Assembly (NCBI GenBank): GCA_001790815.1
Contig: MGDU01000010.1
Span: 2,621 to 66,620, forward strand
From: Candidatus Uhrbacteria bacterium RIFCSPHIGHO2_02_FULL_46_47
Lineage (GTDB): Bacteria; Patescibacteriota; Patescibacteriia; GWA2-47-26
Length of the DNA stretch: 64,000 bases
Reading direction: 5' to 3'
Part shown: in pieces, positions 1 to 64,000 of the stretch
How the letters are laid out: each line of letters opens with the position of its first letter
Numbering within the stretch: the stretch's first letter is position 1
Translations under genes and position numbers: made by a program
The notes under the pieces: generated by a model
Seen by the model: the letters and a program-made list of their open reading frames with translations, nothing else
Told to the model about the DNA's origin: nothing
Databases searched by the model: none

Positions 1-193
1 TGTGGAAAACCCAAAGTTTGTAATGGTAACCCGTATTGATCGTCCCAAGGATGTCCAATTTGCCGAGTCCTCGGCCGCCCCGCTTTTTGGCGAAATTGCG
101 CGATTTTTACTGCAATATTACGAGATTAAGCCAACCCGGCCGATTGTACAACACTGAGTGTGGTACAATATACGGAAGCTCAGCCTCCGTAAT

Positions 194-904
194 ATGCGCA
201 ATATCAATTTCTATAATGGAGGATTTTATCACATTTATAATCGCGGTGCATTAAAAGAACCGATTTTTTTAGAAGTGAATGACTATGTGCGATTTGTGCA
301 TGATCTGTACGAATTTAACGATGTAAATTATACTATTGATTTTCGGAAGATAACAGGAAGCTCAGCTTCCGTTGCATCCACGGAAGCTGAGCTTCCGAGC
401 ATTAAAAAGCCGCAGCGTGAGCCGGTGGTGGCGATCATATCATGGTGCTTGATGCCAAATCATTTTCATCTTTTCTTACAACAGCTGAAGGATGGTGGTA
501 TAAGTTTTTTTATGCATAAACTCGGCACCGGATACACCAACTATATTAATCGAAAATATGAAGAGCGGAGCGGACACCTTTTTCAAGGAAGATTTAAGGC
601 AAAACATATTGGGCAAGAAGGATATTTTTTACATATTTCGCGTTATATTCATCTGAATCCTGTGGATTTGATTGAGTCAGGATGGAAAGAAGATGGGATC
701 AAAGATTGGAATAAAATACAAGAATTTTTGGAAAATTACCGTTGGTCTAGTTACCAAGATTGGGTTGGGAAGAAAAATTTTCCATCTGTGTTGAATTTGA
801 ATGGAGTGGAGAAGATTTTTGAAGGTGCAGAAAAATATACAAGGTTTATGAAAGAATGGGCAACTGGAAATTATCAGCCGATAAAAAGTTTAGTTGCGGG
901 ATAA
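194..904 (+). CDS. REP-associated tyrosine transposase (RAYT, Y1 HuH transposase, IS200-like)
   Basis: Motif I FYHIYNRG, HuH motif MPNHFHLFL, catalytic-Tyr region SRYIHLNP. Start moved from 158 to the Met preceding motif I; about 17 aa (ITGSSASVASTEAELPS) between motif I and HuH are encoded by an inserted REP doublet. Confidence 0.8.
   Translation: MRNINFYNGGFYHIYNRGALKEPIFLEVNDYVRFVHDLYEFNDVNYTIDFRKITGSSASVASTEAELPSIKKPQREPVVAIISWCLMPNHFHLFLQQLKDGGISFFMHKLGTGYTNYINRKYEERSGHLFQGRFKAKHIGQEGYFLHISRYIHLNPVDLIESGWKEDGIKDWNKIQEFLENYRWSSYQDWVGKKNFPSVLNLNGVEKIFEGAEKYTRFMKEWATGNYQPIKSLVAG
356..396. repeat. REP-like palindrome doublet (family A, GGAAGCTCAGCTTCC) in-frame inside the RAYT gene
   Basis: Two 15-bp palindromes in inverted orientation separated by 11 nt; same element at 909-948 and 62243-62279. 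Confidence 0.8.
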
Positions 905-908
905 TATT

Positions 909-948
909 CGAAGCTGAGCTTCCGTAAATTACGGAAGCTCAGCTTCCG
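909..948. repeat. REP-like palindrome doublet (family A) downstream of RAYT
   Basis: cgaagctgagcttccg-taaatta-cggaagctcagcttccg, a 40-bp composite palindrome. Confidence 0.8.
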
Positions 949-999
949 ATCCATCACTTATTGTGGATAACTTTGAAATGCCATTTAATGACGTTTTTA

Positions 1000-1008
1000 T
1001 GGTATAAT
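1000..1008 (+). promoter_or_regulatory. extended -10 promoter (TGgTATAAT) for the giant surface protein gene
   Basis: Perfect TGnTATAAT 18 nt upstream of the ATG at 1026, with a GGAGGG RBS at 1015-1020. Confidence 0.5.
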
Positions 1009-1025
1009 ATCAAGCGGAGGGACAT

Positions 1026-4000
1026 ATGAGGAAAATATCCCTATTTCTCCTATTTCTTTTAATAGGAGGCGCTGTCATATTTGGCCGTGCCTTAACGGTT
1101 TTTGCTGTTGCCGGGATTCCAAAAGTAATTAATCACCAAGGACGGCTTCTTGACAGTAGTGGCAATTTGCTTGGCGGATCCGGGACCAATTATTGTTTCC
1201 GATTTTCCATTTATGATGATGTAACCGTGGGCGCTCCGGACACCAAAGTTTGGCCAGCTGGCACGCCTTCTACCATGACCGCGCAGGTGCGCAATGGGGT
1301 GTTTAATGTAGGGATAGGGGATACGGCGGCCGGCGGCGATACACTGGATTTTAATTTTCAAGATAATGATACTGTATTTTTGAATGTGGAAGTTGCCGCG
1401 CAAATAAGTAGCTCATGCGCAGGAGTAACATTTGAAACTTTAAGTCCGCGCCAGCGCGTAGCTTCTTCCGGGTACGCGATTAATGCTGATACAGTTGACG
1501 GGCTTAATCCCGGCACTGGCGCGAACAATCTTTTGAAACTTGGTTCATCCGGCGAGATCGCGCTTGGCGGAACTACTTATTTGACTGCCGCCGGCGCGCT
1601 TTCAAACATCGCAAGTCTTACCGGTTCAGGCGCGCTGACTATTACTTCAAGCGCCTCTGGCGCGATTACTCTTGATGCCGCTTCAAATGTGGTTGCTATT
1701 GCGGCGGGCGATGAATTACAACTTGGCACGGCCGCGGCAGACCCTACTGGCGCAAACGGCCGCGTATTTTATAACACGGCAACCAATAAGTTCCGCTGTT
1801 ATGAAAATGGCGCGTGGGCTAATTGCATTGGCGCGGGCGGGAGCAGTACTTTGCAAGATGCCTATGGCAATGGAAATACCATTACCACAACTGATGCCCG
1901 CAACATTCTTTTTTCACTTGCAGATACTGCGACAGATTCGGATTTTATCATAGATCTTTTAGGCACTGGCAACATATTTGAAGTGCGCGATAGCGGCGTA
2001 GCTGTCGTGACTGTGGCCGATGGCGGCGCGACAACCTTTACCGGCGCGGTTACAGCCAATGGTAATATCAATTTTGACGATGCTGGCGCAGATACGATTT
2101 CAATCGGCGCTGCAGCAGATACCGTGACAATTACCTCTGACACCCTGTCTTTGACCGACAATAACTGGACAATTTCCACAGTGGGCGCGGCTTCTTTTGC
2201 CTCGCTTTCGGTGGGCGGCGTTTCTGATCCCTACGTGGACGAAACCGGAGACACCATGACCGGATCACTGACTTTCTCCGCAGTTGCCACTGACCTTACC
2301 ACTGGCGTGAATGAAGCCCTGACCATCTCTCCCAATGGCACTGGCGACTTGGTGGTTGACACAGACGCTGACACCACCCTGACCTTAAACGGCGGAGGAG
2401 ACGGAGTTGATTCTCTGGTGCTTACCGACGGCGATATTCTTGTTTCTGACGGCGATCTTGACCTTTCCGGCGGGGACTTCAATGTTACGCTGGATGCCGG
2501 CGATACGGCCAACATTTCCAAAACCTCAGCCAATGCCGGGGATGTGGTGGCTTTAGCCGGCACCTCAGTCAATGCCATTGACGTGCTGGATCTCTCCGCC
2601 ACCTCTATAGCTGACGCGGTAGCGGATGCCATAAACGGCTTGGTAATTAACTGGACTGAATCCACTGACGCTGACACTTTCACTGCCTTAAACATCGGCA
2701 ATACCACCACCACCAATTCCGCCACCACCGGCATTTCCCTCGGCACAGGTTACGACACCGACTTAAACGCCACGACCGACCTGACTCTGGGCATCGGCGG
2801 AACGAATGAACTCACCATCACCTCCACGGCCACATCTCCCTCCACCTCAGACGGCAATGCTCTGGGCACCACCTCCTTAATGTGGGGCGATCTGTTCCTG
2901 GCCTCGGGCGGAGTGATCAACTTTGACAATGGGGATGTTACCCTCACCCATGCCGCTAATGCGCTCACCATGGCTGGAGGAAATCTAACAGTTACTCAAC
3001 CTGTGTTTACTTCCGGTTCGCCTTTCGGCTTAACCTTCACCGGCGGGGCGCATACCACGCTTGCGGCTGGAACGCAGGCAAAAGACATATACTTCAATCT
3101 TGGACGGACAGTGCAGTTTGCAACCGGAGCGTTGGCTAATCAGGAAGTAATTACGATTGACGCTCCGACTTACGCTTTCGTGGGAGCCTCAACGCTTACA
3201 GAGGCAACAACATTAAACATCTCCGGTGCGCCTCAACAAGGCACAAACGCCACGATTACAAACGCTTACGGACTTACGATTAGCCAAACCAATTACGCTA
3301 GCGCAAATGCCGTCCAGTCATTGATTGAAATGCCCGGGATTTCCAACGGAGCCGGAGCAATAACATCCCGTATAGGATTAATCATTGCTGATGCGGGCGC
3401 TAACATATCGCTTGGCAATCAAACCGCTACGCTTACTTTACTTAAAGGGCTTAGTATCAATACGGTAACCTATGAGTCCACCACAAATACCCGAACTGTC
3501 ACAAACGCGATAGGGGCAACCATAGCCGCGCCGTCTTCAGGTACGAATGTGACAATGAACACCGTTGTTGCTCTTGTCCTTGGCGATGACAACACACAGG
3601 CTAGCCAAACAGGATTTGCGTACGCGGATTTGGTAACCGGCGGCAACACTTTGACGCTTACTGGCACAACACAGCTCACCAACGTGCCTTCAATTTCTAG
3701 TGTCAATGTTGGCGCAACTACGATAACGGACGCTTCGGCGATTACGGTAGACAGCGTGGCCAGTGTTTATATTGAGGGAGCTCCAATCGCGGCAGGGTCG
3801 GTGACGCTTACGAATGCTTATGCGTTGTGGGTGGATGCGGGGGCTATTAGATTTGATGATCAAATCCAATGGGGAGCAGGTGTTGCAGTTACAGCAGGGA
3901 ATTATTCTGTCGGGAGAAACGCTGATGGTACGAATCTATTGCAACTTAACGTGCCAACTGGCTCAACACACGAGTTTTCCGTGAACGATGTTTCCCAAGT

Positions 4001-7000
4001 CAATGTGGGATTGGGCGGATTTAGCTTCCCTACTGGTGCCGCAATAACCGCGGCTGGTTATCAAGTTCTCCGCGATGCCGATGGAACGAATCAATTGCAT
4101 TTTAATGTTCCGACTGGAGCCACCTTTGAATGGTCGGTAAATGATGTTGCGGAGATGACGCTTTCGGCAACGGCGGTGAATTTTCAGAACAATTCCTTGA
4201 CTACGACTGGCGGTGGTTCGCTTACCGGTACTTGGACTGATTTGGGAAGCGTAACAACGATAGATATTAACGGCGGCACCATTGATGGCGCGACAATCGG
4301 CGGAGCGGTTGCAGGTGCAATCACTGGTACAACTATCACCGCTAATACCAATTTTGTCCCGGACGCGGATGACGGAGCTGGACTGGGTATTTCTGGTACA
4401 GCTTTCTCAGATTTGTTCTTAGCTTCTGGCGCAGTCATCAACTTCGCGGCTGGCGATGTAACGCTCACGCACGCTTCCAACTCCCTCGCAGTAGCCGGCG
4501 GCGACCTGAATGTGGATATTATTGATGGGCAAACTATTAACCTGGACGGGGATGCCAGCCCGACTGCGGATCTGGTAACCATTGGCTCTGGGGACACTTC
4601 GGCCACCGGCGGAGTGGACGCGCTACAGCTTACTTTCGGAACCTCCAATGTTTCAGGAAATGTCATTGATATTACACCGAGTTATGCCGGCGGAGCTACG
4701 GATCTTCTTTCCTACAAAATCATTGATATTGACGCTTTTTCTCCCACCAACGGCGCTGGCACTGATGGAGTTACTGGGATTGACTTTGGCGCGCTGACTG
4801 ACCCAGGCGCCACCATCAATTCTTTTGCCATGAATTTTGGCACGGGTTGGGACACGGATATCAACGCCGTTACCTCTTTGGAAATTGGCATTGGCGGCAC
4901 CAATGAGCTGGCACTCACGGCCACGGCTCTTGCTCCCTCCACCTCGGACGGCAATGCCCTGGGCACCACCGCCTTGATGTGGTCCGACCTGTTCCTCGCT
5001 TCGGGTGGAGTGATCAACTTTGACAACGGAGATGTTACTTTGACGCATGCGGCCAATGCGTTGACCATGGCTGGAGGAAACTTGACCGTCACCCAGCCGG
5101 TGTTTACTTCAGGTTCTCCTACCGGCTTGACCTTTACTGGCGGGGCGCATACAACACTTGCGGCGGGAACACAGGCAATAGACATAAACTTCAATCTTGC
5201 CCGAACAGTTCAATTCGCCACTGGCGCGTTAGCCAACCAAAGCGCGATAAACATCAGCGCGCCGACTTATGGTTTTGTCGGGGCTTCAACACTTACTACT
5301 GCGGAGTTGCTTACGTTAAGCGGATTTCCTCAGGCCGGAACAAACGCCACAATTACAAACGAGCGGATACTCCATATTGCCTCAGGCACAGCCAATGCCG
5401 GTATCGCATACAGTTTTTTCATTGATATGCCGGGGATTGCCAACGGCTTTGGCGCAATGACGAGCTTAGAGGGCATAATGCTCTCTGCGGGAGGCAATGT
5501 TTCTTTAGGGAACCAAACTGCTACTCTTTCTAATCTGATTGGGCTTAGCATTGATACTGTAACTTACGAGTCCACGACAAATGTAAGAACAGTGACAAAT
5601 GCAGTGGGAATGGTAATCTCTGCGCCATCTTCCGGTTCAAATGTCGTGATGAACACAGTGATAGCGGGCGCCTTTGGCGGAGATACAACGCAGGTGAGCC
5701 AGACAGCATTCCAATATGTGGATATTTTAACCGGCGGCAATACCCTGACGCTTACCGGCACAACGCAATTAACAGGAGCACCTTCAATTTCCAGCATTGC
5801 TGTTGATCCAATTACCATTACCGACGCTTCGGCAGTAACGGTTGATAACGCGGCAAGCGTGTACATCACGGGCGCGCCTATTGCGGCAGGGTTAGTTACG
5901 CTTACCAATGCTTATGCGCTTTGGGTTGATGCTGGGGCTATTAGATTTGATGACCATGTTCAATGGGGAGCAGGCGTTGCGGTTACAGCAGGAAATTATT
6001 CTGTCGGAAGAAATGCGGATGGTACGAATCTATTGCAGTATAACGTCCCGACTGGCTCAACGCATGAGTTTTCCGTGAATGATGTTTCCCAAGTCAATGC
6101 GGGATTGGGCGGATTTAGTTTCCCTACTGGTGCCGCAGTTACGGCGGCTGGTTATCAAGTTCTCCGCGATGCAGATGGTACAAATCAACTACATTTCAAT
6201 GTGCCCACAGGAGCTACCTTTGAATGGAGTGTAAACGATGTTGCCGAGATGACGCTTTCCGCAACGGCGGTGAACTTCCAGAATAATTCCTTGACTACGA
6301 CTGGCGGCGGTTCTCTTACGGGTACTTGGTCGGATTTGGGAAGTGTAACAACGATAGATATAAATGGAGGTACGGTGGACGGAGTAACGATTGGCGGAGC
6401 AGTGGCTGGAGCGATTACGGGAACGACCATCACAGCTACTACAAGTTTTGTAAGTGCAGTAGGTTCTGCCGCCGCTCCTACTTACACTTTCACAGGCGAT
6501 ACGAATACAGGAATGTCCGCGGCTACGGCTGATACGCTTATTCTCTCCACAGCTGGTGTCGCAGGATTAACGATTGATCCGACCCAGGACTTTACCCTAA
6601 CACAAGGCGTTTCTGCGACTGGTTCTCCTACCGGCCTTACCTTTACCGGTGGGGCGCATACTACGCTCGCGGCCAGTACAGAGGCGAGAGATGTTTACTT
6701 TGACCTTTCCAGAACAGTGCAGTTTGCAACAGGTGATATTACAGTGCAACGAGCAATGGTTATTGACGCGCCGACTTACGCGGCAGTTGGAGCAAGCAAC
6801 TTCACGCATACTTATGGTGTAGTCATTGACGGTGCGCCCAATCCGGGTACGAATGTTACATTTACCGGAATTTCCTCGGCTTTGAATATCGGGAATATGG
6901 ATAACGGGAACAATTATAGTCAAACAGAAGTTATTCATGGAATCGCCATGATTCCGGGTATTGCCAATGGTACGGGTGCCGTGGCAGAGCGCGGAGCATT

Positions 7001-10000
7001 TACCACTGCTCCGCCTGATTCAGGAATCCACCTTGGCAATCAAACCGCGACTTTGGATCTTCTTTATGGAATGGGTGCATTTGGCGGCCCGGTTGATTCA
7101 ACTACCAATACCCGCACGGTTACAAATGCCGCCACGCTTTATATTGATGGGCCGTTCAGCAATGCCGGAAATGTCACTTTCACCAACGGGCCTTATTCGC
7201 TTTGGGTGGATGCGGGGGCTATTAGATTTGATGATCAAATCCAATGGGGAGCAGGAGTTGCAGTTACAGCAGGGAATTATTCTGTTGGGAGAAACGCAGA
7301 TGGTACTAACTTAATGCAATTTAATGTACCTACTGGAGCGGCTTTTGAGTTCTCAATCAACGATGTTGCTCAAATTACTGGTGGTCTAGGGGCATGGAAT
7401 TATGCGGCTGGAGCTAGTTTTGCTGGAGGAGCCGCAAATTACATCATCGGAAGAAATGCTGACGGAACAAACCTCATGCAGTATAACGTCCCAACAGGAG
7501 CTTCGCATGAGTTTTCAATCAATGATGTTGCGCAAATAGCTATAGGTGGAGGTCAATTTTCCTTCATCACGGGTACGGCGACCGCTGGGGCTAGTTATTC
7601 TGTTGGACGAAATGCCGATGGTACGAATTTAATGCAGTACAATGTTCCGACTGGAGCTTCGCATGAGTTCTCTGTGAATGATGTTACCGAAATGACCCTC
7701 TCCGCAACAGCGGTGAATTTTCAGGATAATTCAATCACTACGACTGGCGGCGGTTCGCTTACGGGCACTTGGACTGACTTGGGTTCAGTTACCACGGTAG
7801 ACATCAACGGCGGAACGATTGATGGTGTAACTATTGGCGGAGCAGTTGCAGGGGCAATCACTGGTACAACTATCACAGTTAATACTAATCTTGTGCCAGA
7901 CGCGAATGACGGTGCAGGTCTTGGTATTTCTGGCACAGCATTTAGTGACTTGTTCTTAGCTTCTGGGGGAGTCATTAACTGGGCGGCAGGGGATGTAACA
8001 CTTACTCATGCCACAGATGCGCTCACCATGGCTGGAGGAAACTTGACCGTTACCCAGCCTGTGTTCACTTCCGGCTCACCCACCGGTCTTACCTTCACGG
8101 GCGGGGCGCATACCACGCTAACGGCTGGCAATCTTATTGATGTCAACTTCAACCTTGCTCGCACTGTTCAATTCACAACAGGTGCCGCGTTTGATTATTA
8201 CGGGGTTCAGATTTCGGCTCCGACTCTTGGAGCCACCGCCGCCACACAGACCATCTCAGGAACTACAATGTTTATCGGTGGCGGTCCAATAGCTGGAACG
8301 AATGTAACATTGAGTGGAAGCACCGCGCTAGAAGTGGACGGCTGGTTTTCCAATTCAGATATCGCGGATACCGTGTTTATTGATTATCCAGAGATCGCTA
8401 CTGGATTTGGCGCGGCGACAGAACGAGCCGCCTTAAGGATCGGAGGTGATACCTTCATTCTTGGTAATCAGACCGCCACTTTGACCGATCTGGCGGCCAT
8501 TAGCATTGGTCAAGCTACTTTCACATCCACCGACCTTGTCCGAACTGTTACCAATCCAAGCGCAATTTACATCGAGGGCGCGCCAGTGGCGAGTACGAAT
8601 GTTACTTTCACCAACGGGCCTTATTCCCTTTTTGTGGATGCCGGCGCCGCGCGGTTTGACGGCGCGGTGGCTTTGGGCGCCCAGCAATCGCTTACGGTGA
8701 ACTCAACCACCCCATCTGTTTCAGCTGGTTCCCACTTTGTTACGGCCAATTCTGCTGGAACGGTTATTAGCAATTTCACCAGCGGCCACAATGGGCAGAT
8801 CCTTGTCGTGGAAATCAACGACGCCAATACTGATTTTGACTGCACCGCTTCAAACCTTAATTGCGGTGGCGCGGACATCACCACTCCCGCGGCCGGAGAT
8901 CTTTTCACCTTCGCGTACGACGGCACGAACTGGAACCTCATCAACTGGATGGATACCTCCGCGACCCAAACCGGCGCGGATATTGCGGAATATATGTATG
9001 CGGATGCGGAGATTGCGCCAGGAACTGTGGTAGTGGCGCACCCAACGCGCAAAGAAGCTGTTATGGCGGGCGCGAAAGCTTATGACGCGACAGTGGTGGG
9101 CATTATTTCAGACGTTGAAGGTAAGTTGAGCGATATTCGACCGGGTCTCGTGCTTGGTGAAGGTCGCGGTAATGTGCCGGTCACTCTTGCCGGACGCGTG
9201 ATGGCGGCGTTTGATTTACAAAATGGTCTAGCATTTCCGGGCGATCCGCTTACCACCAGTACTAACGGCCGGCTGATGGTGGCTAAAAAAGCCGGCCCGA
9301 TTGTGGGCAAGGCCTTGAGTTTGGCCGAAAACGGATATGTGGTCGCTATGGTGAGCGTGGGTTGGTACAATCCCACGGATCTTTCACAAGTAAGCCAGGA
9401 GATGGAGGATTTGCGCGAACAAGTAAGAATCGCGCAAGCGGAAACTGCTCCAATAGAATTTACGCTGGAAGCCATGCAAAAGTTGGATGTTCGGGTTGCT
9501 AATCTTGAAACTTTGATTGCCGAACCGATAGAAGAGTTGTCAATACTTTCCAATCGCGTGGGAACCCTTGCGGATGCTTATGCGGAGGCGATAATATGGC
9601 GCGCAAGTGTTGAGACACAACTTATCGCGTTTACTGGTCGAACTGATACGCTGGAGGCGCGGGTAAATGCGATTGATCCTGTGCTTGAGGATTTGAAAAA
9701 TCGTTTGAGCGCGGTTGAGAATCCGTCACTGAGTGATGGTTCGGAAAATCACTCAGTGACAACGTTGGATTTGAGTAAGCTGGAATTGTCAGGCAGTTTG
9801 ACATTGCAAAGTGGGGCAACGATTTCCGGTGGTTTGCGCGTGGATAGCGTGAGCGCAATAGGGGATCTGCTGGCACTGATGAGTGATGTGAACTTTATTG
9901 GCCGGCCGTACTTTAACGCGGATACCGGAGGATTCGCACTTGTGAAAAAAGGTGAACGTGAGGTGCGAGTGGCGTTTACGCAAGAGTATTTGGAACAGCC

Positions 10001-10649
10001 GGTGGTAAACGCGACAATTTCACTTGAAGCCCTTGATGAATCAGCGCTTACGGAAGATCAGCGCGCTTTGCTTGATGAAGCGCAGAAAAAAGATTTGCTT
10101 GCCCAGATGCAGAGCGAACAAGAAGAGGCGCTTTTTACAAGTGGGGTGCGCTACTTGGTAACGCGCAAGAGTACCAAAGGATTTACGATTCTTTTGAGCG
10201 CGGCCGCTCCATCAGATGTGCGATTTAGCTGGATCGCGCTGGCAGTGAAGAACGCACGAACGCACACGAAAGTTGAAGATACACTAACGGACACGAACAC
10301 AAGTAGCGCGGCACTTGATGTGCCGCTGGAGGCACCCTCACCCCCGCAGTCATCCGACGCGGCTACGAACCCTCTCCCTGCGGGAGAGGGAGTAGTTTCT
10401 CCTCCGGATGATGCGGCGGTTCTTGAACCTGCCACAGAGCCCACGCCGGAAGGGCTAAGTCCTGTCGCAGGGCTTAGCCCTGAAACCAGCAACGCCCCAG
10501 AACCTGCACCTGAGCCAGTCGGGTCATCCGACCCGACTGCCCCGTCGGATGACGGGGCAGAACCCGCACCGGAAACCGCACCAGAGGCCACGCCAACCTC
10601 TGATATTTCATCCACAGATAGCATAGTTGCCACAGAGGAAACGCCATGA
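1026..10649 (+). CDS. giant (3207 aa) secreted/surface repeat protein, fibre/adhesin-like
   Basis: N-terminal signal/TM ([14 protein letters not shown]). Thr/Gly/Ala/Asn-rich beta-repeat modules are reiterated ([44 protein letters not shown] x3-4; [36 protein letters not shown] x3+). A C-terminal globular segment ([23 protein letters not shown]...WYNP) is followed by a coiled coil and a Pro/Ala/Glu-rich tail. The strand is uninterrupted for 9.6 kb. Confidence 0.85.
2791..8130 (+). repeat. intragenic long tandem/mosaic repeats (about 2.1-kb period) within the giant gene
   Basis: 2791-4886 vs 4887-6980 align with roughly 80-85% DNA identity, by eye. A third partial copy with extra [23 protein letters not shown] sub-repeats lies at about 7190-8130. 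Confidence 0.75.
9723..9760. repeat. palindromic insertion element, family D (TCACTGAGTGAT..ATCACTCAGTGA), in-frame in the giant gene
   Basis: 14-bp perfect inverted repeat with 11-nt spacer; encodes [14 protein letters not shown] near-identical copy sits at 13290-13328. Confidence 0.75.
10335..10391. repeat. GC-rich palindromic insertion element, family C, in-frame in the giant-gene tail
   Basis: CCCTCACCCCC...CCCTCTCCCTGCGGGAGAGGGAG; encodes [20 protein letters not shown]. Confidence 0.6.
10452..10483. repeat. palindromic insertion element, family B (GGGCTTAGCCC pair), in-frame in the giant-gene tail
   Basis: agggctaagtcct..cagggcttagccctg; encodes [10 protein letters not shown]. Confidence 0.7.
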
Positions 10650-10687
10650 TATCATCATAATGATATTTACTCGCCATCATAAAATAT

Positions 10688-10969
10688 ATGAGTAATACGA
10701 TTGAAGTTACCACAAATGACATAATGGAGTTTTTGAAGGATAACATGGTGACGAAGGAGGATTTACGGGATGAAATTAAGAAGGTAAAAGATGAGATTCT
10801 TTCGCAACTGGCGGTAATGCAAAAAGAACTGGAAGACATTAAAGCGCGCCTTGATGATATTGAAGAAAGATTGAAAGATGACACGGATGCGCTCGCGCGC
10901 GATGTATTGCAATTGAGAGAGCGTGTGGTTGTGCTTGAAAAACAGCTTGGCATTCAAGTATTAATGTAA
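10688..10969 (+). CDS. small coiled-coil protein, hypothetical
   Basis: 93-aa ORF with heptad-like charged repeats (KEDLRDEIKKVKDEILSQLAVMQKELEDIKARLDDIEERLKD). Confidence 0.4.
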   Translation: MSNTIEVTTNDIMEFLKDNMVTKEDLRDEIKKVKDEILSQLAVMQKELEDIKARLDDIEERLKDDTDALARDVLQLRERVVVLEKQLGIQVLM

Positions 10970-11085
10970 TAATTTAAAAATAAGTATACAACTATGGGAA
11001 ATGCAAAACGACTCGCTACTCCTGAACCAACAACCGAGCCAGTTGCCACCGAAACCCAGCCGTGATATTATGACAGTTACTAAAT

Positions 11086-11133
11086 GTAGTCGCAGGTCTT
11101 TAGCCTGCGCGCAACCTAAAGAGTTGCGGCTAC
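11086..11133. repeat. REP/BIME-like element, family E (GTAG..hairpin(TCTTTAG loop)..hairpin(CTAAAGA loop)..CTAC)
   Basis: gtagtcGCAGGtctttagCCTGCgcGCAACctaaagaGTTGCggctac: two stem-loops with the conserved loop and different stems. Confidence 0.7.
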
Positions 11134-11153
11134 CTAATTATAATAAATAAAAT

Positions 11154-11549
11154 ATGGGAAATGCAAAACGTTTTGTTCCCCTAATTCTTTTTTTGCTACT
11201 TGTGGCCTCTGTCGCAGGAAATGCAATGCTGTATAAAAAGCTCAGAGTCCTTAAGCAAAATCCGCAAATGCTTGCACAAGAAGAAAATAAAGCCCTAGTT
11301 GCTAAAGTAGGCCAATTAATTGTTTTGCCTGAAGGCGAGGAGCCAACTGTTGCAACGGTAAATGAGCCGGAAAAACTCAAAGATCAGCCATTTTTCGCAA
11401 ATGCAAAACAAGGCGACAAGGTCTTGATTTACACTAAAGCGAAAAAAGCAATTTTGTATCGCACGGCGGAAAATAAGATTGTTGAAGTCGCGCCGGTAAA
11501 TATTGGTGAACAGCCAGCCGTAAGCGCGCCAGAGGCGCCTAAGGAATAG
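11154..11549 (+). CDS. small membrane-anchored protein, hypothetical
   Basis: 131 aa with N-terminal TM (FVPLILFLLLVASVAG); bracketed by inverted family-E elements. Confidence 0.5.
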   Translation: MGNAKRFVPLILFLLLVASVAGNAMLYKKLRVLKQNPQMLAQEENKALVAKVGQLIVLPEGEEPTVATVNEPEKLKDQPFFANAKQGDKVLIYTKAKKAILYRTAENKIVEVAPVNIGEQPAVSAPEAPKE

Positions 11550-11552
11550 TTT

Positions 11553-11607
11553 GTAGCCGCAACTCTTTAGGTTGCGCAATTGACGCCGGCTAAAGACCGG
11601 CGACTAC
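11553..11607. repeat. REP/BIME-like element, family E (inverted relative to the 11086 copy)
   Basis: gtagccGCAACtctttagGTTGCgcaattgacGCCGGctaaagaCCGGCgactac. Confidence 0.7.
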
Positions 11608-11620
11608 TAGATAACACGAA

Positions 11621-11666
11621 CCCTCACCCTCAATCCCTCTCCCCGAGGGAGAGGAAAGGTGAGGGG
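11621..11666. repeat. GC-rich palindromic element, family C (intergenic copy)
   Basis: ccctcaccctcaatccctctccccgagggagaggaaaggtgagggg: nested inverted repeats. Confidence 0.7.
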
Positions 11667-11718
11667 CACGCAAAGGGTATGGCAAAAACCATGCCTTTTT
11701 GGTATGATAAGGGAATGT

Positions 11719-13026
11719 ATGAAATTACAATGTTCGCGTTCGTTCGTCCTTCTGTTCGTGTTCTTTAGTGTGTTTGCGCCTTTGGCGCAAGCAACGGATT
11801 TTACCAGCACGAATTTTATTTTGCGTGACCCAGTTGTGACAATTGAAGGAGGGTATTCAAGCTCAACAAATTTCCAATTTTTCAGCAGCACTGGTCAGAC
11901 CGCGATCGGAGAGACTACCAGCACAAGCTTTACCCAGCGCTCCGGATTTTTATATTTTCCAACAGCAACAACGCCGGCCATTGCCGCAACAGCCGGAAAT
12001 GGTGAAGTGAGTTTGAGCTGGAGCGCGGCGACTGGCTCGCTTGGTAATGTGACAAATTATCGCGTTGGCACCGCAACAGTTTCCGGCGGACCGTATACTT
12101 ATGAGTCAGTTGGAAATGTTTTGACTTTTACCAAAACAGGACTTACTAATGGCACAACATATTATTTTGTCGTGCAAGCGCAGGCCGCAACTGAAACCGT
12201 GGCAACTTCCGCGCAGGTCTCAGCCACGCCTGCCGCGCCCGCGCCGTCCGGTGGAGGCGGAAGCGCTGTTATTGCAACATCTGCTCCCTCTGGCGCAAGT
12301 GTAATGCTTTCCGGGTGGGCCTATCCATTAAGCAATGTCGTGGTACTCAAAGACGCGCAAGTGGCAATGCGCACCATTGCCGGTCCGGACGCGAAGTTTA
12401 CTGTTGCGGTCTCCGGGCTTTCCGCGGGAACCTATACATTTTCCGCGTACGCGGAAGATAATATAGGGCGGCGTTCACAATTGTTTAATTTCAGTATTTT
12501 TGCAACACAAAATGCCAGTACGCAAATTGGCGGGATATTTATCGCGCCCAGCATTGCAACCGACAAGGTACATGTCCGCGCGGGCGATGATATTGCCATT
12601 TTTGGGCAAAGCGTTCCCAATGGAGAAATCACTATCGCGGTTAATTCGCCGGAAGAGATTTTTGTAAAAACCGCTTCGGATGGAAATGGCGCGTACTTGT
12701 ACAACTTTGATACTGCGCAACTTACGACAGGGGAACATTTTACCAAATCAAAAGCGCGCCTTAACGGCGAAGTAAGCCCGTTTGGGGTCGCGGTGAGGTT
12801 TGGCGTTGGCAAGGAGAATATTTCTTCAGTTGCCGCGCCATGTCCCAAAACGGCCGATCTTAATAACGATTGCAAGGTGAACTTGATTGATTTTTCAATC
12901 GCGGCGTATTGGTATAAACGCGAGCTCAGTACTGCGTTTGCGGAACTGGAAAAAACGCGCTTGAATGGTGATGGGAAAATTGATTTGGTGGATTTTTCTA
13001 TCATGGCGTTTTATTGGACGGGATGA
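11719..13026 (+). CDS. secreted protein with fibronectin type III-like domain and C-terminal dockerin-like double Ca-binding repeat
   Basis: Signal peptide MKLQCSRSFVLLFVFFSVFAPLAQA. Fn3-like GEVSLSWSAATGS..NGTTYYFVVQAQA. C-terminal DLNNDCKVNLIDFSIAAYW / LNGDGKIDLVDFSIMAFYW matches the type I dockerin duplicated-segment pattern. Start chosen at the Met before the signal peptide (ORF track 11659). Confidence 0.6.
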   Translation: MKLQCSRSFVLLFVFFSVFAPLAQATDFTSTNFILRDPVVTIEGGYSSSTNFQFFSSTGQTAIGETTSTSFTQRSGFLYFPTATTPAIAATAGNGEVSLSWSAATGSLGNVTNYRVGTATVSGGPYTYESVGNVLTFTKTGLTNGTTYYFVVQAQAATETVATSAQVSATPAAPAPSGGGGSAVIATSAPSGASVMLSGWAYPLSNVVVLKDAQVAMRTIAGPDAKFTVAVSGLSAGTYTFSAYAEDNIGRRSQLFNFSIFATQNASTQIGGIFIAPSIATDKVHVRAGDDIAIFGQSVPNGEITIAVNSPEEIFVKTASDGNGAYLYNFDTAQLTTGEHFTKSKARLNGEVSPFGVAVRFGVGKENISSVAAPCPKTADLNNDCKVNLIDFSIAAYWYKRELSTAFAELEKTRLNGDGKIDLVDFSIMAFYWTG

Positions 13027-13028
13027 TT

Positions 13029-13056
13029 GAATGTAAAATGAAAAATGTAAAATTAA
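13029..13056 (+). promoter_or_regulatory. family G element: tandem TGTAAAAT extended -10-like boxes overlapping an MKNVKL start codon
   Basis: gaaTGTAAAATgaaaaaTGTAAAATta; copies at 15334, 20651, 39928, 55365. Confidence 0.45.
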
Positions 13057-13940
13057 AAATTATTGTTGTCCTAATGGTGCTCGCGCCTAATTTTGCGTAC
13101 GGAGCGGAGTTTTATTTTGGCACACAATCAAAAGAAATCGGCGTGGGGCAATTGGGAGAGGTCGGAGTGTTTTTAAATACTGATGATGCGCAGATTAACG
13201 CGATTGAAGGAAAAATTATATTTTCCGATAGTGTGACGGTGAAAGAAATTCGCGAAGGCGGTTCAATGATTAGTTTGTGGGTTGAGAATCCGTCACTGAG
13301 TGATGATGACCCTAATCACTCAGTGACGATCATGTTTAGCGGGATTATCCCCGGCGGCTACACCGGTAATCGCGGATATTTGTTCTCGATAATATTTGAA
13401 AAAACTAAAGTCGGCGATGTGAAAATTGAAGTGAATGATGCGCGCGCATTGCTTAATGACGGGCAGGGGACATCGACTGAAGTACGCGTATCGCCACTCA
13501 CGCTTGCGGTCGTAGAAAAAACTGGGGCGCCGGGATATTTGCCGCCTTATGATAATGAGCCGCCGGAATCATTTGTGCCGGAGATTGCGCAAGATCCGAA
13601 TTTATTTGATGGAAAATGGTTTGTTACATTTGCCACGCAGGATAAAATTTCTGGAATTGATCGTTATGAAATCGCATTTGGTTCACTTGGCAATTTCGTT
13701 CGTGTTGAAAGTCCGTTTGTCTTGCCACTCTGGAAACAGCTGGCTGGTGGAATTGTTAGGATTAAAGCCATTGATCGCGCTTCAAACGTTCGCATTGAAA
13801 CTTTACCAATCGCCATACCTTTGCCCTGGTATGAAGATTATCGGATTTGGGGTATAATCCTAGGAGGAGCTATTATTGTATACCTCATATTTCGTCTATG
13901 GAAGCAAAAACAAATAAAACACACAAAAAAACACGAATAG
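13038..13940 (+). CDS. membrane-anchored protein with cohesin-like domain
   Basis: Signal MKNVKLKIIVVLMVLAPNFAYG. Domain GVGQLGEVGVFLNTDDAQINAIEGKIIFSDSVTVKEI...VKIEVNDARALLNDG fits the cohesin beta-sandwich pattern; C-terminal TM (IWGIILGGAIIVYLIF). Contains the in-frame family D palindrome (PSLSDDDPNHSVT). Confidence 0.5.
   Translation: MKNVKLKIIVVLMVLAPNFAYGAEFYFGTQSKEIGVGQLGEVGVFLNTDDAQINAIEGKIIFSDSVTVKEIREGGSMISLWVENPSLSDDDPNHSVTIMFSGIIPGGYTGNRGYLFSIIFEKTKVGDVKIEVNDARALLNDGQGTSTEVRVSPLTLAVVEKTGAPGYLPPYDNEPPESFVPEIAQDPNLFDGKWFVTFATQDKISGIDRYEIAFGSLGNFVRVESPFVLPLWKQLAGGIVRIKAIDRASNVRIETLPIAIPLPWYEDYRIWGIILGGAIIVYLIFRLWKQKQIKHTKKHE
13290..13328. repeat. palindromic insertion element, family D, in-frame in the cohesin-like gene
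   Basis: ccgtcactgagtgat-gatgaccctaa-atcactcagtgacg. Confidence 0.75.
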
Positions 13941-15331
13941 CAACACGAAAGTACACGAAACTTTTAGTGTTTTTTAGTTTATTACTCGTGCCTTTTAGTG
14001 TAGTAAAAGCGGCGCCGGCAAGTTTGTTTTTATCTCCGGCTTCCGGAACATACGGATTGAACCGTACGTTTTCGGTTGATATTGTAGTGGCAACTCCGGG
14101 TGAATCCATGAACGCAGTCCAAGGTACAGCGCGGTTTGACGCGGATCGCTTGGAAGTAGTTTCCTTAAATAAGGACGGATCAATTTTAAGTCTTTGGATT
14201 CAGGAGCCCAGGTTTTCTAATCGTGAGGGGACTGTAACATTTGAAGGGATACGGTTAAATCCCGGTTATCAAGGTACGGCGGGGAAATTGCTTACGGTCG
14301 TATTTAAAACCAGAGCGCTGGGAACCGCGAAACTGAATTTTTCATCCGCGTCAGTTTTGGCAAATGACGGCAAGGCAACCAATATCATTACGGCGCTGGG
14401 AACCGCGGCGTATCAAATCGTAGTGCCGGAGCTTGCGCCGGAGGAAATTGACGCGACAGAAGGCGTTTTGCGCGAAACTAATATTATTTCTCCCACCCAT
14501 AGTAATCCGGAAAAATGGTACGCGCTTCGGGCGGTTCAATTTGAATGGACGTTGCCTTCTTCGATTGATGGCGCATCCTTTGTCGTCAATCAAGAGCCGG
14601 ATACTACTGTGCGAGAAAAATCGTTCGGACGATTATCAAGTTATACCTACGAGGTTGCCGAGGACGGCCTATGGTATTTTCACCTGCGCCTGCGCAATCC
14701 CAAGGGATGGGGACTGACCAGCCATTTCAAATTCCAGGTTGATACCGTTGCGCCCGAGCCATTTACTATCTCGTTTATTGATGGCAGAGAAACTGATCTG
14801 CCCCAGCCGCGGATTTTTTTCTTTGCCAATGATGCAGTTTCGGGAATTGAATATTATGAGGTAAAGGTAGATGAGGGCAGTTTTTTCAGAGTCGCCCCTG
14901 AGGAGCTTATGAGCGCGCCAGTATCTCTTCCCTCGCTTTCTCCCGGCATACATACAGCGTTTGTGTATGCCTATGATCGCGCTGGCAATGTTAGGAGTTC
15001 GGCTGAAGAATTTTCCGTTGTGGCGCCAAAAGCAACGCGTTCGGTTTTGCGCATTGGAAAAGTACAGGTGCCTTATTTTGCGGTTGTCGCAATCTTGATT
15101 GGATTTGCCCTTGCGCTTATTTTCATTTTGTTGCTAGCCTGGTGGCAATTCTTACGTTTTCGCAAAAAACTCAAAAAAGAAGCGCATGAGGTGGAAGAGG
15201 TTCTGCATAAATCTCTTGATCGGATACGCGAGGATGCCGGTAGAAGGTCTGGTAAGATTAAAAAAGACGCTGATGACGCGGAAAAGGCGGTGCGGAAAGA
15301 GATTGAGGATATTGAAAAGGAGGTGAAGTGA
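13898..15331 (+). CDS. membrane-anchored protein with cohesin-like domain (paralog of 13038 gene) and charged C-terminal tail
   Basis: Signal-anchor KLLVFFSLLLVPFSVVKA. Domain FSVDIVVATPGESMNAVQGTARFDADRLEVVSLNKDG..GKLLTVVFKTRALGTAKLNF; C-terminal TM (VVAILIGFALALIFILLLAWW) then a Lys/Glu-rich tail. Start uncertain (ORF track 13847; overlaps the upstream gene). Confidence 0.5.
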   Translation: MEAKTNKTHKKTRIATRKYTKLLVFFSLLLVPFSVVKAAPASLFLSPASGTYGLNRTFSVDIVVATPGESMNAVQGTARFDADRLEVVSLNKDGSILSLWIQEPRFSNREGTVTFEGIRLNPGYQGTAGKLLTVVFKTRALGTAKLNFSSASVLANDGKATNIITALGTAAYQIVVPELAPEEIDATEGVLRETNIISPTHSNPEKWYALRAVQFEWTLPSSIDGASFVVNQEPDTTVREKSFGRLSSYTYEVAEDGLWYFHLRLRNPKGWGLTSHFKFQVDTVAPEPFTISFIDGRETDLPQPRIFFFANDAVSGIEYYEVKVDEGSFFRVAPEELMSAPVSLPSLSPGIHTAFVYAYDRAGNVRSSAEEFSVVAPKATRSVLRIGKVQVPYFAVVAILIGFALALIFILLLAWWQFLRFRKKLKKEAHEVEEVLHKSLDRIREDAGRRSGKIKKDADDAEKAVRKEIEDIEKEVK

Positions 15332-15333
15332 CG

Positions 15334-15367
15334 GAATGTAAAATTAAAAATGTAAAATGAAAAATGA
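15334..15367 (+). promoter_or_regulatory. family G element (tandem TGTAAAAT boxes) at the murF start
   Basis: ggaaTGTAAAATtaaaaaTGTAAAATgaaaaatg; supplies the MKNE.. start. Confidence 0.45.
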
Positions 15368-16763
15368 GTGTATGAAGGAAGTAGTAATATCTATCCTCCA
15401 GGTATTTGCCAAGCTCATTTTGCAAAAATATAAACCCACTATTGTCGCTATAACCGGTTCGGTTGGAAAAACGTCAACCAAAGAGGCAATTTACGCGGTT
15501 CTTGCTTCAAAATTTTCCGTACGCGCGACGCCCAGAAATTATAATAATGAATTGGGCGTACCGCTGACTATAATTGGAGCAGGACTTAGCCCTGAGCGTG
15601 AAAGGGCTAAGTCCTTGTTTCTTGGAAAGTCACCTTTTCGCTGGTGTAGAGTATTTTGCAGAGCATTGTGGCAAATTATCATGCCTGCGCGCTATCCGGC
15701 AATATTAGTGCTGGAGATGGGAGCAGATCGGCCAAAAGACATACAAAAACTCGTAAAACTTGCTCCGCCAAAAATTGGGGTGGTAACTGCTATTGCGCCA
15801 GTGCATACTGAATTTTTTGGCGATGTGGAAAAAGTGGCGCGTGAAAAAAGGCGTCTTGTTGAAGCAGTGCCAAAGCAGGGGACAGTGGTATTAAATATAG
15901 ATGATGAAATGGTGCGTGAGTTTGCAAAGCATGCAAAAAGTACGGTTGTTGGTTATGGAATTGAGAGCAATGAGGCAGAAGTAAGGGCAGTTGAGGTGCA
16001 TGATGATATTGAAATAGGGGGAAGCCGAACCTCCGATGCTTCGGAGGTTCGGCTTCCAGACATTGAATTAGGCAGTATTCATTTCAAAATTATAACTGAC
16101 GGCTCTGCCGTGCCCGTGCATTTGCCTAGTGTGTTGGGCCACGCCCACGTGTACGCGGCGCTTGCCGCTTGCGCAGTGGGACGCGCGTTTGGAATGCACA
16201 TGGTTGAAATTTCCCGTGCGCTGTTAAATTATGCTCCGCCTCCCGGCCGCATGCGAATTATTGCTGGCATTAAAAATACGGTGATCATTGACGATACTTA
16301 CAATGCTTCTCCGCGGGCAACTGTAGCCGCCCTTGAAACACTTGGAGGGCTAAGCCCTTTTTCAAAATCAGGGCTTAGCCCTGTGCGTTACGCCGTGCTT
16401 GGCGATATGCTGGAGTTAGGGCCTTATACAGAATCCGGCCATCGCGAAGTGGGCCGCGTTGCGGCGCAAAATGCCGATGTAGTTATTGGCGTGGGTGTCA
16501 GTGCGCAATGGCTTGTTGATGAGGCAAATAAAACCCGTCTAAATTTACCCTCTGCTGAAGGAAATTTTGTCGGGCATTTGCATACCCATGACGAAGCCGA
16601 ACATTTTTTGCAGGAGCGAATACGGCCGGGCGATGTGATACTGATCAAAGGATCTCAAAGCATGCGCATGGAGAAGCTCGTCAAAGGTCTAATGGCTGAA
16701 CCTTTGCGCGCGGATGAATTATTATGCCGACAAGAAAAAGAATGGTTGACACGACAACACTAA
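15357..16763 (+). CDS. murF: Mur ligase family protein, MurF-like (UDP-MurNAc-pentapeptide synthetase)
   Basis: P-loop ITGSVGKTSTKE and MurF-type NNELGVPLT motif. The usual N-terminal domain is missing, and it carries two in-frame family B palindromes (GLSPERERAKSL; GGLSPFSKSGLSP). Confidence 0.65.
   Translation: MKNECMKEVVISILQVFAKLILQKYKPTIVAITGSVGKTSTKEAIYAVLASKFSVRATPRNYNNELGVPLTIIGAGLSPERERAKSLFLGKSPFRWCRVFCRALWQIIMPARYPAILVLEMGADRPKDIQKLVKLAPPKIGVVTAIAPVHTEFFGDVEKVAREKRRLVEAVPKQGTVVLNIDDEMVREFAKHAKSTVVGYGIESNEAEVRAVEVHDDIEIGGSRTSDASEVRLPDIELGSIHFKIITDGSAVPVHLPSVLGHAHVYAALAACAVGRAFGMHMVEISRALLNYAPPPGRMRIIAGIKNTVIIDDTYNASPRATVAALETLGGLSPFSKSGLSPVRYAVLGDMLELGPYTESGHREVGRVAAQNADVVIGVGVSAQWLVDEANKTRLNLPSAEGNFVGHLHTHDEAEHFLQERIRPGDVILIKGSQSMRMEKLVKGLMAEPLRADELLCRQEKEWLTRQH
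15581..15615. repeat. family B palindrome in-frame in murF
   Basis: aggacttagccct-gagcgtgaa-agggctaagtcct (12-bp perfect inverted repeat). Confidence 0.75.
16347..16383. repeat. family B palindrome pair in-frame in murF
   Basis: gggctaagccc..agggcttagccctg. Confidence 0.75.
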
Positions 16764-16795
16764 GTGATGTACAACACGCAGTGTTGTACGTGTTA

Positions 16796-16870
16796 GGCCC
16801 TATCGTCTAGTCCGGTCTAGGACATCTGCTTCTCAGGCAGAAGACCGGGGTTCAAATCCCCGTGGGGCTA
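16796..16870 (+). tRNA. tRNA-Glu (anticodon CUC)
   Basis: 75 nt: acceptor GGCCCTA/TGGGGCT (2 G-U), D-arm GTCTAG..GAC, anticodon stem TCTGC/GCAGA with loop TTCTCAG (U33, CTC, A37), T-arm CGGGG-TTCAAAT-CCCCG, discriminator A. CCA is not encoded. Confidence 0.75.
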
Positions 16871-16879
16871 TGGTATAAT
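16871..16879 (+). promoter_or_regulatory. extended -10 promoter (TGgTATAAT) immediately after the tRNA, for the 16909 gene
   Basis: Perfect TGnTATAAT 30 nt upstream of the ATG at 16909. Confidence 0.5.
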
Positions 16880-16908
16880 TAAACTATAATTCAATAATTA
16901 CTAATTTT

Positions 16909-18129
16909 ATGCCCAATCTTTGTTATTTTTGCCATTTTCATCGTGGGGATAAGAAGGAGAAAACAATTAAAATCGGGGGAAGTCTTTTAGTCGCAATAGC
17001 GCTTTTTATATTTGGATTTTCCATACAAATAAGTTCAGCGTCCGAGCAAGAGGCAGATTTTCTCGCCGCGTTAGTTCCTGAACCGGGATATTTGATAATG
17101 GCCGCAACCGACGCGGAAACAACAATGCCCGCGCCAATGTCTGTTTCCGAGCCGACTGCGCAAAGCGGCGGCACGGAAACAAAGTGTCCGTCGGGCGAAG
17201 AATATGGGAAAAACGATCAAGGGCAAATGACCTGTGTTAGGCGCGAAGAGGGTATGGAAATGAAAGGAGAAATGGACAATGAAAAGCAGGATGCGCAACG
17301 GGAGGAATTTGAAAAAGCGCAAATGGAGCGCGAGCGGAATGAGATTTTAAAGCGCCAACTTCCGCAACAGCGCCGGGAGCTTAACAAAGTTGTCAAGCAA
17401 TTAAAACGATTGAAAGGCGCCGATGACGATGTTGCATCCGCGCAAATAATTGCGGAATCTTTGAATACTCATGAGAGCGCGATTAAGAACGCGCGGGAAG
17501 TAGAGGATATGCGCGACGCGATTTCCGCGTATCGCGAAGACGAGATGTGGGAAAAGATTAATGATGTGCGGCGAAAAGTAGAGCTTCCGCGGGAACTAAA
17601 CTCTCTTTATAAAGAGTTGAAAAAAATTGAAAAAATATTGGCAACCAAATCATACCAAAAGCTTGGCTATAATTTAGAGGCGGTAAAAGCGCGATTGCAG
17701 GAATTATTTGCGATGCACAGCTCAGCCAAAGCCGCCTACGCAGAAGGAAACTTTGAAGACGCGGAAGCAACGCTTCAGGAGTTTCATAATAATTTTCCGG
17801 GCAATCTTCTTGGCGCGCTTGGCCGTTTGCGCGATATGCGCAATCAATTGCGCGGCATTAAAGATAAAGACTTCAAAGCCGATATAGAAGATTTACTGCA
17901 GGATCCGCTTGCGGACATTAATAGCGGTGAATGGCAAGACGCGCGTGAGTCGCTGGATGCGATTTGGCGCGAGCTTGGGCCGGTCGTTTGGCAGAAAATT
18001 ATGCGCAGTGAGAAAAACCGCAGCGGCGTGCCAGAAGAGATGTTTGAAAAGATTCAGAAACTGAAAGAAAAACTTGGTGAAGAAGGAGAAGAACCGCAAA
18101 CGCAAATGCCGCAGTCAACACCACAATAA
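16909..18129 (+). CDS. secreted/membrane-anchored Glu/Lys/Arg-rich coiled-coil protein, hypothetical
   Basis: N-terminal TM (LLVAIALFIFGFSIQISSA) followed by about 300 aa of highly charged predicted coiled coil. Confidence 0.55.
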   Translation: MPNLCYFCHFHRGDKKEKTIKIGGSLLVAIALFIFGFSIQISSASEQEADFLAALVPEPGYLIMAATDAETTMPAPMSVSEPTAQSGGTETKCPSGEEYGKNDQGQMTCVRREEGMEMKGEMDNEKQDAQREEFEKAQMERERNEILKRQLPQQRRELNKVVKQLKRLKGADDDVASAQIIAESLNTHESAIKNAREVEDMRDAISAYREDEMWEKINDVRRKVELPRELNSLYKELKKIEKILATKSYQKLGYNLEAVKARLQELFAMHSSAKAAYAEGNFEDAEATLQEFHNNFPGNLLGALGRLRDMRNQLRGIKDKDFKADIEDLLQDPLADINSGEWQDARESLDAIWRELGPVVWQKIMRSEKNRSGVPEEMFEKIQKLKEKLGEEGEEPQTQMPQSTPQ

Positions 18130-18140
18130 ATGAGGAGACC

Positions 18141-18377
18141 ATGCCGCTCAACACCGAGGAAAGAGTTGCGCGTGAGATCGAAGATGAGTTCATACGTCTG
18201 CAAAGCCAGGGCAAGATCTTGGAGGGGGTAAAGCTCAAGATCGTGCAGGAAAGGAGTCAGGATCCGGAATTTGTTTGGCAGATTGCGGCGTACAACGCGA
18301 TAACCCTTCATCGGATAATCCAGATCGAGTCCAAGCCGTTTAAGCTCAGAAGGCAGTCGTGGATTACCCTGCCGTAA
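18141..18377 (+). CDS. small hypothetical protein
   Basis: 78-aa ORF with GAGGAG RBS 5 nt upstream; followed by a strong terminator. Confidence 0.45.
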   Translation: MPLNTEERVAREIEDEFIRLQSQGKILEGVKLKIVQERSQDPEFVWQIAAYNAITLHRIIQIESKPFKLRRQSWITLP

Positions 18378-18406
18378 GCGCGCCTCGCCGCGGCAGTCTG
18401 TACATG

Positions 18407-18440
18407 GCCAAGGTGGCAGAAGAGCACCTTGGCTTTTTTC
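18407..18440 (+). terminator. rho-independent terminator
   Basis: GCCAAGGTG-gcagaagag-CACCTTGGC followed by TTTTTTCATT. Confidence 0.7.
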
Positions 18441-18494
18441 ATTGAGTTTGTTATACTGGAAGATGTCAATATGCCCGCCTAAGTTTTTGCACAT

Positions 18495-18758
18495 ATGTTC
18501 TCGTACGTGTATATTTTAAGAAGCGAAAAAGATGGCAAGATGTATATAGGATGCACTGATAATCTACAAAAACGCCTACGAGAACATAACGCAGGTGGGT
18601 CATTTGCCACACAAACCAGGATACCGCTAACGCTTATTTACTATGAAGCTTATCCCCATAGAAAAGATGCTGAACAACGCGAGAAATTTTTCAAAACAGG
18701 ATGGGGTAGACAATATATGCAACGAGCTCTAAAACATTACTTTAGTGCAAAAATTTAG
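18495..18758 (+). CDS. GIY-YIG nuclease domain protein
   Basis: YVYILRSEKDGKMYIGCTDNLQKRLREHN matches the GIY-YIG core (GIY..YIG..R..H/N). Confidence 0.75.
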   Translation: MFSYVYILRSEKDGKMYIGCTDNLQKRLREHNAGGSFATQTRIPLTLIYYEAYPHRKDAEQREKFFKTGWGRQYMQRALKHYFSAKI

Positions 18759-18764
18759 GCGGGT

Positions 18765-19037
18765 ATGACGAATGTGGATGAATTAAAAAGCAAGCTTACG
18801 CAGGAGAATTTTACCGAAGTTTGGCTGCGCACTGAGCCGGCAGGGTATGCCTATGATGATCATACCCATCCGGTGGATACGGTATATATTGTAATAACCG
18901 GCGAACTGGTTACCAATACCGGCGGAAAAGAAGCAACGATCGGGCCGGGTCAGCGCTGGGATGTTCCGAAAAATATGCCGCATTCCTCGCACATTGGTCC
19001 TGAGGGATGCACCTATCTCACTGGCGTAAAAATGTGA
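18765..19037 (+). CDS. cupin domain protein
   Basis: 90 aa; His-rich cupin motifs (HTHPVDTVYIVITGE ... GPGQRWDVPKNMPH). Confidence 0.6.
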   Translation: MTNVDELKSKLTQENFTEVWLRTEPAGYAYDDHTHPVDTVYIVITGELVTNTGGKEATIGPGQRWDVPKNMPHSSHIGPEGCTYLTGVKM

Positions 19038-19055
19038 GTGTAGTATAGTAGATGT

Positions 19056-19607
19056 ATGTTAGGGGGAATACAGCAGTTAGTCTCAAGCATCAATTGGTCT
19101 CGGCCAAGCTGGGATTTATTCATTTTTTTGTTTTTCTTTATTATCGCGTTTTTGTACGGTTTTTCTTTGGGACGCGACCGTATTTTAGTGATTTTAGTTT
19201 CCATCTATATTGCCCTGGCGGTAGTTCCCGCCTTTCCTTATCTTGATCGTCTACATCTTGATGTGTCAGTGCAGGGTTTTGCATTCCGCGTAACCTCGTT
19301 TTACATTGTATTCGTAGTTTTGTTTTTCCTGTTATCTCGCTCCGCGCTTGTGAATCTCTTGGGCGCGCAAAACACAGGAGTGGGAGATCGTTTAATTGAG
19401 GTTATTATTTTTAGTATTTTGCACGTTGGACTTTTAGTTTCTGTTACGCTCTCTTTTTTACCTCAAAATGCCCTGATGCAGCTTTCTACCGGCACGCGCG
19501 AAGTATTTACCTCTGATATGGGCAAGTTTTTGTGGCTTGTCGCGCCGGTAATCGCAATGATTATATCTTCACACCATCGATGGCGAAGAGGAGGATTCCA
19601 GGGCTAA
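19056..19607 (+). CDS. integral membrane protein (4-5 TM), possibly CvpA-like
   Basis: Multiple hydrophobic helices; the stop codon lies inside a family B palindrome. Confidence 0.45.
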   Translation: MLGGIQQLVSSINWSRPSWDLFIFLFFFIIAFLYGFSLGRDRILVILVSIYIALAVVPAFPYLDRLHLDVSVQGFAFRVTSFYIVFVVLFFLLSRSALVNLLGAQNTGVGDRLIEVIIFSILHVGLLVSVTLSFLPQNALMQLSTGTREVFTSDMGKFLWLVAPVIAMIISSHHRWRRGGFQG

Positions 19608-19636
19608 GCCCTGTGGCATCTTAGGGCTTAGCCCCG
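19599..19636. repeat. family B palindrome pair (intergenic, overlapping the stop of the 19056 gene)
   Basis: cagggctaagccctg-tggcatct-tagggcttagccccg. Confidence 0.75.
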
Positions 19637-19642
19637 TATGTG

Positions 19643-19651
19643 TGCTATAAT
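19643..19651 (+). promoter_or_regulatory. extended -10 promoter (TGcTATAAT)
   Basis: 21 nt upstream of the ATG at 19673. Confidence 0.45.
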
Positions 19652-19672
19652 GGAGTGATATATAGTATAGTT

Positions 19673-20644
19673 ATGTTGTCCAGAAAACAACTCTCCATTT
19701 CGATTATTTCCTCCTTACTGATTAGTGTGGGCGGGGCATTTGTGCTGGGAGGAGTGCAGGCGCAAGTAACCTGTACAACCGATGCGAATTGCGTGAGTCT
19801 TGGCCCGGAATTTCGCTGTGTGTCCAGTCGCTGTAATCTTCCGCCGCCGATTTGGAATGTGGATGGAACAGGACTGGCAAGTGGCGGTCAAAACGCGCAG
19901 ATTTTTTTAACCGGTAGCGCCGCCACGAATTCAGCGCGATTTGGAAATTTGCAAATTGGTTTTGGAAATCAAATTAACAATCTTGCAACAAGCGGTACTG
20001 CGCGCGAAGTTGCTGTACAATATCAAAGTGGCAATCAGGGGTTTACAGTGTATAATGGAGGTACAGAGCCACGTCTGCGTGTGGATAGCGCTGGCAATGT
20101 AAGCATTGCGCAAGGGCTGAATGTAGGAGGCGCGACTGGCGCAGGCGCAGGGGAAATTCTTGCATCAGGCAATATCCAAAGTACAGCCGGTATGATTCGC
20201 GGAAATTTTGTGGCTAGTGATGGGACAGTTTGCGCAAGCGGACAAATTCTTCAGCGCAGTGGCGCCGCCTGGGTGTGCGCAGCGCTTGCCGGGCCATGCA
20301 ATGGCGCGGTGTATGAGCAACCTTCGGCGCTTTCAAGGGACGGCAATCGCGGAGGATATTTGAGCGCCCGTATTGAATGTCCTCCTGCAATGCATATCTG
20401 CACAACATCGGAGATTCTTGAAAGCATACAATGCGGCGCGTTTTCTGGAAATGATACCAACGGAGGAGCGCCGATGTGGATTAACAATCTTGCGCCATCT
20501 CTTCCAACGCCGACCAATGACTGTGGAGGTTGGACAACAAATGCAAGCGCCTCTGTAGGAGTGGTGTATACTTATAATGCGGCCGGAGGAGTGGCCGGCA
20601 CTGCCGGATGCAATAGTGTACTTAAATTCGCCTGTTGTCAATGA
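19673..20644 (+). CDS. secreted Cys-rich fibre-like protein, paralog 1 (conserved C-terminal ..SEILESIQCG..NDCGGW..FACCQ domain)
   Basis: Signal peptide, then a Cys-rich N-terminus and Gly/Ala/Asn repeats. The C-terminal about 110 aa are shared with the 20667 and 22271 proteins (HxCTTSEILESIxCG, NDCxGW, ACCQ end). Start at the Met after the promoter (ORF track GTG 19640). Confidence 0.6.
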   Translation: MLSRKQLSISIISSLLISVGGAFVLGGVQAQVTCTTDANCVSLGPEFRCVSSRCNLPPPIWNVDGTGLASGGQNAQIFLTGSAATNSARFGNLQIGFGNQINNLATSGTAREVAVQYQSGNQGFTVYNGGTEPRLRVDSAGNVSIAQGLNVGGATGAGAGEILASGNIQSTAGMIRGNFVASDGTVCASGQILQRSGAAWVCAALAGPCNGAVYEQPSALSRDGNRGGYLSARIECPPAMHICTTSEILESIQCGAFSGNDTNGGAPMWINNLAPSLPTPTNDCGGWTTNASASVGVVYTYNAAGGVAGTAGCNSVLKFACCQ

Positions 20645-20650
20645 TATGAC

Positions 20651-20687
20651 AAATGTAAAATTCAAAATGCAAAATGTAAAATTATTG
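20651..20687 (+). promoter_or_regulatory. family G element (tandem TGTAAAAT boxes) at the start of paralog 2
   Basis: aaaTGTAAAATtcaaaatgcaaaaTGTAAAATtattg; gives the MQNVKLLLL start. Confidence 0.45.
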
Positions 20688-22268
20688 TTACTGTTTGGAG
20701 CATTTTTAATTTCAGCGTCTTCAGCGCAGGCTCAAGTCAGTTATTGCGCGCCGGGAACAACTGCCTGCTCGCAAGGATGTACACTTGGCGTTAATTGTAC
20801 CAGTTGCTGGAGCGCGCCGACATGTACGATTACTGGGCAAACCGCGCCCACTTGTGGATCATGTCAGTGTCCATCTGGCCAGATTGTTTGTGGAAGCGCG
20901 TGTCAGCTTCCGGCCGCAACTTCTGGCCAACCGTGCGATGCTGGGCAGGGGGCTGGATCAGGAACGTTTGATAGTTGTGGAGTATGTCAGGCAAATGCGC
21001 CGCGCTATGCTACCCGGCAATACTCATTTCCGGGCACTGCGGAAGACGGATATATTAATATCAAAGGAAATCTTCGCACTTCTTCTGATATGTATCTTAC
21101 TTCTGGCAAAGCAATTCGGGTTGACGGAAGCGGTGCAACACCTACTATATTGAATATCGGAAATTTTACCGGCACAGGCGGGGTAAATGTGACTATCCTT
21201 GGCACACTTGCCCTTGATGCGCTTACCGCTGATCGCGTAACTGGAGATGAGCTTTGCATTGGCGTGGATTGCCGCACCAGTTGGCCTGTGGCAGAGGGAG
21301 GGGGACTAACTGGAAGCGGCACTGCCAACCAAGTGGCATTTTTCACCAGCGCATCAAACCTTGATTCTGATGCTAATCTTTTTTGGGATAACATAAATAA
21401 GCGGCTTGGCATTGGCACTGCCACTACCCCAGGCAGTACGCTTACGGTTCGACGCTCTGCCGCCGGAGTCGCGTTTGCGGTGCGCAATACCGGTGATAAC
21501 GCTAACACATTCGCGATTACTGACACCGGATTACTTACTGTGGGCGTTGTGCCGTGGGCGCAGTTACGCGACATTCCTTCCGCATGCGCATCTGGCAAGT
21601 TTGTTATAGATATTGAAAGCGGTACTTGCGCTTTGCCAAGCTCCGCGGCTGAATCCGACCCAGTTTACCTGGCATGGTATAATAGCGCTAACCCCGGTAT
21701 CTCCAATTTAAAAGTTGTCGGTGGCGGAGCTTTTGGCGGGTATACGCCGGATGCAACATGGAAGATAACCACGCCAAACATTTACATTGGTGATCCGGCA
21801 GTAGGTGGTACAATCATCGGCGCAGGTTCTGGCCAAAGCGCCGGAGATATTACCACGGATGGAAATCTTGTAGTAAAAGGTTGTTTTGGGGCAATTTATC
21901 GCGGGGGAACATTGAGTACATATCAAGGAAATGTAAGTTATACAGATCCGGTATTGGGAACTTTGAACGGCTATAAAGCCGTGAATGAAATTTGCAAAGA
22001 TTCTGCGGGTATATTAAGTGGAAGCCATGTCTGCAGTGTGCAAGAAATTTTGGAAAGCATCAAATGCGGCGCAGCACTTCCGGGAACTGGCATTGTATGG
22101 GTGCAAGATGGCCCTCCTGGATTTACGGCGAACGTAAACGATTGTATTGGATGGACTTCCGCGGCTGGCGACTCTTATGGACGATACTGGGCGTTTGACG
22201 CAAATGGCGGCCAAGCATGGGTGCAACCTTGCAATGGTTTAGCCCGCGCGTTTGCTTGTTGCAAATAA
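20667..22268 (+). CDS. secreted Cys-rich fibre-like protein, paralog 2
   Basis: Signal MQNVKLLLLFGAFLISASSAQA and Cys-rich module (CAPGTTACSQGCTLGVNCTSCW..). Fibre-like repeats (IKGNLRTSSDMYLTSGKAIRVDGSG; IGTATTPGSTLTV) and conserved C-terminal domain ending FACCK. Confidence 0.65.
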   Translation: MQNVKLLLLFGAFLISASSAQAQVSYCAPGTTACSQGCTLGVNCTSCWSAPTCTITGQTAPTCGSCQCPSGQIVCGSACQLPAATSGQPCDAGQGAGSGTFDSCGVCQANAPRYATRQYSFPGTAEDGYINIKGNLRTSSDMYLTSGKAIRVDGSGATPTILNIGNFTGTGGVNVTILGTLALDALTADRVTGDELCIGVDCRTSWPVAEGGGLTGSGTANQVAFFTSASNLDSDANLFWDNINKRLGIGTATTPGSTLTVRRSAAGVAFAVRNTGDNANTFAITDTGLLTVGVVPWAQLRDIPSACASGKFVIDIESGTCALPSSAAESDPVYLAWYNSANPGISNLKVVGGGAFGGYTPDATWKITTPNIYIGDPAVGGTIIGAGSGQSAGDITTDGNLVVKGCFGAIYRGGTLSTYQGNVSYTDPVLGTLNGYKAVNEICKDSAGILSGSHVCSVQEILESIKCGAALPGTGIVWVQDGPPGFTANVNDCIGWTSAAGDSYGRYWAFDANGGQAWVQPCNGLARAFACCK

Positions 22269-22270
22269 AT

Positions 22271-23950
22271 ATGCGCAAAATTTCCATTTTTGTTATTTTA
22301 TTAAGCGGGTCAGCTATTTTTGCGCTTGCAAACCCGGCCAATGCTCAGCGCAATACCACTTGCGCAACAAGTGGAGGTGGCCGTAATTGCACAAATGAGC
22401 AACCCGCCGGCCAGACTTGGTATTATTGCGGAGGCACATGCCGTTTGCTTCCTGCTGATCCCGGAGCGCCATTTTCTCTGAATTGCGCCTCCTGCGTTTG
22501 GCAATGCCCGTCTGGAACTACGCTTTGCGGTTCTACAAATACCTGCGTAACCAATCTTGCGTGTCCATCGGGCACTACATTTGATGCGTGTTCTAATAGC
22601 TGCTCAACCCCCTACATTCTTAGAAATCAATTAACGCCGCAGGCAGATACTTATCTCAAAATTACCGGCAACTTGGAAAGCACAAGCGGGGATTTATATT
22701 TGGCAAACACAAAAGCCATACGGATTGACGCAACCGGCGCAAGTGTTTTGAATTTGGGGAATTATACCGCGGCAGGAACGGATTTTAATTTAACACTTCA
22801 CGGAAAACTGGAGACATCATTGACTTTACAAAATGTTGATCCAGTTTATGGCACAGATAAAGACCGCTGGCGACTGCGTTTGGATAATGCCGCGAATGAT
22901 TTTCAGATTATGCGCGTACGTTGGCCTAGTGAAGTTACGAGAATGGAAGATATGGTAGCGTGGTTTGATTACACAACCGGCGGTTTAGGATCCTCATACA
23001 GTATTACTACCAAATCCATTTTGCCACAAGGAGGTGGTGCCCAAATACTTTTGTTAGGCGACATTGATGATACAATACGCGTATCGAACAATTTGCGCGT
23101 GGATGGAAGCGCGGTACTTGGAGCTGCAACTCCAGCCGCTACTGCGCTATTGGACCTCACTTCTACGACAAAAGGTTTATTGCCGCCACGCATGACTACT
23201 GCGCAAAGAAACGGCGTAGTTTCGCCAGCCGCTGGCCTGACCATTTATAATACTAGTACCAATGAACTCAATGTGTACAAAGGTGCGTCCGGGTGGCAGG
23301 CCGTTGGTGCTGCCGCAGCGGAAACTGACCCGATTTATACAGCATGGTATACTGGAGGCAATCCGACTTTACAGAGTTTATCTATAAGTAATCTTACTGT
23401 CACAGGCACTACCACAACTCCAACACTTTGTTTAGGAGTAAACTGCCGTGGTAGCTGGCTTTCCGCAGGCAAATACTTGACAATTAATGCGGGAACAAAC
23501 ACGATTTCCGCAGTTGATTCAGCCGGTTGTTTTGGTCCAAAATTTACCGGACTTACCACAAGTGCGGGTGTAGGTGGAGTAGTACCAAGTACAGGAAGTT
23601 TTGCCAGTGGACGAACTAACGGAGATATTGCCTTTAATAGCGTTCAACAATACCGTGCCGCAAATTCAGCGTGCGCTGCCGCGCATCCGGGCAGTCATCT
23701 TTGCACAACTGCGGAAATTTTAAATTCTATCAACTGTGAAAGTTCAACAGTACTAAATAGCGCGCTTGAGGAATCCTGGATTTCCAATGGCGCACCCGCT
23801 CTTCCAGCGCAAACCAACGATTGTCAGGGTTGGAATTACGGCGTGTTATCCGCATCATTTAATGGCGTTGCATGGGCATTTGGAACTGATGGCGGAGCCG
23901 GGTGGGCAAGAGCTTGTTCAGAGATAAAACCATTAGCATGTTGTCAATAA
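22271..23950 (+). CDS. secreted Cys-rich fibre-like protein, paralog 3
   Basis: Signal MRKISIFVILLSGSAIFALANPANA, Cys-rich N-terminus, ITGNLESTSGDLYLANTKAIRIDATG repeat, C-terminal domain ending LACCQ. Confidence 0.65.
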   Translation: MRKISIFVILLSGSAIFALANPANAQRNTTCATSGGGRNCTNEQPAGQTWYYCGGTCRLLPADPGAPFSLNCASCVWQCPSGTTLCGSTNTCVTNLACPSGTTFDACSNSCSTPYILRNQLTPQADTYLKITGNLESTSGDLYLANTKAIRIDATGASVLNLGNYTAAGTDFNLTLHGKLETSLTLQNVDPVYGTDKDRWRLRLDNAANDFQIMRVRWPSEVTRMEDMVAWFDYTTGGLGSSYSITTKSILPQGGGAQILLLGDIDDTIRVSNNLRVDGSAVLGAATPAATALLDLTSTTKGLLPPRMTTAQRNGVVSPAAGLTIYNTSTNELNVYKGASGWQAVGAAAAETDPIYTAWYTGGNPTLQSLSISNLTVTGTTTTPTLCLGVNCRGSWLSAGKYLTINAGTNTISAVDSAGCFGPKFTGLTTSAGVGGVVPSTGSFASGRTNGDIAFNSVQQYRAANSACAAAHPGSHLCTTAEILNSINCESSTVLNSALEESWISNGAPALPAQTNDCQGWNYGVLSASFNGVAWAFGTDGGAGWARACSEIKPLACCQ

Positions 23951-23953
23951 TTT

Positions 23954-26182
23954 ATGCCAATACCAACATTGAAATATAGGTTTATTTTCACAGTGATTGC
24001 GCTTGCGTTTGGAATTTTTGTTTTACCATCCGCAGGGTTTGCTTATGGTGTTTGCGGTGCGAATACGCTTCTGTATTGTACTGGGCCATGTCAGTCTGTC
24101 TCTACATGGACTTCATCATATAATTGCGCTTCTGGCGCAACGAGCGTGTGCGGAACAGCAACTGATTGGCGGTCAAACTCAAATTGTGTTGCCAAAGAAT
24201 TTTCTTATAGCACAAGCAGTGGCGATGGTTCTTGCGCCTGTACTTGTCCAGCCGGATTTTCCACTAATTGCGGAACATATTGTTTAAATACTCCTGCCAC
24301 ATCATGTTACGGTTCAAATTGCACGGGTGGAATATGCAATTCCGGATACACCCGTAACTCGTGCGGACAATGCGTTCCCGCAACATACACTCCCACCTAT
24401 CTTGATTACTATCAAACCCCGCAATCTGGCAGTATAAACATCGGTGGAAGTGCAACGGTTGGCGGAAATATTTATACTAACGCGATCTACTCCGGCGCCG
24501 GCGGCGCAGCAAATATTTGGATGGGGGATAGTGATGATACTTTGCAAGTGAATGGAAATATCACTATTGGCAGTAGCAAAAGTCTTACTCTTGGAAGTGT
24601 GGCAAGAACATCTTGGCCAATCGGACTTCCAGCAGGTACTTCCGGTCAAACGCTTCGGCACGACGGCACAAACTGGGTTGCCAATAGCATACTGTATAAC
24701 AATGGAACTAATGTTGGCATTGGCACAACTACTCCCGGAACAAAATTGGATGTGGTAGGAACACTGAAAACGACCGGATTTCAATTGGGATCTTCCGCAT
24801 CCGTCGGACAAGTTCTCACAACCGATGCCTCTGGAGTCGGCACTTGGCAAACGTCGCCAGCCACGATAGGCGGAAGCGGAACTGTAAATACGCTTGCAAA
24901 ATTTACCGGAGGAACAGTGCTTGGTAATTCACAAATCGTTGATGATGGCGTAAATACTGGAATTGGCACCATGGCACCAGATACAAAATTACACATAACA
25001 GGTGGTAATAATGCGACATTAGCAAATGGATCAGGGTATGTAGTCATAGGAAATACTGCGGGAGGCAATGTTGTATTGGATAGTTGGGGAATGATGACGC
25101 GCAGTAATGGTGGAAAAGGGTTAATGTTTTTGCAAAATAATGGCGGTGATATTCTAGTTCACAATGCCCAAGGGGGAAGTTCAGTTTTTTCTATCAAGGA
25201 TTCCGGTAGGGTAGGAGTTGGAACAAGTTCTCCAGAAGAGAAACTTGAGGTATGGGAGGGCAGTGCCGGCCCTACTCGTCTGCGTATCAGGGATATGGAT
25301 GCAGGACAGAACCCAGAATTACAATTGTATTATGGGGGAACTAGTGGCAGTGATCATTGGGCGTTTTTCGTCGATAAAGCAAATAACAATTCATTGACAG
25401 TGTGGCAAGGGTCAGACATTTCTGGCACATCAATTATGGAACTTGATTCTTTGGGAAATTTAACAGTTATGGGAAATACTACAACAAACAATATCACTGC
25501 TGATAATCTTATAATAAATGCGGGTGGTGAAGTAATAGTGCCAGGTGGAATCCAAACATTGCCATCTTATACATTCACTGGCGATACCAACACCGGTATC
25601 TACAGCGGCAATGCGGATACTCTACGCTTTTCAACTGCCGGTGCGTCAAGATTAGAAATTAATTCAAGCGGTGATGTCACGATTAATAGCGGCAATGCAC
25701 TAAAATTTACCACTAACAACGTTGCTGCGCCTTCCGCAACAGATAGTTTAGTTGGAACAAGACTACTTCTTTATCCCAATGCTGCGCCTTCGCATTATGC
25801 AATCGGCGTTCAATCTAGTAATATGTGGTTTAATTCGTATAGTGGTTATAAATTTTATAGTAATGTTCAGCAAAAAGCTGAATTAACTAATGAGGGGACG
25901 CTTGATTTGGAGGGTGGTTTGATCGCCGGGACAGGAAATAAAATCATTGTCAATACCGCTGGCGGACTTAAAATGGAAGAACTTGCAAACGAAGATTGGG
26001 ATCAGAATGGTGATGGGAAGTTAATTATTGGGGTATTGGGTGGAGTTAGCTGTGCAAATGTCTGTGCTAGTCATGGCTTACCTTGTTGGGCCGCGTACAC
26101 CTTAGCAGGTGCTGTGAGAGGATTATCAGGAGATGGTTGTTCCTCAACGAGTGGCTATGCATATTGTTGGTGTGGGTCATAG
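23954..26182 (+). CDS. secreted Cys-rich fibre-like protein, paralog 4 (divergent C-terminus)
   Basis: Signal/TM FIFTVIALAFGIFVLPSAGFA and Cys-rich N-terminus. Tail-fibre-like GIGTTTPGTKLDVVGTLKTTG and PxxKLHITGG repeats; Cys-rich C-terminal end (CANVCASHGLPCW..YAYCWCGS). Confidence 0.65.
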   Translation: MPIPTLKYRFIFTVIALAFGIFVLPSAGFAYGVCGANTLLYCTGPCQSVSTWTSSYNCASGATSVCGTATDWRSNSNCVAKEFSYSTSSGDGSCACTCPAGFSTNCGTYCLNTPATSCYGSNCTGGICNSGYTRNSCGQCVPATYTPTYLDYYQTPQSGSINIGGSATVGGNIYTNAIYSGAGGAANIWMGDSDDTLQVNGNITIGSSKSLTLGSVARTSWPIGLPAGTSGQTLRHDGTNWVANSILYNNGTNVGIGTTTPGTKLDVVGTLKTTGFQLGSSASVGQVLTTDASGVGTWQTSPATIGGSGTVNTLAKFTGGTVLGNSQIVDDGVNTGIGTMAPDTKLHITGGNNATLANGSGYVVIGNTAGGNVVLDSWGMMTRSNGGKGLMFLQNNGGDILVHNAQGGSSVFSIKDSGRVGVGTSSPEEKLEVWEGSAGPTRLRIRDMDAGQNPELQLYYGGTSGSDHWAFFVDKANNNSLTVWQGSDISGTSIMELDSLGNLTVMGNTTTNNITADNLIINAGGEVIVPGGIQTLPSYTFTGDTNTGIYSGNADTLRFSTAGASRLEINSSGDVTINSGNALKFTTNNVAAPSATDSLVGTRLLLYPNAAPSHYAIGVQSSNMWFNSYSGYKFYSNVQQKAELTNEGTLDLEGGLIAGTGNKIIVNTAGGLKMEELANEDWDQNGDGKLIIGVLGGVSCANVCASHGLPCWAAYTLAGAVRGLSGDGCSSTSGYAYCWCGS

Positions 26183-26208
26183 TAGTGTTTGAAGGAATTC
26201 TAGGACAG

Positions 26209-26240
26209 CGCGAAGTCAAGCTTTGCGCTGTTTTTGTGAT
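26209..26240 (+). terminator. rho-independent terminator of the paralog-4 gene
   Basis: ACAGCGCgaagtcaagctttGCGCTGT followed by TTTTTG. Confidence 0.6.
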
Positions 26241-26334
26241 ACCGTCAAATTAGGAGGTTCTTAATGAAAAGAGCATTGACAATTTTGCTCGTGCTGGGCT
26301 GTGCGGACACCCGCTATCAGCCGAGCACCTCCCC

Positions 26335-26592
26335 AAACCCCTGCGGACGATTTGCGACGGCCGCACACAATCGTCCGCAACCGTCAACGCTCCTTCCGCT
26401 AATTTACCTTAGCCCGACTGAAATTCGCCCACGGCGAATTTGGGCGGGTCCGCCCTTTTTCCCAACCACTGCTCGTCTCCTCCCCGGAGCTCCGAGCAGC
26501 TTTCATTTTTTTCATCATACTATTGTGCCACCCACCTCGCGACCACCAATTTGCTATGCGGACAAAACGCGACGGTCGTCGCAAATCGTCCG
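26335..26592. repeat. highly structured noncoding segment bounded by 27-bp inverted repeats (GCGGACGATTTGCGACGGCCG)
   Basis: Inverted copies at 26335-26362 and 26565-26592. Internal hairpins (AATTCGCC-cac-GGCGAATT; GGGCGGgtCCGCCC + TTTTT; CTGCTCG..CGAGCAG) and an ATCGTCCGC motif repeated four times. Confidence 0.45.
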
Positions 26593-26766
26593 CACCAGCC
26601 AACGCCCATTGCGCATTTTGCACATTTTTTCATTGCTTTTTTGTTTTTGTGAATGTGCTATACTGATTTACTATGGTATCTCATCTCTATAACTCATATA
26701 TTAAGCGCAAGGAGAGATTTTCGGCTGGTTATCATAATTTGTACAATTCTCTTCCATTCAACACAT

Positions 26767-26798
26767 AACAAAAATCTCACGATCGTGAGATTTTTGTT
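26767..26798. promoter_or_regulatory. perfect 32-bp palindrome with TCACGATCGTGA core
   Basis: AACAAAAATCTCACGA|TCGTGAGATTTTTGTT. Confidence 0.55.
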
Positions 26799-26942
26799 AT
26801 AAACTGCCGCGAAGTCATTAGCGCACGCCAGCTGACTTTCGCAAATTATTCACTCCATAATATCATGCGCGAAAAGGAGGTTGTGGATAAGTCTATTTCA
26901 ATATGCATATCAAATGTGATACGATGGCCACACTTATCAATA

Positions 26943-26971
26943 ACAAAAAAGTCACGATCGTGAACTTTTTG
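26943..26971. promoter_or_regulatory. palindromic operator-like site (TCACGATCGTGA core) 10 nt upstream of the wHTH/Cas2-like gene
   Basis: acaaaaaagtcacgatcgtgaactttttg; a near-identical direct copy is downstream at 27607-27638. Confidence 0.55.
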
Positions 26972-26980
26972 CGATAGATT

Positions 26981-27628
26981 ATGGCGCAGCGTTTAAAGAA
27001 TTCAAAGCAAAAGTCCGCGAAATCGCAATCCAATGCCAGCCGCGCATCTAGGAGTCGTATGCTATCATCTGCCCGTGTGTATCTTCAGGATTTTGCGCAC
27101 GAGTTCTCGGTTTTTACCGGTGCGATATCAGGACGGCATCCTATGGGTTTTGCTGAGTACGAAGATAAGTTGGTCGCGCAAGAGGCGCGTGAGCGCAAAG
27201 CGCGACTTTACGAATTAAGGCGGCGCAAATGGATTGAAACAAAAAAGATAGGGGAGCGCTTGCTTGTGCGGCTTACAAAACAGGGCTGGCAACGCGCCCT
27301 TCGCGACCAAATTCGCTGTACTTCCGTAAAATGTAAAGACGGAATTTGCATTGTGGTTTTTGATGTGCCGGAATCCGAGCGACATGTTCGCGATGCCCTG
27401 CGCGAGATTTTGCAAAGTTGTAATTTTACAATGCTGCAAAAAAGCGTGTGGGTGAGCCGCAAAGATATTATCAAGCCGCTTTGCGCGCTTTTGCAGGGCG
27501 CGAAGCTTGAGCGCTGGGTTCGCATATTGGTTGGCAAAGAGCTTACAAGTTCATTTCTTAGGCGCACTATTACGCGCGCTCAAGCATCCACCGCATCCGC
27601 GATTGCAACAAAAAAGTCACGATCGTGA
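26981..27628 (+). CDS. winged-helix + Cas2-like domain protein (PaaX-like architecture?), paralog 1
   Basis: The C-terminal GICIVVFDVPESERHVRDALREILQSCNFTMLQKSVWV matches the Cas2 beta1-alpha1..QxSV core including the conserved Asp. The N-terminal half is Lys/Arg-rich with a wHTH-like wing (KKIGERLLVRLTKQGWQ). Confidence 0.6.
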   Translation: MAQRLKNSKQKSAKSQSNASRASRSRMLSSARVYLQDFAHEFSVFTGAISGRHPMGFAEYEDKLVAQEARERKARLYELRRRKWIETKKIGERLLVRLTKQGWQRALRDQIRCTSVKCKDGICIVVFDVPESERHVRDALREILQSCNFTMLQKSVWVSRKDIIKPLCALLQGAKLERWVRILVGKELTSSFLRRTITRAQASTASAIATKKSRS

Positions 27629-27638
27629 ACTTTTTGTT
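27607..27638. promoter_or_regulatory. palindromic site (TCACGATCGTGA core) downstream of paralog 1, about 90 bp upstream of cysS
   Basis: aacaaaaaagtcacgatcgtgaactttttgtt. Confidence 0.55.
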
Positions 27639-27705
27639 ATGCATTAAATTGCACGATAATTTCCATCTACGGGTTTTGTGATAGGTTTTATGAAATTTAT
27701 GAGTG

Positions 27706-27714
27706 TGATATACT
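27706..27714 (+). promoter_or_regulatory. extended -10 promoter (TGaTATACT) for cysS
   Basis: 12 nt upstream of the ATG at 27726. Confidence 0.4.
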
Positions 27715-27725
27715 GCGAATGATCT

Positions 27726-29381
27726 ATGTTCAAGCTTTATAATTCCTATACCAAGCGCAAGGAGGGGTTTCGGCCCGCCCATCAAGTGGGCGAGGCTCGC
27801 CTCCGGCGGCCGCTAAAGGATAAGCAGGTGGGGATGTATAATTGCGGGCCCACGGTCTATGACTATGTGCATATTGGAAATTTGCGCGCGTTTTTGTTTG
27901 CCGATATTTTGCGGCGGTATTTGGAATATCGTAGATACAAAGTGAAACAGGTGATGAATATTACTGATGTGGGGCATATGGTTGCCGATGGTGAAAATGG
28001 TGAGGATAAAATGTCCGTGGCAATGCGTCGAGAGGGTAAAGGGCCGGCGGAAGTCGCGCGTTTTTACGAAAAAGCATTTTTTCAAGACATCAATACGCTC
28101 GGTATCAAGCCAGCCTGGAAATATCCGCGTGCCACTGAGCATATTCCGGAGATGATCGCGCTAATTAAAAAATTACTCAAACGCGGGCATGCGTATTTGG
28201 TGGCGGAATCTGCACCACCCCTAACCCCTCCTCCACAAGGAGGGGAAACGAATCAATTTCCTCCCCTGCCCGAGGGGAGGTTAGGAGGGGTGGGAGCTTC
28301 TGTTTATTACGACTTATCTACTTTTCCAAACTACGGCAAACTTTCCGGAAACAAAGTAGATGATCTCATTCCCGGAGCACGAGTGGATGTTATTCATGAA
28401 AAACGCAATCCGTATGATTTCGCGCTGTGGATTTATAAACCGGAGCATGTTTTAAAATGGAGTGCGCCATGGGGCGCGGGATATCCGGGCTGGCATTTAG
28501 AGTGTTCTGCAATGTCCATGAAATATCTTGGGCAAACGCTTGATATCCACACAGGCGGCGAAGATAATAAGTTCCCGCATCATGAGTGCGAGATCGCGCA
28601 GTCAGAGGGCGCAACCGGCAAGCCATTTGCGCGCTATTGGTTGCATGTCAAACATTTACTGGTTGATGGCAAAAAAATGTCAAAATCGCTGGGAAATTTT
28701 TATACTCTGAAAGATTTACTGCAAAAAGGATATTCAGCGCGCGCGATTCGTTATGCGCTTATTTCAACGCACTATCGGGAAACTCTGAATTTTACTTTGG
28801 AAAGCGTGAAGGCGGCGGAGAATGCGTTGCAAAGGGTGGATGAGGTGGTGGATAGGTTGCATCCCCCCTCACCCCAACCCTCTCCCGCACGGGGAGAGGG
28901 AGTAAAGCGCATTCCCTCGCCCTTCATGGGAGAGGGGCAGGGTGAGGGTTTTGCGCGATTGGTCGCACGCACCCGCAAGGATTTTATTGCCGCCATGGAT
29001 GATGATTTAAATGTTTCAAAGGCGCTGGCAGTGATGTTTGAATTGGTGAAAAAAATCAATAAAGTAATGGATAGACCCTCACCGGTCCTTCGGACACCCT
29101 CTCCCGAAGGGGTCGAAGACGGGCCGAGCGAGCGCAGGCCCCGGGGAGGGGTGGGTGAGGGGTTGAAATTGCTGATGGAATTTGATGAGGTGCTGGGATT
29201 GGGGATTGGAAAAAGTGAAAAGCGCACTGTGCCAGAAGAAATTATGAAATTAGTGCAAGAGCGTGAAAAAGCGCGCAATAAAAAAGATTTTGGCCGTGCT
29301 GATGCGTTGCGTAAAGAAATTGCAGAACATGGCTATATTTTGGAAGACACAGCGCAAGGTCCGAGGGTGAAATTAAAATAG
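27726..29381 (+). CDS. cysS: cysteine--tRNA ligase (CysRS) with three in-frame palindromic insertions
   Basis: N-terminal [16 protein letters not shown] (class I HIGH), KMSKS present (KKMSKSLGN). At 551 aa vs about 460 typical, the excess comes from three family C elements encoding P/G/E-rich loops. Confidence 0.9.
28214..28295. repeat. family C palindromic element in-frame in cysS (1 of 3)
   Basis: caccaccctaacccctcctccacaaggagggg...cctcccctgcccgaggggaggttaggaggggtggga; encodes [28 protein letters not shown]. Confidence 0.8.
28863..28948. repeat. family C palindromic element in-frame in cysS (2 of 3)
   Basis: cccccctcaccccaaccctctcccgcacggggagaggg...gggagaggggcagggtgaggg; encodes [22 protein letters not shown]. 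Confidence 0.8.
29077..29162. repeat. family C palindromic element in-frame in cysS (3 of 3)
   Basis: ccctcaccggtccttcggacaccctctcccgaagggg...ccccggggaggggtgggtgagggg. Confidence 0.8.
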
Positions 29382-29418
29382 AAGAGCCGCCGCGAGGTTG
29401 AGCCAAGCGGCGGCGTGC
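29376..29418 (-). terminator. rho-independent terminator (minus strand) for the response-regulator gene
   Basis: Minus-strand GCCGCCGCttggctcaacctcGCGGCGGC followed by TCTTCTATTTT; overlaps the cysS stop. Confidence 0.45.
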
Positions 29419-29579
29419 TAAAGAACGGATCTCAGCGCAAGCGCTATAGGTGCTTGAGTTCTGCGCGGATTGCGATGAGCGGCTGTCCTGTTGGGAAGGG
29501 CTTTGGAACAAAGGTCGTGATGATTCCTTCATGAAGGAGATCACGCCCTCCTTCCTCATACCCACGATGGGTGTTGAAG

Positions 29580-30017
29580 CTACTGCGCCGCGGCGATTGA
29601 TGGCTTGAGCACGGCGCGGAAATCGCCAGTCGTAAATGGCTTGGGAATGAAGCCGGCGATGAGCGCCCTCAGCTCATCGGTTAGCAAGTGACTGTCAGCG
29701 CCCGACATCACGAACACTCGTAGATCTCTGTATTCCTTGAGTGCTTCAGCGACGATTGCACAGCCATTTTCACCATTGAGTCCGATGTCGCTTACCAGAA
29801 TATCAAATGGTTCGCCCTCTGCTTTGGCCTGCGCAAGTGCCGTACGGACTGCGCTTCCGAAGCCGTGCTCGCCCGCCTCAATGATGGTAACGACCGTGTA
29901 TCCGTCTGCCTCAAGGATACCCTCAAGGATGCGTAGGACTACTCTTGCCACCATCGGCTCATCATCTACAACGAGGATGTTTAGCAGTCTTTTTTCCACG
30001 TTTCCTCCAATGTACAA
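29580..30017 (-). CDS. single-domain response regulator (CheY-like receiver)
   Basis: VVDDEP..D..(acidic pocket), conserved T/S and K positions of REC domains. The gene and its 3' UTR are visibly more GC-rich than their surroundings. Confidence 0.75.
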   Translation of the reverse strand: MYIGGNVEKRLLNILVVDDEPMVARVVLRILEGILEADGYTVVTIIEAGEHGFGSAVRTALAQAKAEGEPFDILVSDIGLNGENGCAIVAEALKEYRDLRVFVMSGADSHLLTDELRALIAGFIPKPFTTGDFRAVLKPSIAAAQ

Positions 30018-30081
30018 GTCTGGCTCTATTTAAGCACACTAAGAAGAGTTTGTCAACTCTTCTTGTTTTGTTTTTGTATTA

Positions 30082-31017
30082 TTAAAGCCATTTTTTCTTT
30101 TTGAATATCCCAATTACCACAAGCGTGCCAAGCATCATCAGCCCAAGAATCGCCCAAAAATCATACAGTTTGCCAATAAGCGGTGTTGAATATGCAGGAA
30201 TAATGAAAAGATTGGAAAATAAAGTCAACCCCAAAAGAATAATGGAAAAAATTGTAAGCGTTTTCATGATATCATTCAGACGGAGCGAAAGCAGGGTAGA
30301 GTGAGTATCTTGCACTGCATCAATGGCGCTATTATATGTTTCAAGGTGATCCCAGATTTCTTTGGTGTGATCAATTAGACGATCATAGGTATGCAAAGAA
30401 TCGTCAGACACTTTCATGTAATGTGGTAAAAGATTTATGAGGCGTCGCAAGAGATCACGATGCGGCTGCATGGCCTTGCGAAAGGTGACAACATTATTTT
30501 TAAGGCGCAAGATTTCATAGACAGTTTCTTTGGTTCTGCCATGGAGTACTTTTGTGTGCAAAGTATCGATGTCATTTGAAATATGAAAGATCATGGGGAA
30601 GCAGGCATCAAAAAGCTCGTCAAGAAGCTGGGAAATAAAACGCGTTGGATCTGCCATAAGATCGTCGCGATGATCCGGTTTTAGCTCCAGGAGCTGGAAG
30701 AAATTTTTAAGGTCCATAAAACTATTTTCATGAACAGTAATAACCTTGTTTTTGAAAATGAAAAAATCAATTTCTTGCTGTTCTATTTCGCGAGTTTTTT
30801 GGTTAAAAAGCGGGAAAACAAAGATTGCAAAAATATACTTGCGATCAAGCCGCGGCACTACTTTGGGGCGCTGGATAGGCGGCAAACAATCCTTAAGATC
30901 AAGCGGGTGCAAATTATAGGCCTTTTCCAAGTATTGCAGTTCTTCCCCGCTCGTTTTAACCGCATTTATCCATTGATAGCGTTTTCCTTTCAGGGTGTGG
31001 ATAGTTGATGGCGTCAT
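30082..31017 (-). CDS. CorA/ZntB-like divalent cation transporter (divergent, no canonical GMN)
   Basis: About 250-aa cytoplasmic N-terminal domain plus two C-terminal TM helices (LTIFSIILLGLTLF..; WAILGLMMLGTLVVIGIF) and a KKKW tail, which is the CorA topology. The GMN motif is not seen. Confidence 0.45.
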   Translation of the reverse strand: MTPSTIHTLKGKRYQWINAVKTSGEELQYLEKAYNLHPLDLKDCLPPIQRPKVVPRLDRKYIFAIFVFPLFNQKTREIEQQEIDFFIFKNKVITVHENSFMDLKNFFQLLELKPDHRDDLMADPTRFISQLLDELFDACFPMIFHISNDIDTLHTKVLHGRTKETVYEILRLKNNVVTFRKAMQPHRDLLRRLINLLPHYMKVSDDSLHTYDRLIDHTKEIWDHLETYNSAIDAVQDTHSTLLSLRLNDIMKTLTIFSIILLGLTLFSNLFIIPAYSTPLIGKLYDFWAILGLMMLGTLVVIGIFKKKKWL

Positions 31018-31028
31018 AGATATATCTC

Positions 31029-31037
31029 ATTATAGCA
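31029..31037 (-). promoter_or_regulatory. extended -10 promoter (TGcTATAAT, minus strand) for the CorA-like gene
   Basis: Reverse complement of attatagca; ATG 11 nt downstream. Confidence 0.45.
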
Positions 31038-31042
31038 AACTA

Positions 31043-31051
31043 TGGTATACT
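31043..31051 (+). promoter_or_regulatory. extended -10 promoter (TGgTATACT, plus strand) upstream of family E repeats and the 31176 gene
   Basis: Divergent from the CorA-like promoter; places the family E hairpins in a 5' UTR. Confidence 0.4.
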
Positions 31052-31066
31052 TTACTAATTATTAAG

Positions 31067-31175
31067 GTAGTCGCCGCTCTTTAGGCGGCGCGCAGGCTAA
31101 AGACCTGCGGCTACATATGGCACAAGTAGTCGCCGCTCTTTAGGCGGCGCGCAGGCTAAAGACCTGCGGCTACAT
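31067..31175. repeat. two tandem 60-bp copies of the family E REP/BIME-like element
   Basis: gtagtcGCCGCtctttagGCGGCgcGCAGGctaaagaCCTGCggctacatatggcacaag x2; the second copy ends 2 nt before the ATG at 31176. Confidence 0.8.
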
Positions 31176-31652
31176 ATGGCACAAGAAGAAAAACCAAAAA
31201 TAGTCCCAACTGAACAACCGCCGGAAATAGAAAAAATTCCTGAAGCGCCAAAAGAGGCGCCTGTCCTTGAGGTTCCAATGGAACGTCCGCCTGCGGAAAA
31301 AGAATTGCCGGCAAAAGCGCCGCCGCCAATTGCGCCGGCAGTGTTGCCGCCGGCAGTACCAGCAGATCCAGTGCTTAAGCAAATTGAAACAATCCTTGCG
31401 GAGGATTTGGAAGAGGTTTATGCGCAACTTCCGCCAGAGCTTAAGCCAAAGTTTAAGGTCAAGGGCGAGGAAGTCGCGAGCGCAATTCGCACTATGATGG
31501 CAACTGCCAAGATTAAAGCGCGCAAAGTATTAAAGCTCATTGCGCAGTGGCTCAAAATTATTCCGGGTGTGAACAAATTTTTTCTGGAACAAGAAGCCGC
31601 GATCAAAGCGCAGAAAATTATGGCTGTCGCGCAGGAGGAGAAGGAAGTATGA
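31176..31652 (+). CDS. Pro/Ala/Glu/Lys-rich protein, hypothetical
   Basis: 158 aa; a low-complexity PEAPKE/PPAV N-terminal half, then a helical C-terminal half. Confidence 0.5.
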   Translation: MAQEEKPKIVPTEQPPEIEKIPEAPKEAPVLEVPMERPPAEKELPAKAPPPIAPAVLPPAVPADPVLKQIETILAEDLEEVYAQLPPELKPKFKVKGEEVASAIRTMMATAKIKARKVLKLIAQWLKIIPGVNKFFLEQEAAIKAQKIMAVAQEEKEV

Positions 31653-31732
31653 TGCCAATATACGAATTTCATGCCAATCTACAAATTGCAAATTCGTATT
31701 TGTAGATTTGAATAAGATTTGTAGATTTGCAT
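31652..31732. repeat. family F intergenic element (ATGCCAATCTACGAATTTCATGCCAATCTACAAAT...ATTTGTAGATTTGAATAAGATTTGTAGATTTGCAT)
   Basis: Contains four TTTGTAGATT/AATCTACAAA half-sites in inverted arrangement. Begins at the stop of the upstream gene and ends 8 nt before the next ATG; copies at 40973 and 48320. Confidence 0.75.
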
Positions 31733-31739
31733 TACATTT

Positions 31740-34286
31740 ATGCTACAGTTCGCAATCAATATCACTCCGCCGGAAATACCATCCGCCGGATTTATCACGG
31801 CAGGAATTATTGTGGGATTTTATGGTGGCATTATTGCGGCCGTATTTGCCGCGCGCGCGGCATTGCGCTTTTGGTATAAAAAAGCCATTGGGCTTAAAAA
31901 AACTATTCTTCTTGTAAGCGTGCCAAAGGAGGCCGCTGAGAAAAAATCAGAACTTGAAAAACAAAAAGCGCTCCAAGAGATTCAAGAGGATATCGCGGTC
32001 GGGGAAAAATTATTTGCCGCAATCGGCGGTCTGCGAGCGGAGCGTGGAATTATCGCTTGGTTTTTAGGGCGTTCTGATCTTTTTTCATTTGAGATTGTTG
32101 TGAAGGGCGGATTAATTTGGTTTTATGTCGCGACCCACCCCAAATATAAAGATTATGTTATACAGCAAATCCAAGCGTTGTATCACAATGCTCAAGTTGA
32201 AGAAGTTGAGGACTATAATATTTTTACTTCCAAAGGCGCGATTGCCGGCGGCTATCTCACGCTTAAGCGTCCAACACTTTTTCCACTCAAAACTTATCGC
32301 AAACTTGAAGCTGATCCGCTTGATGGCTTAGCAAACGCGCTTTCACGTATTGATAAAGCAGATGGCGCGGCTATTCAGTTTGTCGTACGCTCCGCGCGCA
32401 AAAAATGGCGCAAGTACGGCGCAAAAGTTGCTATTGAAATGCAAAAAGGAAAAAGCGCGCATGAGGCAATGGCATCTATTTCAATATTTAAAGGATTTAG
32501 CAAAGCGTTTAAGACCAGTAAAAAAGGCCCGGGTGGAGCGCCAGCTGAGGAGCAATCAAAAAGATTTTTGTCAGCCATGGAGCAGGAACAGCAAAAAGCA
32601 ATTCAGGAAAAAGCATCAAAAGCCGGGCTGGACATGAATATCCGGGTGATAACCGCGGCAAAAACCGGAACACAAGCGCATGAATATCTAAAAAATATAA
32701 TGAACGCGTTTGTGCAGTATGATTGGTTTGAGTATGGAAACAGTTTTGGGAAATCCTATCCGCGCTTAACTTCGTTTATTGCGCGCGATTTTATTTATCG
32801 CGGCTGGCGTCAAAAGCGCCGCGTAACACTGGGCGCGGAAGAGGCGGCCTCGGTTTGGCATTTGCCGCTGCCTACCACTGAGACGCCGAATATCCGCTGG
32901 CTTCTCGCGCGTAAAGCGCCTGCGCCGGTAAATGTCCCCAAAGAAGGAATTACACTTGGCTACAATCGCTACCGCGGCATTGATACAGTGATAAAACTCA
33001 AACGCGATGATCGCCGGCGGCATCTCTACATTATCGGTAAATCCGGAACAGGAAAATCTGTGTTTATTGAAAATCTGGCAATTCAGGATATTCGCGCTGG
33101 CGAAGGCGTATGTGTGGTGGATCCGCATGGTGATTTGATTGAGCATATTTTGGCCGCGGTGCCCAAAGAACGGATTGATGATGTGATTATTTTTGATCCT
33201 TCGGATTTGGAGCGGCCGGTGGGGCTTAATATGCTGGAGGCAAAAGACGAAGGCACTAAGGATTTTGCCGTGCAGGAAATGATCGCGATTTTTTACAAAC
33301 TATTTCCTCCAGAAATGATTGGTCCGATGTTTGAACATAATATGCGCAATGTGATGCTCACGCTCATGTCAGATCCCAATGAAAATGGCACCATTGCGGA
33401 AATCCCGCGCATGTTTTCCGACGCGGATTATCAAAAGTTCTGGGTGGCCAAGCTTAAAGATCCGGTAGTGCGCGCGTTTTGGGAAAAAGAAATGGCAAAA
33501 ACCAGCGATTTTCATAAATCAGAAATGCTTGGTTACTTAATTTCAAAAGTCGGTCGATTTGTGGAAAACGCGATGATGCGCAATATTATTGGCCAGCAAA
33601 ACTCCGGCTTTGATATTCGCGAAGTCATGGATAAAAAGAAAGTGCTTTTGGTAAATCTTGCCAAAGGAAAAACCGGAGAGGTGAACTCCAATTTGCTCGG
33701 GCTTATTATTGTATCAAAACTGCAGATGGCGGCTCTTGGCCGCGCGGATTTGCCAGAGGCGGAGCGGCACGATTTTTATCTTTATATTGATGAGTTTCAA
33801 AACTTTATTACTGATTCTATTGCCACGATTTTATCTGAGGCGCGCAAATACCGTTTGTGTCTTATTATCGCGCACCAATATATGGGACAACTGTCTGGCG
33901 GAAAAGAAGGCGGACAAGATACCAAGATTCGTGATGCCGTGCTTGGAAATGCCGGGACCATGTCGTCATTTCGCATCGGCGTTGAAGACGCGGAAGTTAT
34001 GGCAAAAGAATTCGCGCCGGTATTTAATGAGTATGACATGATCAACATTGAGCAATATACGGCATACATAAAATTGTTGGTGGACAATCAATCAACCAGG
34101 CCGTTTAATATGCACACTTATCCGCCCATAAAAGGCGATCCAAAAATTGCCGAAGCAATAAAACAACTTTCGCGCCTGAAATACGGCCGCGATCGCGCGA
34201 TTGTGGAAGCAGAGATTTTGGAACGCTCGCAGTTGGGCGAGCCGGAGCGAACTGCCGGACCTTTGGTAGGGGAGCGCGGATTATGA
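31740..34286 (+). CDS. membrane-anchored FtsK/HerA-superfamily P-loop ATPase (DUF87/TraG-VirD4-like)
   Basis: N-terminal TM (ITAGIIVGFYGGIIAAVFAA), Walker A YIIGKSGTGKSVF, HerA/DUF87-type VVDPHGDL motif, Walker B LYIDEFQNF; 848 aa. Confidence 0.55.
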   Translation: MLQFAINITPPEIPSAGFITAGIIVGFYGGIIAAVFAARAALRFWYKKAIGLKKTILLVSVPKEAAEKKSELEKQKALQEIQEDIAVGEKLFAAIGGLRAERGIIAWFLGRSDLFSFEIVVKGGLIWFYVATHPKYKDYVIQQIQALYHNAQVEEVEDYNIFTSKGAIAGGYLTLKRPTLFPLKTYRKLEADPLDGLANALSRIDKADGAAIQFVVRSARKKWRKYGAKVAIEMQKGKSAHEAMASISIFKGFSKAFKTSKKGPGGAPAEEQSKRFLSAMEQEQQKAIQEKASKAGLDMNIRVITAAKTGTQAHEYLKNIMNAFVQYDWFEYGNSFGKSYPRLTSFIARDFIYRGWRQKRRVTLGAEEAASVWHLPLPTTETPNIRWLLARKAPAPVNVPKEGITLGYNRYRGIDTVIKLKRDDRRRHLYIIGKSGTGKSVFIENLAIQDIRAGEGVCVVDPHGDLIEHILAAVPKERIDDVIIFDPSDLERPVGLNMLEAKDEGTKDFAVQEMIAIFYKLFPPEMIGPMFEHNMRNVMLTLMSDPNENGTIAEIPRMFSDADYQKFWVAKLKDPVVRAFWEKEMAKTSDFHKSEMLGYLISKVGRFVENAMMRNIIGQQNSGFDIREVMDKKKVLLVNLAKGKTGEVNSNLLGLIIVSKLQMAALGRADLPEAERHDFYLYIDEFQNFITDSIATILSEARKYRLCLIIAHQYMGQLSGGKEGGQDTKIRDAVLGNAGTMSSFRIGVEDAEVMAKEFAPVFNEYDMINIEQYTAYIKLLVDNQSTRPFNMHTYPPIKGDPKIAEAIKQLSRLKYGRDRAIVEAEILERSQLGEPERTAGPLVGERGL

Positions 34287-34906
34287 TTCTTCTAACAGTT
34301 TTTTACGGTGTTTTCCTTTTGGGAATTGGTTTTTTAGGTTTTTCCATGCTTTCGAGTTTGCGCGCGGAGGCGCCGTATGTTCCAACCGGAAGGCGAGATT
34401 TGAAAAAAATCCTGGAAGCGGCGGAAATTAAACCCGGCGAAGTATTTTATGATTTAGGAAGCGGTGATGGCCGTGCTGTGCGCGCGGCGGCGCGTTTGGG
34501 TGCGCGCGCTGTGGGATTTGAACAGTCGTGGTTGCTGGTTTGGTGGTCGCGGCTGTGGTGGCGCACTGCCACCACCCGGCAGTGTGGATTCGGAAGGAAC
34601 GCAAGGGTCCTCTTTCGGCCTTCGGCCTGCAGACGCTCCCAATCCTTCCTCACCACACCGCCGAGCGTTGGCAGTGCTTCTTTTTTAAAAAAGAATTATT
34701 TACGGGAAAATTTGTCTGATGCGGATGTGATTTTTTGTTATTTAATGCCCAAAGCCATGGAACATTTGAAGGAAAAATTTGAAACCGAACTTAAGCCCGG
34801 TACGCGTATTTTTTCCCGTGCTTTTAAAATTCCGGGCTGGACGCCGCAGGCGCGTTTACAGTTTTCCCGCCGCGCCCCGCCGGTGTATGTGTATGTGAAA
34901 GAGTAG
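34283..34906 (+). CDS. class I SAM-dependent methyltransferase (with internal palindrome-rich insertion)
   Basis: Motif I VFYDLGSGDGRAVRAAARLGARAVGFE. The central about 50 aa (WWSRLWWRTATTRQCGFGRNARVLFRPSACRRS) are encoded by GC-rich hairpin DNA (34530-34680) and look inserted. Confidence 0.5.
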   Translation: MILLTVFYGVFLLGIGFLGFSMLSSLRAEAPYVPTGRRDLKKILEAAEIKPGEVFYDLGSGDGRAVRAAARLGARAVGFEQSWLLVWWSRLWWRTATTRQCGFGRNARVLFRPSACRRSQSFLTTPPSVGSASFLKKNYLRENLSDADVIFCYLMPKAMEHLKEKFETELKPGTRIFSRAFKIPGWTPQARLQFSRRAPPVYVYVKE

Positions 34907-34956
34907 CACACATTGCAAAATGGGAGACGTTGCGATGCGTTGAAAATATGCAAAAA

Positions 34957-34998
34957 CCGTGATTGTCAACTATTCACGATCGTGATAAACTGACAAGC
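34957..34998. promoter_or_regulatory. nested palindromic operator-like site (TGATTGTCA..TCACGATCGTGA..TGACAAGCA) immediately upstream of wHTH/Cas2-like paralog 2
   Basis: Ends 1 nt before the ATG at 35000. Confidence 0.55.
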
Positions 34999-34999
34999 A

Positions 35000-35620
35000 G
35001 TGAAGCACCCCAAAATTGAGCAAAAAAATATGAGTCTGAAATTAAAACTAAAACAGTGGGAAATTTCACTGTTGGAATGGGAACTTGCGCATCCTCAGGA
35101 AGAGAGTGTGCATGTGTCGCGTACTCGCAAGTGGACAAGCACTGGGCTTGGCCCCGAAGTCTATGCCGCGGAGCAACGCTATTGGACGCGCAAGAAATTG
35201 GTGGCCAAGCAAAAAATGCTTGCCCAGCGCCTCGCATACCTAAAGCGACATCATTATTTGGAGCGCGTTAAGGAAGCGGATCACACTTTTGAAAAACTGA
35301 CCGCGCGCGGAAAGTTTGAAGTATTGCGCCTTCAGTTCGCGCTGCATATGCAGGCACAGCGTCACAAACCATGGAATGGAAAATTTTATTTGGTGGTATT
35401 TGATATTCCGGAAACAATGCGCCGATATCGCGATTTTTTCCGAAAACTGCTGAAAAGCAACGGTTTTAAGTTCTTGCAGTTGAGCGTGTGGATGACGCGC
35501 TATGACCCGCGCCCGGCGCTTGACGATATAGTGCGTTATCTAAAATTGCAGATACATTATGAACTAATGGAAATTGATTGCGGCGGTTGCAGCCCGCGCG
35601 TGCAACGGAAGATTAGGTAG
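35000..35620 (+). CDS. winged-helix + Cas2-like domain protein, paralog 2
   Basis: C-terminal KFYLVVFDIPETMRRYRDFFRKLLKSNGFKFLQLSVWM (Cas2-like core); N-terminal Lys-rich plus a wHTH-like segment. Confidence 0.6.
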   Translation: MKHPKIEQKNMSLKLKLKQWEISLLEWELAHPQEESVHVSRTRKWTSTGLGPEVYAAEQRYWTRKKLVAKQKMLAQRLAYLKRHHYLERVKEADHTFEKLTARGKFEVLRLQFALHMQAQRHKPWNGKFYLVVFDIPETMRRYRDFFRKLLKSNGFKFLQLSVWMTRYDPRPALDDIVRYLKLQIHYELMEIDCGGCSPRVQRKIR

Positions 35621-35642
35621 TTTGTGCGAAAATCTCCAAAAA

Positions 35643-35687
35643 TGTGATTGTCAAATACTCACGATCGTGATAAACTGACAATCAGTG
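35643..35687. promoter_or_regulatory. nested palindrome TGATTGTCA-N21-TGACAATCA with central TCACGATCGTGA (direct repeat of the 34957 site)
   Basis: tgattgtcaaatactcacgatcgtgataaactgacaatca. Confidence 0.55.
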
Positions 35688-35732
35688 CCGCATGTGATTT
35701 GCGAGTTTTTGTGACAGGATAAAAAACTTTCT

Positions 35733-35768
35733 AAATTAAAAGAAGCGCGTCCTGCGAAGCAGGCGCGC
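35733..35768 (-). terminator. rho-independent terminator (minus strand) for the AIRS-family gene
   Basis: Minus-strand GGCGCGCCTGC-ttc-GCAGGACGCGC followed by TTCTTTTAATTT. Confidence 0.5.
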
Positions 35769-35780
35769 CTAGAAACCTTC

Positions 35781-36896
35781 TTAACGAACGCCCAAGGTTG
35801 AACCGTCGTACTCCAGTCCCTTGGGTTGGATGACCACTTTCTTTTCTTCGCCGCGCTTTTCGATGTGGCCGGCGCGCATGGCTTTGAAATCGCACTGCTC
35901 GGCAAGTGTGATTACCTGTTCCACATCGGCCGTTGGTACATAAAGCGCAAAACCCGCGCCCATGTTGAAGTTGCCGTACATCTCTGTGTCGTTTACCGGA
36001 CCGCACTCCTGGATGAAGCGAAAGATCGGCTGGGGTTCCGGGATTTTTTCCAGCAGATACACGAACGGTTCGCGCGCGCGCATGAGCTTGCGCCAGCCGT
36101 GTCCGGTGATGTTCACCGTGTAGTGTATACTCACGCCATGGTTGAGGCAATCCTCAACAAGTGCGACGTAGATGTATGTCGGATCCAGCAGTGCCTCACC
36201 GTATGTCCGCCCATCAGGAAGCTGAGTGAGATATCCTTCGGGCAAATTGTCGGCAATCGTCCGCGCCATCGTGAGGCCGTTCGCGTGAATCCCGGAACTC
36301 TCGACAAGAACGATCGCGTCGCCGTGTTGGATTTTGCTCGGTGTGATGAGTCGTTCTTTAGGCTGCACCAGGCCGATCGCCGAACCGGAAAGTACCACTG
36401 CTTCGGGTACCACTACACCCTTGAGTGTTGGTGTTTCACCGCCGCCCCAGACACAGCGGGCGAGTATGCACGCTTGTTTCCATCCATGGATTAGATCACT
36501 ACAACGTCGCGTGTCTTGGAACCAATCGGACGCGCCAACCGCAAGATGCATCGCCACCGAAAGCGGCAGAGCACCAAGCGTGATCATATCGTTTACGATC
36601 ATCGCCACAGTGTCCTGTGCAATCTGGTCGTAATAGGACTTGCCGGTGAGTTTGTACATCGCGTCGGCAACGAGATTCTTCGTACCCAGCCCTTCCTCAA
36701 CATGGGCAAGGAAACGGTCACCGGCGTCGATGAGGTACGCGCTCTCACCGCGACTCATTAGAACTTCCGATAAACCGAGTCGAGCGACGTTGATTGCTGT
36801 TTCCATCGCGGCAAGTTGTGCCTCGCGCTTGAACGGATCCATGGCATCGTAGTCCACACCTGTACCGGCGTAGGTTATTGCCTGTTTCTCGCTCAT
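35781..36896 (-). CDS. AIR synthase-related (PurM-like) ATP-binding protein
   Basis: N-terminal YAGTGVDYDAMDP resembles the PurM N-terminus (YKDAGVDIDAGN); two-domain PurM/ThiL/HypE-family layout; 371 aa. Confidence 0.55.
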   Translation of the reverse strand: MSEKQAITYAGTGVDYDAMDPFKREAQLAAMETAINVARLGLSEVLMSRGESAYLIDAGDRFLAHVEEGLGTKNLVADAMYKLTGKSYYDQIAQDTVAMIVNDMITLGALPLSVAMHLAVGASDWFQDTRRCSDLIHGWKQACILARCVWGGGETPTLKGVVVPEAVVLSGSAIGLVQPKERLITPSKIQHGDAIVLVESSGIHANGLTMARTIADNLPEGYLTQLPDGRTYGEALLDPTYIYVALVEDCLNHGVSIHYTVNITGHGWRKLMRAREPFVYLLEKIPEPQPIFRFIQECGPVNDTEMYGNFNMGAGFALYVPTADVEQVITLAEQCDFKAMRAGHIEKRGEEKKVVIQPKGLEYDGSTLGVR

Positions 36897-37037
36897 AGTC
36901 GCACTCTTTCTCCTACTTGTGCGTGGATTTGAGTCAATGATCTACTAGCCAGCCCCATGATATTAACATAATTCCTTACAGTTGCAAAATGCGTGGTGCC
37001 GTGGTACGCTGTAAATAGACAAATACCCATACAAAAT

Positions 37038-37574
37038 ATGCCAAACAAAAATGATGAGCTTGCCTTACAGCTTGCGGAATTTCGAAAAAAAATTGATGCG
37101 GCGCAGAAGATGATGGAGCAGGGCGATGTAGAGCAAGCTGAGGCATTCATAGCTGATTTGCGCGCGCACAGTCATGCCACGCAACCCACCCCAGTGCCGG
37201 ATGGGAGTCGTATAATTGAAGGCGTGTTTGACGGACAGCGCATGATTGGCGCGGACGGAAAACAGTATTTAGTGCCGCCAAATTATGCGTCGAAGTCAAA
37301 GTTGGTGGAGGGTGATATGATGAAGCTCTCTATAACTTTGCAAGGCGCGTTTATTTATAAACAAATCGGACCTATTGAGCGCAAACGAGTGGCATGCACG
37401 CTCACCAAAGATGGCGAGGGATTGTGGCATGCAACTGATGGCGTGCATGAATGGCGCCTTTTGACTGCGGCAGTAACATTTTTTAAAGGCAAAGCCGGAG
37501 ATGAGGTAATTATTTTCTTGCCAGGCGATGCTCCCTCAAAATGGGCAGCAGTGGAAAACATTATTGCAAAATAA
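37038..37574 (+). CDS. hypothetical protein
   Basis: 178-aa ORF; start moved to the Met after the promoter-like region (ORF track 36993). Confidence 0.45.
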   Translation: MPNKNDELALQLAEFRKKIDAAQKMMEQGDVEQAEAFIADLRAHSHATQPTPVPDGSRIIEGVFDGQRMIGADGKQYLVPPNYASKSKLVEGDMMKLSITLQGAFIYKQIGPIERKRVACTLTKDGEGLWHATDGVHEWRLLTAAVTFFKGKAGDEVIIFLPGDAPSKWAAVENIIAK

Positions 37575-37577
37575 TCT

Positions 37578-39224
37578 ATGGCATTAGCACTCTATCGCAA
37601 ATATCGTCCCCAAACCTTTCGGGAAATTACCAATCAGAATCATGTCAAAATAACTCTTGAGCGAGAGGTTGCGCAAGAAAAGGTAGCACACGCCTACCTT
37701 TTTTCAGGTCCGCGAGGAACGGGAAAGACTTCGCTCGCGCGCATTTTGGCAAAAGCAGTGAATTGTCAGGGCTTAGCCCTGGACGCAAAAGGGCTAAGCC
37801 CTAGACAAAATGGTGAGCCGTGCAATAAATGCGAGGCATGCAATACTATTACGGAGGGACGTGCGCTGGATGTTATTGAAATTGACGCCGCTTCATATAC
37901 CGGCGTAGATAATGTGCGCGAAACCATTGTTGAAACGGCGAAATTCGCGCCCTCGCGCCTTAAGTGCAAGGTATTCATTATTGATGAGGTGCATATGCTC
38001 TCAAATGCGGCCTGGAACGCGCTTTTGAAAATAATGGAGGAGCCTCCCGCGCATGTTATTTTTGTACTGGCCACAACCGAGGTGCATAAAGTTCCGGCAA
38101 CGATTCTCTCACGCTGTCAGCGATTTGATTTTCATCGTATTCGCCCCTCTGACATGGTTGCGCGGTTGAAATTTATCGCGGCGCAGGAAAAAGTAAAAGT
38201 TGCAACGCCAGTGCTTCAATCTGTGGCGCGATTTGCCGAAGGGTGCGTACGCGACGCTGAAAGTTTGCTGGAGCAATTATTTTCATTGGGAGAAAAGGAA
38301 ATTACCGAAGATGTGGCATCACTGGTACTTCCGCGCACTTCCATGCCGCTCGCGCTGGATTTACTGGAGTGTATAAGCGCGGGTGAGGTTAGACGCGCGC
38401 TTTTGCTTATCGGGTCGCTTACGGATCAAGGGATAGATCTTCCGCAATTTTCCAGCGACTTGCTGGAATTGTTGCGCAATGTGCTTCTGATTAAAAATGG
38501 CGGCAAGGACATGGTGGTTTCCGCGACAGACGCGTCCACATTTGAGCGTTTGGAAAAAATTAGCGACGGCTGGACAATGCCGCGGATACTCTTCATCGTT
38601 GATACATTTGTAAAAGCCAAACAAGGACTCAAGGGCGCAACCATTCCGCAATTGCCATTGGAGATTGCTGTAGTGGAGGCGGGGGAGGAAGGGCGCGCCG
38701 GTCAGCCGGAAGATCTGCCTCGAACACGCGTCGGCGCAACATTTACCCTGTACGATGACTCATCTCGCCGCGCTCCCGCTCGCCCCGCCTCAACGACTCC
38801 ATTAAAAGAGACCCAGATTTCGGCGGGGCTGCGCGAGGGTTCTCGGCAGTCCTCCCAGCCGCCCGTCGCGCCAAAAGTGAAGAGGAATGAAAATAACAAT
38901 GCGGTATTATCTTTGCAAGATCTCCAGGCCAAATGGCCGGAGGTGTTAAAGCGCGCGCAAGAAGAGAATCATTCACTGCCATTTTTGCTTTCCACAAGTG
39001 AACCAATGCGGATGGAAGGCGATACCATTCATGTTGGCGTGCAATATCCGTTTCATTGCGATAAATTAAATGAGCCAAAATCCCGTGCGGTACTTGAAAA
39101 GATTGTAAGTGATGTATATGCCATGCCACTGCGCATCCAAGGGGTAATTTCCGCCCGGCCGTCTGAAAAAGATAATTCAGTGGAGGATGTTTTAAAAACA
39201 CTTGGCGGGCGACTTGTTGGATAA
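37578..39224 (+). CDS. dnaX: DNA polymerase III subunit gamma/tau
   Basis: YRPQTFREI, GPRGTGKTS Walker A, zinc module CNKCEACN, IIDEVHMLS Walker B, SRCQRF sensor; carries one in-frame family B palindrome (QGLALDAKGLSPRQ). Confidence 0.9.
   Translation: MALALYRKYRPQTFREITNQNHVKITLEREVAQEKVAHAYLFSGPRGTGKTSLARILAKAVNCQGLALDAKGLSPRQNGEPCNKCEACNTITEGRALDVIEIDAASYTGVDNVRETIVETAKFAPSRLKCKVFIIDEVHMLSNAAWNALLKIMEEPPAHVIFVLATTEVHKVPATILSRCQRFDFHRIRPSDMVARLKFIAAQEKVKVATPVLQSVARFAEGCVRDAESLLEQLFSLGEKEITEDVASLVLPRTSMPLALDLLECISAGEVRRALLLIGSLTDQGIDLPQFSSDLLELLRNVLLIKNGGKDMVVSATDASTFERLEKISDGWTMPRILFIVDTFVKAKQGLKGATIPQLPLEIAVVEAGEEGRAGQPEDLPRTRVGATFTLYDDSSRRAPARPASTTPLKETQISAGLREGSRQSSQPPVAPKVKRNENNNAVLSLQDLQAKWPEVLKRAQEENHSLPFLLSTSEPMRMEGDTIHVGVQYPFHCDKLNEPKSRAVLEKIVSDVYAMPLRIQGVISARPSEKDNSVEDVLKTLGGRLVG
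37767..37801. repeat. family B palindrome pair in-frame in dnaX
   Basis: cagggcttagccctg-gacgcaaa-agggctaagccct. Confidence 0.8.
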
Positions 39225-39234
39225 CAGTGAAAAT

Positions 39235-39900
39235 ATGAAAAGTTCTTTAGTCCAATTTCATAGTTTAAAGTTTCAAAAAAAGAAATTTCGCGCGCTAGTT
39301 GCCAAACATTTTGGTCCGCAAGATCAAAAGAAAATAATAGATGCGTTTATTTTTGCGGAGCGCGCGCACACTTTACAGCGGCGCGATGAGGGAGACGCCT
39401 ACATTATTCATCCAATTAGAGTTGCAATTACGCTTCTTGATAATATAGGAACTTGGGATAGTGATATTGTAGGTGCCGCGCTTTTACATGACGTAATTGA
39501 GGATTGCGGCGTGCGACGCGCAACTCTGCAAAAACGTTTTGGAAAACGCGTTACCCACTTTGTTGAAGCTCTTACGCGTAGAAGAGAAAAAGGAGAAACC
39601 GAAGTTGAGAAAGAAAAACGCAAGATTGCAAAACTCAAAACATTGCAAAAATATCCGTTTGAAGTGCAACTAATCAAATGCGCGGATATTCTTGATAATT
39701 TGCGATGCGCGGCGGACGTGCCGTGGTGGGCCTGGACTCCTATTGCGCGAAAAAAATTTCCGCGATGGCGCCGCGAATTTCATGTCGCAGCGGAATTCGC
39801 GAAAAGTGTTCATCCTATTTTATATCGTGAAATACGCGACGCGCTTCGGCTGTTTGAAGTAAAACGAATGGTGCGCGGCCTTGTACGCCTCGGGTTTTAA
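39235..39900 (+). CDS. HD-domain hydrolase (SpoT/RelA-type (p)ppGpp hydrolase-like)
   Basis: HTLQRRDEGDAYIIHPIRVA .. AALLHDVIEDC (HD motif); start placed after the dnaX stop. Confidence 0.65.
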   Translation: MKSSLVQFHSLKFQKKKFRALVAKHFGPQDQKKIIDAFIFAERAHTLQRRDEGDAYIIHPIRVAITLLDNIGTWDSDIVGAALLHDVIEDCGVRRATLQKRFGKRVTHFVEALTRRREKGETEVEKEKRKIAKLKTLQKYPFEVQLIKCADILDNLRCAADVPWWAWTPIARKKFPRWRREFHVAAEFAKSVHPILYREIRDALRLFEVKRMVRGLVRLGF

Positions 39901-39927
39901 ATGTTATACTAAATGGGGAATCATATG

Positions 39928-39960
39928 AATGTAAAATGTAAAATGAAAAATGTAAAATTA
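39928..39960 (+). promoter_or_regulatory. family G element (three TGTAAAAT boxes) at the start of the 39943 gene
   Basis: gaaTGTAAAATGTAAAATgaaaaaTGTAAAATta. Confidence 0.45.
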
Positions 39961-40971
39961 TTGCGCCTCGCTCAGTGTGCATTTTTAATTTTTAATTTTA
40001 CATTTTTAATTCAATTTGCACAGGGCGGTGAATTTGAGGTTGATTTGGGACTGCGTTTCGAAGATATTTTGATAGTGCCAGCCTTACCTATTGCTGGACA
40101 AACTGCGCGTATATACGCGACCGTGCATAATTTTGGAACCAAAGATGCTTTAGGAAAAGTTTCATTTTATCAAGGGCCATTTCTTATTGGTCAGTTACAG
40201 ATTGTATCTGTTAAGGCGCAAGGATTTGCCGATGAAGTATTTATTGATTTTACGGTGCCGGACGGCCCATTTAATATCTTGGTCAAATTAAGTGAAATAT
40301 CTCCTGCCGACCAAAATTCAGGCAATGACGATACAGTGACTCCGCTTAAAGAACCGCTCCCGGATCAAGATCATGATGGGATTATTGATGAACGCGATAG
40401 TTGTATTTCAGTTGTAAATGCGGACCAAGCAGATCACGATGGAGATGGACGTGGAGATGCGTGTGATCCGGATTCTGATAATGATGGACTCGCAGATATT
40501 GACGAAGTCGCGCGCGGATTAAATCCGTTGAATCCCGATACTGATAATGATGGTATGATTGACAGTAAAGATCCGCATCCTCTCAAAGCCGATCCTTCGC
40601 CGCTAGCAAAGAAAGATACGCCGGTAAAAGTCGCAAAAGTTACAGAGACGCAAAAATCACAGTCTGGCGGTGCGGCAGTGGAGGGTGCAAAAAATGATAA
40701 TGCAGCTTCGGAAACTATGGTAGACACGCGCAGTACACCTGAGGCATCAGCTCCGCTTGCCACAGCAGTGCTGGATAAGGAAGATTCTGTACGCGCGGAA
40801 GAAGAATCAATTATTTCAGCTGAATACGCGACTATAATTACGCCGCAGACAAAAATTCCGAAAATACCGCGCGGAGGTTTTTCAAAGCTTTGGGTTGCAG
40901 CCGTATTTTCTACAATATTTGCAGGCGTATTTTCATTTTTAGCGCTGCGTATGAAAACTCCCAAAGAATGA
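39943..40971 (+). CDS. secreted membrane-anchored protein with thrombospondin type 3-like Ca-binding Asp repeats
   Basis: Signal MKNVKLLRLAQCAFLIF. Repeats DQDHDGIIDERD / DHDGDGRGDACDPDSDNDGLADIDE / DTDNDGMIDSKD; C-terminal TM (LWVAAVFSTIFAGVFSFLAL). Confidence 0.6.
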   Translation: MKNVKLLRLAQCAFLIFNFTFLIQFAQGGEFEVDLGLRFEDILIVPALPIAGQTARIYATVHNFGTKDALGKVSFYQGPFLIGQLQIVSVKAQGFADEVFIDFTVPDGPFNILVKLSEISPADQNSGNDDTVTPLKEPLPDQDHDGIIDERDSCISVVNADQADHDGDGRGDACDPDSDNDGLADIDEVARGLNPLNPDTDNDGMIDSKDPHPLKADPSPLAKKDTPVKVAKVTETQKSQSGGAAVEGAKNDNAASETMVDTRSTPEASAPLATAVLDKEDSVRAEEESIISAEYATIITPQTKIPKIPRGGFSKLWVAAVFSTIFAGVFSFLALRMKTPKE

Positions 40972-40972
40972 A

Positions 40973-41053
40973 ATGCCAATCTACGAATTTCATGCAAATC
41001 TACAAATCGCGAATTTGTATTTGTAGATTTGAATAAGATTTGTAAATTTGCAT
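40973..41053. repeat. family F intergenic element, copy 2 (immediately upstream of murJ)
   Basis: atgccaatctacgaatttcatgcaaatctacaaatcgcgaatttgtatttgtagatttgaataagatttgtaaatttgcat. Confidence 0.75.
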
Positions 41054-41057
41054 TGTC

Positions 41058-42710
41058 GTGGTTCAATGGTTCAATTCTAAAATAGAAAGCATTGCAGGTG
41101 CCGCGGTAATTTTGGCCGGGGCATCTTTCGCATCTAAAATTTTAGGGCTGCTGCGCAATCGCGTGCTTGCTGGCGCGTTTGGCGCTTCAGATACGCTGGA
41201 TGCTTATTATGCCGCCTTCCGCATTCCGGACGCAATTTTTCAGTTTGTGGTCTTAGGCGCGCTCTCGGCCGGGTTTATTCCGGTATTTATGGAGTTGATG
41301 GCGCACACCCCCTCACCTCAATCCTCTCCCTCAGGGAGAGGGCAGGGTGAGGGCAATTCTCAGTGGCAAGTGGCTTCAACCGTGCTAAACGCGCTCGTCA
41401 TAATTCTTGCCGTTTTTGCCACGGTCTTTGCAATTTTCGCTCCACAGCTTCAAATGCTTATTGCCCCCGGATTTAATGGCGAAAAACTCGCGCTGACCAT
41501 ACAATTCGCGCGCATCATGGCGCTTAGCCCTATTTTTTTGGGAATCTCCGCGGTATTTTCCGGAATTTTGCAATCCTATCGCCGTTTTGTAATTTACGCG
41601 CTGGCCCCGCTTTTTTATAATGTAGGCATAATTTTCGGCGCGCTTTGGCTTGTGCCGATTTTTGGAGTTTTGGGATTGGCACTTGGCGTTGTAATAGGCG
41701 CGCTAATGCACATGGCCGTGCAAATTCCAAATGTGCGCCGTGTTGGATTTCGCTGGCGGCCTATTTTAGATTTAAAAAGCCAAGCCGTACGCAAAATCGG
41801 AGTGCTTTCCATGCCGCGCTTGCTTGGTTTGGCTGTAACTCAAGTCAATTTATTCGCGATTACACTTTTAGCTTCAAAATTGTCTTCCGGAAGTTTGTCA
41901 ATATTTAATCTGGCAAATGACATTCAAAGCGTACCCATAGGACTTTTTGCGATTTCCCTTGCCACCGCCGCGTTTCCGGCCTTTTCCGAATTTGCCACGC
42001 GTAAAGATAACGATGGATTTAGAAAAAGTTTTTCTTCTACGGCGCGCCTCATTTTGTTTTTAACCATTCCATTTGCCATCCTGCTTTTGCTTTTGCGGGC
42101 CCAAGTTGTACGCGTGCTTTTGGGGTCCGGAAAATTTGATTGGGCAGATACTATAGCTACCGCGGACACGCTTGCATTTTTTAGCTTAAGTTTGTTTGCC
42201 CAGGCGCTATTGCCCCTTTTGGCACGCGCATCCTACGCATTGAAGGATACATTGTCGCCGCTTCTGGCCGGTGCCGCAGGAGTCGCGGCCAATGTCATAC
42301 TCGCTTTGTATTTTCGCGGACCTTTTGGGATTGCCGGGTTGGCGCTTGCGTTTTCATTCGCGATGCTTATAAATTTAGGGATACTTTGGCTTATGCTTCG
42401 TGCGCGTCTGCGCTCGCTTGACGAGGCGCAAATTGTTCCCGCGCTTTTTAAAATCTCCGGAGCGGCGCTGGCCATGGCACTTGTCGTGCAGGCCACAAAG
42501 TATTGGCTTGCCCCGCAAGTGAATATGCAAACCGGGGTAGGAGTTTTAACGCAAGGATTTGTCTCGGGCACCCTCGGTCTTACTGTATTTTTAATTACCG
42601 CGCTGGCCATGGGCTCAGACGAAGCCCGCGCCATTAAGAATGCTTTTACCAAGCGCCTTTTCCGCGGGAAAGATGTCCGGCCAGTGGAAATCGTGGAGCC
42701 CCGCGGATGA
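41058..42710 (+). CDS. murJ: lipid II flippase MurJ (MviN)
   Basis: GTG start; N-terminal ASKILGLLRNRVLAGAFGASDTLDAYYAAFRIPD is the MurJ signature and the protein has about 14 TM segments. A family C element is inserted in-frame (HTPSPQSSPSGRGQGEGNSQ). Confidence 0.85.
   Translation: MVQWFNSKIESIAGAAVILAGASFASKILGLLRNRVLAGAFGASDTLDAYYAAFRIPDAIFQFVVLGALSAGFIPVFMELMAHTPSPQSSPSGRGQGEGNSQWQVASTVLNALVIILAVFATVFAIFAPQLQMLIAPGFNGEKLALTIQFARIMALSPIFLGISAVFSGILQSYRRFVIYALAPLFYNVGIIFGALWLVPIFGVLGLALGVVIGALMHMAVQIPNVRRVGFRWRPILDLKSQAVRKIGVLSMPRLLGLAVTQVNLFAITLLASKLSSGSLSIFNLANDIQSVPIGLFAISLATAAFPAFSEFATRKDNDGFRKSFSSTARLILFLTIPFAILLLLLRAQVVRVLLGSGKFDWADTIATADTLAFFSLSLFAQALLPLLARASYALKDTLSPLLAGAAGVAANVILALYFRGPFGIAGLALAFSFAMLINLGILWLMLRARLRSLDEAQIVPALFKISGAALAMALVVQATKYWLAPQVNMQTGVGVLTQGFVSGTLGLTVFLITALAMGSDEARAIKNAFTKRLFRGKDVRPVEIVEPRG
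41308..41352. repeat. family C palindromic element in-frame in murJ
   Basis: cccctcacctcaatcctctccctcagggagagggcagggtgaggg. Confidence 0.8.
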
Positions 42711-42779
42711 TACGTGGGGCGGGATTGACAAAATAGGGTAAGAAGCGCAGGGTGGAAGTAGTTCCTAGGAGGAAAAATC

Positions 42780-43736
42780 ATGCAATCACGGCCAAGGCGC
42801 ACTCTCTATCAAGATAGGACATGGCTTAAGGTGCGGCTAAAGCGCGGCTTGACCGCGCCTCAGATTGCAAATCAGGTCAAAGTCAGCACGCCTACCATAA
42901 CACGATGGATCGCGATTCATGACCTTGTTGGATGTTCCTTGCGCGCGATTTGTCGCAATTATCTGAACAGACGCGCGCGGGCAACCTATGCCAATAGAGC
43001 GTGGCTTCGCGCAGAACTTGCGGCAGAACACACCTACAAAGAGATTGCCAAAAAGGTAGGCGTTTATCCGCTTACCATTGCCAATTGGGCCTTGCGGTTC
43101 AAGTTGGCTAATGGGCACCTTTCTCATACTGCCACTTGTACCTACGCCAATCAGAAGTGGCTGGCCGCCCAGATTGCGCGCGGGTTTCTTGATAGGCAAA
43201 TTGCTCACGAAACCGGCGTAACAGCTCACACTATAGAATATTGGCGCAAGCAGTTTGGCATCAGGTGCCCGCCGCGGCAGCGACCACCGAGAAATCTGAA
43301 GGAGCGGCGTGCTTTTGGGACGTGGCTTGCGCCGCGCCTGCATCGCTTAGCGCTCCCGGAGACACAAGGCGCTGCCCTTTGCGCGTATTACGCAGTAAAC
43401 GGCACTTTCTGTGAGCAGAAGCAATTGGCACAAGAGCAGGGAGTGACTCCGCATGGTATTGATTATCGCAGAACCAAAGCACTTGCGGTCATACTGGATA
43501 CCTTTGGCATGGGACAGCTCGCAAGATTTCCGGAGATAGTTAAGCGACGAAAAACACTTCAAGCGTTTGTGCCAAAGAAACAAACACACACGCTACGCAC
43601 ATATCGTGATAAGGCGTGGCTTAGGGCGCGCGTTGCGCGCAACTTATCCGACAAGCAAATCGCGAGCGAGGTTGGAAACACTAGTTTTACAACTATCGCG
43701 CATTGGCGTCGATCTTTTGGGATCACAAGGAGGTAG
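42780..43736 (+). CDS. protein built from tandem helix-turn-helix repeats (5-6 units, about 46 aa each), IS3-OrfA-like HTH
   Basis: Repeats of the form Y.N..WL...LA....K(E/Q)IA...GV...TI..W...FGI (e.g. YANRAWLRAELAAEHTYKEIAKKVGVYPLTIANWALRF). No transposase catalytic domain follows. Confidence 0.55.
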   Translation: MQSRPRRTLYQDRTWLKVRLKRGLTAPQIANQVKVSTPTITRWIAIHDLVGCSLRAICRNYLNRRARATYANRAWLRAELAAEHTYKEIAKKVGVYPLTIANWALRFKLANGHLSHTATCTYANQKWLAAQIARGFLDRQIAHETGVTAHTIEYWRKQFGIRCPPRQRPPRNLKERRAFGTWLAPRLHRLALPETQGAALCAYYAVNGTFCEQKQLAQEQGVTPHGIDYRRTKALAVILDTFGMGQLARFPEIVKRRKTLQAFVPKKQTHTLRTYRDKAWLRARVARNLSDKQIASEVGNTSFTTIAHWRRSFGITRR

Positions 43737-43893
43737 CGTTGAATTCATATGCCGACCGCGTCATCCCAGCGGCCGGCCTTATTTTTGACAATAAAGCGGT
43801 GTGGGCATTTTTTTATAAATACCGCATTCTCCAATTCGCGCGAATTGGAGAATGCATTCTGCGATTCTGCGGAATTGCGGAATGATGGCGGAA

Positions 43894-44300
43894 TAAAAAA
43901 AGCGCCCACCCCGAGAGTCCATTGGGTGGGCATTTACGCCGTGCGATCATGCAATGTGCCTGTTCCCAGGCCTGCTCCAGGTCCCACTGGAGAGAGGGCG
44001 GGCTCTCGTCGGTCTCAATGAGCCCTAGTTGCTGATGCACTTGTGGCTAGCTGTACTGTACGACCTTGCGGTCGGAAGGAGCAAATAAAGGGCGCCGGGT
44101 TCACCGCCGGTACGGCGCCCGAGAAACAATTACGGTGCGGGGAGTACCGGACTCCCACACAGAGCCGAGTCGTGCGCGTTCACGATCTCGGAGCATTCCA
44201 GCACGCCTAGTTGGCTCCCTTGCGAGAGTTGACCGCGCATCGGTCGTGCCGGCGGCCATTTTAAGGCCCACACATTTTTCTTATTTTTGACTTTTACTTC
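43894..44300 (-). ncRNA. candidate structured ncRNA of about 400 nt, family unassigned (RNase P RNA-like size, motifs inconclusive)
   Basis: Minus-strand consensus -35 TTGACA (44331-44336), 17-nt spacer, -10 TAAACT (44308-44313). The 0.6-kb gap has no credible ORF, is GC-rich and full of perfect hairpins including GNRA/GGAA tetraloops. It ends in a strong minus-strand terminator (43894-43931). Confidence 0.4.
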
Positions 44301-44307
44301 TGAATGC

Positions 44308-44336
44308 AGTTTAGCATAATCTGAATGCCTTGTCAA
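44308..44336 (-). promoter_or_regulatory. sigma70-like promoter (-35 TTGACA / -10 TAAACT) driving the minus-strand ncRNA
   Basis: The palindromic core CTTGTCAAG also supplies TTGTCA as a -35 for the plus strand, with TATGGT as a -10 just before lepA. Confidence 0.45.
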
Positions 44337-44366
44337 GGGGGGTAGAAATGGGGTATGGTGGGAGAC

Positions 44367-46337
44367 ATGGAACAATCGAAAATTCGGAATTTTTGCATTA
44401 TCGCCCATATTGATCATGGAAAGTCCACGCTCGCGGATCGGTTTTTGGAATTGACCGGAACAGTAGAAAAGCGGCAGATGAAAGAACAGCTTTTGGATCA
44501 GATGGATATTGAACGCGAGCGCGGCATCACTATCAAACTCGCTCCAGTCCGCATGAACTACGTACTACATACTACCCCCTACGTACTTAACCTAATTGAC
44601 ACCCCCGGCCACGTTGACTTCACTTACGAAGTTTCGCGTTCACTGGCGGCAGTGGAAGGCGCGATTTTACTGGTTGATGCAACTCAAGGCGTGCAAGCCC
44701 AAACTATTGGTAATCTTTATCTTGCGCTAGAGCAAAATCTCACAATTATTCCAGTGGTAAATAAAATTGATTTGCCCAGTGCCGATGTTGCTAAGACAAA
44801 GGCAGAACTCATGCATTTAATCGGATGCAAAGAAGAGGAGATTTTGGCAGTTTCCGGACGAACTGGTGAAGGTGTGCCGGAATTGTTGGAGGCGATTGTG
44901 GAACGCGTGCCAGCCCCTCACCCCAACCCTCTCCCACAAGGGGAGAGGGAGTTACAGAAATACCCCACTCCCTTAATGGGAGGGGATAAAGGGGGGGGTG
45001 TTTCGCTTCGGGCCTTAATCTTTGACTCCATTTATGACACGTATCGCGGAGTGGTGGCGTATGTGCGGGTATTTGACGGTGAAATAAAAAAGGGCGAGAA
45101 AATCATTTTCATGGCCACCAAGGCGCAAAGCGAAGCGCTGGAAGTTGGATTTTTCAAACCAAAATTTGTTCCCTCCGATTCACTTGGAGCCGGTGAGATC
45201 GGTTATATTGTGACTGGGCTTAAAGATATTGCCGGATGCCGCGTTGGAGATACTATTACGGGCTACACGCTACACGCTACAAGCTACACGGTTGAACCCC
45301 TTCCCGGCTATAAAGAAGTAAAACCCATGGTGTTTGCCGGAATTTTTCCAAAAGTAGGGGATGAGTATTCGCAACTGCGCGAGGCCATGGGAAAACTCAA
45401 ACTCAATGACGGCGCGCTTAGCTATGAGCCGGAAAAATCCACTGCGCTGGGATTTGGATTCCGCTGCGGATTTTTAGGACTTTTACATTTGGAAATTGTA
45501 GAAGAGCGTTTGCGTCGCGAGCATAACGTTGAAGTAATTACAACAGTTCCATCTGTGGCGTATCGGGTTAGCAAAACTGATGGTCAAGTGATGATAATCA
45601 AAGGCGCGCAGGAATTGCCTGATCAAAATTATATTCAAAAAATTGAAGAGCCGTGGGTCAAAATTGATGTGGTGGTGCCAAAAAAATACATTGGCGGAGT
45701 GATGCAGTTGGTACAAGAGAAAAGGGGAGTGTATGTGAATACGGAGTACATGCTACCCTCACCCCAACCCTCTCCCATAAGGGGCGAGGGAGAAAATCAG
45801 GTTCCCTCTCCCTCCATGGGAGAGGGAGATTCGGCCATGGACGAATCGGGTGAGGGGCGCGTAATTTTGCATTACGAACTCCCGCTTGCCTCAATTCTTG
45901 TGGATTTTTATGATAAACTCAAAAGCGTTTCTTCTGGTTATGCCTCGCTCAATTATGAATTGACCAAATACAAGGAAGCAGATGTGGTGCGACTTGATAT
46001 TTTAGTGGCTGAAGATCAGGTTGAGGCGCTGGCCACGGTTGTTTATAGCGATAGCGCGCAAGACTCGGGTCGTAAAATTGTGGAGGCGCTTAAAAAAACT
46101 TTGCCGCGCCAGCAATTTGAAATTAAAATCCAGGCCGCGCTGGGCGGAAAAATTATTGCTTCCGAACGCATTTCACCTTTGCGCAAAGATGTGACGGCCA
46201 AGCTTTATGGCGGCGATGTGACGCGCAAAATGAAACTTTTGGAAAAACAGAAAAAAGGCAAGAAAAAAATGGCGGCCATGGGCCACGGGGCAGTGGATAT
46301 TCCACCAGCGGCCTACCTTGCGGTACTGAAACGTTGA
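44367..46337 (+). CDS. lepA: elongation factor 4 (LepA) with two in-frame palindromic insertions
   Basis: MEQSKIRNFCIIAHIDHGKSTLADR (G1), DTPGHVDF (G3), NKID (G4). Family C insertions encode PAPHPNPLPQGERELQKYPTPLMGGDKGGGVS and LPSPQPSPIRGEGENQVPSPSMGEGD... Start taken at the homologous Met (ORF track 44355). Confidence 0.9.
   Translation: MEQSKIRNFCIIAHIDHGKSTLADRFLELTGTVEKRQMKEQLLDQMDIERERGITIKLAPVRMNYVLHTTPYVLNLIDTPGHVDFTYEVSRSLAAVEGAILLVDATQGVQAQTIGNLYLALEQNLTIIPVVNKIDLPSADVAKTKAELMHLIGCKEEEILAVSGRTGEGVPELLEAIVERVPAPHPNPLPQGERELQKYPTPLMGGDKGGGVSLRALIFDSIYDTYRGVVAYVRVFDGEIKKGEKIIFMATKAQSEALEVGFFKPKFVPSDSLGAGEIGYIVTGLKDIAGCRVGDTITGYTLHATSYTVEPLPGYKEVKPMVFAGIFPKVGDEYSQLREAMGKLKLNDGALSYEPEKSTALGFGFRCGFLGLLHLEIVEERLRREHNVEVITTVPSVAYRVSKTDGQVMIIKGAQELPDQNYIQKIEEPWVKIDVVVPKKYIGGVMQLVQEKRGVYVNTEYMLPSPQPSPIRGEGENQVPSPSMGEGDSAMDESGEGRVILHYELPLASILVDFYDKLKSVSSGYASLNYELTKYKEADVVRLDILVAEDQVEALATVVYSDSAQDSGRKIVEALKKTLPRQQFEIKIQAALGGKIIASERISPLRKDVTAKLYGGDVTRKMKLLEKQKKGKKKMAAMGHGAVDIPPAAYLAVLKR
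44914..45000. repeat. family C palindromic element in-frame in lepA (1 of 2)
   Basis: cccctcaccccaaccctctcccacaaggggagagggag...gggaggggataaaggggggggtg. Confidence 0.8.
45756..45857. repeat. family C palindromic element in-frame in lepA (2 of 2)
   Basis: ccctcaccccaaccctctcccataaggggcgagggag...ctccatgggagagggag...gggtgagggg. Confidence 0.8.
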
Positions 46338-46458
46338 TGATATAGTATTCAACCATTATGAAACGCAAGACATTTCAGCGTGCCTGGACAGTAGTCGTAA
46401 TCATTATGATTGCGGCGATGATTTTATTTACCATCGTGCCGTATCTGTTCTAGTGAAC

Positions 46459-46481
46459 GCCGGCTAAAGACCGGCGACTAC
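46459..46481. repeat. family E REP-like half element (single hairpin + GACTAC) 8 nt upstream of recJ
   Basis: GCCGGctaaagaCCGGCgactac. Confidence 0.65.
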
Positions 46482-46488
46482 ATTTAAT

Positions 46489-48315
46489 ATGGAAAAGAAT
46501 TGGGTACTTTTGGAAAACGCGCCGGAGGATTGGCAAGGTCAAATGCCAGAGGTGTCTGCTATTTTGCGGCAGATTTTGTGGACTCGTGGATTGCGAACTA
46601 AGGCCGAGGCAGAACAATTTTTACATCCTAGTTTTGAAAAGGATCTGCATGATCCTTTTTTGTTTAAGGACATGGAAAAAACAGTGGCGCGGCTGTTTGC
46701 GGCAATTGAGAAAAAGGAGAAAATTTTTGTGTATGGCGATTATGACGCGGATGGCGTACCGGGCGCGGCTATTTTGAAAACTACCCTGGACGCGCTTGGC
46801 GCGGTTACGGATATTTATATTCCGCATCGCGAAAAAGAAGGATATGGACTAAATAGCGGCGCCATTGCCTATATGGCCGAGCAAAATGGCAAGATAGTGA
46901 TTACTTGCGACTGTGGGATTAGCAATGCGTCAGAAGTGGCTGAGGCGCGCGCAAAAGGAATTGATGTAATCATCACTGACCATCATCGCATACCTGAAAT
47001 AGTACCCAAACCATTTGCAATTTTGCATCCATTAATTCCCGGAGAAAAATATCCGAACAAGTTTTTAACCGGCGGTGGCGTGGCGTATAAGCTGGCGTGC
47101 GCGCTTTTACAAACCGCGCATAACTCCCCCCAACCCCCTCTTACCTTAAGAGGGGGAGAGGATCTTGAAGGATTTGAAAAGTGGTTGTTGGATTTGGTGG
47201 CCATATCAACTGTGGCGGATGTGGGGAAACTTCTGGATGAGAATCGAACGCTTGTAAAATATGGACTTACCGTACTTAACAAAACCCGCCGGCTAGGTTT
47301 GCAAAAACTTATTGAAGCCGCAGGAATAAAGCTGGGTGCGCTAGACACTTATTCAATCGGCTGGCAAATCGCTCCGCGTATCAATGCCGCCGGCCGCATG
47401 GATCATGCCAATGCCGCTTTTCAATTGCTGATGGCCACTGACGCGGAAGAAGCGCAGCGTCTTGCGGCACAGTTGAACGAATCAAATGTGGCGAGACAAA
47501 AGGAAACCGATCGCGCGTTAAAGGAGGCGAGGGAACAAATTATGAAGGGATTACTCTCACCTCAATCCTCTCCCATAAAGGGAGAGGAAGTAACGCAACC
47601 CCCCTCGCACCTTGCGGGAGAGGGTCGGGGTGAGGGGGAATTACCGTACCTCCTTGCCGCGTATAATCCTTCCTGGAATCCCGGAGTGATTGGGTTGGTA
47701 GCTGGACGGCTTATGGAAGAATTTCGGCGGCCGGTACTTATCTGCACGCGCAATGAAGGCGGAAAATTTATGGCCTCGGCACGATCAATTTCAGAATTTA
47801 ATATTATTGAAGCGCTCGCCTCATCAAAAGAATATCTTTTGAAATTTGGCGGGCACCCCAAAGCCGCTGGTTTTTCTGTTGAAAGCGAAGAGAAATGGCA
47901 TGCACTTATTGCGCATTTGCAGGAACTCGCGCACAAAGCGCTCCATGCTGTTGATGTGCGGCCAACGCTCTATATTGACGCGGATCTTATACTTGCGCAA
48001 GTAGATTGGAATTTAGTTTCTGATGTGCAAGCGCTTGAGCCGTGCGGGGAAGGCAATCCGCGTCCGCGGTTTTTAATACATGGCATAACCGTGCTTGGAT
48101 TTGATACTGTAGGAAATGGCGGGAAGCACTTGCGTCTTACGGTTACTGATGAAACGCAAAAGCCGCGCAAAATGATTGGATTTAATTGTGGAAGCTGGTG
48201 CGAGCGGTTAAAAATCGGCGACTTGATTGATGTGGTCGTTGAAGTTGGAGTAAATGAATGGAATGGAAATCGTGATATTGAGATGCGAATTGTGGATTTA
48301 AGATTCCATCAATAA
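46489..48315 (+). CDS. recJ: single-stranded-DNA-specific exonuclease RecJ (DHH family) with two in-frame palindromic insertions
   Basis: VYGDYDADGVPGAAIL, ITDHH (DHH motif), DHHA1 region GGHPKAAG; insertions AHNSPQPPLTLRGGEDLEG and LSPQSSPIKGEEVTQPPSHLAGEGRGEGE. Confidence 0.85.
   Translation: MEKNWVLLENAPEDWQGQMPEVSAILRQILWTRGLRTKAEAEQFLHPSFEKDLHDPFLFKDMEKTVARLFAAIEKKEKIFVYGDYDADGVPGAAILKTTLDALGAVTDIYIPHREKEGYGLNSGAIAYMAEQNGKIVITCDCGISNASEVAEARAKGIDVIITDHHRIPEIVPKPFAILHPLIPGEKYPNKFLTGGGVAYKLACALLQTAHNSPQPPLTLRGGEDLEGFEKWLLDLVAISTVADVGKLLDENRTLVKYGLTVLNKTRRLGLQKLIEAAGIKLGALDTYSIGWQIAPRINAAGRMDHANAAFQLLMATDAEEAQRLAAQLNESNVARQKETDRALKEAREQIMKGLLSPQSSPIKGEEVTQPPSHLAGEGRGEGELPYLLAAYNPSWNPGVIGLVAGRLMEEFRRPVLICTRNEGGKFMASARSISEFNIIEALASSKEYLLKFGGHPKAAGFSVESEEKWHALIAHLQELAHKALHAVDVRPTLYIDADLILAQVDWNLVSDVQALEPCGEGNPRPRFLIHGITVLGFDTVGNGGKHLRLTVTDETQKPRKMIGFNCGSWCERLKIGDLIDVVVEVGVNEWNGNRDIEMRIVDLRFHQ
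47125..47161. repeat. family C-like palindromic element in-frame in recJ (1 of 2)
   Basis: ctccccccaaccccctcttaccttaagagggggagagg. Confidence 0.7.
47556..47638. repeat. family C palindromic element in-frame in recJ (2 of 2)
   Basis: ctcacctcaatcctctcccataaagggagagg...cttgcgggagagggtcggggtgaggggg. Confidence 0.8.
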
Positions 48316-48319
48316 TATG

Positions 48320-48408
48320 ATGCCAATATACGAATTTCATGCCAATCTACAAATAACAAATAATTCATTCGCAATTCGTAGATTAGCATAAGATTTGTAG
48401 ATTTGCAT
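48320..48408. repeat. family F intergenic element, copy 3 (immediately upstream of rnhA)
   Basis: atgccaatatacgaatttcatgccaatctacaaataacaaataattcattcgcaattcgtagattagcataagatttgtagatttgcat. Confidence 0.75.
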
Positions 48409-48416
48409 CATATTTT

Positions 48417-48863
48417 ATGCACTACATAACTTACACTGATGGTGGGGCGCGGGGGAATCCGGGGCCGGCCGGGATTGGGGTTGTGATTTATTCATTAAAA
48501 CATGAAAACATTAAAGCATTAAAGCATGCGAAGGAAGATTTGGAATTAGTGGAGAAGTTTGGAAAGTATATTGGCAAAACTACTAATAATCAAGCAGAAT
48601 ACAACGCGCTTTTAGCGGCACTCAAGCGCGTGCATGAGCTTGGCGCAACTGAGGTGCATTGTATGCTTGACAGTGAGCTGGTGGTAAAACAGCTAAATCG
48701 TGAATATAAAGTGCGGGATCCGGATATCGCGCTGATTTTTACCAAAGTTTGGAATGAGATAATCAATTTTAAAAAAGTTACTTTTACGCATATTCCGCGA
48801 GAGAAAAATAAAGAAGCAGATCAGATGGTAAACGAAGCGATTGATCGTGCACAACATGGTTAG
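48417..48863 (+). CDS. rnhA: ribonuclease HI
   Basis: YTDGGARGNPGPAGIGVVI (DxxGG..NPG), NNQAEYNALLAAL (E), LDSELVVKQL (D), HIPREKNKEADQMVNEA (H..D). Confidence 0.9.
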   Translation: MHYITYTDGGARGNPGPAGIGVVIYSLKHENIKALKHAKEDLELVEKFGKYIGKTTNNQAEYNALLAALKRVHELGATEVHCMLDSELVVKQLNREYKVRDPDIALIFTKVWNEIINFKKVTFTHIPREKNKEADQMVNEAIDRAQHG

Positions 48864-48866
48864 ACA

Positions 48867-48875
48867 TGCTATAAT
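48867..48875 (+). promoter_or_regulatory. extended -10 promoter (TGcTATAAT) 6 nt upstream of the ATG at 48882 (near-leaderless)
   Basis: TGCTATAATacaggcATG. Confidence 0.5.
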
Positions 48876-48881
48876 ACAGGC

Positions 48882-51182
48882 ATGAAGCGGTTTCTCAAAA
48901 CCATGCAAAAGGGAAGCCAATTTTCCGTTATATACGGCGCCTTTGCGCTGTTGTTTTTAATTTTAGGCAGCTCATGGCTTGTACAAATAGATCTTCACGG
49001 CCTCGCGCAGGCGCAAAGCACACCACCAAATTATGCGGGATTTTTGTGGAGTGACACAATCGGCTGGATCAGCATGAATTGCAGCAATGATTGGGATAAT
49101 AATACGGCAACGCCACCAGAGGAGCGTTGCAGTGGTGAGGGCGGCGCGTATGGCGTGACGGTTGAGGTAAATCCTGTAACGCTTATTGGTACAATTAGCG
49201 GTGCGGCATGGTCACCAAATATTGGGCTTGTATGTTTTGGAGAAACCTGTGGGGCATGTTCCGGAGTAAGCTGTGACGGCAGACCTGAAGGCAGTCCGGT
49301 TGAGGCTCGATTTGACATGAATAATTTGCAGTGCGCGCCTTCGTCCGCTTCGTGCACGCGGCAAGTTGCGTATGTGCAAGGATATGCCCGCGTAGAAACG
49401 CAAGCCAATGAAAGCGGAGCAAATCTTGGCGGCTGGATTAAACTAAGCGGCACAGCGCCGGGCAATACGCCGATTCAAGTTGGCGCATGGCAAAATGAGT
49501 CCGGCACAACAAGTTTATCCGGTTCTGGTTGGCAGCAAAATAGCGATAGAGGCGGAATTGGCTGGGTTTATTTTGATGAAGGCCCGCCGGGAAATGCGAA
49601 TTGCGTGACAAATTGCGGAGGCGATAATGATGTGATCGTTACATTGCCGCCGGATCAAGAAACTGGTTGCGGCGATGGCCCGATTGCCTGCTGTAGTAAT
49701 TTGGTAGACGATGACCGTGACCGAAGCTATACAACTACTGATGAAAAAGATTTGGCTGGCGCGCTTGACGCAACCACAACCGGGGTTGATTGCCAAGATT
49801 ATGACTGCGCCGGCATGCCCAATTGTCCTTCAAGGGAGAACCAAAATCCGGATGGAACTCCCGCTCCAGCGCAATGTTTTGATGGGGTTGATGTTGATAA
49901 TGATCTTGACGCATGGGTGCGCGGCGGTGCGCCTGCCCAAGGCGCCGGAGTTGATTGCAGTGATACTGATTGCATCGGTGCAGAAAATCCTACAGATTCA
50001 ACAGAGCGTTGTGTAACAGTGGAGGCCTCAAATGAATTTAATTATTGTACTGATGGAATTGATAATGACAGAAATAATGATGCAGACTGCTTGGATTCTG
50101 CGTGCGGTTCATTTGTGGCGTGTGTTCAAAGCAATATTATAGGTGATGGCCCAGCAGACGGGGCAGAAGATGACCATCCTAATTGTGAGGGCGTGTGCAA
50201 ATCATCTGATCCTGCAGATATAGGACAGCCAAACTATTGTGCAGATAATGATAATGATAAAGTGTGTGACTTTGCGGACAATTGCGGAAAACTAGGTACA
50301 ACGCTTGTTGCAAATGAGAATCAAACTGATGTGAATGCTAATGGTGTTGGTGATGCCTGTGATGCATTCCTTGAAACGCGGGAAGGATCAATTTATGGCG
50401 GCGGATTCCGGGCGCCAGCTCGTCCGCGCGGATCAAATGCGACATTTTGTCTTCTTTCATCAGGTGCGATAGAAAATTTCAGATCAGAAACTGAAAGATG
50501 TGAATTGACGCTTGGTTTGCGCGCGCGCGAGTTTTTGCTGCTGCAGTACGGCGATGCATTGGCATTATGGAGTCAAGCTTTGCGCGCCCGTATTGATTAT
50601 ACGAAGTTGCGCCAGACTGCGGTTCAGCCGCTTCCTGCGAACCTTTCCGATTTGGGCTTAGCGGCAAATGCTGGCAAGGTATTTTATCATCAAGGTGATC
50701 TTGTTGTTGATCAAGAAATACTTTGGCAAAATGGAGTGCAAAATGGAGCACGAACAATTCTTGTTGATGGAAATATTACTTTTCGCGCGCCCTCACATTA
50801 TGATCCGACTCCGCTTTTGCCCGGTGCGCCTCTTCGTCAACTTGCCTCAGTTGCCTGGATTGCTGTTGGAGATGCTAGCGGGACAAAAGGCAATATTATC
50901 ATTGATCCAGCGGTTGGCGGTCATCCATCAGAAGATATGGTTGGCGCGTTTATCGCGTCAAATAGGATATCAACAGGACAGAGTAGTGAAGCACTGACGA
51001 TAAAGGGACTTGCAGTAGCCAGGCGGTTTAATTTTGAACGCACCTATGTAAGTCCGCCAGCCTTGCCTGCGCGCGGAGCAGAGCTTATTATCTATGACGG
51101 CCGAACAATCTTAAATCCGCCGCCTGGGCTTGCTGATCTTGTAAAAGCCCTACCAGTCTCCAAAGTAGTAGCACCACAGTAG
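48882..51182 (+). CDS. large secreted Cys/Asp-rich protein with thrombospondin type 3-like Ca-binding repeats (possible pilus-associated adhesin)
   Basis: Signal-anchor FSVIYGAFALLFLILGSSWLV; many Cys; Asp-rich loops (DNDNDKVCDFADNCG, NENQTDVNANGVGDACD, DVDNDLD); 766 aa; sits directly upstream of pilMNO. Confidence 0.5.
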   Translation: MKRFLKTMQKGSQFSVIYGAFALLFLILGSSWLVQIDLHGLAQAQSTPPNYAGFLWSDTIGWISMNCSNDWDNNTATPPEERCSGEGGAYGVTVEVNPVTLIGTISGAAWSPNIGLVCFGETCGACSGVSCDGRPEGSPVEARFDMNNLQCAPSSASCTRQVAYVQGYARVETQANESGANLGGWIKLSGTAPGNTPIQVGAWQNESGTTSLSGSGWQQNSDRGGIGWVYFDEGPPGNANCVTNCGGDNDVIVTLPPDQETGCGDGPIACCSNLVDDDRDRSYTTTDEKDLAGALDATTTGVDCQDYDCAGMPNCPSRENQNPDGTPAPAQCFDGVDVDNDLDAWVRGGAPAQGAGVDCSDTDCIGAENPTDSTERCVTVEASNEFNYCTDGIDNDRNNDADCLDSACGSFVACVQSNIIGDGPADGAEDDHPNCEGVCKSSDPADIGQPNYCADNDNDKVCDFADNCGKLGTTLVANENQTDVNANGVGDACDAFLETREGSIYGGGFRAPARPRGSNATFCLLSSGAIENFRSETERCELTLGLRAREFLLLQYGDALALWSQALRARIDYTKLRQTAVQPLPANLSDLGLAANAGKVFYHQGDLVVDQEILWQNGVQNGARTILVDGNITFRAPSHYDPTPLLPGAPLRQLASVAWIAVGDASGTKGNIIIDPAVGGHPSEDMVGAFIASNRISTGQSSEALTIKGLAVARRFNFERTYVSPPALPARGAELIIYDGRTILNPPPGLADLVKALPVSKVVAPQ

Positions 51183-51189
51183 TGAGATA

Positions 51190-51198
51190 TGGTATAAT
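51190..51198 (+). promoter_or_regulatory. extended -10 promoter (TGgTATAAT) for the pilM operon
   Basis: 18 nt upstream of the ATG at 51217. Confidence 0.5.
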
Positions 51199-51216
51199 AC
51201 TGCGAACAAGCAAAGT

Positions 51217-52290
51217 ATGAGCATATTTAAACGAAAACAAAAAGGGCATATCGGAATTGATTTTGGCGCAGGAGGAATTAAGATAATACAGCTTCAACCT
51301 GGCGATGGCCGGGGAAATCTTTTTACTTATGGATTTTCCGAGCGAACGCCTGAAGAGATGGGAGTAGATTATATTGAAAATCCAGAGGCAACCGCCGCAC
51401 TTTTAAAAACGATTTGTTCAAAAGCGCGTACGACTACTACTTCCGCGGTAGCCGCGCTTCCTATTCCAACTGTATTTTCCGCGGTTCTCTCTATTGCGCC
51501 AGTGCCAAAAAAAGAGCTTGCCAAAGCTGTTGAGTGGGAAGCGAAAAAATTGATACCTTTGCCGCTTGAGGAAGTTACGCTTGATTTTAAAGAGCTTAGA
51601 TTTCCAGATGAAGAAACCACGGCTAAAAAGACATTTGGAGAAAAGCAGATCTCAGTGCTTTTAACCGCGGCGCCAAAGAGCGTAATTGATAAATATGTGG
51701 CGATCGCAAAGGCCGCAGGACTTACTCTTACTTCACTTGAGACAGAAGCATTTGCACTTATTCGTGCGATGGTAGGTGTTGATCCAGCTCCGGTGATTAT
51801 TGTGGATATGGGAGCGGTGCGTTCCAATATTTTATTTGTGGATCGCGGAATACCTATGCTTATTCGTTCAGTAGAAATCGGAGGAAAAAAATGCACGGAG
51901 GCAATCGCAAGCGCACTTTCAATTGATATGAACCGCGCTGAGGCGATGAAGCGCGATTTGGGAATTGCTCCGCTTCCCGGAAGCGCTCCCGGACAGATGC
52001 CGACACTTTTAAAAGATGTGCTTACTCCGCTTTTGAATGAAATGAAGTACAGTTTTAACGTATATAGAACCCGCAGTGTCATCGCGCGTCCGCCGGAGAA
52101 AATCATTCTTTCTGGCGGAGGCGCGGGATTGCCCGGACTGAGCGAACTTATAACCTCGGAATTTAATATTAAGAGTTTTTTGGGGAATCCATGGGAGAGA
52201 GTGAATTTTCAGGATGATTTAATACCACTTTTGTACACATTTGGAAGCAGATTTGCAGTAGCAATCGGTCTAGCGTTGCGAAACGCATAA
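51217..52290 (+). CDS. pilM: type IV pilus assembly protein PilM (actin-like ATPase fold)
   Basis: IGIDFGAGGIKIIQL N-terminal phosphate-1 motif, about 355 aa; followed by the pilN/pilO pattern. Confidence 0.8.
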   Translation: MSIFKRKQKGHIGIDFGAGGIKIIQLQPGDGRGNLFTYGFSERTPEEMGVDYIENPEATAALLKTICSKARTTTTSAVAALPIPTVFSAVLSIAPVPKKELAKAVEWEAKKLIPLPLEEVTLDFKELRFPDEETTAKKTFGEKQISVLLTAAPKSVIDKYVAIAKAAGLTLTSLETEAFALIRAMVGVDPAPVIIVDMGAVRSNILFVDRGIPMLIRSVEIGGKKCTEAIASALSIDMNRAEAMKRDLGIAPLPGSAPGQMPTLLKDVLTPLLNEMKYSFNVYRTRSVIARPPEKIILSGGGAGLPGLSELITSEFNIKSFLGNPWERVNFQDDLIPLLYTFGSRFAVAIGLALRNA

Positions 52291-52317
52291 GTCTGTAAGA
52301 TCTGTCGCACTTATAAT

Positions 52318-52917
52318 ATGGCGGCGAAAAAAACAAAAAAAATTGAAGAGGTGCGAGTTAGCTTATTGCCGGAAGAAAAGGTAGTATCCAAAATTGAATC
52401 TCGGCGAACCGAGCGAATTCTTACTGCTATTCTCGCGGGGACGATATTAATAATTGTATCAGCAACTATATATTTGCGCGCCGGAGCCGCGCGCGCTATA
52501 TCACAAGCAAAGATACAGGAAAACGCGCTTGCCGCGCTTAATTTAGAGCTTGCCAAAGTTGAGACATCAGTGCGCACAGGAGGAAATGTTGGCCAGAGAA
52601 TTGAATTTGCAAAACGCAGTTTGCAAAACCATATTGCCGCTGAGCGCGTTGCGGATGTTTTAGAATCATCCACAGTGCCGGAAGTGTATTTTACGCAATT
52701 TGCCGCAAATACTGACGGCACGCTTATACTTTCCGCGCGAGGAAAGAATTTTCAAGCAGTAACGCGTCAGATACTGGCCTGGAATACGCATCCGCAAATT
52801 GCGCACTCGCGTGTTTCAGGCGTATCCGCAACTGTTGATAAACTCGGGAATGTGGAAGGCATTGATTTTAGCGTTACGCTCACGCTTAAGGAGGGCACAC
52901 TGATTTGGAAACCATAA
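52318..52917 (+). CDS. pilN: type IV pilus assembly protein PilN-like
   Basis: Short cytoplasmic N-terminus, single TM (ILTAILAGTILIIVSATIYL), periplasmic coiled coil; sits between pilM and pilO. Confidence 0.6.
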   Translation: MAAKKTKKIEEVRVSLLPEEKVVSKIESRRTERILTAILAGTILIIVSATIYLRAGAARAISQAKIQENALAALNLELAKVETSVRTGGNVGQRIEFAKRSLQNHIAAERVADVLESSTVPEVYFTQFAANTDGTLILSARGKNFQAVTRQILAWNTHPQIAHSRVSGVSATVDKLGNVEGIDFSVTLTLKEGTLIWKP

Positions 52918-52922
52918 TTTAT

Positions 52923-53612
52923 ATGCCCGCATTATTTACAAAGCAGTATAGAATATTAATTCTTGCCTCAGCAATTATCGCGGTTGGAATCGGCGGTTAT
53001 TTTTTCGGTGTGCGGTCAAACATCGCGGAATTTCGCAGTGCCAATGGCGAACTTGCTAAGTTCAAAGAAACGCGCGAAGTCACACAGGAGAAAATTGTAG
53101 AAGCGCGCGCAGTTGCGGCGCAGGCGACCGCCGGCACGCCAGCTGAAATTATTAAACTGCAATCTTTGTTTGTGCGTCAGAGCGAAATCGCGGAGCTGAT
53201 AAATATTATTGGTAACCGCGCGCAGACGGCTCGCTTTCTTCTGACCAATCTTGAAATTAGCACTGAGAAAGCAGAACGTAATGATGCTCGTGCGCTTCAA
53301 ACAGTGCGCGCGCAGGCGCAGCTTAAAGGCGGAGGTTATCGCGAACTTAAAGAGCTTTTGAAGCTTTTAACAGTCGCGGTTCCGCTCCTTGAGGTAAATT
53401 CGTTTACCTTTGATCCCAAAAGCACAACGGTCAGCATCAACTTAAGCGCACAGCGTATTTCGCAAGAGGCGTCTGCTTTAGTTCCTGTGGATACGGCATT
53501 CTTTAGCGACCCACGATTCAAAGCGCTTGGAGCGCCGGTGCTATTGCCTCAAAAAGAGCCAGTGGGACGAGAAAATCCGTTCGCGACATTTGAATCTCAA
53601 AAGAGCCAATAA
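52923..53612 (+). CDS. pilO: type IV pilus assembly protein PilO-like
   Basis: Single TM (ILILASAIIAVGIGGYFFGV) plus coiled coil; position in operon. ATG at 52923 chosen (ORF track TTG 52905). Confidence 0.55.
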   Translation: MPALFTKQYRILILASAIIAVGIGGYFFGVRSNIAEFRSANGELAKFKETREVTQEKIVEARAVAAQATAGTPAEIIKLQSLFVRQSEIAELINIIGNRAQTARFLLTNLEISTEKAERNDARALQTVRAQAQLKGGGYRELKELLKLLTVAVPLLEVNSFTFDPKSTTVSINLSAQRISQEASALVPVDTAFFSDPRFKALGAPVLLPQKEPVGRENPFATFESQKSQ

Positions 53613-53615
53613 GCT

Positions 53616-55364
53616 ATGGCTGTTCAAACTACTTTTAAAAATGAATTTCTTGATTTTTTAGTTAGAGAAAAGGTATTGAGCACAGAAAAAGTCGGTGAGT
53701 TGGAGTCACGTGCTAAACAAGAAGGCAGTACAGTTGAGCAAGTATTGACAAAGGATAGAATTATTTCTGAAGAGGAACTTACTTCAAAAAAGGCAAAATT
53801 TTTCGGTCTTCCCTATATTGATTTGACCGGAATTAAAATTGATCAGGCAACTTTGGGACTTATTCCAAAAGCAGTGGCTGAAAACTATCGTGTAATCGCG
53901 TTTGATCGCGATGCCGCGCAGCTTAATGTTGCGATTTACGATCCTCGCAATTTTCAAGCCATGGCTGCCCTTGATGTGCTGGCCGTGAAAAGTAATCTGC
54001 GCATCAAATATTATCTTACCTCGCTTAGTAGTTTTACCTCCGCAGTAAAGGTATACGCGGAGCTGACAAAAGAGGTCGCGGAGGTTATTGAGGTTGTGCG
54101 CAGAGAAAAGGTACGTGAGGCGCCAAAAGAAGAGGCGGCAGTGCCGGTTGAGGAGGTAATTAAGGGCGCTCCGGTTTCCCGCATCGTTTCAGTTATAATG
54201 CGGCATGCTTATGAAGGAAAGGCCTCCGATATTCATATAGAACCTTATCGCGGTGAGACGCGCGTGCGTTATCGCATTGATGGAGTGCTAAAAACTTCGC
54301 TGGCTCTTCCGGAAGAATTGCATTCCGCAATCGTCTCGCGCGTGAAAGTGCTGGCGAATTTAAAGCTGGATGAGACGCGCATTCCGCAAGACGGCCGCAT
54401 TACCGAGGAGATTGGCGGAAGGCCGATTGATTTTCGCGTTTCAACTTTGCCTCTTCAGGAAGGCAAAGAAAAAGTGGTGATGAGGATTTTGTCCACCGAA
54501 CGCACCCCGACTTTGGAAGAATTGGGATTTCATCCGGAACATATTAAAATCATAGACAGCAACATAAAAAAGCCGCACGGACTTTTGCTTATTTCCGGGC
54601 CAACCGGAGCCGGAAAATCAACCACCCTTTACGCGGTTTTAAGCATGCTTAATCGCGAGGGAATAAATATCATTACTTTGGAAGATCCGATTGAGTATTT
54701 TATTGCCGGCATTAATCAATCGCAAATTCGCCCGGAGGTTGGATATACTTTCGCAACCGGTCTGCGCTCAATTTTGCGGCAAGATCCGAATATAATTATG
54801 GTTGGCGAGATCCGCGACGCGGAAACCGGAGAACTTGCGGTGCATGCCGCGCTTACCGGACATTTGCTTTTGACCACTATTCACACCAACGACGCCCTGG
54901 GGGTAGTGCCGCGGCTGATTGATTTGAAGGCCGAGCCGTTTTTGCTCGCGGCAACATTTAACGTGGCAATCGCGCAGAGACTCGCGCGCAAAATTTGCCC
55001 GGATTGCAAAGGGCCGGCAGAAGTGCCTTTAAATGTGGTAGAACAGATGCGCAGTGAACTGCGCGCTACCCCGACGCGCTTTGTGCCATCTGGGCTTGAC
55101 GTAAATGGTCCCTTGACATTTTATCGTGGTCAAGGATGTCCAAAGTGTGGTACACTTGGATATAAGGGGCGCGTTGCGGTTGCCGAGATTTTGCAGGGAA
55201 CTGTGAATTTGAATCGATTGATTGCGATTGGATTTCCACAGGCCGAAGTTGTCGCGGAAACGCAAAGTCAAGGGATGATTACAATGAAGCAGGACGCGCT
55301 TCTAAAAGCCATTCAAGGATTTACCACTATTGAAGAAGTGATGCGTATTAGCAAGGAACAATAA
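53616..55364 (+). CDS. pilB: type IV pilus assembly ATPase PilB (GspE family)
   Basis: GspE_N domain, Walker A LLISGPTGAGKSTTLYAVL, ITLEDPIEY, Walker B IMVGEIRD, tetracysteine CPDCKG..CPKCG. Confidence 0.9.
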   Translation: MAVQTTFKNEFLDFLVREKVLSTEKVGELESRAKQEGSTVEQVLTKDRIISEEELTSKKAKFFGLPYIDLTGIKIDQATLGLIPKAVAENYRVIAFDRDAAQLNVAIYDPRNFQAMAALDVLAVKSNLRIKYYLTSLSSFTSAVKVYAELTKEVAEVIEVVRREKVREAPKEEAAVPVEEVIKGAPVSRIVSVIMRHAYEGKASDIHIEPYRGETRVRYRIDGVLKTSLALPEELHSAIVSRVKVLANLKLDETRIPQDGRITEEIGGRPIDFRVSTLPLQEGKEKVVMRILSTERTPTLEELGFHPEHIKIIDSNIKKPHGLLLISGPTGAGKSTTLYAVLSMLNREGINIITLEDPIEYFIAGINQSQIRPEVGYTFATGLRSILRQDPNIIMVGEIRDAETGELAVHAALTGHLLLTTIHTNDALGVVPRLIDLKAEPFLLAATFNVAIAQRLARKICPDCKGPAEVPLNVVEQMRSELRATPTRFVPSGLDVNGPLTFYRGQGCPKCGTLGYKGRVAVAEILQGTVNLNRLIAIGFPQAEVVAETQSQGMITMKQDALLKAIQGFTTIEEVMRISKEQ

Positions 55365-55438
55365 GAATGTAAAATGTAGAATGTAAAATGAAAAATGAAA
55401 ACGTAATTTTGCATTTTAAATTTTAAATTTTACATTTA
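55365..55438. promoter_or_regulatory. family G element (TGTAAAAT boxes in both orientations) between pilB and the receiver gene
   Basis: agaaTGTAAAATgtagaaTGTAAAATgaaaaatgaaaacgtaattttgcattttaaATTTTACAtt; contains a decayed MKNENV mini-ORF. Confidence 0.45.
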
Positions 55439-55443
55439 TCCAT

Positions 55444-55836
55444 ATGGCTCAAGGAACAAAAATGAAAATACTTATTGTTGAAGATGATACATTTTTGGCC
55501 GGAATTTACGCTAATAAATTTGAAAAAGAAGGTTTTGAGGTGGCGCTTGCCACTGACGGCGAAATGGCGCTTAAACTGGCGAAAAAGGAAGCGCCGCATA
55601 TAATACTGCTGGATATTCTTTTGCCCAAACTGGATGGTTTTGAAGTCCTGGAAAAATTAAAAAGTGACGCGGGAACAAAAGCTATTCCGGTAATTTTGCT
55701 GACCAATCTTGGACAAAAAGAAGATGTTGATAAAGGGCTGAAACTTGGCGCGGCGGATTATCTTATCAAAGCGCATTTTATGCCTGCCGAAACCGTAGAG
55801 AAAGTAAAGAAAGTTTTGGCCGCATCCGGACGATAA
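55444..55836 (+). CDS. single-domain response regulator (CheY/PilH-like receiver) inside the pilus operon
   Basis: KILIVEDD..D(55)ILLP..T..K REC-domain motifs. Confidence 0.8.
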   Translation: MAQGTKMKILIVEDDTFLAGIYANKFEKEGFEVALATDGEMALKLAKKEAPHIILLDILLPKLDGFEVLEKLKSDAGTKAIPVILLTNLGQKEDVDKGLKLGAADYLIKAHFMPAETVEKVKKVLAASGR

Positions 55837-55846
55837 ATTTTCGCCT

Positions 55847-57043
55847 ATGGCAATATTTCGCTATAGGGCAAAAGACAAATCCGGCCGTATGGCCGTTGGC
55901 CGGGCTGAAGCGCCGAATTTGGCAAGTGCAGAGCAAGCGCTGGAGGATCGCGGCTTGAATATTGTTCTGCTTGAAGAAATCGCGCCGCGCTGGCGCATCC
56001 CCCTTGCCGGACGCGTAACCGCGCGCGATATTGTTATTTTTTCCCGCCAGTTATCCGTATTGACTTCAGCTAATGTTACCTTGGTTCAGGGTTTGCGCAC
56101 TTTGCAGGACCAAACTCCCAATCGCGAACTTGGCAAAATTTTGAAAGAAGTCGCGGATGATGTGGAAGCCGGCACGCGGCTAAGTATCGCGCTTGGCAAG
56201 CATCCGCGGGTTTTTAATCGTTTTTTTGTGAGTATGGTAAAGTCCGGCGAGACCGCTGGCCGGCTTGCTGAAGTATTGAATTTTTTGGCGGATCAAACCG
56301 AGAAAGAATATGATTTGGTTTCCAAGGTGCGCGGCGCCATGCTTTACCCCGCGTTTATCGTAACCGGCATGATTATCATCAGTGTCGTGCTTTTGATTTT
56401 TGTGATTCCGCGGTTGACTTCCGTGCTGTTGGAGTCCGGCGCCACGCTTCCGCTTACCACCCGCATGCTTATTGGCGCGTCGTCATTCATGCGCAATTTT
56501 TGGTGGCTTTTGATTATTTTGATAGTCGGCGCGATTGTATTGTTCCGTTTGGCGCTAAGGCAGTCCGATTTTCGTGAATCCTATGACAAGCTGAAATTGC
56601 GTATACCGATTTTCGGCTCGCTTTTACAAAAAATTTACCTTGCGCGCATGACTCGCAGTTTGCACATTTTGCTTTCCGGTGGCGTGGATGTGGTTGGGTC
56701 TTTGGAGGTGGTGGGGGAGGTGGTTGGCAATGAGTATTACGCGCGGATGATACGCGAAACTCAGCGCGAAGTTGCGGATGGAAATTCCATAAATACCATA
56801 ATTCAACAAAGCTCGCTTGTTCCGGCCATGGTTTCGCAAATGTTGGCAGTAGGCGAGGAAAGCGGTCAGATGACACAAATTCTTGATAAATTAACTTCAT
56901 TTTATACGCGTGAGGTGGATAATGGCGTAACTACGCTGGTGTCCATTATTGAGCCGCTTTTGATGGTGATAATCGGGCTTGGAGTTGGAATGATTGTGGC
57001 TTCTATAATTTTGCCCATGTACAAACTTGCCGGGTCATTTTGA
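55847..57043 (+). CDS. pilC: type IV pilus platform protein PilC (GspF family)
   Basis: Two GspF-type repeats and 3 TM segments (e.g. AFIVTGMIIISVVLLIFVIP); 398 aa. Confidence 0.85.
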   Translation: MAIFRYRAKDKSGRMAVGRAEAPNLASAEQALEDRGLNIVLLEEIAPRWRIPLAGRVTARDIVIFSRQLSVLTSANVTLVQGLRTLQDQTPNRELGKILKEVADDVEAGTRLSIALGKHPRVFNRFFVSMVKSGETAGRLAEVLNFLADQTEKEYDLVSKVRGAMLYPAFIVTGMIIISVVLLIFVIPRLTSVLLESGATLPLTTRMLIGASSFMRNFWWLLIILIVGAIVLFRLALRQSDFRESYDKLKLRIPIFGSLLQKIYLARMTRSLHILLSGGVDVVGSLEVVGEVVGNEYYARMIRETQREVADGNSINTIIQQSSLVPAMVSQMLAVGEESGQMTQILDKLTSFYTREVDNGVTTLVSIIEPLLMVIIGLGVGMIVASIILPMYKLAGSF

Positions 57044-57066
57044 TAGATGACAACACCGAGTCAATC

Positions 57067-57120
57067 GTAGTCGCGGATTTTGTAGTCGACGGCTTTAGCC
57101 GGCGCGCGCGAACTGACGAC
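57067..57120. repeat. degenerate family E REP-like element after pilC
   Basis: gtagtcgcggattttgtagtcgacGGCtttagCCggcgcgcgcgaactgacgac. Confidence 0.5.
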
Positions 57121-57140
57121 TTTGTGCAGTCACAAAAATA

Positions 57141-57149
57141 TGCTATACT
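57141..57149 (+). promoter_or_regulatory. extended -10 promoter (TGcTATACT) 6 nt upstream of the pilin ATG (near-leaderless)
   Basis: TGCTATACTatacctATG. Confidence 0.5.
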
Positions 57150-57155
57150 ATACCT

Positions 57156-57626
57156 ATGTGGATAAGTCGAAATAGAACCGGAAAAGGTTTTACGCTCATT
57201 GAGCTTCTTGTGGTGATTGCGATTATAGGCATATTGACCACTGTGGCCACATTGTCGCTGATTCAGGCACGGCGTCGGGCGCGAGATACCAAACGCGTTT
57301 CCGATATTCAGCAGGTGCGCAACGCGCTGCTCATTTACTCAAATCAGCGGGCAACTTATCCGGCAACTCCTGTTGGCGGCGTCATATTGGGAAGCGGGGA
57401 TGCAAAGTGCCTGGATGATTCTGTTGCAGGATTTAACGTGGTATGCGGCGCTGGCGGAGAACTTGTGATTATGCAAAGGGTTCCTGCTGATATTGTTGGC
57501 GGCGCGAGTTACACATACAGTAAAACCGGAGCGCAGAATTATGCCATCACGTTTACATTGGAAGGAAATGTTGAAAATTTAAGTGGAAATTGTACTGCGA
57601 CAGAAAGTGGAATTACTTGTCCATAA
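57156..57626 (+). CDS. type IV pilin (major pilin candidate 1)
   Basis: Prepilin leader ...GKG|FTLIELLVVIAIIGIL (class III signal, Glu5). Confidence 0.85.
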   Translation: MWISRNRTGKGFTLIELLVVIAIIGILTTVATLSLIQARRRARDTKRVSDIQQVRNALLIYSNQRATYPATPVGGVILGSGDAKCLDDSVAGFNVVCGAGGELVIMQRVPADIVGGASYTYSKTGAQNYAITFTLEGNVENLSGNCTATESGITCP

Positions 57627-57641
57627 AGGTCGAATCAAAGT

Positions 57642-57738
57642 GTAGCCGCCGGTCTTTAGCCGGCGCACTTGCTCAAAGTAGATTGTAGCCGCCGGTCTTT
57701 AGCCGGCGCACTCGCGCAGCTTAAAGCGCTGCGGCTAT
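57642..57738. repeat. family E REP-like cluster: two identical GTAGCCGCCGGTCTTTAGCCGGCGCAC units plus a third hairpin
   Basis: 57642-57668 and 57685-57711 are identical; 57714-57738 is GCGCAGCttaaagcGCTGCGgctat. Confidence 0.75.
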
Positions 57739-57760
57739 AATAATTAAAATATAATAAACT

Positions 57761-58243
57761 ATGAAACAATATAAAAAAGGATTCACCCTTATAGAATTGC
57801 TTGTCGTGATTGCAATTATCGGCATCTTGTCAACCTTGGCAGTTGTCTCACTCGGAAACGCGCGAGTGCGTGCAAGGGATTCAAAACGAACAGCGGATAT
57901 GCGTTCACTCCAAAGCGCATTGGAAATTTTCTACACAGATCGCGCGGCTTACCCAGTTCTAAATCCGGGGGCAAACATAGAGGATCAATATCTTTGCAAT
58001 ACCTCGGGGGTTACTGCATTCCAAGCTGGGGTATGTACAACCGCATCTGACCAGTTGATTCGCGTGCCACGCGATCCATCGTCAAATTCCGGTAATACGG
58101 ATTCCAATGTATACACGTATACTAGTATAAGTGGAAGCAATACTTATAAAGTTGCCTTTACGCTGGAGCAAGCAGTTGGTACATTACCATCAGGCGCAAA
58201 TTGTCTTACAACGGGAGGCCTTGCAGGTGGTGCTTGCCCATAA
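57761..58243 (+). CDS. type IV pilin (major pilin candidate 2)
   Basis: KKG|FTLIELLVVIAIIGILS prepilin leader. Confidence 0.85.
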   Translation: MKQYKKGFTLIELLVVIAIIGILSTLAVVSLGNARVRARDSKRTADMRSLQSALEIFYTDRAAYPVLNPGANIEDQYLCNTSGVTAFQAGVCTTASDQLIRVPRDPSSNSGNTDSNVYTYTSISGSNTYKVAFTLEQAVGTLPSGANCLTTGGLAGGACP

Positions 58244-58271
58244 AGTTGTATTGTATTACAAGGGCTCGCAA

Positions 58272-58306
58272 GGATTACCCTATATGGGTAGTCCTTTGTG
58301 TTTTAT
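58272..58306 (+). terminator. rho-independent terminator after pilin 2
   Basis: GGATTACCC-tata-TGGGTAGTCC followed by TTTGTGTTTTAT. Confidence 0.45.
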
Positions 58307-58322
58307 GGTATAATGGCATACT

Positions 58323-59117
58323 ATGATGGGCATTGTTTTTATAGCCGGTCTTGCAATTGGCAGCTTTTTAAATGCGTATATTTGGCGCTTGCATAGCGGT
58401 GGATCTGTGTGGCGGGGGAGGTCGTATTGTCCAAAATGCAAAAAAGGTCTTGCCTGGTACGAGCTTATTCCACTTGTATCATTCTTTGTACAACTTGGCC
58501 GATGTCGCGGTTGCAATCAAAAAATAGATTGGCAATATCCGTTGGTAGAGTTTGTCACTGGGATTTTGTTTATATTGGTTTTTGTGAATATAAAGCAAAT
58601 GGCGCTTGCGCCGCTTTGGCGCGAAGATCTTGCTATTGTAGTATCCTGGTACTTACTCGCAGTGCTCACGATACTGTTTGTATTTGATCTTCGTTATGGT
58701 CTTGTTCCGGATGAAGCGGTGTTGCCGGCTATTGTAATCGCGATGGCGTACAACATCATCTTGAGCTATGGTAAAAATCCAAACCATAACTACTTACTAC
58801 CTACTACTTACTACCTACTCGCAGTCGCAATTGGCGCGGGATTTTTCGCCTTGCAATACTGGTTTTCAAAAGGAAAGTGGCTAGGGGCAGGTGATATACG
58901 CATTGGCGCGCTTATGGGCGCGATGGTTGGTTGGCCGTATATTTTTGAAGCAATTATCATTTCTTACATAATCGGCGGATTTGTCGGTGTGTTTCTTTTA
59001 ATAAACGGCAGGAAGAAATTTGGACAAACATTGCCGCTTGGGACATTTCTTACTCTTGGTACCGCAATTGTATTTTTATATGGCGAACAATTATGGCGCG
59101 CGTATTGGAAAATATGA
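58323..59117 (+). CDS. pilD: prepilin peptidase PilD (A24 family)
   Basis: N-terminal tetracysteine CPKCKK..CRGCNQ and a membrane core with conserved Asp residues; 264 aa. Confidence 0.85.
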   Translation: MMGIVFIAGLAIGSFLNAYIWRLHSGGSVWRGRSYCPKCKKGLAWYELIPLVSFFVQLGRCRGCNQKIDWQYPLVEFVTGILFILVFVNIKQMALAPLWREDLAIVVSWYLLAVLTILFVFDLRYGLVPDEAVLPAIVIAMAYNIILSYGKNPNHNYLLPTTYYLLAVAIGAGFFALQYWFSKGKWLGAGDIRIGALMGAMVGWPYIFEAIIISYIIGGFVGVFLLINGRKKFGQTLPLGTFLTLGTAIVFLYGEQLWRAYWKI

Positions 59118-59800
59118 ATCACGAATCAGGAATTTGGAATCATGGATTGCGAAAAAATCATAATTCATTATTCATAATTCATAATTCGCGTAAATCCGCA
59201 GGATTTACGCTTTTGGAGCTTCTTGTTTCTATCAGCATTTTTGTTATAATTACGACCGCGGTTGTAATTAATTATCGCAGTGGGGAGCAAAGCGCGCAAT
59301 TGCGCCTTGGCGCGGAAAATCTGGCAAGCACACTGCGGCTTTTGCAAACAATGGCGCAAAGCGGTAAAACAGTGGAGTTGTGCGATACCCAGGACGCAGA
59401 TGGCACGCCAGATCAATACGCAAACCAAGTATGCACGGTAGGCAGTGGAGTAAACTGCGACAGCGCATGCACTCAGCGTGTTCCAACCGGCGGATATGGC
59501 ATGTCTATAGTAAATGGCGCAGTATTATTATTTGCGGATGGAAACAATAATCATGTTTTTGATACAGGTGAGGAATTGGCAAATGTGAAAACAGATTTTC
59601 CGCAAAACATTGTAATTGGCGTTATAACCGAAACCGAAGATGCACAATTGGCCATTGTGTTTTTGCCGCCAGATGCAGAAATTTTGGTAAATGGAGCGCA
59701 AGCCGCAAGTAATGTATACATCACAGCACAGCATGAAAAAAGCGGGGATAATCGCACGATTGTTGTACGTCCCGCAAGCGGTCGTATTGATGTGAAATAA
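59114..59800 (+). CDS. minor pilin/pseudopilin (prepilin-type N-terminus)
   Basis: SAG|FTLLELLVSISIFVIITTAV; ATGA overlap with the pilD stop. Confidence 0.7.
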   Translation: MNHESGIWNHGLRKNHNSLFIIHNSRKSAGFTLLELLVSISIFVIITTAVVINYRSGEQSAQLRLGAENLASTLRLLQTMAQSGKTVELCDTQDADGTPDQYANQVCTVGSGVNCDSACTQRVPTGGYGMSIVNGAVLLFADGNNNHVFDTGEELANVKTDFPQNIVIGVITETEDAQLAIVFLPPDAEILVNGAQAASNVYITAQHEKSGDNRTIVVRPASGRIDVK

Positions 59801-59806
59801 AATAGT

Positions 59807-60382
59807 ATGCTGAAACGTGGTTTTGGGCTACTGGAAACTATTATTGCGCTGGGAGTAATTATAACTGGGCTTGTTTCAGTTATTTCGCTTAGTATTGCAA
59901 ATCTAACAAATGAGCGCGACACGGCGATGCGCTACCAAGCAGTTAATCTTGCGCGCGAAGGAATTGAGCTTGTGCGCAATATTCGCGATAGCAACTGGCT
60001 TGCTGGTACGGATACCTGGCAAGGAATTCCGCCAGGAGGAGGGGATTTTACTATACAATTCAATCCAGAAACTCAAAAGTTTGCGTTTGCGCCTGCAGGC
60101 GGTGAAGAGTCTGTTGAAGGCGCGCGCGTTGCACAGTGCGGAGATGGAATCTATATCCAACCGAGCAGTTTTATTTGCGATAAAATTACCCCATTTTCAA
60201 GAACGCTGAATCTTACGTTCAAAAGCTGTGTAGGAGAATTTTCAGGCGATGAATTCGCCTCTGTATGCGAAGCGGCTGGGAATCCCACTCCCCCGGTTGC
60301 CCTTGAGATTTCGTCCACTGTTAGTTGGAATCAAGGAGCAAAAAATATCACGATTACTGATATCCTATATGACTGGCGATAA
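59807..60382 (+). CDS. minor pilin-like protein
   Basis: KRG|FGLLETIIALGVIITGLVSVISL prepilin-like N-terminus. Confidence 0.65.
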   Translation: MLKRGFGLLETIIALGVIITGLVSVISLSIANLTNERDTAMRYQAVNLAREGIELVRNIRDSNWLAGTDTWQGIPPGGGDFTIQFNPETQKFAFAPAGGEESVEGARVAQCGDGIYIQPSSFICDKITPFSRTLNLTFKSCVGEFSGDEFASVCEAAGNPTPPVALEISSTVSWNQGAKNITITDILYDWR

Positions 60383-60950
60383 AAACGGCTTTACACTGAT
60401 GGAGATGCTGGTTTCACTTGCGCTTTTTTCAGTGGTTGTTACGATTTCAACAGATCTTTTCTTTACCTTCCAGCGCGTTTCTCGCAAAACAGAGAGCTTT
60501 GAGCATTTAGTTTCAGATGCGAGATTGATTATTGAGCAAATTGCGCGCGAAGTGCGGGAAGGTACGATCCATTACAGTGCATATCCAACTCTGCCGTTGA
60601 ATACGCCGCAAACCACGCTTAAGATATTAGATAGTTCCGCAGTTCCGGTTGAATTTGCCTTTAACGCATCTTGTCCGGATAATAGCGAGTTCCCATGTCT
60701 TACGATTGCGCGTGGCGGTTCTCCGGAGCGGCTTTCCGGCGTGGATACGCGAGTTATCAACGCGCAATTCTTCATTTCCCCAACACTAGATCCATTTAAC
60801 TTTTCAGCAGATACCGGAAATTATTTAGCCGATAGCCAACCGCGCGTAACAGTCGCGCTATCGCTTGATAATGGCAAAGACGCCGGCGATCCAAATTATA
60901 TTCGTTATGATGTTCAAACCACAATATCAAGCCGCGTTTATCGGCGGTAA
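60369..60950 (+). CDS. minor pilin-like protein
   Basis: KNG|FTLMEMLVSLALFSVVVTIS; start at the ATG overlapping the upstream stop (ORF track 60249). Confidence 0.65.
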   Translation: MTGDKNGFTLMEMLVSLALFSVVVTISTDLFFTFQRVSRKTESFEHLVSDARLIIEQIAREVREGTIHYSAYPTLPLNTPQTTLKILDSSAVPVEFAFNASCPDNSEFPCLTIARGGSPERLSGVDTRVINAQFFISPTLDPFNFSADTGNYLADSQPRVTVALSLDNGKDAGDPNYIRYDVQTTISSRVYRR

Positions 60951-61743
60951 CCCTACCCAACCTCCCTCACCCGGCCTGCGGCCACCCTCTCCCTCAGGGA
61001 GAGGGGAGGGTGAGGGGAAAAAAGGAGAGAGGAGGGGTTACTCCTTGCTTTTGGCCGTGCTGATTACCAGCACTGTTCTTTCAGCCGCTTCTGCGCTAGC
61101 CACTATTATTATTTCGGAAATTCGGCAAACGCGGCAAACTGCCGGCGCAATCCAAGCTCGCGCAAGCGCAGAACAAAAAACCGAGCGCGTTTTGTATTTA
61201 TTGCGCAAGACAGAATTGCCACTTGATCAGATTGCCGGCGCAACCGGTGCGGCCGTTTCATCTTCGCAAGATCCACAATATTTTAGCATTCAGGAAAATG
61301 ATTTTGTGTCATTGCCCATTAGCGTAGACGGGGAAGTATCCGATATTGCGCCGCGCATTACTACCATTACTACATGGAAGCCGGCAGAGGCATGCGCAAG
61401 CGCAAGCGCAAGCTGGATTGAGGTAACACCGATTTCATGGAACGGTGCGGAATTTATTTCACAACGATACCCGTATTCTCACAGCGACTTTACATCCGAA
61501 GGTCAGTTGCGTATTGCATTTCCGGCTGGTGGAACGCCGGTTGAAATGCGCATCCGCGCTTTGTATTGCGACATTGATAATCTTGCCGTAGAAGATATTC
61601 CCGGACGCGTGCGCATCGTGGCTTCTGGGCAATCCGGAGACGTGAGCCAGTCCTTGCAGACGCTTATGGTTCGCCGTCCTCCAGCGTCAGGATTATTTGA
61701 TTTTGTCATTTTTTCAGAATCCGAAATCAAAAAAGGACTATGA
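60865..61743 (+). CDS. pilus-associated membrane-anchored protein (PilX/GspK-like position); start ambiguous
   Basis: Hydrophobic anchor GYSLLLAVLITSTVLSAASALATIIISE. The ORF N-terminus runs through a family C element (60951-61017); an alternative TTG start at 61045 has a GGAGAGGAGGGG RBS. Confidence 0.5.
   Translation: MIMAKTPAIQIIFVMMFKPQYQAAFIGGNPTQPPSPGLRPPSPSGRGEGEGKKGERRGYSLLLAVLITSTVLSAASALATIIISEIRQTRQTAGAIQARASAEQKTERVLYLLRKTELPLDQIAGATGAAVSSSQDPQYFSIQENDFVSLPISVDGEVSDIAPRITTITTWKPAEACASASASWIEVTPISWNGAEFISQRYPYSHSDFTSEGQLRIAFPAGGTPVEMRIRALYCDIDNLAVEDIPGRVRIVASGQSGDVSQSLQTLMVRRPPASGLFDFVIFSESEIKKGL
60951..61017. repeat. family C palindromic element at the junction of minor pilin genes
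   Basis: ccctacccaacctccctcacccggcctgcggccaccctctccctcagggagaggggagggtgagggg. Confidence 0.8.
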
Positions 61744-63830
61744 TTAAAGATGAAGCAAAAAAGCGAATTGAGAAATTGCGCGAGGGAATTAATCGCTATC
61801 GATATCAGTATCATGTACTGGATAAGCTTGAAATTTCCGAAGCCGCGCTGGACTCATTAAAGCACGAGCTTTTTAAGCTGGAACAAGAGTATCCGGAATT
61901 TATCACGTCGGATTCGCCAACTCAGCGGGTTGGCGGAAAGCCTCTGCCGGAATTTAAAAAAGTGACGCATAAGGTGCCCATGCTTTCCATGGAAGATGTG
62001 TTTTCGCCGCAGGAACTTACGGCATGGCTCACAAGAATTGAGCGGCACTATCCTAATGGCCATTTTGATTTTTACGCGGAAGTTAAAATGGACGGATTGG
62101 CTGTATCGCTTATTTATAAAAATGGCATACTGCATACCGGATCTACGCGTGGAGATGGAAAAGTGGGGGAGGATGTAACGCAGAATTTGAAAACAATTGA
62201 AGCCATCCCATTGCGCTTGCGTGTACCAAGCGAATCAGAAATCCGGAAGCTGAGCTTCCCAGGGGGAAGCTCAGCTTCCTTATATCTTACAATTACCAAT
62301 GCTATTGAACACGGCGAGATTGAAATTCGCGGTGAAGCGTACATGTCCAAGAAAACTTTTGAGGAGCTTAATTACGAGCAAAAGAAAAAGGGCGAAGAAT
62401 TATTTGCCAATCCGCGCAATGCCGCCGCCGGGGCAATTCGCCAGCTGGATCCTAAAATCAGTGCCTCGCGCCGACTTTCATTTTTTGGTTATGCGCTTTT
62501 GTTTCCTCCCCTGCCTGAGGGGAGGATTAAGGAGGGGTGGGAGACCCACGAGCAAGCGCACGAACTTATAAAATTATTCGGAATTCCGGTGAATTCGGAA
62601 AATAAGCACTGTAAAACTCTTGATGACGTAGTGCAATTTCATGAGCACGTTTATAAAAAGCGTGAAAAGCTCCCATATTGGACTGATGGTATTGTCGCGG
62701 TTATAAATAATGACGCGACGTTTGAGCGGCTTGGGGCGGTTGGTAAAGCGCCGCGCGGGATGATTGCGTATAAATTTCCGGCGCAACAGGCAACCACAAA
62801 AGTAAAAGAAGTGCGCTGGCAAGTCGGCCGTACTGGCGCGCTTACGCCCGTTGCGGTAATGGATCCGGTTTTTGTGGCCGGAACAACCGTTCAGCACGCT
62901 ACCCTGCATAATATGGATGAGATTGAGCGACTTGGTCTGAAAATAGGGGATACGGTAATTTTGGAAAAAGCCGGCGACATTATTCCAAAAATTGTGAAGG
63001 TTTTGTCAAAACTGCGCACTGGCCATGAAAAAATAATCCACACGCCAACGCATTGTCCGGCTTGCGGAAGTAAGGTCACGCGCGCGGAGGGCGAGGTTGC
63101 AATAGTTTGCAATAAAAAAAATTGTCCGGCAAAACATCTGGAAAATATCACGCATTTTGTTTCCAAAAAAGCCATGGATATTGACGGACTTGGCTATAAA
63201 ATAGTGGAACAGTTAATGAATGCGGGGTTTATTGCCACGCCGGCAGATATTTATAAACTGACCAAGTCAGATTTGATTGATTTAGAACGGTTTGGCGAAA
63301 AATCCGCGGAAAATCTGATTGCCGCCATTAATAAAGCACGCACGCCCCAGCTTTCACGTTTTATTTTTGCGCTGGGTATTAAACATGTGGGTGAGGAAAC
63401 TGCGGTGGATTTGGCCAACACTTTTGGCACGCTTAAAAAAATACGCGGAGCCGCGCTTGAAGAGCTTGAAGCCGTACCGAATATCGGTGAAGTAGTGGCG
63501 CGATCATTGCACGAGTATTTTTCGGACAAGCACAATCAAAAATTAATTGATGATTTGCTTGATGCAGGGGTTAGAGCTGAAGAAGTGCATATTAGGCGCC
63601 ATCAACCTTTTACGGGAAAAACATTCGTATTGACCGGCGGCCTGGAAACCATGACGCGCGATGAAGCCAAAGAAAAAATCCGCGCCTTAGGCGGCGATAT
63701 TTCCGGCTCGGTTTCCAAAAACACCGATTATGTCGTCGTCGGCACCGACCCCGGCGACAAATACGAAAAGGCCAAAAAACTCGGAATTAAAACACTAGAT
63801 GAGAAAACGTTTCGGGGCATGCTAAAATAA
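61740..63830 (+). CDS. ligA: NAD-dependent DNA ligase LigA with two in-frame palindromic insertions
   Basis: Adenylation motif KMDG (EVKMDGLAVSL), Zn finger CPACGS..C, HhH and C-terminal BRCT (FTGKTFVLTG). Insertions: family A REP doublet (KLSFPGGSSASLY) and family C ([15 protein letters not shown]). Confidence 0.9.
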   Translation: MIKDEAKKRIEKLREGINRYRYQYHVLDKLEISEAALDSLKHELFKLEQEYPEFITSDSPTQRVGGKPLPEFKKVTHKVPMLSMEDVFSPQELTAWLTRIERHYPNGHFDFYAEVKMDGLAVSLIYKNGILHTGSTRGDGKVGEDVTQNLKTIEAIPLRLRVPSESEIRKLSFPGGSSASLYLTITNAIEHGEIEIRGEAYMSKKTFEELNYEQKKKGEELFANPRNAAAGAIRQLDPKISASRRLSFFGYALLFPPLPEGRIKEGWETHEQAHELIKLFGIPVNSENKHCKTLDDVVQFHEHVYKKREKLPYWTDGIVAVINNDATFERLGAVGKAPRGMIAYKFPAQQATTKVKEVRWQVGRTGALTPVAVMDPVFVAGTTVQHATLHNMDEIERLGLKIGDTVILEKAGDIIPKIVKVLSKLRTGHEKIIHTPTHCPACGSKVTRAEGEVAIVCNKKNCPAKHLENITHFVSKKAMDIDGLGYKIVEQLMNAGFIATPADIYKLTKSDLIDLERFGEKSAENLIAAINKARTPQLSRFIFALGIKHVGEETAVDLANTFGTLKKIRGAALEELEAVPNIGEVVARSLHEYFSDKHNQKLIDDLLDAGVRAEEVHIRRHQPFTGKTFVLTGGLETMTRDEAKEKIRALGGDISGSVSKNTDYVVVGTDPGDKYEKAKKLGIKTLDEKTFRGMLK
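62243..62279. repeat. family A REP palindrome doublet inserted in-frame in ligA
   Basis: ccggaagctgagcttcc-caggg-ggaagctcagcttcc, identical in type to the RAYT-flanking elements. Confidence 0.85.
62505..62543. repeat. family C-like palindromic element in-frame in ligA
   Basis: cctcccctgcctgaggggaggattaaggaggggtgggag. Confidence 0.75.
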
Positions 63831-63920
63831 ATTACCCAGGGTAAAATCATTTGTATTTGAATACATTGAATGAATAACAGTCACAATAACAAAAGTGATA
63901 GTAAAATACGCTGAACGGAT

Positions 63921-63956
63921 AATTATTCACGATCGTGAGTAATAAGTTGTTATGAC
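63921..63956. promoter_or_regulatory. third copy of the TCACGATCGTGA palindrome/operator-like site, immediately upstream of a truncated third paralog
   Basis: aattattcacgatcgtgagtaataagttgttatgacaatg, resembling the 35643 site. Confidence 0.5.
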
Positions 63957-64000
63957 AATGAGAAAGAAAATACAAAAGAAAAAATCAAGGCAGGCGGAAT
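63957..64000 (+). CDS. 5' end of a third wHTH/Cas2-like paralog (truncated by the window end)
   Basis: MRKKIQKKKSRQAE.. Lys-rich N-terminus like the 26981/35000 proteins, directly after the palindromic site. Confidence 0.35.

Follow-up and report, generated by a model that had tools for sequence, protein, structure and literature searches.

Why do unrelated genes in one bacterial genome share the same short stretch of DNA at their 5′ ends? The window analysed here is the whole stretch of 64,000 nucleotides of contig MGDU01000010.1 from a Candidatus Uhrbacteria genome. A sequence-only reading had grouped several such stretches in it as Family G and interpreted them as a mobile module that combines a promoter with a leaderless start codon. 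Family G is probably a small dispersed repeat of this genome, built of heptanucleotide units and partly captured by open reading frames (ORFs), and not a promoter.

Results

Tandem heptamers at five gene junctions

The motif AATGTAAAAT occurs 13 times in the window against 0.34 expected, a number reached in none of 100 shuffles, and the matches are grouped at five gene junctions, all on the + strand, in agreement with the five copies originally claimed. The 18-mer ATGAAAAATGTAAAATTA, with up to two mismatches allowed, yields 7 matches in the window against 0.01 expected. A fixed 30-mer proposed as the common element was found with up to three mismatches in only two of the five loci; TRF instead shows a tandem array in all five, with a 7-nt period and 4.3-6.0 copies of the unit. 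The unit is AATGTAA, which is TAAAATG rotated, with the variants AATGAAA and AATTAAA, and each copy of the repeat holds 4-6 units.

Copy 1, 13030-13060, + strand: GAATGTA AAATGAA AAATGTA AAATTAA AAATTAT; starts 3 nt past the TGA stop (13024-13026) of the fn3/dockerin gene
Copy 2, 15335-15367, + strand: GAATGTA AAATTAA AAATGTA AAATGAA AAATGAG; starts 3 nt past a TGA stop (15329-15331)
Copy 3, 20651-20682, + strand: AAATGTA AAATTCA AAATGCA AAATGTA AAATTAT; starts about 6 nt past the TGA stop (20642-20644) of fibre paralogue 1
Copy 4, 39928-40011, + strand: intact hairpin; A-rich arm 39928-39958 (AATGTAA x4.4), T-rich arm 39981-40011 (ATTTTTA x4.4)
Copy 5, 55366-55437, + strand: intact hairpin; A-arm 55366-55406, T-arm 55405-55437; between pilB (stop 55362-55364) and a receiver-domain gene

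Four of the five arrays, within strings of same-strand genes, begin 2-5 nt past the upstream stop, and three of the five are overlapped by ORFs, by their 5′ ends only. Identical 10-mers recur at spacings of 7, 14 and 21 bp before five genes. The occurrence of the same DNA at junctions of unrelated genes was thus borne out, and the element behaves as a dispersed repeat. A core of about 33 nt, GAATGTAAAATnnAAAATGnAAAATGnAAAAT, is common to the copies; the 5′ boundary GAATGTA is found in four of five and the 3′ boundary AAAATTATTG in three, and these common boundaries argue for copying over independent slippage. A search of the arrays for a target-site duplication, a clean empty site or a copying mechanism found none. 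Copy 2 lies at the right-hand end of a lineage-specific insertion of 15.2 kb between the PBP gene and murF, as judged from L216 and L217, in which these two genes are adjacent. Heptamer arrays are present even within lepA and the prepilin peptidase gene of the window.

Hairpins and related arrays in other genomes

The RNA of copy 4 is predicted to fold at -24.5 kcal/mol (z -4.14) and that of copy 5 at -19.7 kcal/mol (z -4.83), both as long, near-perfect stems that are almost purely A-U. The other three copies lack significant structure; the copy 1 array is unpaired (z -0.01), and of an inverted arm it has only the vestige CCTAATTTTGCGTAC at about 13086-13100. Inverted boxes lie at 39995-40004 and 55427-55436. 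The description of the fifth locus as a mini-ORF with an inverted box proved accurate: a 12-aa mini-ORF, MKNENVILHFKF (55388-55426, + strand, read from sequence), lies inside the copy 5 hairpin, with three ATG-stop pairs in front of it (ATGTAA, ATGTAG, ATGTAA). Copy 5 is otherwise untranslated. An integron attC site was considered and rejected, as the hairpin ends carry no RYYYAAC/GTTRRRY cores and the window proteins scanned include no integrase.

Arrays of this kind are widespread. In a CPR sample of 80 pilus (pilB) loci (514 kb), 7 was the commonest tandem-repeat period (104 rows; periods 6 and 8 had 34 and 53), 87% of the heptamer arrays lay outside long ORFs, and 28 of 189 intergenic spacers (15%) held one. 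The CPR arrays often form inverted pairs (about 14 in the sample) and their units are lineage-specific. Across phyla, at least 120 loci with AATGTAA arrays were found, of which about 90% are intergenic and 34% have an inverted counterpart.

One may speculate that the hairpins at 39928-40011 and 55366-55437 are intercistronic elements that work on the RNA: RNase III might cleave them, or they might stabilise 3′ ends, terminate transcription in part or occlude start codons. Any of these would adjust how strongly neighbouring cistrons are expressed relative to one another, for instance pilB versus the receiver gene and pilC. The stems themselves are in favour of this, as are the candidate start codons within the stem at 39928 and the heptamer-type hairpins, of different units, at the pilB/receiver junction in six further CPR lineages (L131, L134, L144, L147, L158, L163). 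In 26 cross-phylum cases the A-rich arm lies within 10 nt of the stop of a co-oriented upstream gene, and in Chitinophagaceae an arm stands on either side of GC hairpins resembling bidirectional terminators. The absence of significant structure in three of the five copies speaks against it, as do the stems themselves, being nearly devoid of G-C pairs. An intrinsic terminator has a G+C-rich stem and a U-run; no clear U-tract follows these stems, and a terminator scan returned no terminator-like match at any array. With arrays in 15% of CPR spacers, recurrence at this junction may be chance, and the close pilB relatives L127, L128, L130, L132 and L148 have no hairpin there. An RNA-level role is on balance unlikely as the main explanation, but is compatible with the dispersed-repeat reading for two of the five copies.

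The arrays in relation to promoters

According to the sequence-only reading, each TGTAAAAT fits the extended -10 pattern TGnTAnAAT. It does not, since TGTAAAAT has 8 nt and the pattern 9: in ATGTAAAAT the TG directly abuts TAAAAT without the spacer base, which puts it at -14/-13 rather than at -15/-14. The hexamer itself is a better match, TAAAAT differing from TATAAT at one position of 6 and keeping A-11 and T-7, where four matches are the minimum. The window has about 10 TGnTATAAT/TGnTATACT sites just 5′ of gene starts, and in all convincing promoters among them the TGn is in register (TGnTA). One of these precedes copy 4.

Extended -10 promoter, 39902-39910, + strand: TGTTATACT; 2 nt past the HD-gene stop and 5′ of the copy 4 array, with a predicted transcription start at about 39917

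The position of this promoter after the HD-gene stop is kept in two orthologous loci, as TGGTATAGT in L214, where the AATGTAA array is absent and the signal peptide is an ordinary one, and as TGATATACT in L215, where the heptamer is a different one.

The idea of a mobile promoter joined to a leaderless ATG nevertheless has some points in its favour. The 7-nt register places the box 5 nt before the next ATG, as seen for the boxes at 20656-20661 and 39932-39937, so that the geometry would permit leaderless initiation at 20667 and 39943. Near-leaderless promoters whose -10 ends 6-8 nt from the ATG exist in this genome (48867, 57141, 58306), and a new promoter would have been useful to murF, which the 15.2-kb insertion parted from its ancestral upstream gene. 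These points are outweighed by the misplaced TG, by a + strand scan for a usable -35 at the arrays that gave background-level matches only (9/12 or less), and by the conserved canonical promoter 5′ of the array at 39928. At 13038 the ATG overlaps its own box and no canonical box lies upstream, while the MurF and receiver starts lie 3′ of the arrays. AATGTAA arrays, moreover, are found in either orientation and also in phyla whose promoters are of other types, Bacteroidota among them, and the heptamers at the pilB junction of other CPR lineages bear no likeness to a promoter. As far as motif and position can tell, the arrays do not appear to be the promoter themselves; the promoter reading is not supported, and we consider it improbable.

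Gene starts inside and downstream of the arrays

It was further claimed that the repeat supplies the start codon and first codons of unrelated secreted proteins, and for three non-homologous genes this held.

Signal-peptide region of the 300/305-aa secreted protein, 13023-13103, + strand: (MIECK)MKNVKLKIIVVLMVLAPNFAYG
Signal-peptide region of fibre paralogue 2, 20646-20732, + strand: (MTNVKFK)MQNVKLLLLFGAFLISASSAQA
Signal-peptide region of the TSP3-repeat protein, 39925-40026, + strand: (MNVKCK)MKNVKLLRLAQCAFLIFNFTFLIQFAQG
Receiver-domain gene, 55462-55836, + strand: likely start MKILIVEDD, with an AAGGA Shine-Dalgarno sequence 11 nt upstream

Gene callers place the three secreted-protein starts further upstream, at 13023, 20646 (or 20616) and 39913/39925. 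The first protein may start at ATG 13023, the callers' choice giving 305 aa and an ATGA overlap with the upstream stop, or at ATG 13038, and the TSP3 protein has 342, 348 or 352 aa depending on the pipeline. The three genes probably use the ATGs inside the arrays. Read by eye, all three sequences then have the basic n-region, hydrophobic h-region and small-residue cleavage motif of a Sec signal peptide: MKNVKLK-IIVVLMVLAP-NFAYG from 13038, MQNVK-LLLLFGAFLI-SASSAQA in fibre paralogue 2 and MKNVKLLR-LAQCAFLIFNFTFLI-QFAQG in the TSP3 protein. The expected MKNVKL start is accordingly present at 13038 (MKNVKLK) and 39943 (MKNVKLL), but fibre paralogue 2 begins MQNVKLL (20667).

The mature starts align with those of orthologues or paralogues that bear signal peptides of their own. 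In fibre paralogue 2 the array contributes the n-region only, the h/c-region aligning with paralogue 1 (GAFVLGGVQAQV), and this n-region is the only part in which the two signal peptides differ. In the TSP3 protein the A-arm gives the n-region (Lys/Asn) and the T-arm the h-region FLIFNFTFLI (Phe/Leu/Ile), and the mature part begins at GEFEVDLGLR as in the orthologues. The latter, at 45-56% identity, have the mature N-terminus (A/G)xFExDLGLR in common and signal peptides that are mostly unrelated, so that this signal peptide is lineage-specific. In L215 the h-region FYILHSTFYIL is encoded by (ATTCTAC)4.

At the two remaining loci the true starts lie downstream and the shared DNA stays outside these genes' coding sequence, an outcome which the sequence-only reading had itself named as speaking against it. 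The real start of murF is ATG 15372, 4 nt past the end of the array. The MurF orthologues compared at the N-terminus (P0128-P0149) begin at or within a few residues of the equivalent position, apart from one longer call, which makes the copy 2 array untranslated. An ORF beginning MKNECMKE does exist at 15357, as the claim of an MKNE start for MurF implied, but it is not where the orthologues begin; annotated MurF lengths are 463 or 468 aa depending on the pipeline. The real start of the receiver gene is likely MKILIVEDD, 3′ of the copy 5 hairpin.

Translational coupling would offer another account of these starts. Read as a repeated stop-A-start, (TAAAATG)n has TAA in each of the three frames and contains ATGTAA start-stop pairs. 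Ribosomes terminating on the upstream ORF might re-initiate along it step by step and so reach the first open ATG with no Shine-Dalgarno sequence to guide them. The short distance from upstream stop to array is in keeping with this, and so are the start-stop pairs that precede an open ATG (13031, 15336, 15350, 55367, 55374, 55381) and the lack of a Shine-Dalgarno sequence at every in-array start. In several of the loci from other phyla the upstream stop is apparently supplied by the array's first TAA (distance -7), and a translational role was proposed for TAACTGA repeats (MacGregor 2015, PMC4679880). Shine-Dalgarno sequences are, however, rare in the window anyway (about 8 of 40 genes), so no special device is needed. 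At the corresponding junctions of other CPR lineages the heptamers often have no ATG or stop, and long ORFs start inside only 4 of 141 AATGTAA arrays elsewhere. The probability of this account is low.

Stability of the arrays and comparison with orthologous loci

The arrays at c13029, c15334, c20650 and c55365 have the same unit number and sequence in 13 near-identical contigs, which come from different samples and assemblies and differ elsewhere by up to 0.18%; no change in array length was found among them. Divergent orthologous loci differ in heptamer unit and array length, keeping the genes and promoter and not the heptamer sequence. In L214 and L127 the arrays are absent and short similar flanks are kept, which fits growth in situ as well as insertion.

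The regular 10-mer spacing would suit an operator array, in which direct repeats bind a protein that co-regulates surface-protein, murF and pilus genes. The candidate binders would be a 318-aa protein of 4-5 tandem HTH modules encoded in the window (42780-43736) or a response regulator, and heptad-repeat operators are described for other systems, e.g. ToxR/ctx and SARP regulators. The position of the arrays 3′ of the sole identifiable promoter and partly within coding sequence, and the absence of the heptamer sequence from orthologous loci that keep genes and promoter, make such a function very improbable. Slippage toggling surface proteins as at H. influenzae hmw, for which a 7-nt unit that shifts the frame, the location of three of five copies at surface-protein gene starts and precedent (PMC8262952, PMC12721329) could be cited, is scarcely credible given four arrays identical across the 13 contigs and imperfect units, which suppress slippage.

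Discussion

The dispersed-repeat reading may be put together as follows. In the complete form an A-rich array of about 5 units is followed by its inverted T-rich counterpart, and the two pair as an AU hairpin about 85 nt long. The arrays would have arisen and grown by replication slippage, as is thought for heptanucleotide simple-sequence repeats, and would then have been dispersed. The arrays would fill transcribed junctions, being read from the upstream gene or from a TGnTATAAT-type promoter 5′ of the array. Each unit contains an ATG and the variants ATGAAA and ATGCAA leave the frame open, and for this reason downstream ORFs could capture the array. In the three secreted-protein genes, translation of the A-arm would then give a Sec signal peptide its n-region, Met-Lys-Asn-Val-Lys, and in the TSP3 gene the T-arm would be translated as well, into the Phe/Leu/Ile-rich hydrophobic core. 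Before murF and the receiver gene of the pilus operon, the array would be an untranslated intercistronic spacer or hairpin. The rarity of in-array ORF starts elsewhere (4 of 141) indicates that the fusion with gene starts is special to this lineage, beyond membership of the repeat class.

The appealing idea of a mobile promoter is hereby corrected. For annotation, the locus is a case in which pipelines disagree on four start codons. It also shows concretely how a simple-sequence or palindromic repeat can come to encode a signal peptide, a possible route by which the fast-evolving surface proteins of symbiotic CPR bacteria gain or renew export signals. Arrays of 7-nt periodicity in about 15% of CPR pilus-locus spacers, often as hairpins, point to an under-described trait of these compact genomes. 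It is possible, although doubtful, that hairpins of complementary heptamer arrays constitute a pervasive and undescribed class of CPR intercistronic elements, present in Bacteroidota and Clostridia too, acting on mRNA and serving as raw material for signal peptides. If so, lineage-specific units would occupy conserved positions such as the pilB/receiver junction and act in mRNA processing, insulation or coupling. The A-rich arm, yielding a Lys/Asn n-region, and the T-rich arm, yielding a Phe/Leu/Ile core, would be ready-made for Sec signal peptides, and Family G would be an example in which several stages of this exaptation can be seen.

Among known systems, REP/BIME and Correia/NEMIS elements are short palindromic repeats dispersed at gene junctions and co-transcribed, some with promoter-like hexamers or RNase III sites. 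Family G resembles them in size, palindromy and location, but its arms are tandem heptamers and no target-site duplication was found. The window does encode a RAYT-like Y1 transposase (158-904), whose gene is flanked by another hairpin family, GGAAGCTCAGCTTCC; Family G has GTAG in one unit only (copy 5) and no conserved head. As to a MITE origin, inverted arms are seen in two of five copies and no duplication is visible at the borders. Rickettsia palindromic elements are in-frame insertions in protein genes, and are alike in being dispersed palindromes translated within unrelated proteins. They form an internal surface loop, whereas here a much shorter element of simple-sequence units forms an N-terminal signal peptide. 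At H. influenzae hmw1A/hmw2A, 7-bp tandem repeats likewise occupy the 5′ region of surface-protein (adhesin) genes, with an RNA-level (RNase III) component described (PMC8262952, PMC12721329); those repeats are perfect, numerous and phase-variable, and the present ones show no length variation.

The closest relatives are the prokaryotic heptanucleotide repeats, to which the cyanobacterial STRR sequences belong. Family G has their head-to-tail 7-nt units in few copies (three or more), their mostly intergenic location, sporadic phylogeny and proposed slippage origin. It differs in units that are imperfect, stable among strains without slippage polymorphism in the 13 near-identical contigs, paired as inverted hairpins and partly translated. 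Heptanucleotide repeats are the most abundant class of long simple-sequence repeats (Mrazek et al. 2007, as summarised in PMC4679880). Within this class the TAACTGA repeats of marine Beggiatoaceae, Cyanobacteria and Bacteroidetes, found directly 5′ of start codons (MacGregor 2015, PMC4679880), are similar in being forward sets of 2-6 copies a few nt 5′ of Shine-Dalgarno-less starts of unrelated genes. They occur as 169 direct sets with one indirect repeat only (PMC4679880), while in Family G the unit is AATGTAA/TAAAATG, two of five copies are inverted pairs and in three genes the ORF start lies inside the array. Family G is best viewed as a lineage-specific member of this known class of heptanucleotide repeats, some of its DNA having been exapted as coding sequence.

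Heptanucleotide arrays at five gene junctions

The motif AATGTAAAAT occurs 13 times in the window against 0.34 expected, a count reached by no shuffle. All copies lie within five clusters, and two more are present as reverse complements (39995-40004 and 55427-55436). The shared motif reported at five loci is thus real and far above chance. The 30-mer described for these loci is found with at most 3 mismatches in only two of them; their common feature is head-to-tail 7-nt units (AATGTAA, AATGAAA, AATTAAA and AATGCAA; Tandem Repeats Finder), 4.3-6.0 per array, with an aligned core of about 33 nt.

Heptanucleotide arrays in the window
13030 (c13029), + strand: copy 1, at the gene for a 300/305-aa secreted protein
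15335 (c15334), + strand: copy 2, at murF
20651 (c20650), + strand: copy 3, at the gene for fibre paralogue 2
39928-40011, + strand: copy 4, between the HD gene and the gene for a TSP3-repeat protein
55366-55437 (c55365), + strand: copy 5, between pilB and the receiver gene of the pilus operon

Four of the five arrays begin 2-5 nt past the stop codon of a same-strand upstream gene, the fifth 27 nt past. In copies 4 and 5 a T-rich array of equal period stands opposite the A-rich one, giving predicted RNA stems of about 30 pairs (-24.5 kcal/mol, z -4.1, and -19.7 kcal/mol, z -4.8, respectively); copies 1 to 3 are unstructured as RNA (z about 0). At gathering thresholds Rfam matched a tRNA-Glu alone, so that none of its families falls on the arrays, and terminator scans gave no terminator-like site there.

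Stability was followed in 13 contigs from different samples of this Rifle aquifer population of Candidatus Uhrbacteria (GCA_001791415.1 and sister assemblies), in some of which divergence from the window reaches 0.18%. Copies 1, 2, 3 and 5 showed zero changes in 13 of 13. The arrays therefore do not behave like hypermutable contingency loci, and phase variation was rejected.

Start codons and promoters

The sequence-only reading held that the repeat supplies the first codons of three secreted-protein genes and murF. As far as sequence tells, this holds for the three secreted proteins, whose starts would lie within the array or directly upstream of it because no other start yields a signal peptide. 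It fails for murF, and the receiver gene likewise starts outside its array. The N-termini read for MurF orthologues P0128-P0149 (MKxxL..ILQ) correspond to ATG 15372, at or within a few residues and with one longer call excepted; one pipeline gives the window MurF (463 aa) the same start, from which copy 2, as a spacer, is separated by a few bases. The receiver gene starts canonically at 55462 (MKILIVEDD), with an AAGGA Shine-Dalgarno sequence, downstream of the hairpin.

The TSP3 orthologues have a mature N-terminus in common, (A/G)xFExDLGLR, and signal peptides that are unrelated in most. In the window it is the hairpin that encodes this signal peptide, MKNVKLLRLAQCAFLIFNFTFLIQFAQG, with 28 residues from the hairpin, the A-rich arm giving the n-region and the T-rich arm FLIFNFTFLI; in the orthologue at locus L215, (ATTCTAC)4 encodes the h-region FYILHSTFYIL. 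The predicted mature N-termini of the three secreted proteins are GEFEVDLGLR, AEFYFG and QVSYCAPG. Fibre paralogues 1 and 2 have a common h/c-region, and their sole difference is the array-derived n-region of paralogue 2. Annotation pipelines disagree on starts for the TSP3 protein (342, 348 or 352 aa) and the 300-aa protein (13023 vs 13038). Translation enhancement without a Shine-Dalgarno sequence was discarded as a special feature of the arrays, most window genes being without one.

The box had further been taken to fit the extended -10 TGnTAnAAT, making the repeat a portable promoter with a leaderless ATG start. TGTAAAAT has only eight bases, however, and TG therefore abuts TAAAAT, out of that register. 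The window's own promoters are of the type TGGTATAAT, TGCTATAAT or TGnTATACT, 6-30 nt 5' of start codons (e.g. at 1000, 16871, 19643, 27706, 48867, 51190, 57141 and 58306). One of this type, TGTTATACT (39902-39910), lies directly 5' of copy 4. The HD-to-TSP3 junction is retained in two orthologous loci with a promoter motif directly 3' of the HD stop: L214 (56% protein identity, synteny DnaX-HD-TSP3) has TGGTATAGT and is without an AATGTAA array, and L215 (about 54% identity) has TGATATACT and a heptamer of other sequence. Copy 4 thus lies downstream of the promoter and would be transcribed, with a predicted transcription start near 39917. Weak promoter activity of the arrays is not impossible, nor is leaderless geometry, since the 7-nt register puts the end of the TAAAAT box 5 nt before the next ATG. 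With a recurring promoter already 5' of copy 4, and with consensus scans on the + strand giving promoter matches at the arrays at background level only, it is improbable that the arrays are promoters with leaderless starts.

The murF insertion and other repeated elements

Window positions 2-157 encode the C-terminus of PBP2/FtsI (last 51 codons; 85% identity to the protein of locus L216). The murF gene directly follows the PBP2/FtsI gene in two relatives, and in the window 15.2 kb lie between them. This block holds surface-protein genes, including those of a giant 3207-aa protein and an fn3/dockerin protein; its first gene is a RAYT/IS200-like Y1 transposase (158-960 region; PF01797, NF047646 below its cut-off) and its far end is copy 2. 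The last unit of copy 2, AAATGAGTGTATG, resembles the ancestral junction AAATAGTGCGATATATG; the array may have been part of the insert or may have grown later, at the junction that the insert created. The RAYT-like gene nearby was rejected as a mobiliser of the arrays as REP elements, the hairpins flanking that gene being another family, and integron attC sites were rejected too, with no core sites at the hairpin ends and no integrase among the window proteins scanned.

Other repeated elements in the window
171, 353, 379, 908, 930: GGAAGCTCAGCTTCC palindrome around the Y1 transposase gene
62242-62282: two more copies of GGAAGCTCAGCTTCC, inside the DNA ligase gene region
11086-11135, 11560-11608, 31067-31185, 46440-46482, 57067-57130, about 57680-57740: REP-like family GTAGTCGCCG..CTTTAGG..CTAAAG..GGCTAC
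31650-31739, 40975-41057, 48320-48416: third hairpin family, atgccaatctacaaat ... atttgtagatttgcat, tandem units of about 8 and 19 nt

Members of the REP-like family stand between genes at several places as double stem-loops with GTAG/CTAC borders; the one at 31067-31185 holds a perfect tandem duplication of a 59-bp unit, which takes in the start of the next gene, ATGGCACAAG. Hairpins of the third family take up the spacer as far as the start codon of the gene that follows (31740; 41058, MurJ; 48417, RNase H), and a related repeat, CGAATTTA, is found upstream of MurJ in L214 (3990-4011, 11901-11937).

A 318-aa protein (42780-43736) has 4-5 tandem helix-turn-helix modules (Y-x-x-R-x-W-L ... Q-I-A ... 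T-I-x-x-W) and is, speculatively, a candidate binder of tandem DNA repeats. Two proteins with PaaX_M/Cas2-like domains are encoded at 26981-27628 and just beyond 64000 (20388-20957 of L121); no CRISPR array was noticed near their genes.

Heptamers in other genomes

AATGTAA-type arrays were surveyed by scanning AATGTAAAATNNNNAATGTAAAAT in one genome per species, which gave at least 120 loci, those listed falling in Chitinophagaceae, Saprospiraceae, Flavobacteriales, Clostridia, Cloacimonadota, Ignavibacteria and several CPR groups. Among the matches listed, no long ORF covers about 90% of 141 arrays, a co-oriented upstream gene ends at most 10 nt from the A-rich strand in 26 cases, complementary heptamers occur at most 200 nt away in 34%, and a long ORF starts inside the array in only 4 of 141; source-genome copies were not identified among them. 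The array type is thus widespread, but fusion to gene starts is a peculiarity of the window's lineage. In the Clostridia loci L002, L008, L040 and L085, AATGTAA/AATGAAG arrays have a hairpin downstream, gaaaACTCCnnnnGGAGTtttt, that looks conserved and similar to an intrinsic terminator, which suggests a 3'-flank position there.

A second, repeat-unbiased sample comprised 80 metagenomic pilB loci of CPR bacteria, together 514 kb. The commonest tandem-repeat period was 7, with 104 rows (period 6 had 34, period 8 had 53), and 28 of 189 intergenic spacers bear an array. With the window arrays included, 66 of the 76 arrays that reach 2.9 copies are not in long ORFs, and about 14 inverted pairs occur, with units that are lineage-specific (e.g. 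TTACGAA, GATCTAG, TTAGAAT and AAATTCT). Heptamer hairpins stand at the pilB-receiver junction in six loci (L131, L134, L144, L147, L158 and L163). In nearer relatives, L127 for example, this junction has just a short AT palindrome, with an ...ATCCA flank in common with the window. The metagenome scan gave no pilB relative closer than 65% outside the same population, and there is therefore no clean empty site for copy 5. In L147, hairpins of about 130 nt with 9-10 heptamer units per arm (1294-1428, 1948-2076, 2865-2993 and 4722-4811) occupy nearly all pilus-operon junctions, the unit differing from junction to junction.

Heptamer arrays are also present in conserved coding genes of the window (45262-45290, 58789-58819, 59158-59187 and 44557-44575). 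In lepA, (GCTACAC)x4 encodes the loop GYTLHATSYTV, which follows the GDTIT motif; the prepilin peptidase gene has (ACTACYT)x4.4 and a pilin-like gene (TCATAAT)x4.3. Slippage-type 7-nt repeats thus seem to shape coding sequence in the window as well.

Discussion

The evidence best supports a dispersed heptanucleotide-repeat element that is specific to the lineage and forms a hairpin if complete. It would be situated in transcribed junctions and is partly absorbed into the 5' ends of ORFs, which would take up the array as signal-peptide coding sequence. The mechanism of dispersal is inferred, as is any RNA-level role of the hairpins, which may lie in processing, stability, start-codon occlusion or coupling via ATG-TAA start-stop pairs.

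Literature searches gave no account of AATGTAA arrays or of CPR hairpins with heptamer arms. One published account gives heptanucleotide repeats as the most abundant long simple-sequence repeats of prokaryotes, with polymerase slippage as a possible origin, and describes TAACTGA repeats directly before start codons without a Shine-Dalgarno sequence in Beggiatoaceae (PMC4679880). The heptamer arrays of CPR fit this picture.

Follow-up and report, generated by a model that had tools for sequence, protein, structure and literature searches.

Tandem genes for exported fibre-like proteins in a Candidatus Uhrbacteria bacterium, three of them ending in a lectin-like domain, as plausible cell-attachment fibres

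The gene block and its surroundings

The window analysed here is a stretch of 64 kb from the chromosome of Candidatus Uhrbacteria, an ultrasmall groundwater member of the CPR (Patescibacteria), which contains four consecutive open reading frames on the forward strand, named g1 to g4. The original prediction had placed four consecutive genes at 19673, 20667, 22271 and 23954, and both the open reading frame list and the NCBI record agree with it. The first gene, g1 (19673..20644), is a 323-aa gene in both sources and encodes a signal peptide, a mini-module with four cysteines (aa 34-54), a short stalk and a C-terminal lectin-like module. In g2 (20667..22268, 533 aa; the NCBI start at 20646 gives 540 aa), after the signal peptide come a Cys-rich module, a base motif, a stalk and the C-terminal module, an order that is repeated in g3 (22271..23950, 559 aa in both sources), whose stalk includes a PTL_trimer neck. 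The protein encoded by g4 (23954..26182, 742 aa), which is devoid of the C-terminal lectin-like module, is composed of a signal peptide, a Cys-rich module, a long tail-fibre-like stalk and a different tip with six cysteines.

The gaps between the genes measure 1-22, 2 and 3 nt, and a terminator-like hairpin with a U-run lies directly 3' of g4 on the same strand (26202..26234; RNA fold of -20.3 kcal/mol, z -4.2). This hairpin is the probable end of the transcription unit, and the four genes are probably co-transcribed. The block is flanked by a Mur ligase gene, tRNA-Glu, CysRS and further housekeeping genes, assigned by their Pfam domains; its GC content is unremarkable, and it is kept in several Uhrbacteria MAGs. 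Tandem arrays of genes with such modules are seen again in other genomes. The wider region also holds an IS200-type transposase and a GIY-YIG open reading frame. Duplication during assembly, which the original prediction had named as a result that would count against it, is ruled out for these genes, since the DNA matches between the copies cover only 54-58 nt at 65-72% identity. The synonymous sites of the paralogs are saturated, because protein identity is 32-38% and DNA similarity is confined to short motif blocks.

The C-terminal module and its family

The modules of g1 (20282..20641, aa 204-323; family HMM envelope, E 6.5e-42), g2 (21873..22265, aa 403-533; envelope E 2.4e-44) and g3 (23573..23947, aa 435-559; the copy used for the structure model) resemble C-type-lectin-like domains (CTLDs), and all lie on the forward strand. 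Pairwise, they match in BLASTP with E values of 8e-15, 1e-13 and 2e-15 and are 32-38% identical over about 125 aligned residues, and the family HMM recognises them at E 1e-41 to 1e-44, far beyond chance. The ending ACCQ or ACCK that had been attributed to the tandem family is present in g1-g3 and does not extend to all four proteins, as the g4 tip (26021..26179, forward strand, aa ~690-742), which has six cysteines of its own, is unrelated, and a homologue search with it retrieved no relatives. Six cysteines are invariant in the module (HxC...NDCxGW...FACC), among them the helix-1 cysteine of Y..AN..C, the NDC cysteine, a penultimate one and the CC pair of the terminal ACC. The module also carries an invariant set of H, E, N and D residues, and its extreme C-terminus is invariant. 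It is the most conserved part of the g1-g3 paralogs, which differ in it only at three loop segments (HMM columns about 52-65, 85-92 and 96-108), the most variable one near the C-terminus. Within the population, cluster members from several MAGs and contigs show 100% identity in their modules; the few substitutions are located mostly in the Cys-rich part at the N-terminus, and the variants are few and very similar.

A lectin-like fold, which had been no more than a guess, was borne out by structure prediction: a fold search with the predicted g3 module matched only C-type-lectin-like domains, and the predicted module has the alpha/beta fold of a CTLD. A BFVD fold search gave only weak matches. 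The CTLD fold runs beta-alpha-alpha-beta and onwards, its two helices packing against a pair of antiparallel sheets, and it is held by two conserved disulfides, one joining helix 1 to the last strand and the other linking strand 3 with the loop that comes after strand 4. The invariant cysteines of the module stand at the positions expected for these disulfides, but number six rather than four; the predicted pairs would join the helix-1 Cys to one Cys of the terminal CC, the NDC Cys to the penultimate one, and the Cys of HxC to the other terminal one. Canonical Ca-dependent C-type lectins (Lectin_C, PF00059) carry EPN/QPD and WND motifs and a long loop region. Neither motif occurs in the module consensus, in which the distance from "W-I..G" to "NDC" is only about 12 residues, and no match to Lectin_C or another Pfam family was found at E<=1 in g1-g3, nor any among 74 family members. 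The likeness to compact CTLDs, such as the Link modules of aggrecan, LYVE-1 and TSG-6 and the C-terminal domains of intimin and invasin, is one of fold only, with 9-25% identity; these domains differ in their Cys framework from the module, with its six invariant cysteines including the C-terminal CC, and neither g1-g3 nor the 74 family members match Pfam Xlink or Lectin_C.

A match to a housekeeping domain, the other result that the original prediction had set against itself, was not found for the module in Pfam and NCBIfam scans, and searching the PDB sequences with the profile of the module returned only noise, with FadL at E>1. Membership in DUF1566/Lcl_C (PF07603; hhalign E 0.34) and in Fib_succ_major (PF09603; E 0.18) was considered and rejected; both values come from thin profiles of 3-4 sequences, and no Pfam match was obtained for either family. 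DUF1566 is known as the C-terminal domain of the collagen-like adhesin Lcl of Legionella pneumophila (PDB 8q4e; PMC11162425); it bears no sequence relationship to the module and is devoid of the six-Cys framework.

An exhaustive search with the module profile, on which the size estimate is based, delimits a family of about 2,000 cluster representatives, whereas a word-index profile search had given 11 relatives; P0012, the top match of the exhaustive search, was discarded as a tandem-repeat artefact. Pfam, NCBIfam and PHROG hold no model of this family, and no description of it, or of CPR lectin or fibre adhesins of such a kind, was found in the searchable literature. Its members are mainly from CPR bacteria, with some from DPANN archaea and some from phages, in a phyletic survey that is biased towards the "GWINGGPPGFTANANDC" subtype because a tighter alignment replaced one that was too diverse. 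Matches also come from MAGs labelled Gammaproteobacteria, Vicinamibacterales and Elusimicrobia, some of which may be mis-binned contigs. Across the family the module always forms the protein end and the stalks before it are very different, and many members consist of a signal peptide and the module only (P0003, P0005, P0006, P0024 and P0034). The module had been proposed as something to seek in phages, and it is found there in real phage genomes adjoining baseplate and tail-fibre genes. In the viral contig L023, its gene, which encodes a secreted standalone module, directly follows genes for a baseplate wedge protein (phrog_6, 4e-50), a baseplate protein and a tail fibre; in a second viral contig, L025, it lies downstream of the head protease and major head protein genes. 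The module is a hitherto undescribed lectin-like tip domain, common in such episymbiotic microbes and present in some phages.

Export signals, Cys-rich modules and stalks

Each of the four proteins opens with an n-region of basic character, after which come a hydrophobic core and a cleavage site of the AxA type (VQA-Q, AQA-Q, ANA-Q and GFA-Y in g1 to g4, read directly from the sequence), in agreement with the signal peptides originally predicted. Cys-rich modules follow, all on the forward strand, in g2 (20745..20987, aa 27-107, 14 Cys), g3 (22361..22603, aa 31-111, 12 Cys) and g4 (24053..24373, aa 34-140, 16 Cys). The predicted Cys-dense N-terminal module is accordingly present in these three, with 12-16 cysteines per 81-107 residues instead of about 20, while g1 has only its four-Cys mini-module. 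Two features recall TNFR-Cys or EGF-like cysteine-rich repeats, the UniRef name of g2 and g3, "TNFR-Cys domain-containing protein", and the model of the g3 module as stacked short beta-hairpins, predicted with moderate confidence; the model of the region after the signal peptide is poor, and a fold search with it gave noise only. The N-terminal 150-200 residues are common to g2 and g3 (E 3e-13) and are weakly shared with g4 (E 3e-5). An alignment of the base region shows a conserved motif on the forward strand, SSDMYLTSGKAIRVDGSGATPTILNIGNF in g2 (21081..21167) and SGDLYLANTKAIRIDATGASVLNLGNY in g3 (22685..22765), with the consensus GDLYLxSGKAIRIDGxGATxLNIGNY.

The stalks appear to be of the tail-fibre or adhesin-fibre type, an assignment that is supported by sequence matches in part of the set. 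In g4, aa 200-313 (24551..24892, forward strand), a segment that contains NVGIGTTTPGTKLDVVGT, is homologous to the Bdellovibrio fibre protein Bd2133 (phmmer against PDB 8ond, E 3.3e-5), and aa 495-620 (25436..25813, forward strand) match the tail-fibre families phrog_9942 (2.3e-9) and phrog_18345 (8.9e-9), which are the sole matches of g1-g4 in Pfam, NCBIfam and PHROG scans. A PTL_trimer neck (PF26696) is assigned to g3 alone among the four proteins by a precomputed Pfam hit (23147..23305, forward strand, aa 293-345; LLDLTSTTKGLLPPRMTTAQRN...YKGASGWQAV); the stretch was mapped through 103 other proteins that share only these residues with g3, at 31-68% identity and mostly about 45-65%. In other proteins, a PTL_trimer neck stands ahead of a distal tip, for example DUF1566 or S74; no description of PTL_trimer or PF26696 was found in the searchable literature. 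No match to Bd2133 comparable to that of g4 was found in g1-g3. The fibre motif IGTTTPGTKLDVVG, which had been ascribed to the whole set, occurs as such only in g4, in two copies, with one degenerate copy in g2 and none in g1 or g3. The proposed resemblance to a giant protein comes down to one stretch of 44 residues in g4 (25562-25684, forward strand, aa 537-580; 54% identity, BLASTP E 8e-9) inside the PHROG-matching segment. A common toolkit with the giant protein, as originally suggested, is not sustained by this one short fibre motif.

Candidate attachment fibres and alternative readings

The proteins are plausible cell-attachment fibres because the lectin-like tip domain is common in episymbiotic microbes and occurs in some phages. 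The preferred reading, with a probability of roughly 0.55, is that g1-g4 encode fibre proteins, exported through Sec and bonded by disulfides, which serve as adhesins at the surface and, in g1-g3, bind other cells through lectin-like tips; host recognition is suggested as their function by analogy. After Sec export, the signal peptide would be cleaved and the proteins would become fully disulfide-bonded. The Cys-rich module and the base motif would then form the cell-proximal end, retained at the surface, from which a beta-rich, probably trimeric stalk of very variable length would extend, built from tail-fibre-type repeats and including, in g3, the PTL_trimer neck. The distal tip of g1-g3 would be a compact, calcium-independent C-type-lectin-like domain, stapled by the six invariant cysteines, which may recognise a protein or glycan of another cell, with the host of the presumed episymbiont as the likeliest candidate, or of a particle. 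On this conserved scaffold, the invariant H/E/N/D residues may together make up a shared site, the three loop segments that differ between paralogs may tune specificity, and differences in stalk length may set the reach; in g4, a fibre of homologous type would bear another tip, a case of tip swapping.

To our knowledge, all cultivated CPR bacteria are obligate episymbionts. How CPR bacteria identify and bind their hosts is described as largely unknown in recent papers (PMC12206443). It is conceivable, and rather doubtful, that the family as a whole is a cell-to-cell recognition apparatus with which CPR and DPANN episymbionts find and hold hosts, exchanged with the phages of these episymbionts or of their hosts, in which the H/E/N/D set would be a common glycan or metal site and the three variable loops together with stalk length would set the host range. 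If g1-g4 are attachment fibres, they are concrete, expressible candidates for host-recognition studies, and the family could serve as a marker for host range from genomes. The locus exemplifies how this family joins a lectin-like tip with phage-type and predator-type fibres in tandem arrays.

The mosaic adhesive trimer (MAT) fibres of Bdellovibrio bacteriovorus, among them Bd2740 with its C-type-lectin tip (PDB 8oks) and Bd2133 (PDB 8ond), offer a close comparison (Caulton et al., 2024; PMC10769870). Signal peptides, here seen as AxA motifs, are common to both systems, and both have an exchangeable C-terminal tip, CTLD-like in g1-g3 and of another kind in g4, with the module capping varied stalks. 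In MAT fibres, a conserved domain, rich in beta structure and about 130 residues long, for which cysteines are not mentioned, directly follows the signal peptide (PMC10769870), whereas in g2-g4 a disulfide-rich module takes this place, followed by the base motif. No sequence similarity to Bd2740 could be detected in the tip, Bd2740 being absent from the PDB sequence search matches, and the paralogs, apart from g4, keep the tip conserved instead of swapping it. The S74 chaperone is absent here. MAT stalks are intertwined trimeric beta-prisms or beta-helices with a recurring capping-loop motif, and the g4 stalk matches that of Bd2133 in sequence (E 3.3e-5; the predictor models monomers). The organisms also differ, one being a predator and the other a CPR bacterium with predicted fibres.

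In receptor-binding proteins, the anchor is usually conserved and the tip variable. The variable stalk and conserved tip that the original prediction took for this architecture reverse that logic, and the base of g2 and g3 is conserved too. The fibres might also be oriented the other way round, with the module anchoring them to the cell-wall glycan of their own cell, like SLH, CWB2 or LysM, and the stalk and Cys-rich module exposed. In favour of this, the module is the most conserved part of the paralogs, invariant in the population and always terminal in otherwise highly variable proteins; the H/E/N/D set suggests one common ligand, and the population substitutions lie mostly in the N-terminal Cys-rich part. 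This inversion is nevertheless judged unlikely. MAT fibres (PMC10769870), phage tail fibres and Lcl (PMC11162425) all run from a cell-proximal N-terminus to a distal C-terminal tip, and PTL_trimer necks precede distal tips; the N-terminal base of g2 and g3 is conserved, as a docking end should be, g4 has the same N-terminus without the module, and standalone secreted modules, one of them phage-encoded, make little sense as anchors. These standalone members, including the secreted L023 copy, would be in keeping with soluble lectins or competitive factors, for instance agglutinins, bacteriocins of a lectin-like type, or decoys and blockers that shield receptors from phages, and domain scans of g1-g4 revealed no recognisable anchoring signal. 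For g1-g4 this is improbable, as long fibre-type stalks and a conserved base would be needless in a soluble lectin, and the scans detected no toxin or enzymatic domain.

If the genes derived from a prophage or tailocin, or from the remains of a phage, the proteins would be tail fibres or receptor-binding proteins. The tail-fibre PHROG matches of g4, the presence of the module in viral contigs L023 and L025, and the transposase and GIY-YIG frame of the wider region are compatible with it, but genes for a capsid, terminase, portal, baseplate, sheath or tube are all missing from the vicinity. A prophage at the locus was rejected, as the neighbours gave no structural PHROG matches and the flanks are housekeeping genes. 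The GC content is unremarkable, the four-gene block is kept in several Uhrbacteria MAGs, and the genes, which the original prediction had likened to receptor-binding proteins, are chromosomal in a CPR bacterium and carry Sec signal peptides, usually absent from virion fibres. A phage origin is thus highly unlikely.

Diversity-generating retroelements (DGRs) have, near a reverse transcriptase, a template repeat that shares about 80-95% identity with the variable region and differs from it by adenine-specific mismatches. As in the Mtd protein of Bordetella phage BPP-1 and in DGR proteins such as TvpA and the CPR/DPANN targets, a Ca-independent C-type-lectin-fold tip stands at the C-terminus of the fibre, and the most variable segment of the module sits nearer the C-terminal side of the fold, so that the tips could be taken for hypervariable DGR targets. 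The variable regions of DGRs are consistently located within C-type-lectin folds at the C-terminus, and one clade of DGRs occurs in Patescibacteria only (PMC8144416). The chance of this at g1-g4 is slight in the extreme: no template-repeat-like copy of the module DNA occurs in the 64 kb, where only the paralogs match (65-72% identity), or within 6 kb in 22 related loci, and no reverse transcriptase was found, as none of the window's open reading frames with 150 aa or more has a YxDD motif. The DGR reading is largely refuted for this locus, where, in contrast to the Mtd and DGR proteins, the genes are chromosomal with signal peptides and free of hypervariation, the modules are identical across MAGs and contigs, and the extreme C-terminus is invariant.

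Organization of the fibre gene cluster

The region 19673-26182 contains, as the original prediction held, four consecutive + strand ORFs for fibre proteins, g1 (19673-20644, 323 aa), g2 (20667-22268, 533 aa; 540 aa from a start at 20646 in the NCBI call), g3 (22271-23950, 559 aa), and g4 (23954-26182, 742 aa). They look like a single transcription unit, because the successive gaps measure 1-22, 2, and 3 nt and a strong hairpin followed by a U-run (26202-26234; -20.3 kcal/mol, z -4.2) lies directly 3' of g4. By exact protein look-ups, the genes are present in several near-identical Candidatus Uhrbacteria MAGs from aquifer, RIFCSP assemblies (for example GCA_001791555.1, contig MGEW01000011.1), which annotate them as hypothetical proteins; UniRef labels g2 and g3 "TNFR-Cys domain-containing protein". 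The window is ordinary chromosome, with Mur ligase, tRNA-Glu, CysRS, DNA pol III tau, MurJ, LepA, RecJ, LigA, CorA, and PilB-type ATPase genes, and the GC content of the region is unremarkable. An IS200-type (Y1) transposase (158-904), a TrwB-like type IV coupling protein (31740-34286), and the PilB-type T2SS/T4P ATPase (53616-55364) are also encoded, none of them adjoining the fibre genes.

The predicted signal peptides are found in all four proteins, where a basic n-region is followed by a hydrophobic core and then by an AxA-type site (VQA-Q, AQA-Q, ANA-Q, and GFA-Y in g1 to g4). Their Cys totals are even (14, 26, 22, and 22), as expected of exported, disulfide-bonded proteins. The Cys-dense N-terminal module is present in g2, g3, and g4 (14, 12, and 16 Cys, spanning 81-107 aa), although the proposed figure of about 20 is too high and g1 has only a 4-Cys mini-version. 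The first 150-200 aa are common to g2 and g3 (E 3e-13), and the similarity of g4 to them is weak (3e-5).

Homologies to known fibres are located in the stalks. In g4, residues 200-313, which include "NVGIGTTTPGTKLDVVGT", give a match to Bd2133, a Bdellovibrio MAT fibre of solved structure (8ond; E 3.3e-5), and residues 495-620 match phage tail-fibre PHROGs. The protein g3 carries the Pfam family PF26696, "PTL_trimer", placed at residues 293-345 (LLDLTSTTKGLLPPRMTTAQRN...), the sole part of g3 to which 103 other proteins align. In these, the element is accompanied by DUF1566, Fib_succ_major, Peptidase_S74, a tailspike-type pectate-lyase fold, or Mtd_N, all of them partners typical of fibres and tailspikes. 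A trimer is implied by the name of the family; the window proteins are putative trimers. The supposed resemblance to the giant protein (1026-10649) holds for g4, through a single 44-aa tail-fibre-type BLASTP stretch (residues 1818-1861 of the giant protein), but for no other of the four. The giant protein itself (3,207 aa) has a signal peptide, a T/A/G-rich composition, only 6 Cys, and an acidic, Pro/Glu-rich C-terminal tail, and matches no Pfam or NCBIfam model.

The C-terminal module and its family

As predicted, g1, g2, and g3 have in common a C-terminal module (about 120 aa, with ACCQ or ACCK as its last residues; BLASTP E 1e-13 to 1e-15, 32-38% identity; family HMM E about 1e-41 to 1e-44); g4 lacks it and ends in a different, 6-Cys tip. 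At the DNA level, matches between the paralogs span only 54-58 nt at 65-72% identity, so that the modules are old paralogs and not assembly duplicates. No match is detected among Pfam, NCBIfam, and PHROG models or PDB sequences. The AlphaFold2 model of the g3 module (14-sequence alignment; pLDDT 77, pTM 0.73), with the element order beta-alpha-alpha-beta..., structurally matches CD72, LYVE-1, mannose receptor CRDs, invasin, and intimin, which bears out the earlier guess of a lectin-like fold. A viral structure library yields weak matches only, again to C-type lectins and to phage DUF1566 proteins.

The family consensus (Y..AN..C / GSHVCT..EIL / W-I..GPPG...NDC.GW / C....FACC(K/Q)) has six invariant Cys and invariant polar residues H, E, N, and D. 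Neither the EPN/QPD nor the WND calcium motif occurs in it, and the stretch between the "WI" strand and "NDC" is only about 12 residues long, which makes the module a compact, calcium-independent, Link-module-like C-type-lectin-like domain (CTLD). Variability and indels cluster in three segments (HMM columns about 52-65, 85-92, and 96-108). Profile-profile comparison detects no relationship to DUF1566 (E 0.34) or Fib_succ_major (E 0.18), so that the module is a sequence family of its own inside the CTLD fold class. This new family of tips, marked by six framework Cys and a CC at the end, is widespread but not described in the libraries and literature searched.

A word-index search with the module finds only 11 relatives, and an exhaustive profile search finds 2,006 representatives at E<=1e-3 (987 at E<=1e-10). 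The module stands almost always at the very C-terminus, in proteins of 116 to >2,000 aa, and in a local sample ends at most 4 residues from the C-terminus in 76 cases. In a sample of 74 members, a hydrophobic segment is present at the N-terminus of 58, and 34 have at least 8 Cys within the next 150 aa; apart from YadA-head, collagen, and chlorovirus glycoprotein repeats here and there, Pfam finds almost nothing in them. When GTDB species genomes are scanned with the motif as seed, 20 loci emerge; most bear the labels Patescibacteria, Parcubacteria, Falkowbacteria, or Peribacteraceae, while two belong to DPANN archaea and a few to MAGs with other labels. Tandem arrays are a habit of the family, since about half of the loci contain two or three adjoining same-strand genes, each ending in the module. 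One such locus (L017, 50-6330 of Patescibacteria MAG DATFJU010000024.1) has three, whose modules are 67-78% identical at the DNA level, much closer than the window paralogs, and is suited to dN/dS or gene-conversion analysis of the family.

The module is also found on three IMG/VR contigs. L024 encodes two fibre proteins (about 1,400-1,500 aa) that match tail-fibre PHROGs strongly, and the first of them ends in the module; in L025 the genes for the head protease and the major head protein lie upstream of the one for the module protein. In L023 (IMGVR_UViG_3300027819_000065), a contractile-tail phage contig, baseplate wedge (phrog_120; phrog_6 at E 4e-50), baseplate, and tail-fibre genes are followed at 5285-6294 by two small signal-peptide proteins, the second of which, 151 aa long, consists of a signal peptide and the module alone. 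A lectin that is secreted and not part of the virion is unusual among tail-fibre genes, and could serve as a fibre-tip adhesin or receptor blocker or be a moron.

Proposed exported adhesins and alternative explanations

By analogy with the MAT fibres of Bdellovibrio, surface-displayed trimers that recognize prey and carry interchangeable adhesive tips, including one with a Ca-free lectin fold (PMC10769870), g1-g4 most likely represent a small repertoire of exported fibre adhesins, which would be retained at the cell surface. A second analogue is Lcl, which joins a collagen stalk to a C-terminal glycan-binding domain (PMC11162425). The Cys-rich N-terminus and the base motif conserved in g2 and g3 would form the proximal end, followed by a probably trimeric beta-stalk of gene-specific length and, distally, the compact lectin-like domain, a conserved scaffold displaying three paralog-specific loops; g4 would provide an alternative tip. 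The likely ligand is a glycan or protein on another cell's surface, which is reasonable for a CPR bacterium because cultivated members are all episymbionts whose host-recognition molecules are described as largely unknown (PMC12206443). Lectin-tipped adhesive fibres in paralog sets are an already known kind of system; it is unusual, though, for a Cys-rich base and a conserved tip to occur together. The original prediction is largely right, with corrections: its receptor-binding reading is partly supported, but the setting is cellular and not phage.

Against an origin from a prophage or tailocin, no phage structural genes are found among the neighbours of g1-g4, and all four proteins have Sec signal peptides.

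CTLD tips are a classic scaffold of diversity-generating retroelements (DGRs), which could have diversified the g1-g3 modules. One DGR clade is even specific to CPR (PMC8144416). The tests are nevertheless negative: the module DNA has no template-repeat-like copy in the window or related loci, the YxDD motif occurs in no ORF, and the modules are identical across all population variants, whose few differences are located elsewhere. A reversed orientation, in which the module would anchor the fibre to the wall, is disfavoured because homologous fibres run the other way and because some modules are secreted on their own. It is possible that short family members are soluble lectins, but this leaves the long stalks of the window proteins unexplained.

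Further features of the window

In the 800-nt spacer after g4, the part at 26264-26700 includes an inverted repeat of 22 nt (26342-26363 / 26573-26594, 95% complementary) as well as a direct repeat of 58 nt; no Rfam family is matched. The ORF within it (26264-26692) is unusual in composition, rich in Pro and Arg, and probably non-coding. A perfect 36-nt palindrome (ATAACAAAAATCTCACGATCGTGAGATTTTTGTTAT) at 26765-26800 and an imperfect repeat of it 170 nt downstream (26936-26971) lie just before a PaaX_M/Cas2-like gene (26981-27628) and look like operator sites of this regulator. The CysRS-like ORF (27726-29381, identified by eye) has low-complexity, Pro/Gly/Glu-rich inserts that look like inserted repeat-derived sequence.

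The whole of 1-26 kb is rich in secreted or unknown surface proteins. The protein at 11659-13026 has fn3, Big_6-like, and dockerin-like matches, and the ORFs that follow it (13014-13940 and 13847-15331) are adjoining paralogs (BLASTP E 6e-15) without a match in Pfam or PHROG. A small GIY-YIG (homing-endonuclease-like) ORF at 18495-18758 is flanked by 22-nt inverted repeats (18471-18492 / 18745-18766, 91% complementary), and together they (18471-18766) may be a mini mobile element.

Follow-up and report, generated by a model that had tools for sequence, protein, structure and literature searches.

Mini-PaaX proteins of Patescibacteria and their bracketing palindromes: candidate self-repressing operator-gene-operator cassettes

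Three paralogous genes, here called p1, p2 and p3, lie in the 64-kb stretch of DNA that was analysed (the window). Their products resemble Cas2, and each gene adjoins a long palindrome. What such proteins do among housekeeping genes, and why the palindromes accompany them, is the question that this locus raises. A sequence-only reading of the window had proposed a winged helix joined to a C-terminal domain that is related to Cas2 and of the PaaX kind, unconnected with CRISPR; profile searches and a fold comparison support this. p1 and p2 match Pfam PF20803 ('PaaX protein central Cas2-like domain', PaaX_M) with E-values of 1e-15 and 4e-15, scoring 58 and 56 bits against a cutoff of 24. Cas2 profiles were matched only marginally.

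The p1 gene (26981-27628, + strand) encodes 215 amino acids: a basic N-terminal tail is followed by a predicted winged helix, whose wing spans residues 85-98, and by the Cas2-like (PaaX_M) domain, residues 122-185. Its divergent paralog p2 has the same two-domain build and is 34% identical to p1 over 120 amino acids (E 1e-13). The start of p2 had been placed at GTG 35000, which gives 206 amino acids; the gene is real, but it more likely begins at ATG 35030, because every homolog opens with MS[LF]KLKLK. Read in this way, p2 (35030-35620, + strand) encodes 196 amino acids, the length annotated in one assembly. Only the 5' end of p3 (63958-64000, + strand) lies in the window, about 14 codons that begin MRKKIQKKKSRQAE. 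The complete protein, P0014, comes from other assemblies of this organism; it has 204 amino acids, is encoded directly after ligA, carries PaaX_M and is 56% identical to p1, in agreement with the three paralogs originally described. A further tblastn hit at 17806-17567 (- strand, E 0.03), considered as a fourth paralog, was spurious, being antisense to a real 406-aa open reading frame (ORF).

The N-terminal regions of p1 and p2 do not match Pfam PaaX_N and gave only weak DUF6293_C or PadR winged-helix matches. PaaX_C is likewise unmatched in both proteins, which end about 25-30 residues past the Cas2-like domain. The predicted structure contains a helix and the wing hairpin at residues 85-98, and it aligns with PaaX over 114-133 residues; pLDDT is 44-65 for residues 1-40 and 56-69 for residues 41-60. 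A sequence search of the PDB found Cas2 weakly and did not find PaaX, so the PaaX relationship is drawn from Pfam and the fold comparison. All ten sampled family representatives match PaaX_M and otherwise give only weak winged-helix or Cas2 matches. Family proteins share a ferredoxin-like fold, the motif hhhFD[IV]P...R..R..L...GF..LQ.SVW and, where strand 1 ends, a conserved Asp. The Asp of metal-binding type noticed in the sequence is D128, which, together with P130, R137 and S155, is invariant in 149 diverse representatives no more than 50% identical pairwise. The Cas2-like domain most likely makes a dimer, as in PaaX and Cas2, and the invariance of these four residues seems to exceed the needs of a dimerisation scaffold.

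Clustered at 50% identity (E<=1e-10), the family comprises 3421 clusters from candidate-phyla bacteria, the best 150 of which are all 119-224 amino acids long. Related loci were drawn from genomes (seven) and from a metagenome search, which gave at least 529 loci, 80 of them kept. We call these Patescibacterial proteins of about 170-215 amino acids, with a basic tail, a predicted winged helix and a Cas2-like domain, mini-PaaX. The open-access literature that was searched held no paper on PaaX/Cas2-like winged-helix proteins of candidate-phyla bacteria, and the palindrome-bracketed family, which is very large, is undescribed as far as that literature goes. An origin in phages or plasmids was considered and rejected, since no relatives were found in IMG/VR (peptide patterns), among INPHARED phages or PLSDB plasmids (tblastn), or with PHROG profiles.

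The current database name would make these proteins part of a CRISPR system. PGAP calls them 'CRISPR-associated endonuclease Cas2', TIGR01573 (Cas2) scores 32 bits against a cutoff of 24.5, and the defence-system models run on p1 and p2 returned Cas2 matches only. However, the marginal Cas2 matches cover just the first 35-56 model positions. The window holds no CRISPR-like array in a repeat scan, and Rfam and Pfam scans agree with the original statement that array and cas genes are lacking: neither cas1 nor any other cas gene occurs among the Pfam-scanned or precomputed-Pfam ORFs of the 64 kb and the retrieved neighbourhoods, and Rfam returned one tRNA only, with no CRISPR repeat family and no known RNA family near the sites. 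Cas2 (PF09827, TIGR01573) shares with mini-PaaX the ferredoxin-like fold, the FD[IV]P motif and the invariant strand-1 Asp. It is, in contrast, a stand-alone protein of about 80-120 amino acids, whereas p1-p3 have 196-215 and a fused winged helix; their flanking repeats form a single pair round a gene of about 600 bp in place of a CRISPR array. Cas2 forms dimers.

The match to PaaX_M might equally suggest a true PaaX regulator of phenylacetate catabolism. The phenylacetate repressor PaaX of E. coli W (PDB 8A39), built of PaaX_N, PaaX_M and PaaX_C, has about 305-316 amino acids and includes a phenylacetyl-CoA effector domain, which mini-PaaX, at about 200 amino acids, lacks. Mini-PaaX, unlike PaaX, retains the Cas2-type Asp, and its sites flank its own gene only, on both sides. 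TIGR02277 (PaaX) reaches 19 bits against a cutoff of 264.55, and no paa genes lie near p1-p3, whose neighbours are cysS, ligA, purM, a methyltransferase and similar genes. A true CRISPR Cas2 or a true PaaX is therefore extremely improbable, and the mini-PaaX family has no role in CRISPR or phenylacetate metabolism. A VapD-type toxin, also a Cas2 relative, would differ in having an adjacent antitoxin gene and no DNA-binding domain; no conserved neighbour or small antitoxin gene was seen in the neighbourhoods examined, which hold housekeeping genes.

The palindromes are closely tied to the genes. The window contains exactly six copies of the 12-bp core TCACGATCGTGA, at 26777, 26952, 27617, 34974, 35659 and 63927, against 0.06 copies expected from shuffles, and none of 100 shuffles reached six; the long palindromes originally noticed beside the genes are thus borne out. 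All six copies adjoin p1, p2 or p3, within 300 bp of a family ORF, as do 51 of the 51 copies in 516 kb of retrieved loci. Dispersed copies away from family genes were absent from the 64 kb, from 78.6 kb of flanks and from the 516 kb. Within this DNA the palindromes do not recur at many unrelated loci, an outcome that the sequence-only reading had named as a refutation. Between orthologs whose proteins are 58-83% identical and whose flanks have diverged, the 12-mer is kept exactly on both the 5' and the 3' side.

Two sites had been described for p1, and both are present, but the gene has three. The first, palA (26765-26800), is a perfect 36-bp palindrome, ATAACAAAAATCTCACGATCGTGAGATTTTTGTTAT, that stands alone 142 bp 5' of palB; it matches its own reverse complement at 100% over 36 nt, with a predicted hairpin of -19.7 kcal/mol as RNA and -14.1 as DNA (z about -9). 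The imperfect palindrome palB (26943-26976; AACAAAAAAGTCACGATCGTGAACTTTTTGCGA; repeat family D16) is the candidate for the upstream operator and stops 4 nt short of the p1 ATG. Its near-identical direct copy palC (27607-27638) covers the last p1 codons and the stop, so that the core TCA CGA TCG TGA codes S R S stop; the p1 orthologs P0002, P0007 and P0008 likewise terminate in SRS. A candidate promoter read by eye at 26897-26925 (+ strand; TTCAAT, 17 nt, TACGAT, with TGa in front) is 75% conserved in the p1 ortholog locus L021 and was not called in a stricter promoter scan of the p1 region; if real, it would place palB within the 5' UTR.

At p2 the core is embedded in a longer repeat. The upstream repeat (34942-35000, + strand) reads TGATTGTCA-N5-TCACGATCGTGA-N5-TGACAAGCA, and the downstream repeat (35628-35685, + strand) is a direct copy, about 90% identical, with TGATTGTCA-N21-TGACAATCA around the core. 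This split layout, which had been ascribed to both p2 sites, is exact downstream and has one mismatch upstream. Its proposed likeness to the box bound by PaaX did not survive comparison: the published box is TGATTC-N27-GAATCA (PMC9493321), and the p2 ortholog carries TTGTTGTCAA...TTGACAACAA instead, TGATT not being conserved. The candidate operator of mini-PaaX is a contiguous 12-bp palindrome and in this, too, differs from that of PaaX. The conserved part of the p2 site is TTGTCA, which on inspection would serve as a -35-like hexamer: TTGTCA, 17 nt and TAAACT, TG-extended, span 34963-34991, with the core in the promoter spacer. The same hexamers recur downstream at 35648-35676, where the copy faces a convergent gene and therefore cannot be the promoter of that gene. 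The p3 upstream palindrome, TTATTCACGATCGTGAGTAATA (63922-63943, core 63927-63938), is the only p3 site in the window; the same site lies at 5970 in locus L009, in which two more follow the gene, beyond the window. The promoters of p1 and p3 were weak or unclear in the promoter scan.

The bracket extends across the family. A strict test for one shared core flanking the gene on either side was passed by 25 of 70 family genes and by none of 56 control ORFs, and the locus-specific core was never found elsewhere in the 78.6 kb of flanks. The core differs between lineages (for example, GTCCGGCCGGAC and TTGCCATGGCAA) within an unchanged layout; it varies among branches of the family and is always common to both copies of one gene. 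The downstream palindrome, placed at -19 to +175 nt relative to the stop codon, is usually longer and perfect, over up to 50 bp. Promoter-like hexamers overlap the upstream palindrome in p2 and in loci L018 and L052 and, by eye, in about ten more loci; the upstream copy thus overlaps a sigma-70-like promoter, as far as hexamers and spacing tell. Neighbouring genes show no special preference of orientation, about 70% having the same direction on both sides.

These observations incline us, with slightly more than even confidence, to see p1-p3 as dimeric regulators that repress their own genes and multiply by duplication of operator, gene and operator as one cassette. The homology and fold of the proteins, the conserved and exclusive palindromes, their overlap with promoter-like sites and the p1 insertion are shown; binding, repression, dimerisation and the part played by the downstream copy are inferred. 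A dimer would read the 12-bp palindromic core. The upstream copy would overlap the promoter of its own gene at one of several points, from the -35 hexamer through the spacer and start site to the early transcribed region, and binding there would repress the gene. Its downstream counterpart, which coincides with the stop codon or closely follows it, may be a second operator, as a roadblock or loop partner, and may also insulate the neighbouring housekeeping genes or act as a terminator hairpin towards them. If the whole unit is copied and inserted as a block, this would explain both the three paralogs in 64 kb and the insertion of p1 before cysS described below.

Two other readings take the palindromes as features of transcripts or of genome layout. 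Downstream copies resemble long hairpins, some with A and T tracts, and upstream copies frequently come immediately behind the gene before; in a compact genome the palindromes might then serve only for termination or insulation and have been duplicated together with the gene, while the protein, which would not recognise them, regulates something else. This is hard to reconcile with an exact 12-mer kept across orthologs while the flanks change, with a core that varies by branch yet is common to both copies, or with the control ORFs, none of which had matched palindromes; moreover, a terminator scan of the p1 and p2 regions did not call the palindromes. We regard the idea as very unlikely. Control at the RNA level has about the same low standing. 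Here, transcript hairpins in the 5' UTR and at the 3' end would be bound or cleaved by the Cas2/VapD-like domain, setting the stability of the gene's own mRNA; some Cas2 and VapD proteins are ribonucleases, to judge from PDB entry names. Strong hairpins are predicted, palB and the p3 site probably belong to 5' UTRs, and the position of downstream copies near the stop codon would suit such a role. Within a locus, upstream and downstream copies differ at arm positions 6-10, and 38 of 45 such changes are mirrored, which preserves pairing. The upstream overlap with the -35 element or spacer in p2, L018, L052 and many other loci, however, puts that copy outside the gene's own transcript. Symmetry also runs right through the centre, where an RNA loop requires none, and the core is conserved in sequence beyond mere pairing. 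In addition, the arms are almost purely Watson-Crick, with 3 G.T against 2 A.C pairs downstream and 2 against 6 upstream on the sense strand; the lack of a sense-strand G.T excess, and hence of G.U tolerance, argues that the palindromes act at the level of DNA rather than RNA.

The surroundings of p1 bear on how the cassette spreads. Directly after it lies cysS (27726-29381), whose working promoter and 5' end (27674-27774, + strand) have a decayed duplicate to the left of p1, at 26625-26725 (+ strand), comprising the promoter and the first ~17 codons. The two segments align with a local score of 52, against 18.5 +/- 2.2 (maximum 28) for shuffles; in the alignment, the coding differences fall mostly at third codon positions. 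Translation of the duplicate gives M V S H L Y N S Y I K R K E.... Three related genomes keep the cysS synteny and lack both p1 and the palindrome; p1 is a lineage-specific insertion 5' of cysS. The early description of the genes as bracketed like a cassette is thus upheld and extended, the bracket being family-wide.

Such an insertion invites the thought of a selfish or mobile cassette, in which the Cas2-like domain would be an active nuclease or a strand-transfer helper that the winged helix guides onto the palindromes, possibly in an extruded cruciform or hairpin form. By cutting the copy on each side, the protein would release or duplicate the gene; the direct repeats would then mark where it had inserted. 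Consistent with this, the gene is flanked by 30-58-bp direct repeats with the palindrome inside, and p1 by the ~100-bp duplication; the p2 ortholog sits in a different gene neighbourhood; p1 is 83% identical to its ortholog when the adjacent CysRS is only 66% identical; the Cas2-type Asp is invariant, as are several charged residues; no regulon is visible; the palindromes are perfect over up to 50 bp, with mirrored changes; and the cores resemble restriction-type hexamers (CGATCG, CGGCCG, CAGCTG, CCATGG). Against it, the order ligA-gene-gatC is kept by p3 orthologs in four genomes, and their staying beside ligA while evolving faster than their neighbours fits vertical descent. No solo palindrome is seen at the empty cysS sites, copy number is low, the viral contigs, phage records and plasmids searched hold no relatives, and the scanned window ORFs offer no partner for these genes, be it a transposase, an integrase or Cas1. 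We also know of no transposase that makes target duplications like this one of 100 bp. On balance we think the mobile reading, including the excision step, unlikely.

Ordinary repression nevertheless leaves features to be accounted for. Detectable sites that flank only their own gene, with no visible regulon, fit an ordinary transcription factor poorly and suggest another job, and dimer binding alone does not explain the mirrored arm differences, which point to hairpin or cruciform pairing or to arm-to-arm correction. Palindrome, gene and palindrome could together form a minimal self-acting element, whose protein would cut its own cruciform-forming palindromes, or help to recombine them, through the Cas2-type site, so that the cassette duplicates, inverts or moves, the p1 insertion at cysS being an instance; we consider this distinctly unlikely.

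Known elements offer partial parallels to such cassettes. In RAYT and IS200/IS605 elements, too, palindromes stand on either side of a small gene and co-vary with it, but mini-PaaX has no Y1/HUH domain (p1 and p2 do not match Y1_Tnp) and its palindromes are not dispersed in the DNA scanned. A separate Y1_Tnp gene, detected by that model, lies at 158-904 of the window, with unrelated hairpins. AspA and TubR, autoregulated centromere-binding winged-helix proteins, likewise have a palindrome upstream of their own gene; their weak likeness to the N-terminal region (E 0.2-1) is not significant, and mini-PaaX differs in lacking partition genes and in having the Cas2-like domain and a second, downstream palindrome.

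For annotation, the consequence is that thousands of two-domain PaaX-like DNA binders of candidate-phyla bacteria are labelled Cas2 without a CRISPR context, which inflates counts of CRISPR components. The bracketing copies, mirrored symmetry, missing regulon, invariant Cas2-type residues and clean insertion together set this layout apart from that of typical repressors. Should the protein act on its palindromes as structures in the DNA, the cassettes would represent a novel type of small genetic element, with which the origin of Cas2 and PaaX could be compared afresh. If they are self-acting, a free-living Cas2 relative would be working on palindromic direct repeats without Cas1, which bears on how Cas2 met palindromic CRISPR repeats.

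The 3421 clusters, each with a readable candidate operator, also form a natural series for the co-evolution of winged helix and palindrome in organisms with few known regulators. A recognition code from helix or wing sequence to core was sought and gave no clean rule, TCACGA cores appearing in several distant clades. No second genome with two paralogs, in which a shared core might be seen, occurred among the loci retrieved. Within the window, p1, p2 and p3 have a single core in common although their recognition helices are very different, whereas p1-like proteins of other lineages, though closely related, use another; both facts count against the self-repression reading.

The palindromic core TCACGATCGTGA, a 12-mer, occurs six times in the window (at 26777, 26952, 27617, 34974, 35659 and 63927), against 0.06 copies expected from shuffled sequence; none of 100 shuffles reached six. 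All six copies adjoin one of three paralogous genes, p1, p2 and p3, which lie on the same strand of this groundwater Candidatus Uhrbacteria genome. Gene p1 (26981-27628, 215 aa) has three of them: in palA, a perfect 36-bp palindrome (26765-26800); in palB (26943-26976), whose 3' end lies 4 nt ahead of the p1 ATG; and in palC (27607-27638), which overlaps the p1 stop codon, so that the core there encodes S-R-S-stop. At p2 the copies lie in direct repeats of 58 bp each (34942-35000 and 35628-35685), which are ~90% identical and have the form TGATTGTCA-N5-core-N5-TGACAA(G/T)CA. The sequence-only reading had likened these sites to the PaaX box, a likeness that found no support on comparison with the published box and the p2 ortholog. 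For p2, ATG 35030 is a likelier start than GTG 35000, because MS[LF]KLKLK opens all homologs. Gene p3 begins at 63958 and is truncated by the window end; its full form, P0014 (204 aa), from other assemblies of the same organism, immediately follows ligA with one palindrome upstream and two downstream. P0014 is 56% identical to p1, and p1 and p2 share 34% identity across 120 residues.

Both p1 (1e-15) and p2 (4e-15) match Pfam PF20803, 'PaaX protein central Cas2-like domain' (PaaX_M). The earlier proposal of a winged helix joined to a Cas2-related domain, as in PaaX-type proteins, thus agrees with a domain that is itself already known (PF20803; PaaX structure 8A39). Cas2 models were passed just marginally, with alignment to the first 35-56 model positions only (PF09827, 25.5 and 23.9 bits for p1 and p2, cutoff 23.8; TIGR01573, 32 bits, cutoff 24.5), which accounts for the database name 'CRISPR-associated endonuclease Cas2'. 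The full-length PaaX model was not reached (19 bits vs 264), and a domain model search showed the C-terminal effector domain, PaaX_C, to be absent from p1 and p2. In an AlphaFold model (mean pLDDT 77, with block means of 85-95 across residues 61-180), a long helix is accompanied by a wing hairpin (85-98) and a beta-alpha-beta-beta-alpha-beta domain (122-185). The absence of a CRISPR array and cas genes, also claimed from the sequence, was borne out: a repeat scan of the window revealed no CRISPR-like array, Rfam found one tRNA and nothing else, and the window ORFs compared with Pfam include neither cas nor paa genes. Thus, p1 and p2 are Cas2-like proteins of the PaaX type with a predicted winged helix and without the effector domain, and are neither CRISPR components nor phenylacetate regulators; a true Cas2 or a true PaaX, as the partial model matches might suggest, can be regarded as excluded.

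A profile search against 1.84 billion cluster representatives returned 3421 clusters of this mini-PaaX family at E<=1e-10. In the top 150, lengths run from 119 to 224 aa, PaaX_M is the sole solid domain in 10 of 10 sampled members, and the named hosts are Uhrbacteria, Kerfeldbacteria, Saccharibacteria and further Patescibacteria. Among 149 representatives (pairwise identity <=50%), D128, P130, R137 and S155 do not vary at all, and E131, R141 and W157 scarcely do. Our searches of open-access literature found no description of this short two-domain family of candidate phyla, nor of two-sided private palindromes with lineage-specific cores.

Seven loci from genomes and the best 80 of at least 529 from metagenomes were compared. 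Orthologs of p1, p2 and p3 carry the exact TCACGATCGTGA both upstream and downstream, even though the flanks have diverged and the proteins are just 58-83% identical. Distant members keep the layout with different cores, such as GACGATCGTC, CCACGGCCGTGG, ATGTCCAGCTGGACAT, GGTCCGGCCGGACC, GTCCCGGCCGGGAC, TTGCCATGGCAA, ATGCTATAGCAT and CGCACGATCGTGCG; the longest perfect palindromes reach 50 bp. An identical, perfectly palindromic 10-mer within 260 bp on both sides was found for 25 of 70 non-redundant family genes and for none of 56 control ORFs of the same loci, and several genes failing this strict test share the design with an imperfect centre. Locus-specific cores did not recur in 78.6 kb of flanks, and across 516 kb of fetched loci each of the 51 TCACGATCGTGA sites has a family ORF no more than 300 bp away. 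Such a core, the same among orthologs, different between branches and confined to the gene, suggests that it is read by a trans-acting factor which evolves along with the gene; the encoded protein would be the simplest candidate. In one related locus (L079), the copies, at -136 and +35 relative to the gene, are mutually inverted (centres CGGTCG upstream and CGACCG downstream); elsewhere, at most loci including p1 and p2, they are direct. A perfect DnaA-box-like 9-mer, TTATCCACA, stands just past the downstream palindrome in three related loci (L052, L063 and L075); L075 has rplU and hypothetical genes next to it, and no dnaA.

The upstream p2 copy holds its core within the spacer of a promoter-like sequence (TTGTCA, 17 nt, TAAACT, TG-extended). 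The p2 ortholog (L018) repeats this arrangement and has a second match (TTGACA, 18 nt, AATAAT), and in L052 (TTGACT, 18 nt, TAAAAT) the -35 hexamer lies inside the right arm. About ten more loci, judged by eye, have TTGAC or TGGACA in the right arm or core, 17-18 nt ahead of a -10-like hexamer. At p1 and p3 a promoter tool returned nothing convincing, and the best candidates by eye put the palindrome right after the start site. All these positions suit repression. We lean, with somewhat better than even confidence, towards self-repressing dimeric mini-PaaX regulators. The upstream operator would overlap the gene's own promoter, the downstream copy would serve both as a roadblock or loop partner and as a hairpin insulator, and the whole operator-gene-operator unit would be copied as one.

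Of the two copies, the downstream one usually forms the longer perfect palindrome (arms of 16-25 bp vs 5-8 bp upstream); it is found anywhere from 19 nt ahead of the stop codon to 175 nt beyond it. In the window, palA has a predicted folding energy of -19.7 kcal/mol (z about -9), and palB, palC and the p2 sites are weaker. We think it unlikely that the palindromes are terminators alone. Differences between the two copies of a locus at arm positions 6-10, counted from the centre, are matched by a mirror change in the opposite arm in 38 of 45 cases, which leaves each copy symmetric. Arm mismatches are scarce (15 of 668 pairs downstream, 18 of 412 upstream) and show no sense-strand G.T excess, and symmetry continues through the centre. 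This favours a constraint acting at the DNA level, through cruciform or hairpin DNA or arm-to-arm correction, over one acting on an RNA hairpin. By itself, dimer binding does not explain this upkeep of symmetry. Nor does the regulator reading sit neatly with the lack of a visible regulon, with a single core in three paralogs whose recognition helices differ, when closer relatives in other lineages have a different core, or with the invariance of D128, P130, R137 and S155. For these reasons an RNA-level mechanism, against which the mismatch pattern speaks, keeps a slim chance, and a nuclease or mobile cassette a slightly better one, though still improbable.

The cysS promoter and the first ~17 cysS codons (27674-27774) have a diverged duplicate of ~100 bp at 26625-26725 (alignment score 52 vs 18.5 +/- 2.2 for shuffles), and the pair encloses a ~950-bp block of palA, palB, p1 and palC. 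Coding differences are mostly at third codon positions, as though the copies derived from different cysS alleles. Three related genomes (L103-L105) keep the synteny (surface protein, cysS, a response regulator where present, CorA or another gene, a small ORF and DUF8128/TrwB) with neither family gene nor palindrome ahead of cysS, where intergenic gaps are 1-125 bp; one of them, GCA_030674435.1, has a p3 ortholog beside ligA. These empty sites mark p1 as an insertion specific to its lineage, with a p3-like gene (56-58% identity) as the probable source. Its ortholog P0002 (83% identical) likewise lies ahead of cysS; the CysRS partners share just 66% identity, or about 75% when gap columns are left out. 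The p2 ortholog, at 64% identity, sits between other genes, whereas p3 orthologs remain between ligA and gatC and have changed faster than their neighbours (58-63% vs 69-77% identity), as expected of vertical descent. Movement is thus real but rare, and the viral contigs, phage records and plasmids searched held no family relatives.

Several other repeats occur in the window. The GC-rich palindromic repeat CCCTCACCCCAACCCTCTCCC-N4-GGGAGAGGG... is found at 10369, 11634, 28866-28936, 41321, 44915, 45756, 47554 and 60984. One copy is translated in frame inside cysS (27726-29381), like palindromic elements inserted in-frame into genes; this CysRS has 551 aa (482-516 aa in L021 and L103-L105), the extra length being proline/glycine-rich inserts that coincide with the repeat family. 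The double-hairpin repeat GTAGTCGCCGCTCTTTAGGCGGCGCGCAGGCTAAAGACCTGCGGCTAC is dispersed (11074-11144, 11541-11607, 31055-31184, 46457-46481 and 57630-57715), with two 59-nt units in tandem at 31067-31184. A gene for an IS200-like Y1 transposase (158-904, +; Y1_Tnp 5.9e-11) is followed by its own perfect hairpin, GAAGCTGAGCTTCCGTAA/TTACGGAAGCTCAGCTTC (910-946), and contains a related one (356-396); neither hairpin is related to the TCACGATCGTGA sites, and both may be tied to the dispersed hairpin repeats. Two more families of intergenic repeats are the A-rich unit AATGTAAAATGAAAAATGTAAAAT (13024, 15329, 20646, 39922 and 55360) and the 82-nt ATGCCAATATACGAATTTCATGCC...ATTTGTAGATTTG (31652-31733, 40973-41054 and 48320-48401). 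A giant ORF (1026-10649, +) of 3207 aa, whose ~2.1-kb internal repeats are 72-89% identical, probably encodes a surface protein, and a 318-aa protein (42780-43736, +) carries four different helix-turn-helix motifs in tandem (HTH_23, HTH_28, MerR_1 and HTH_3).
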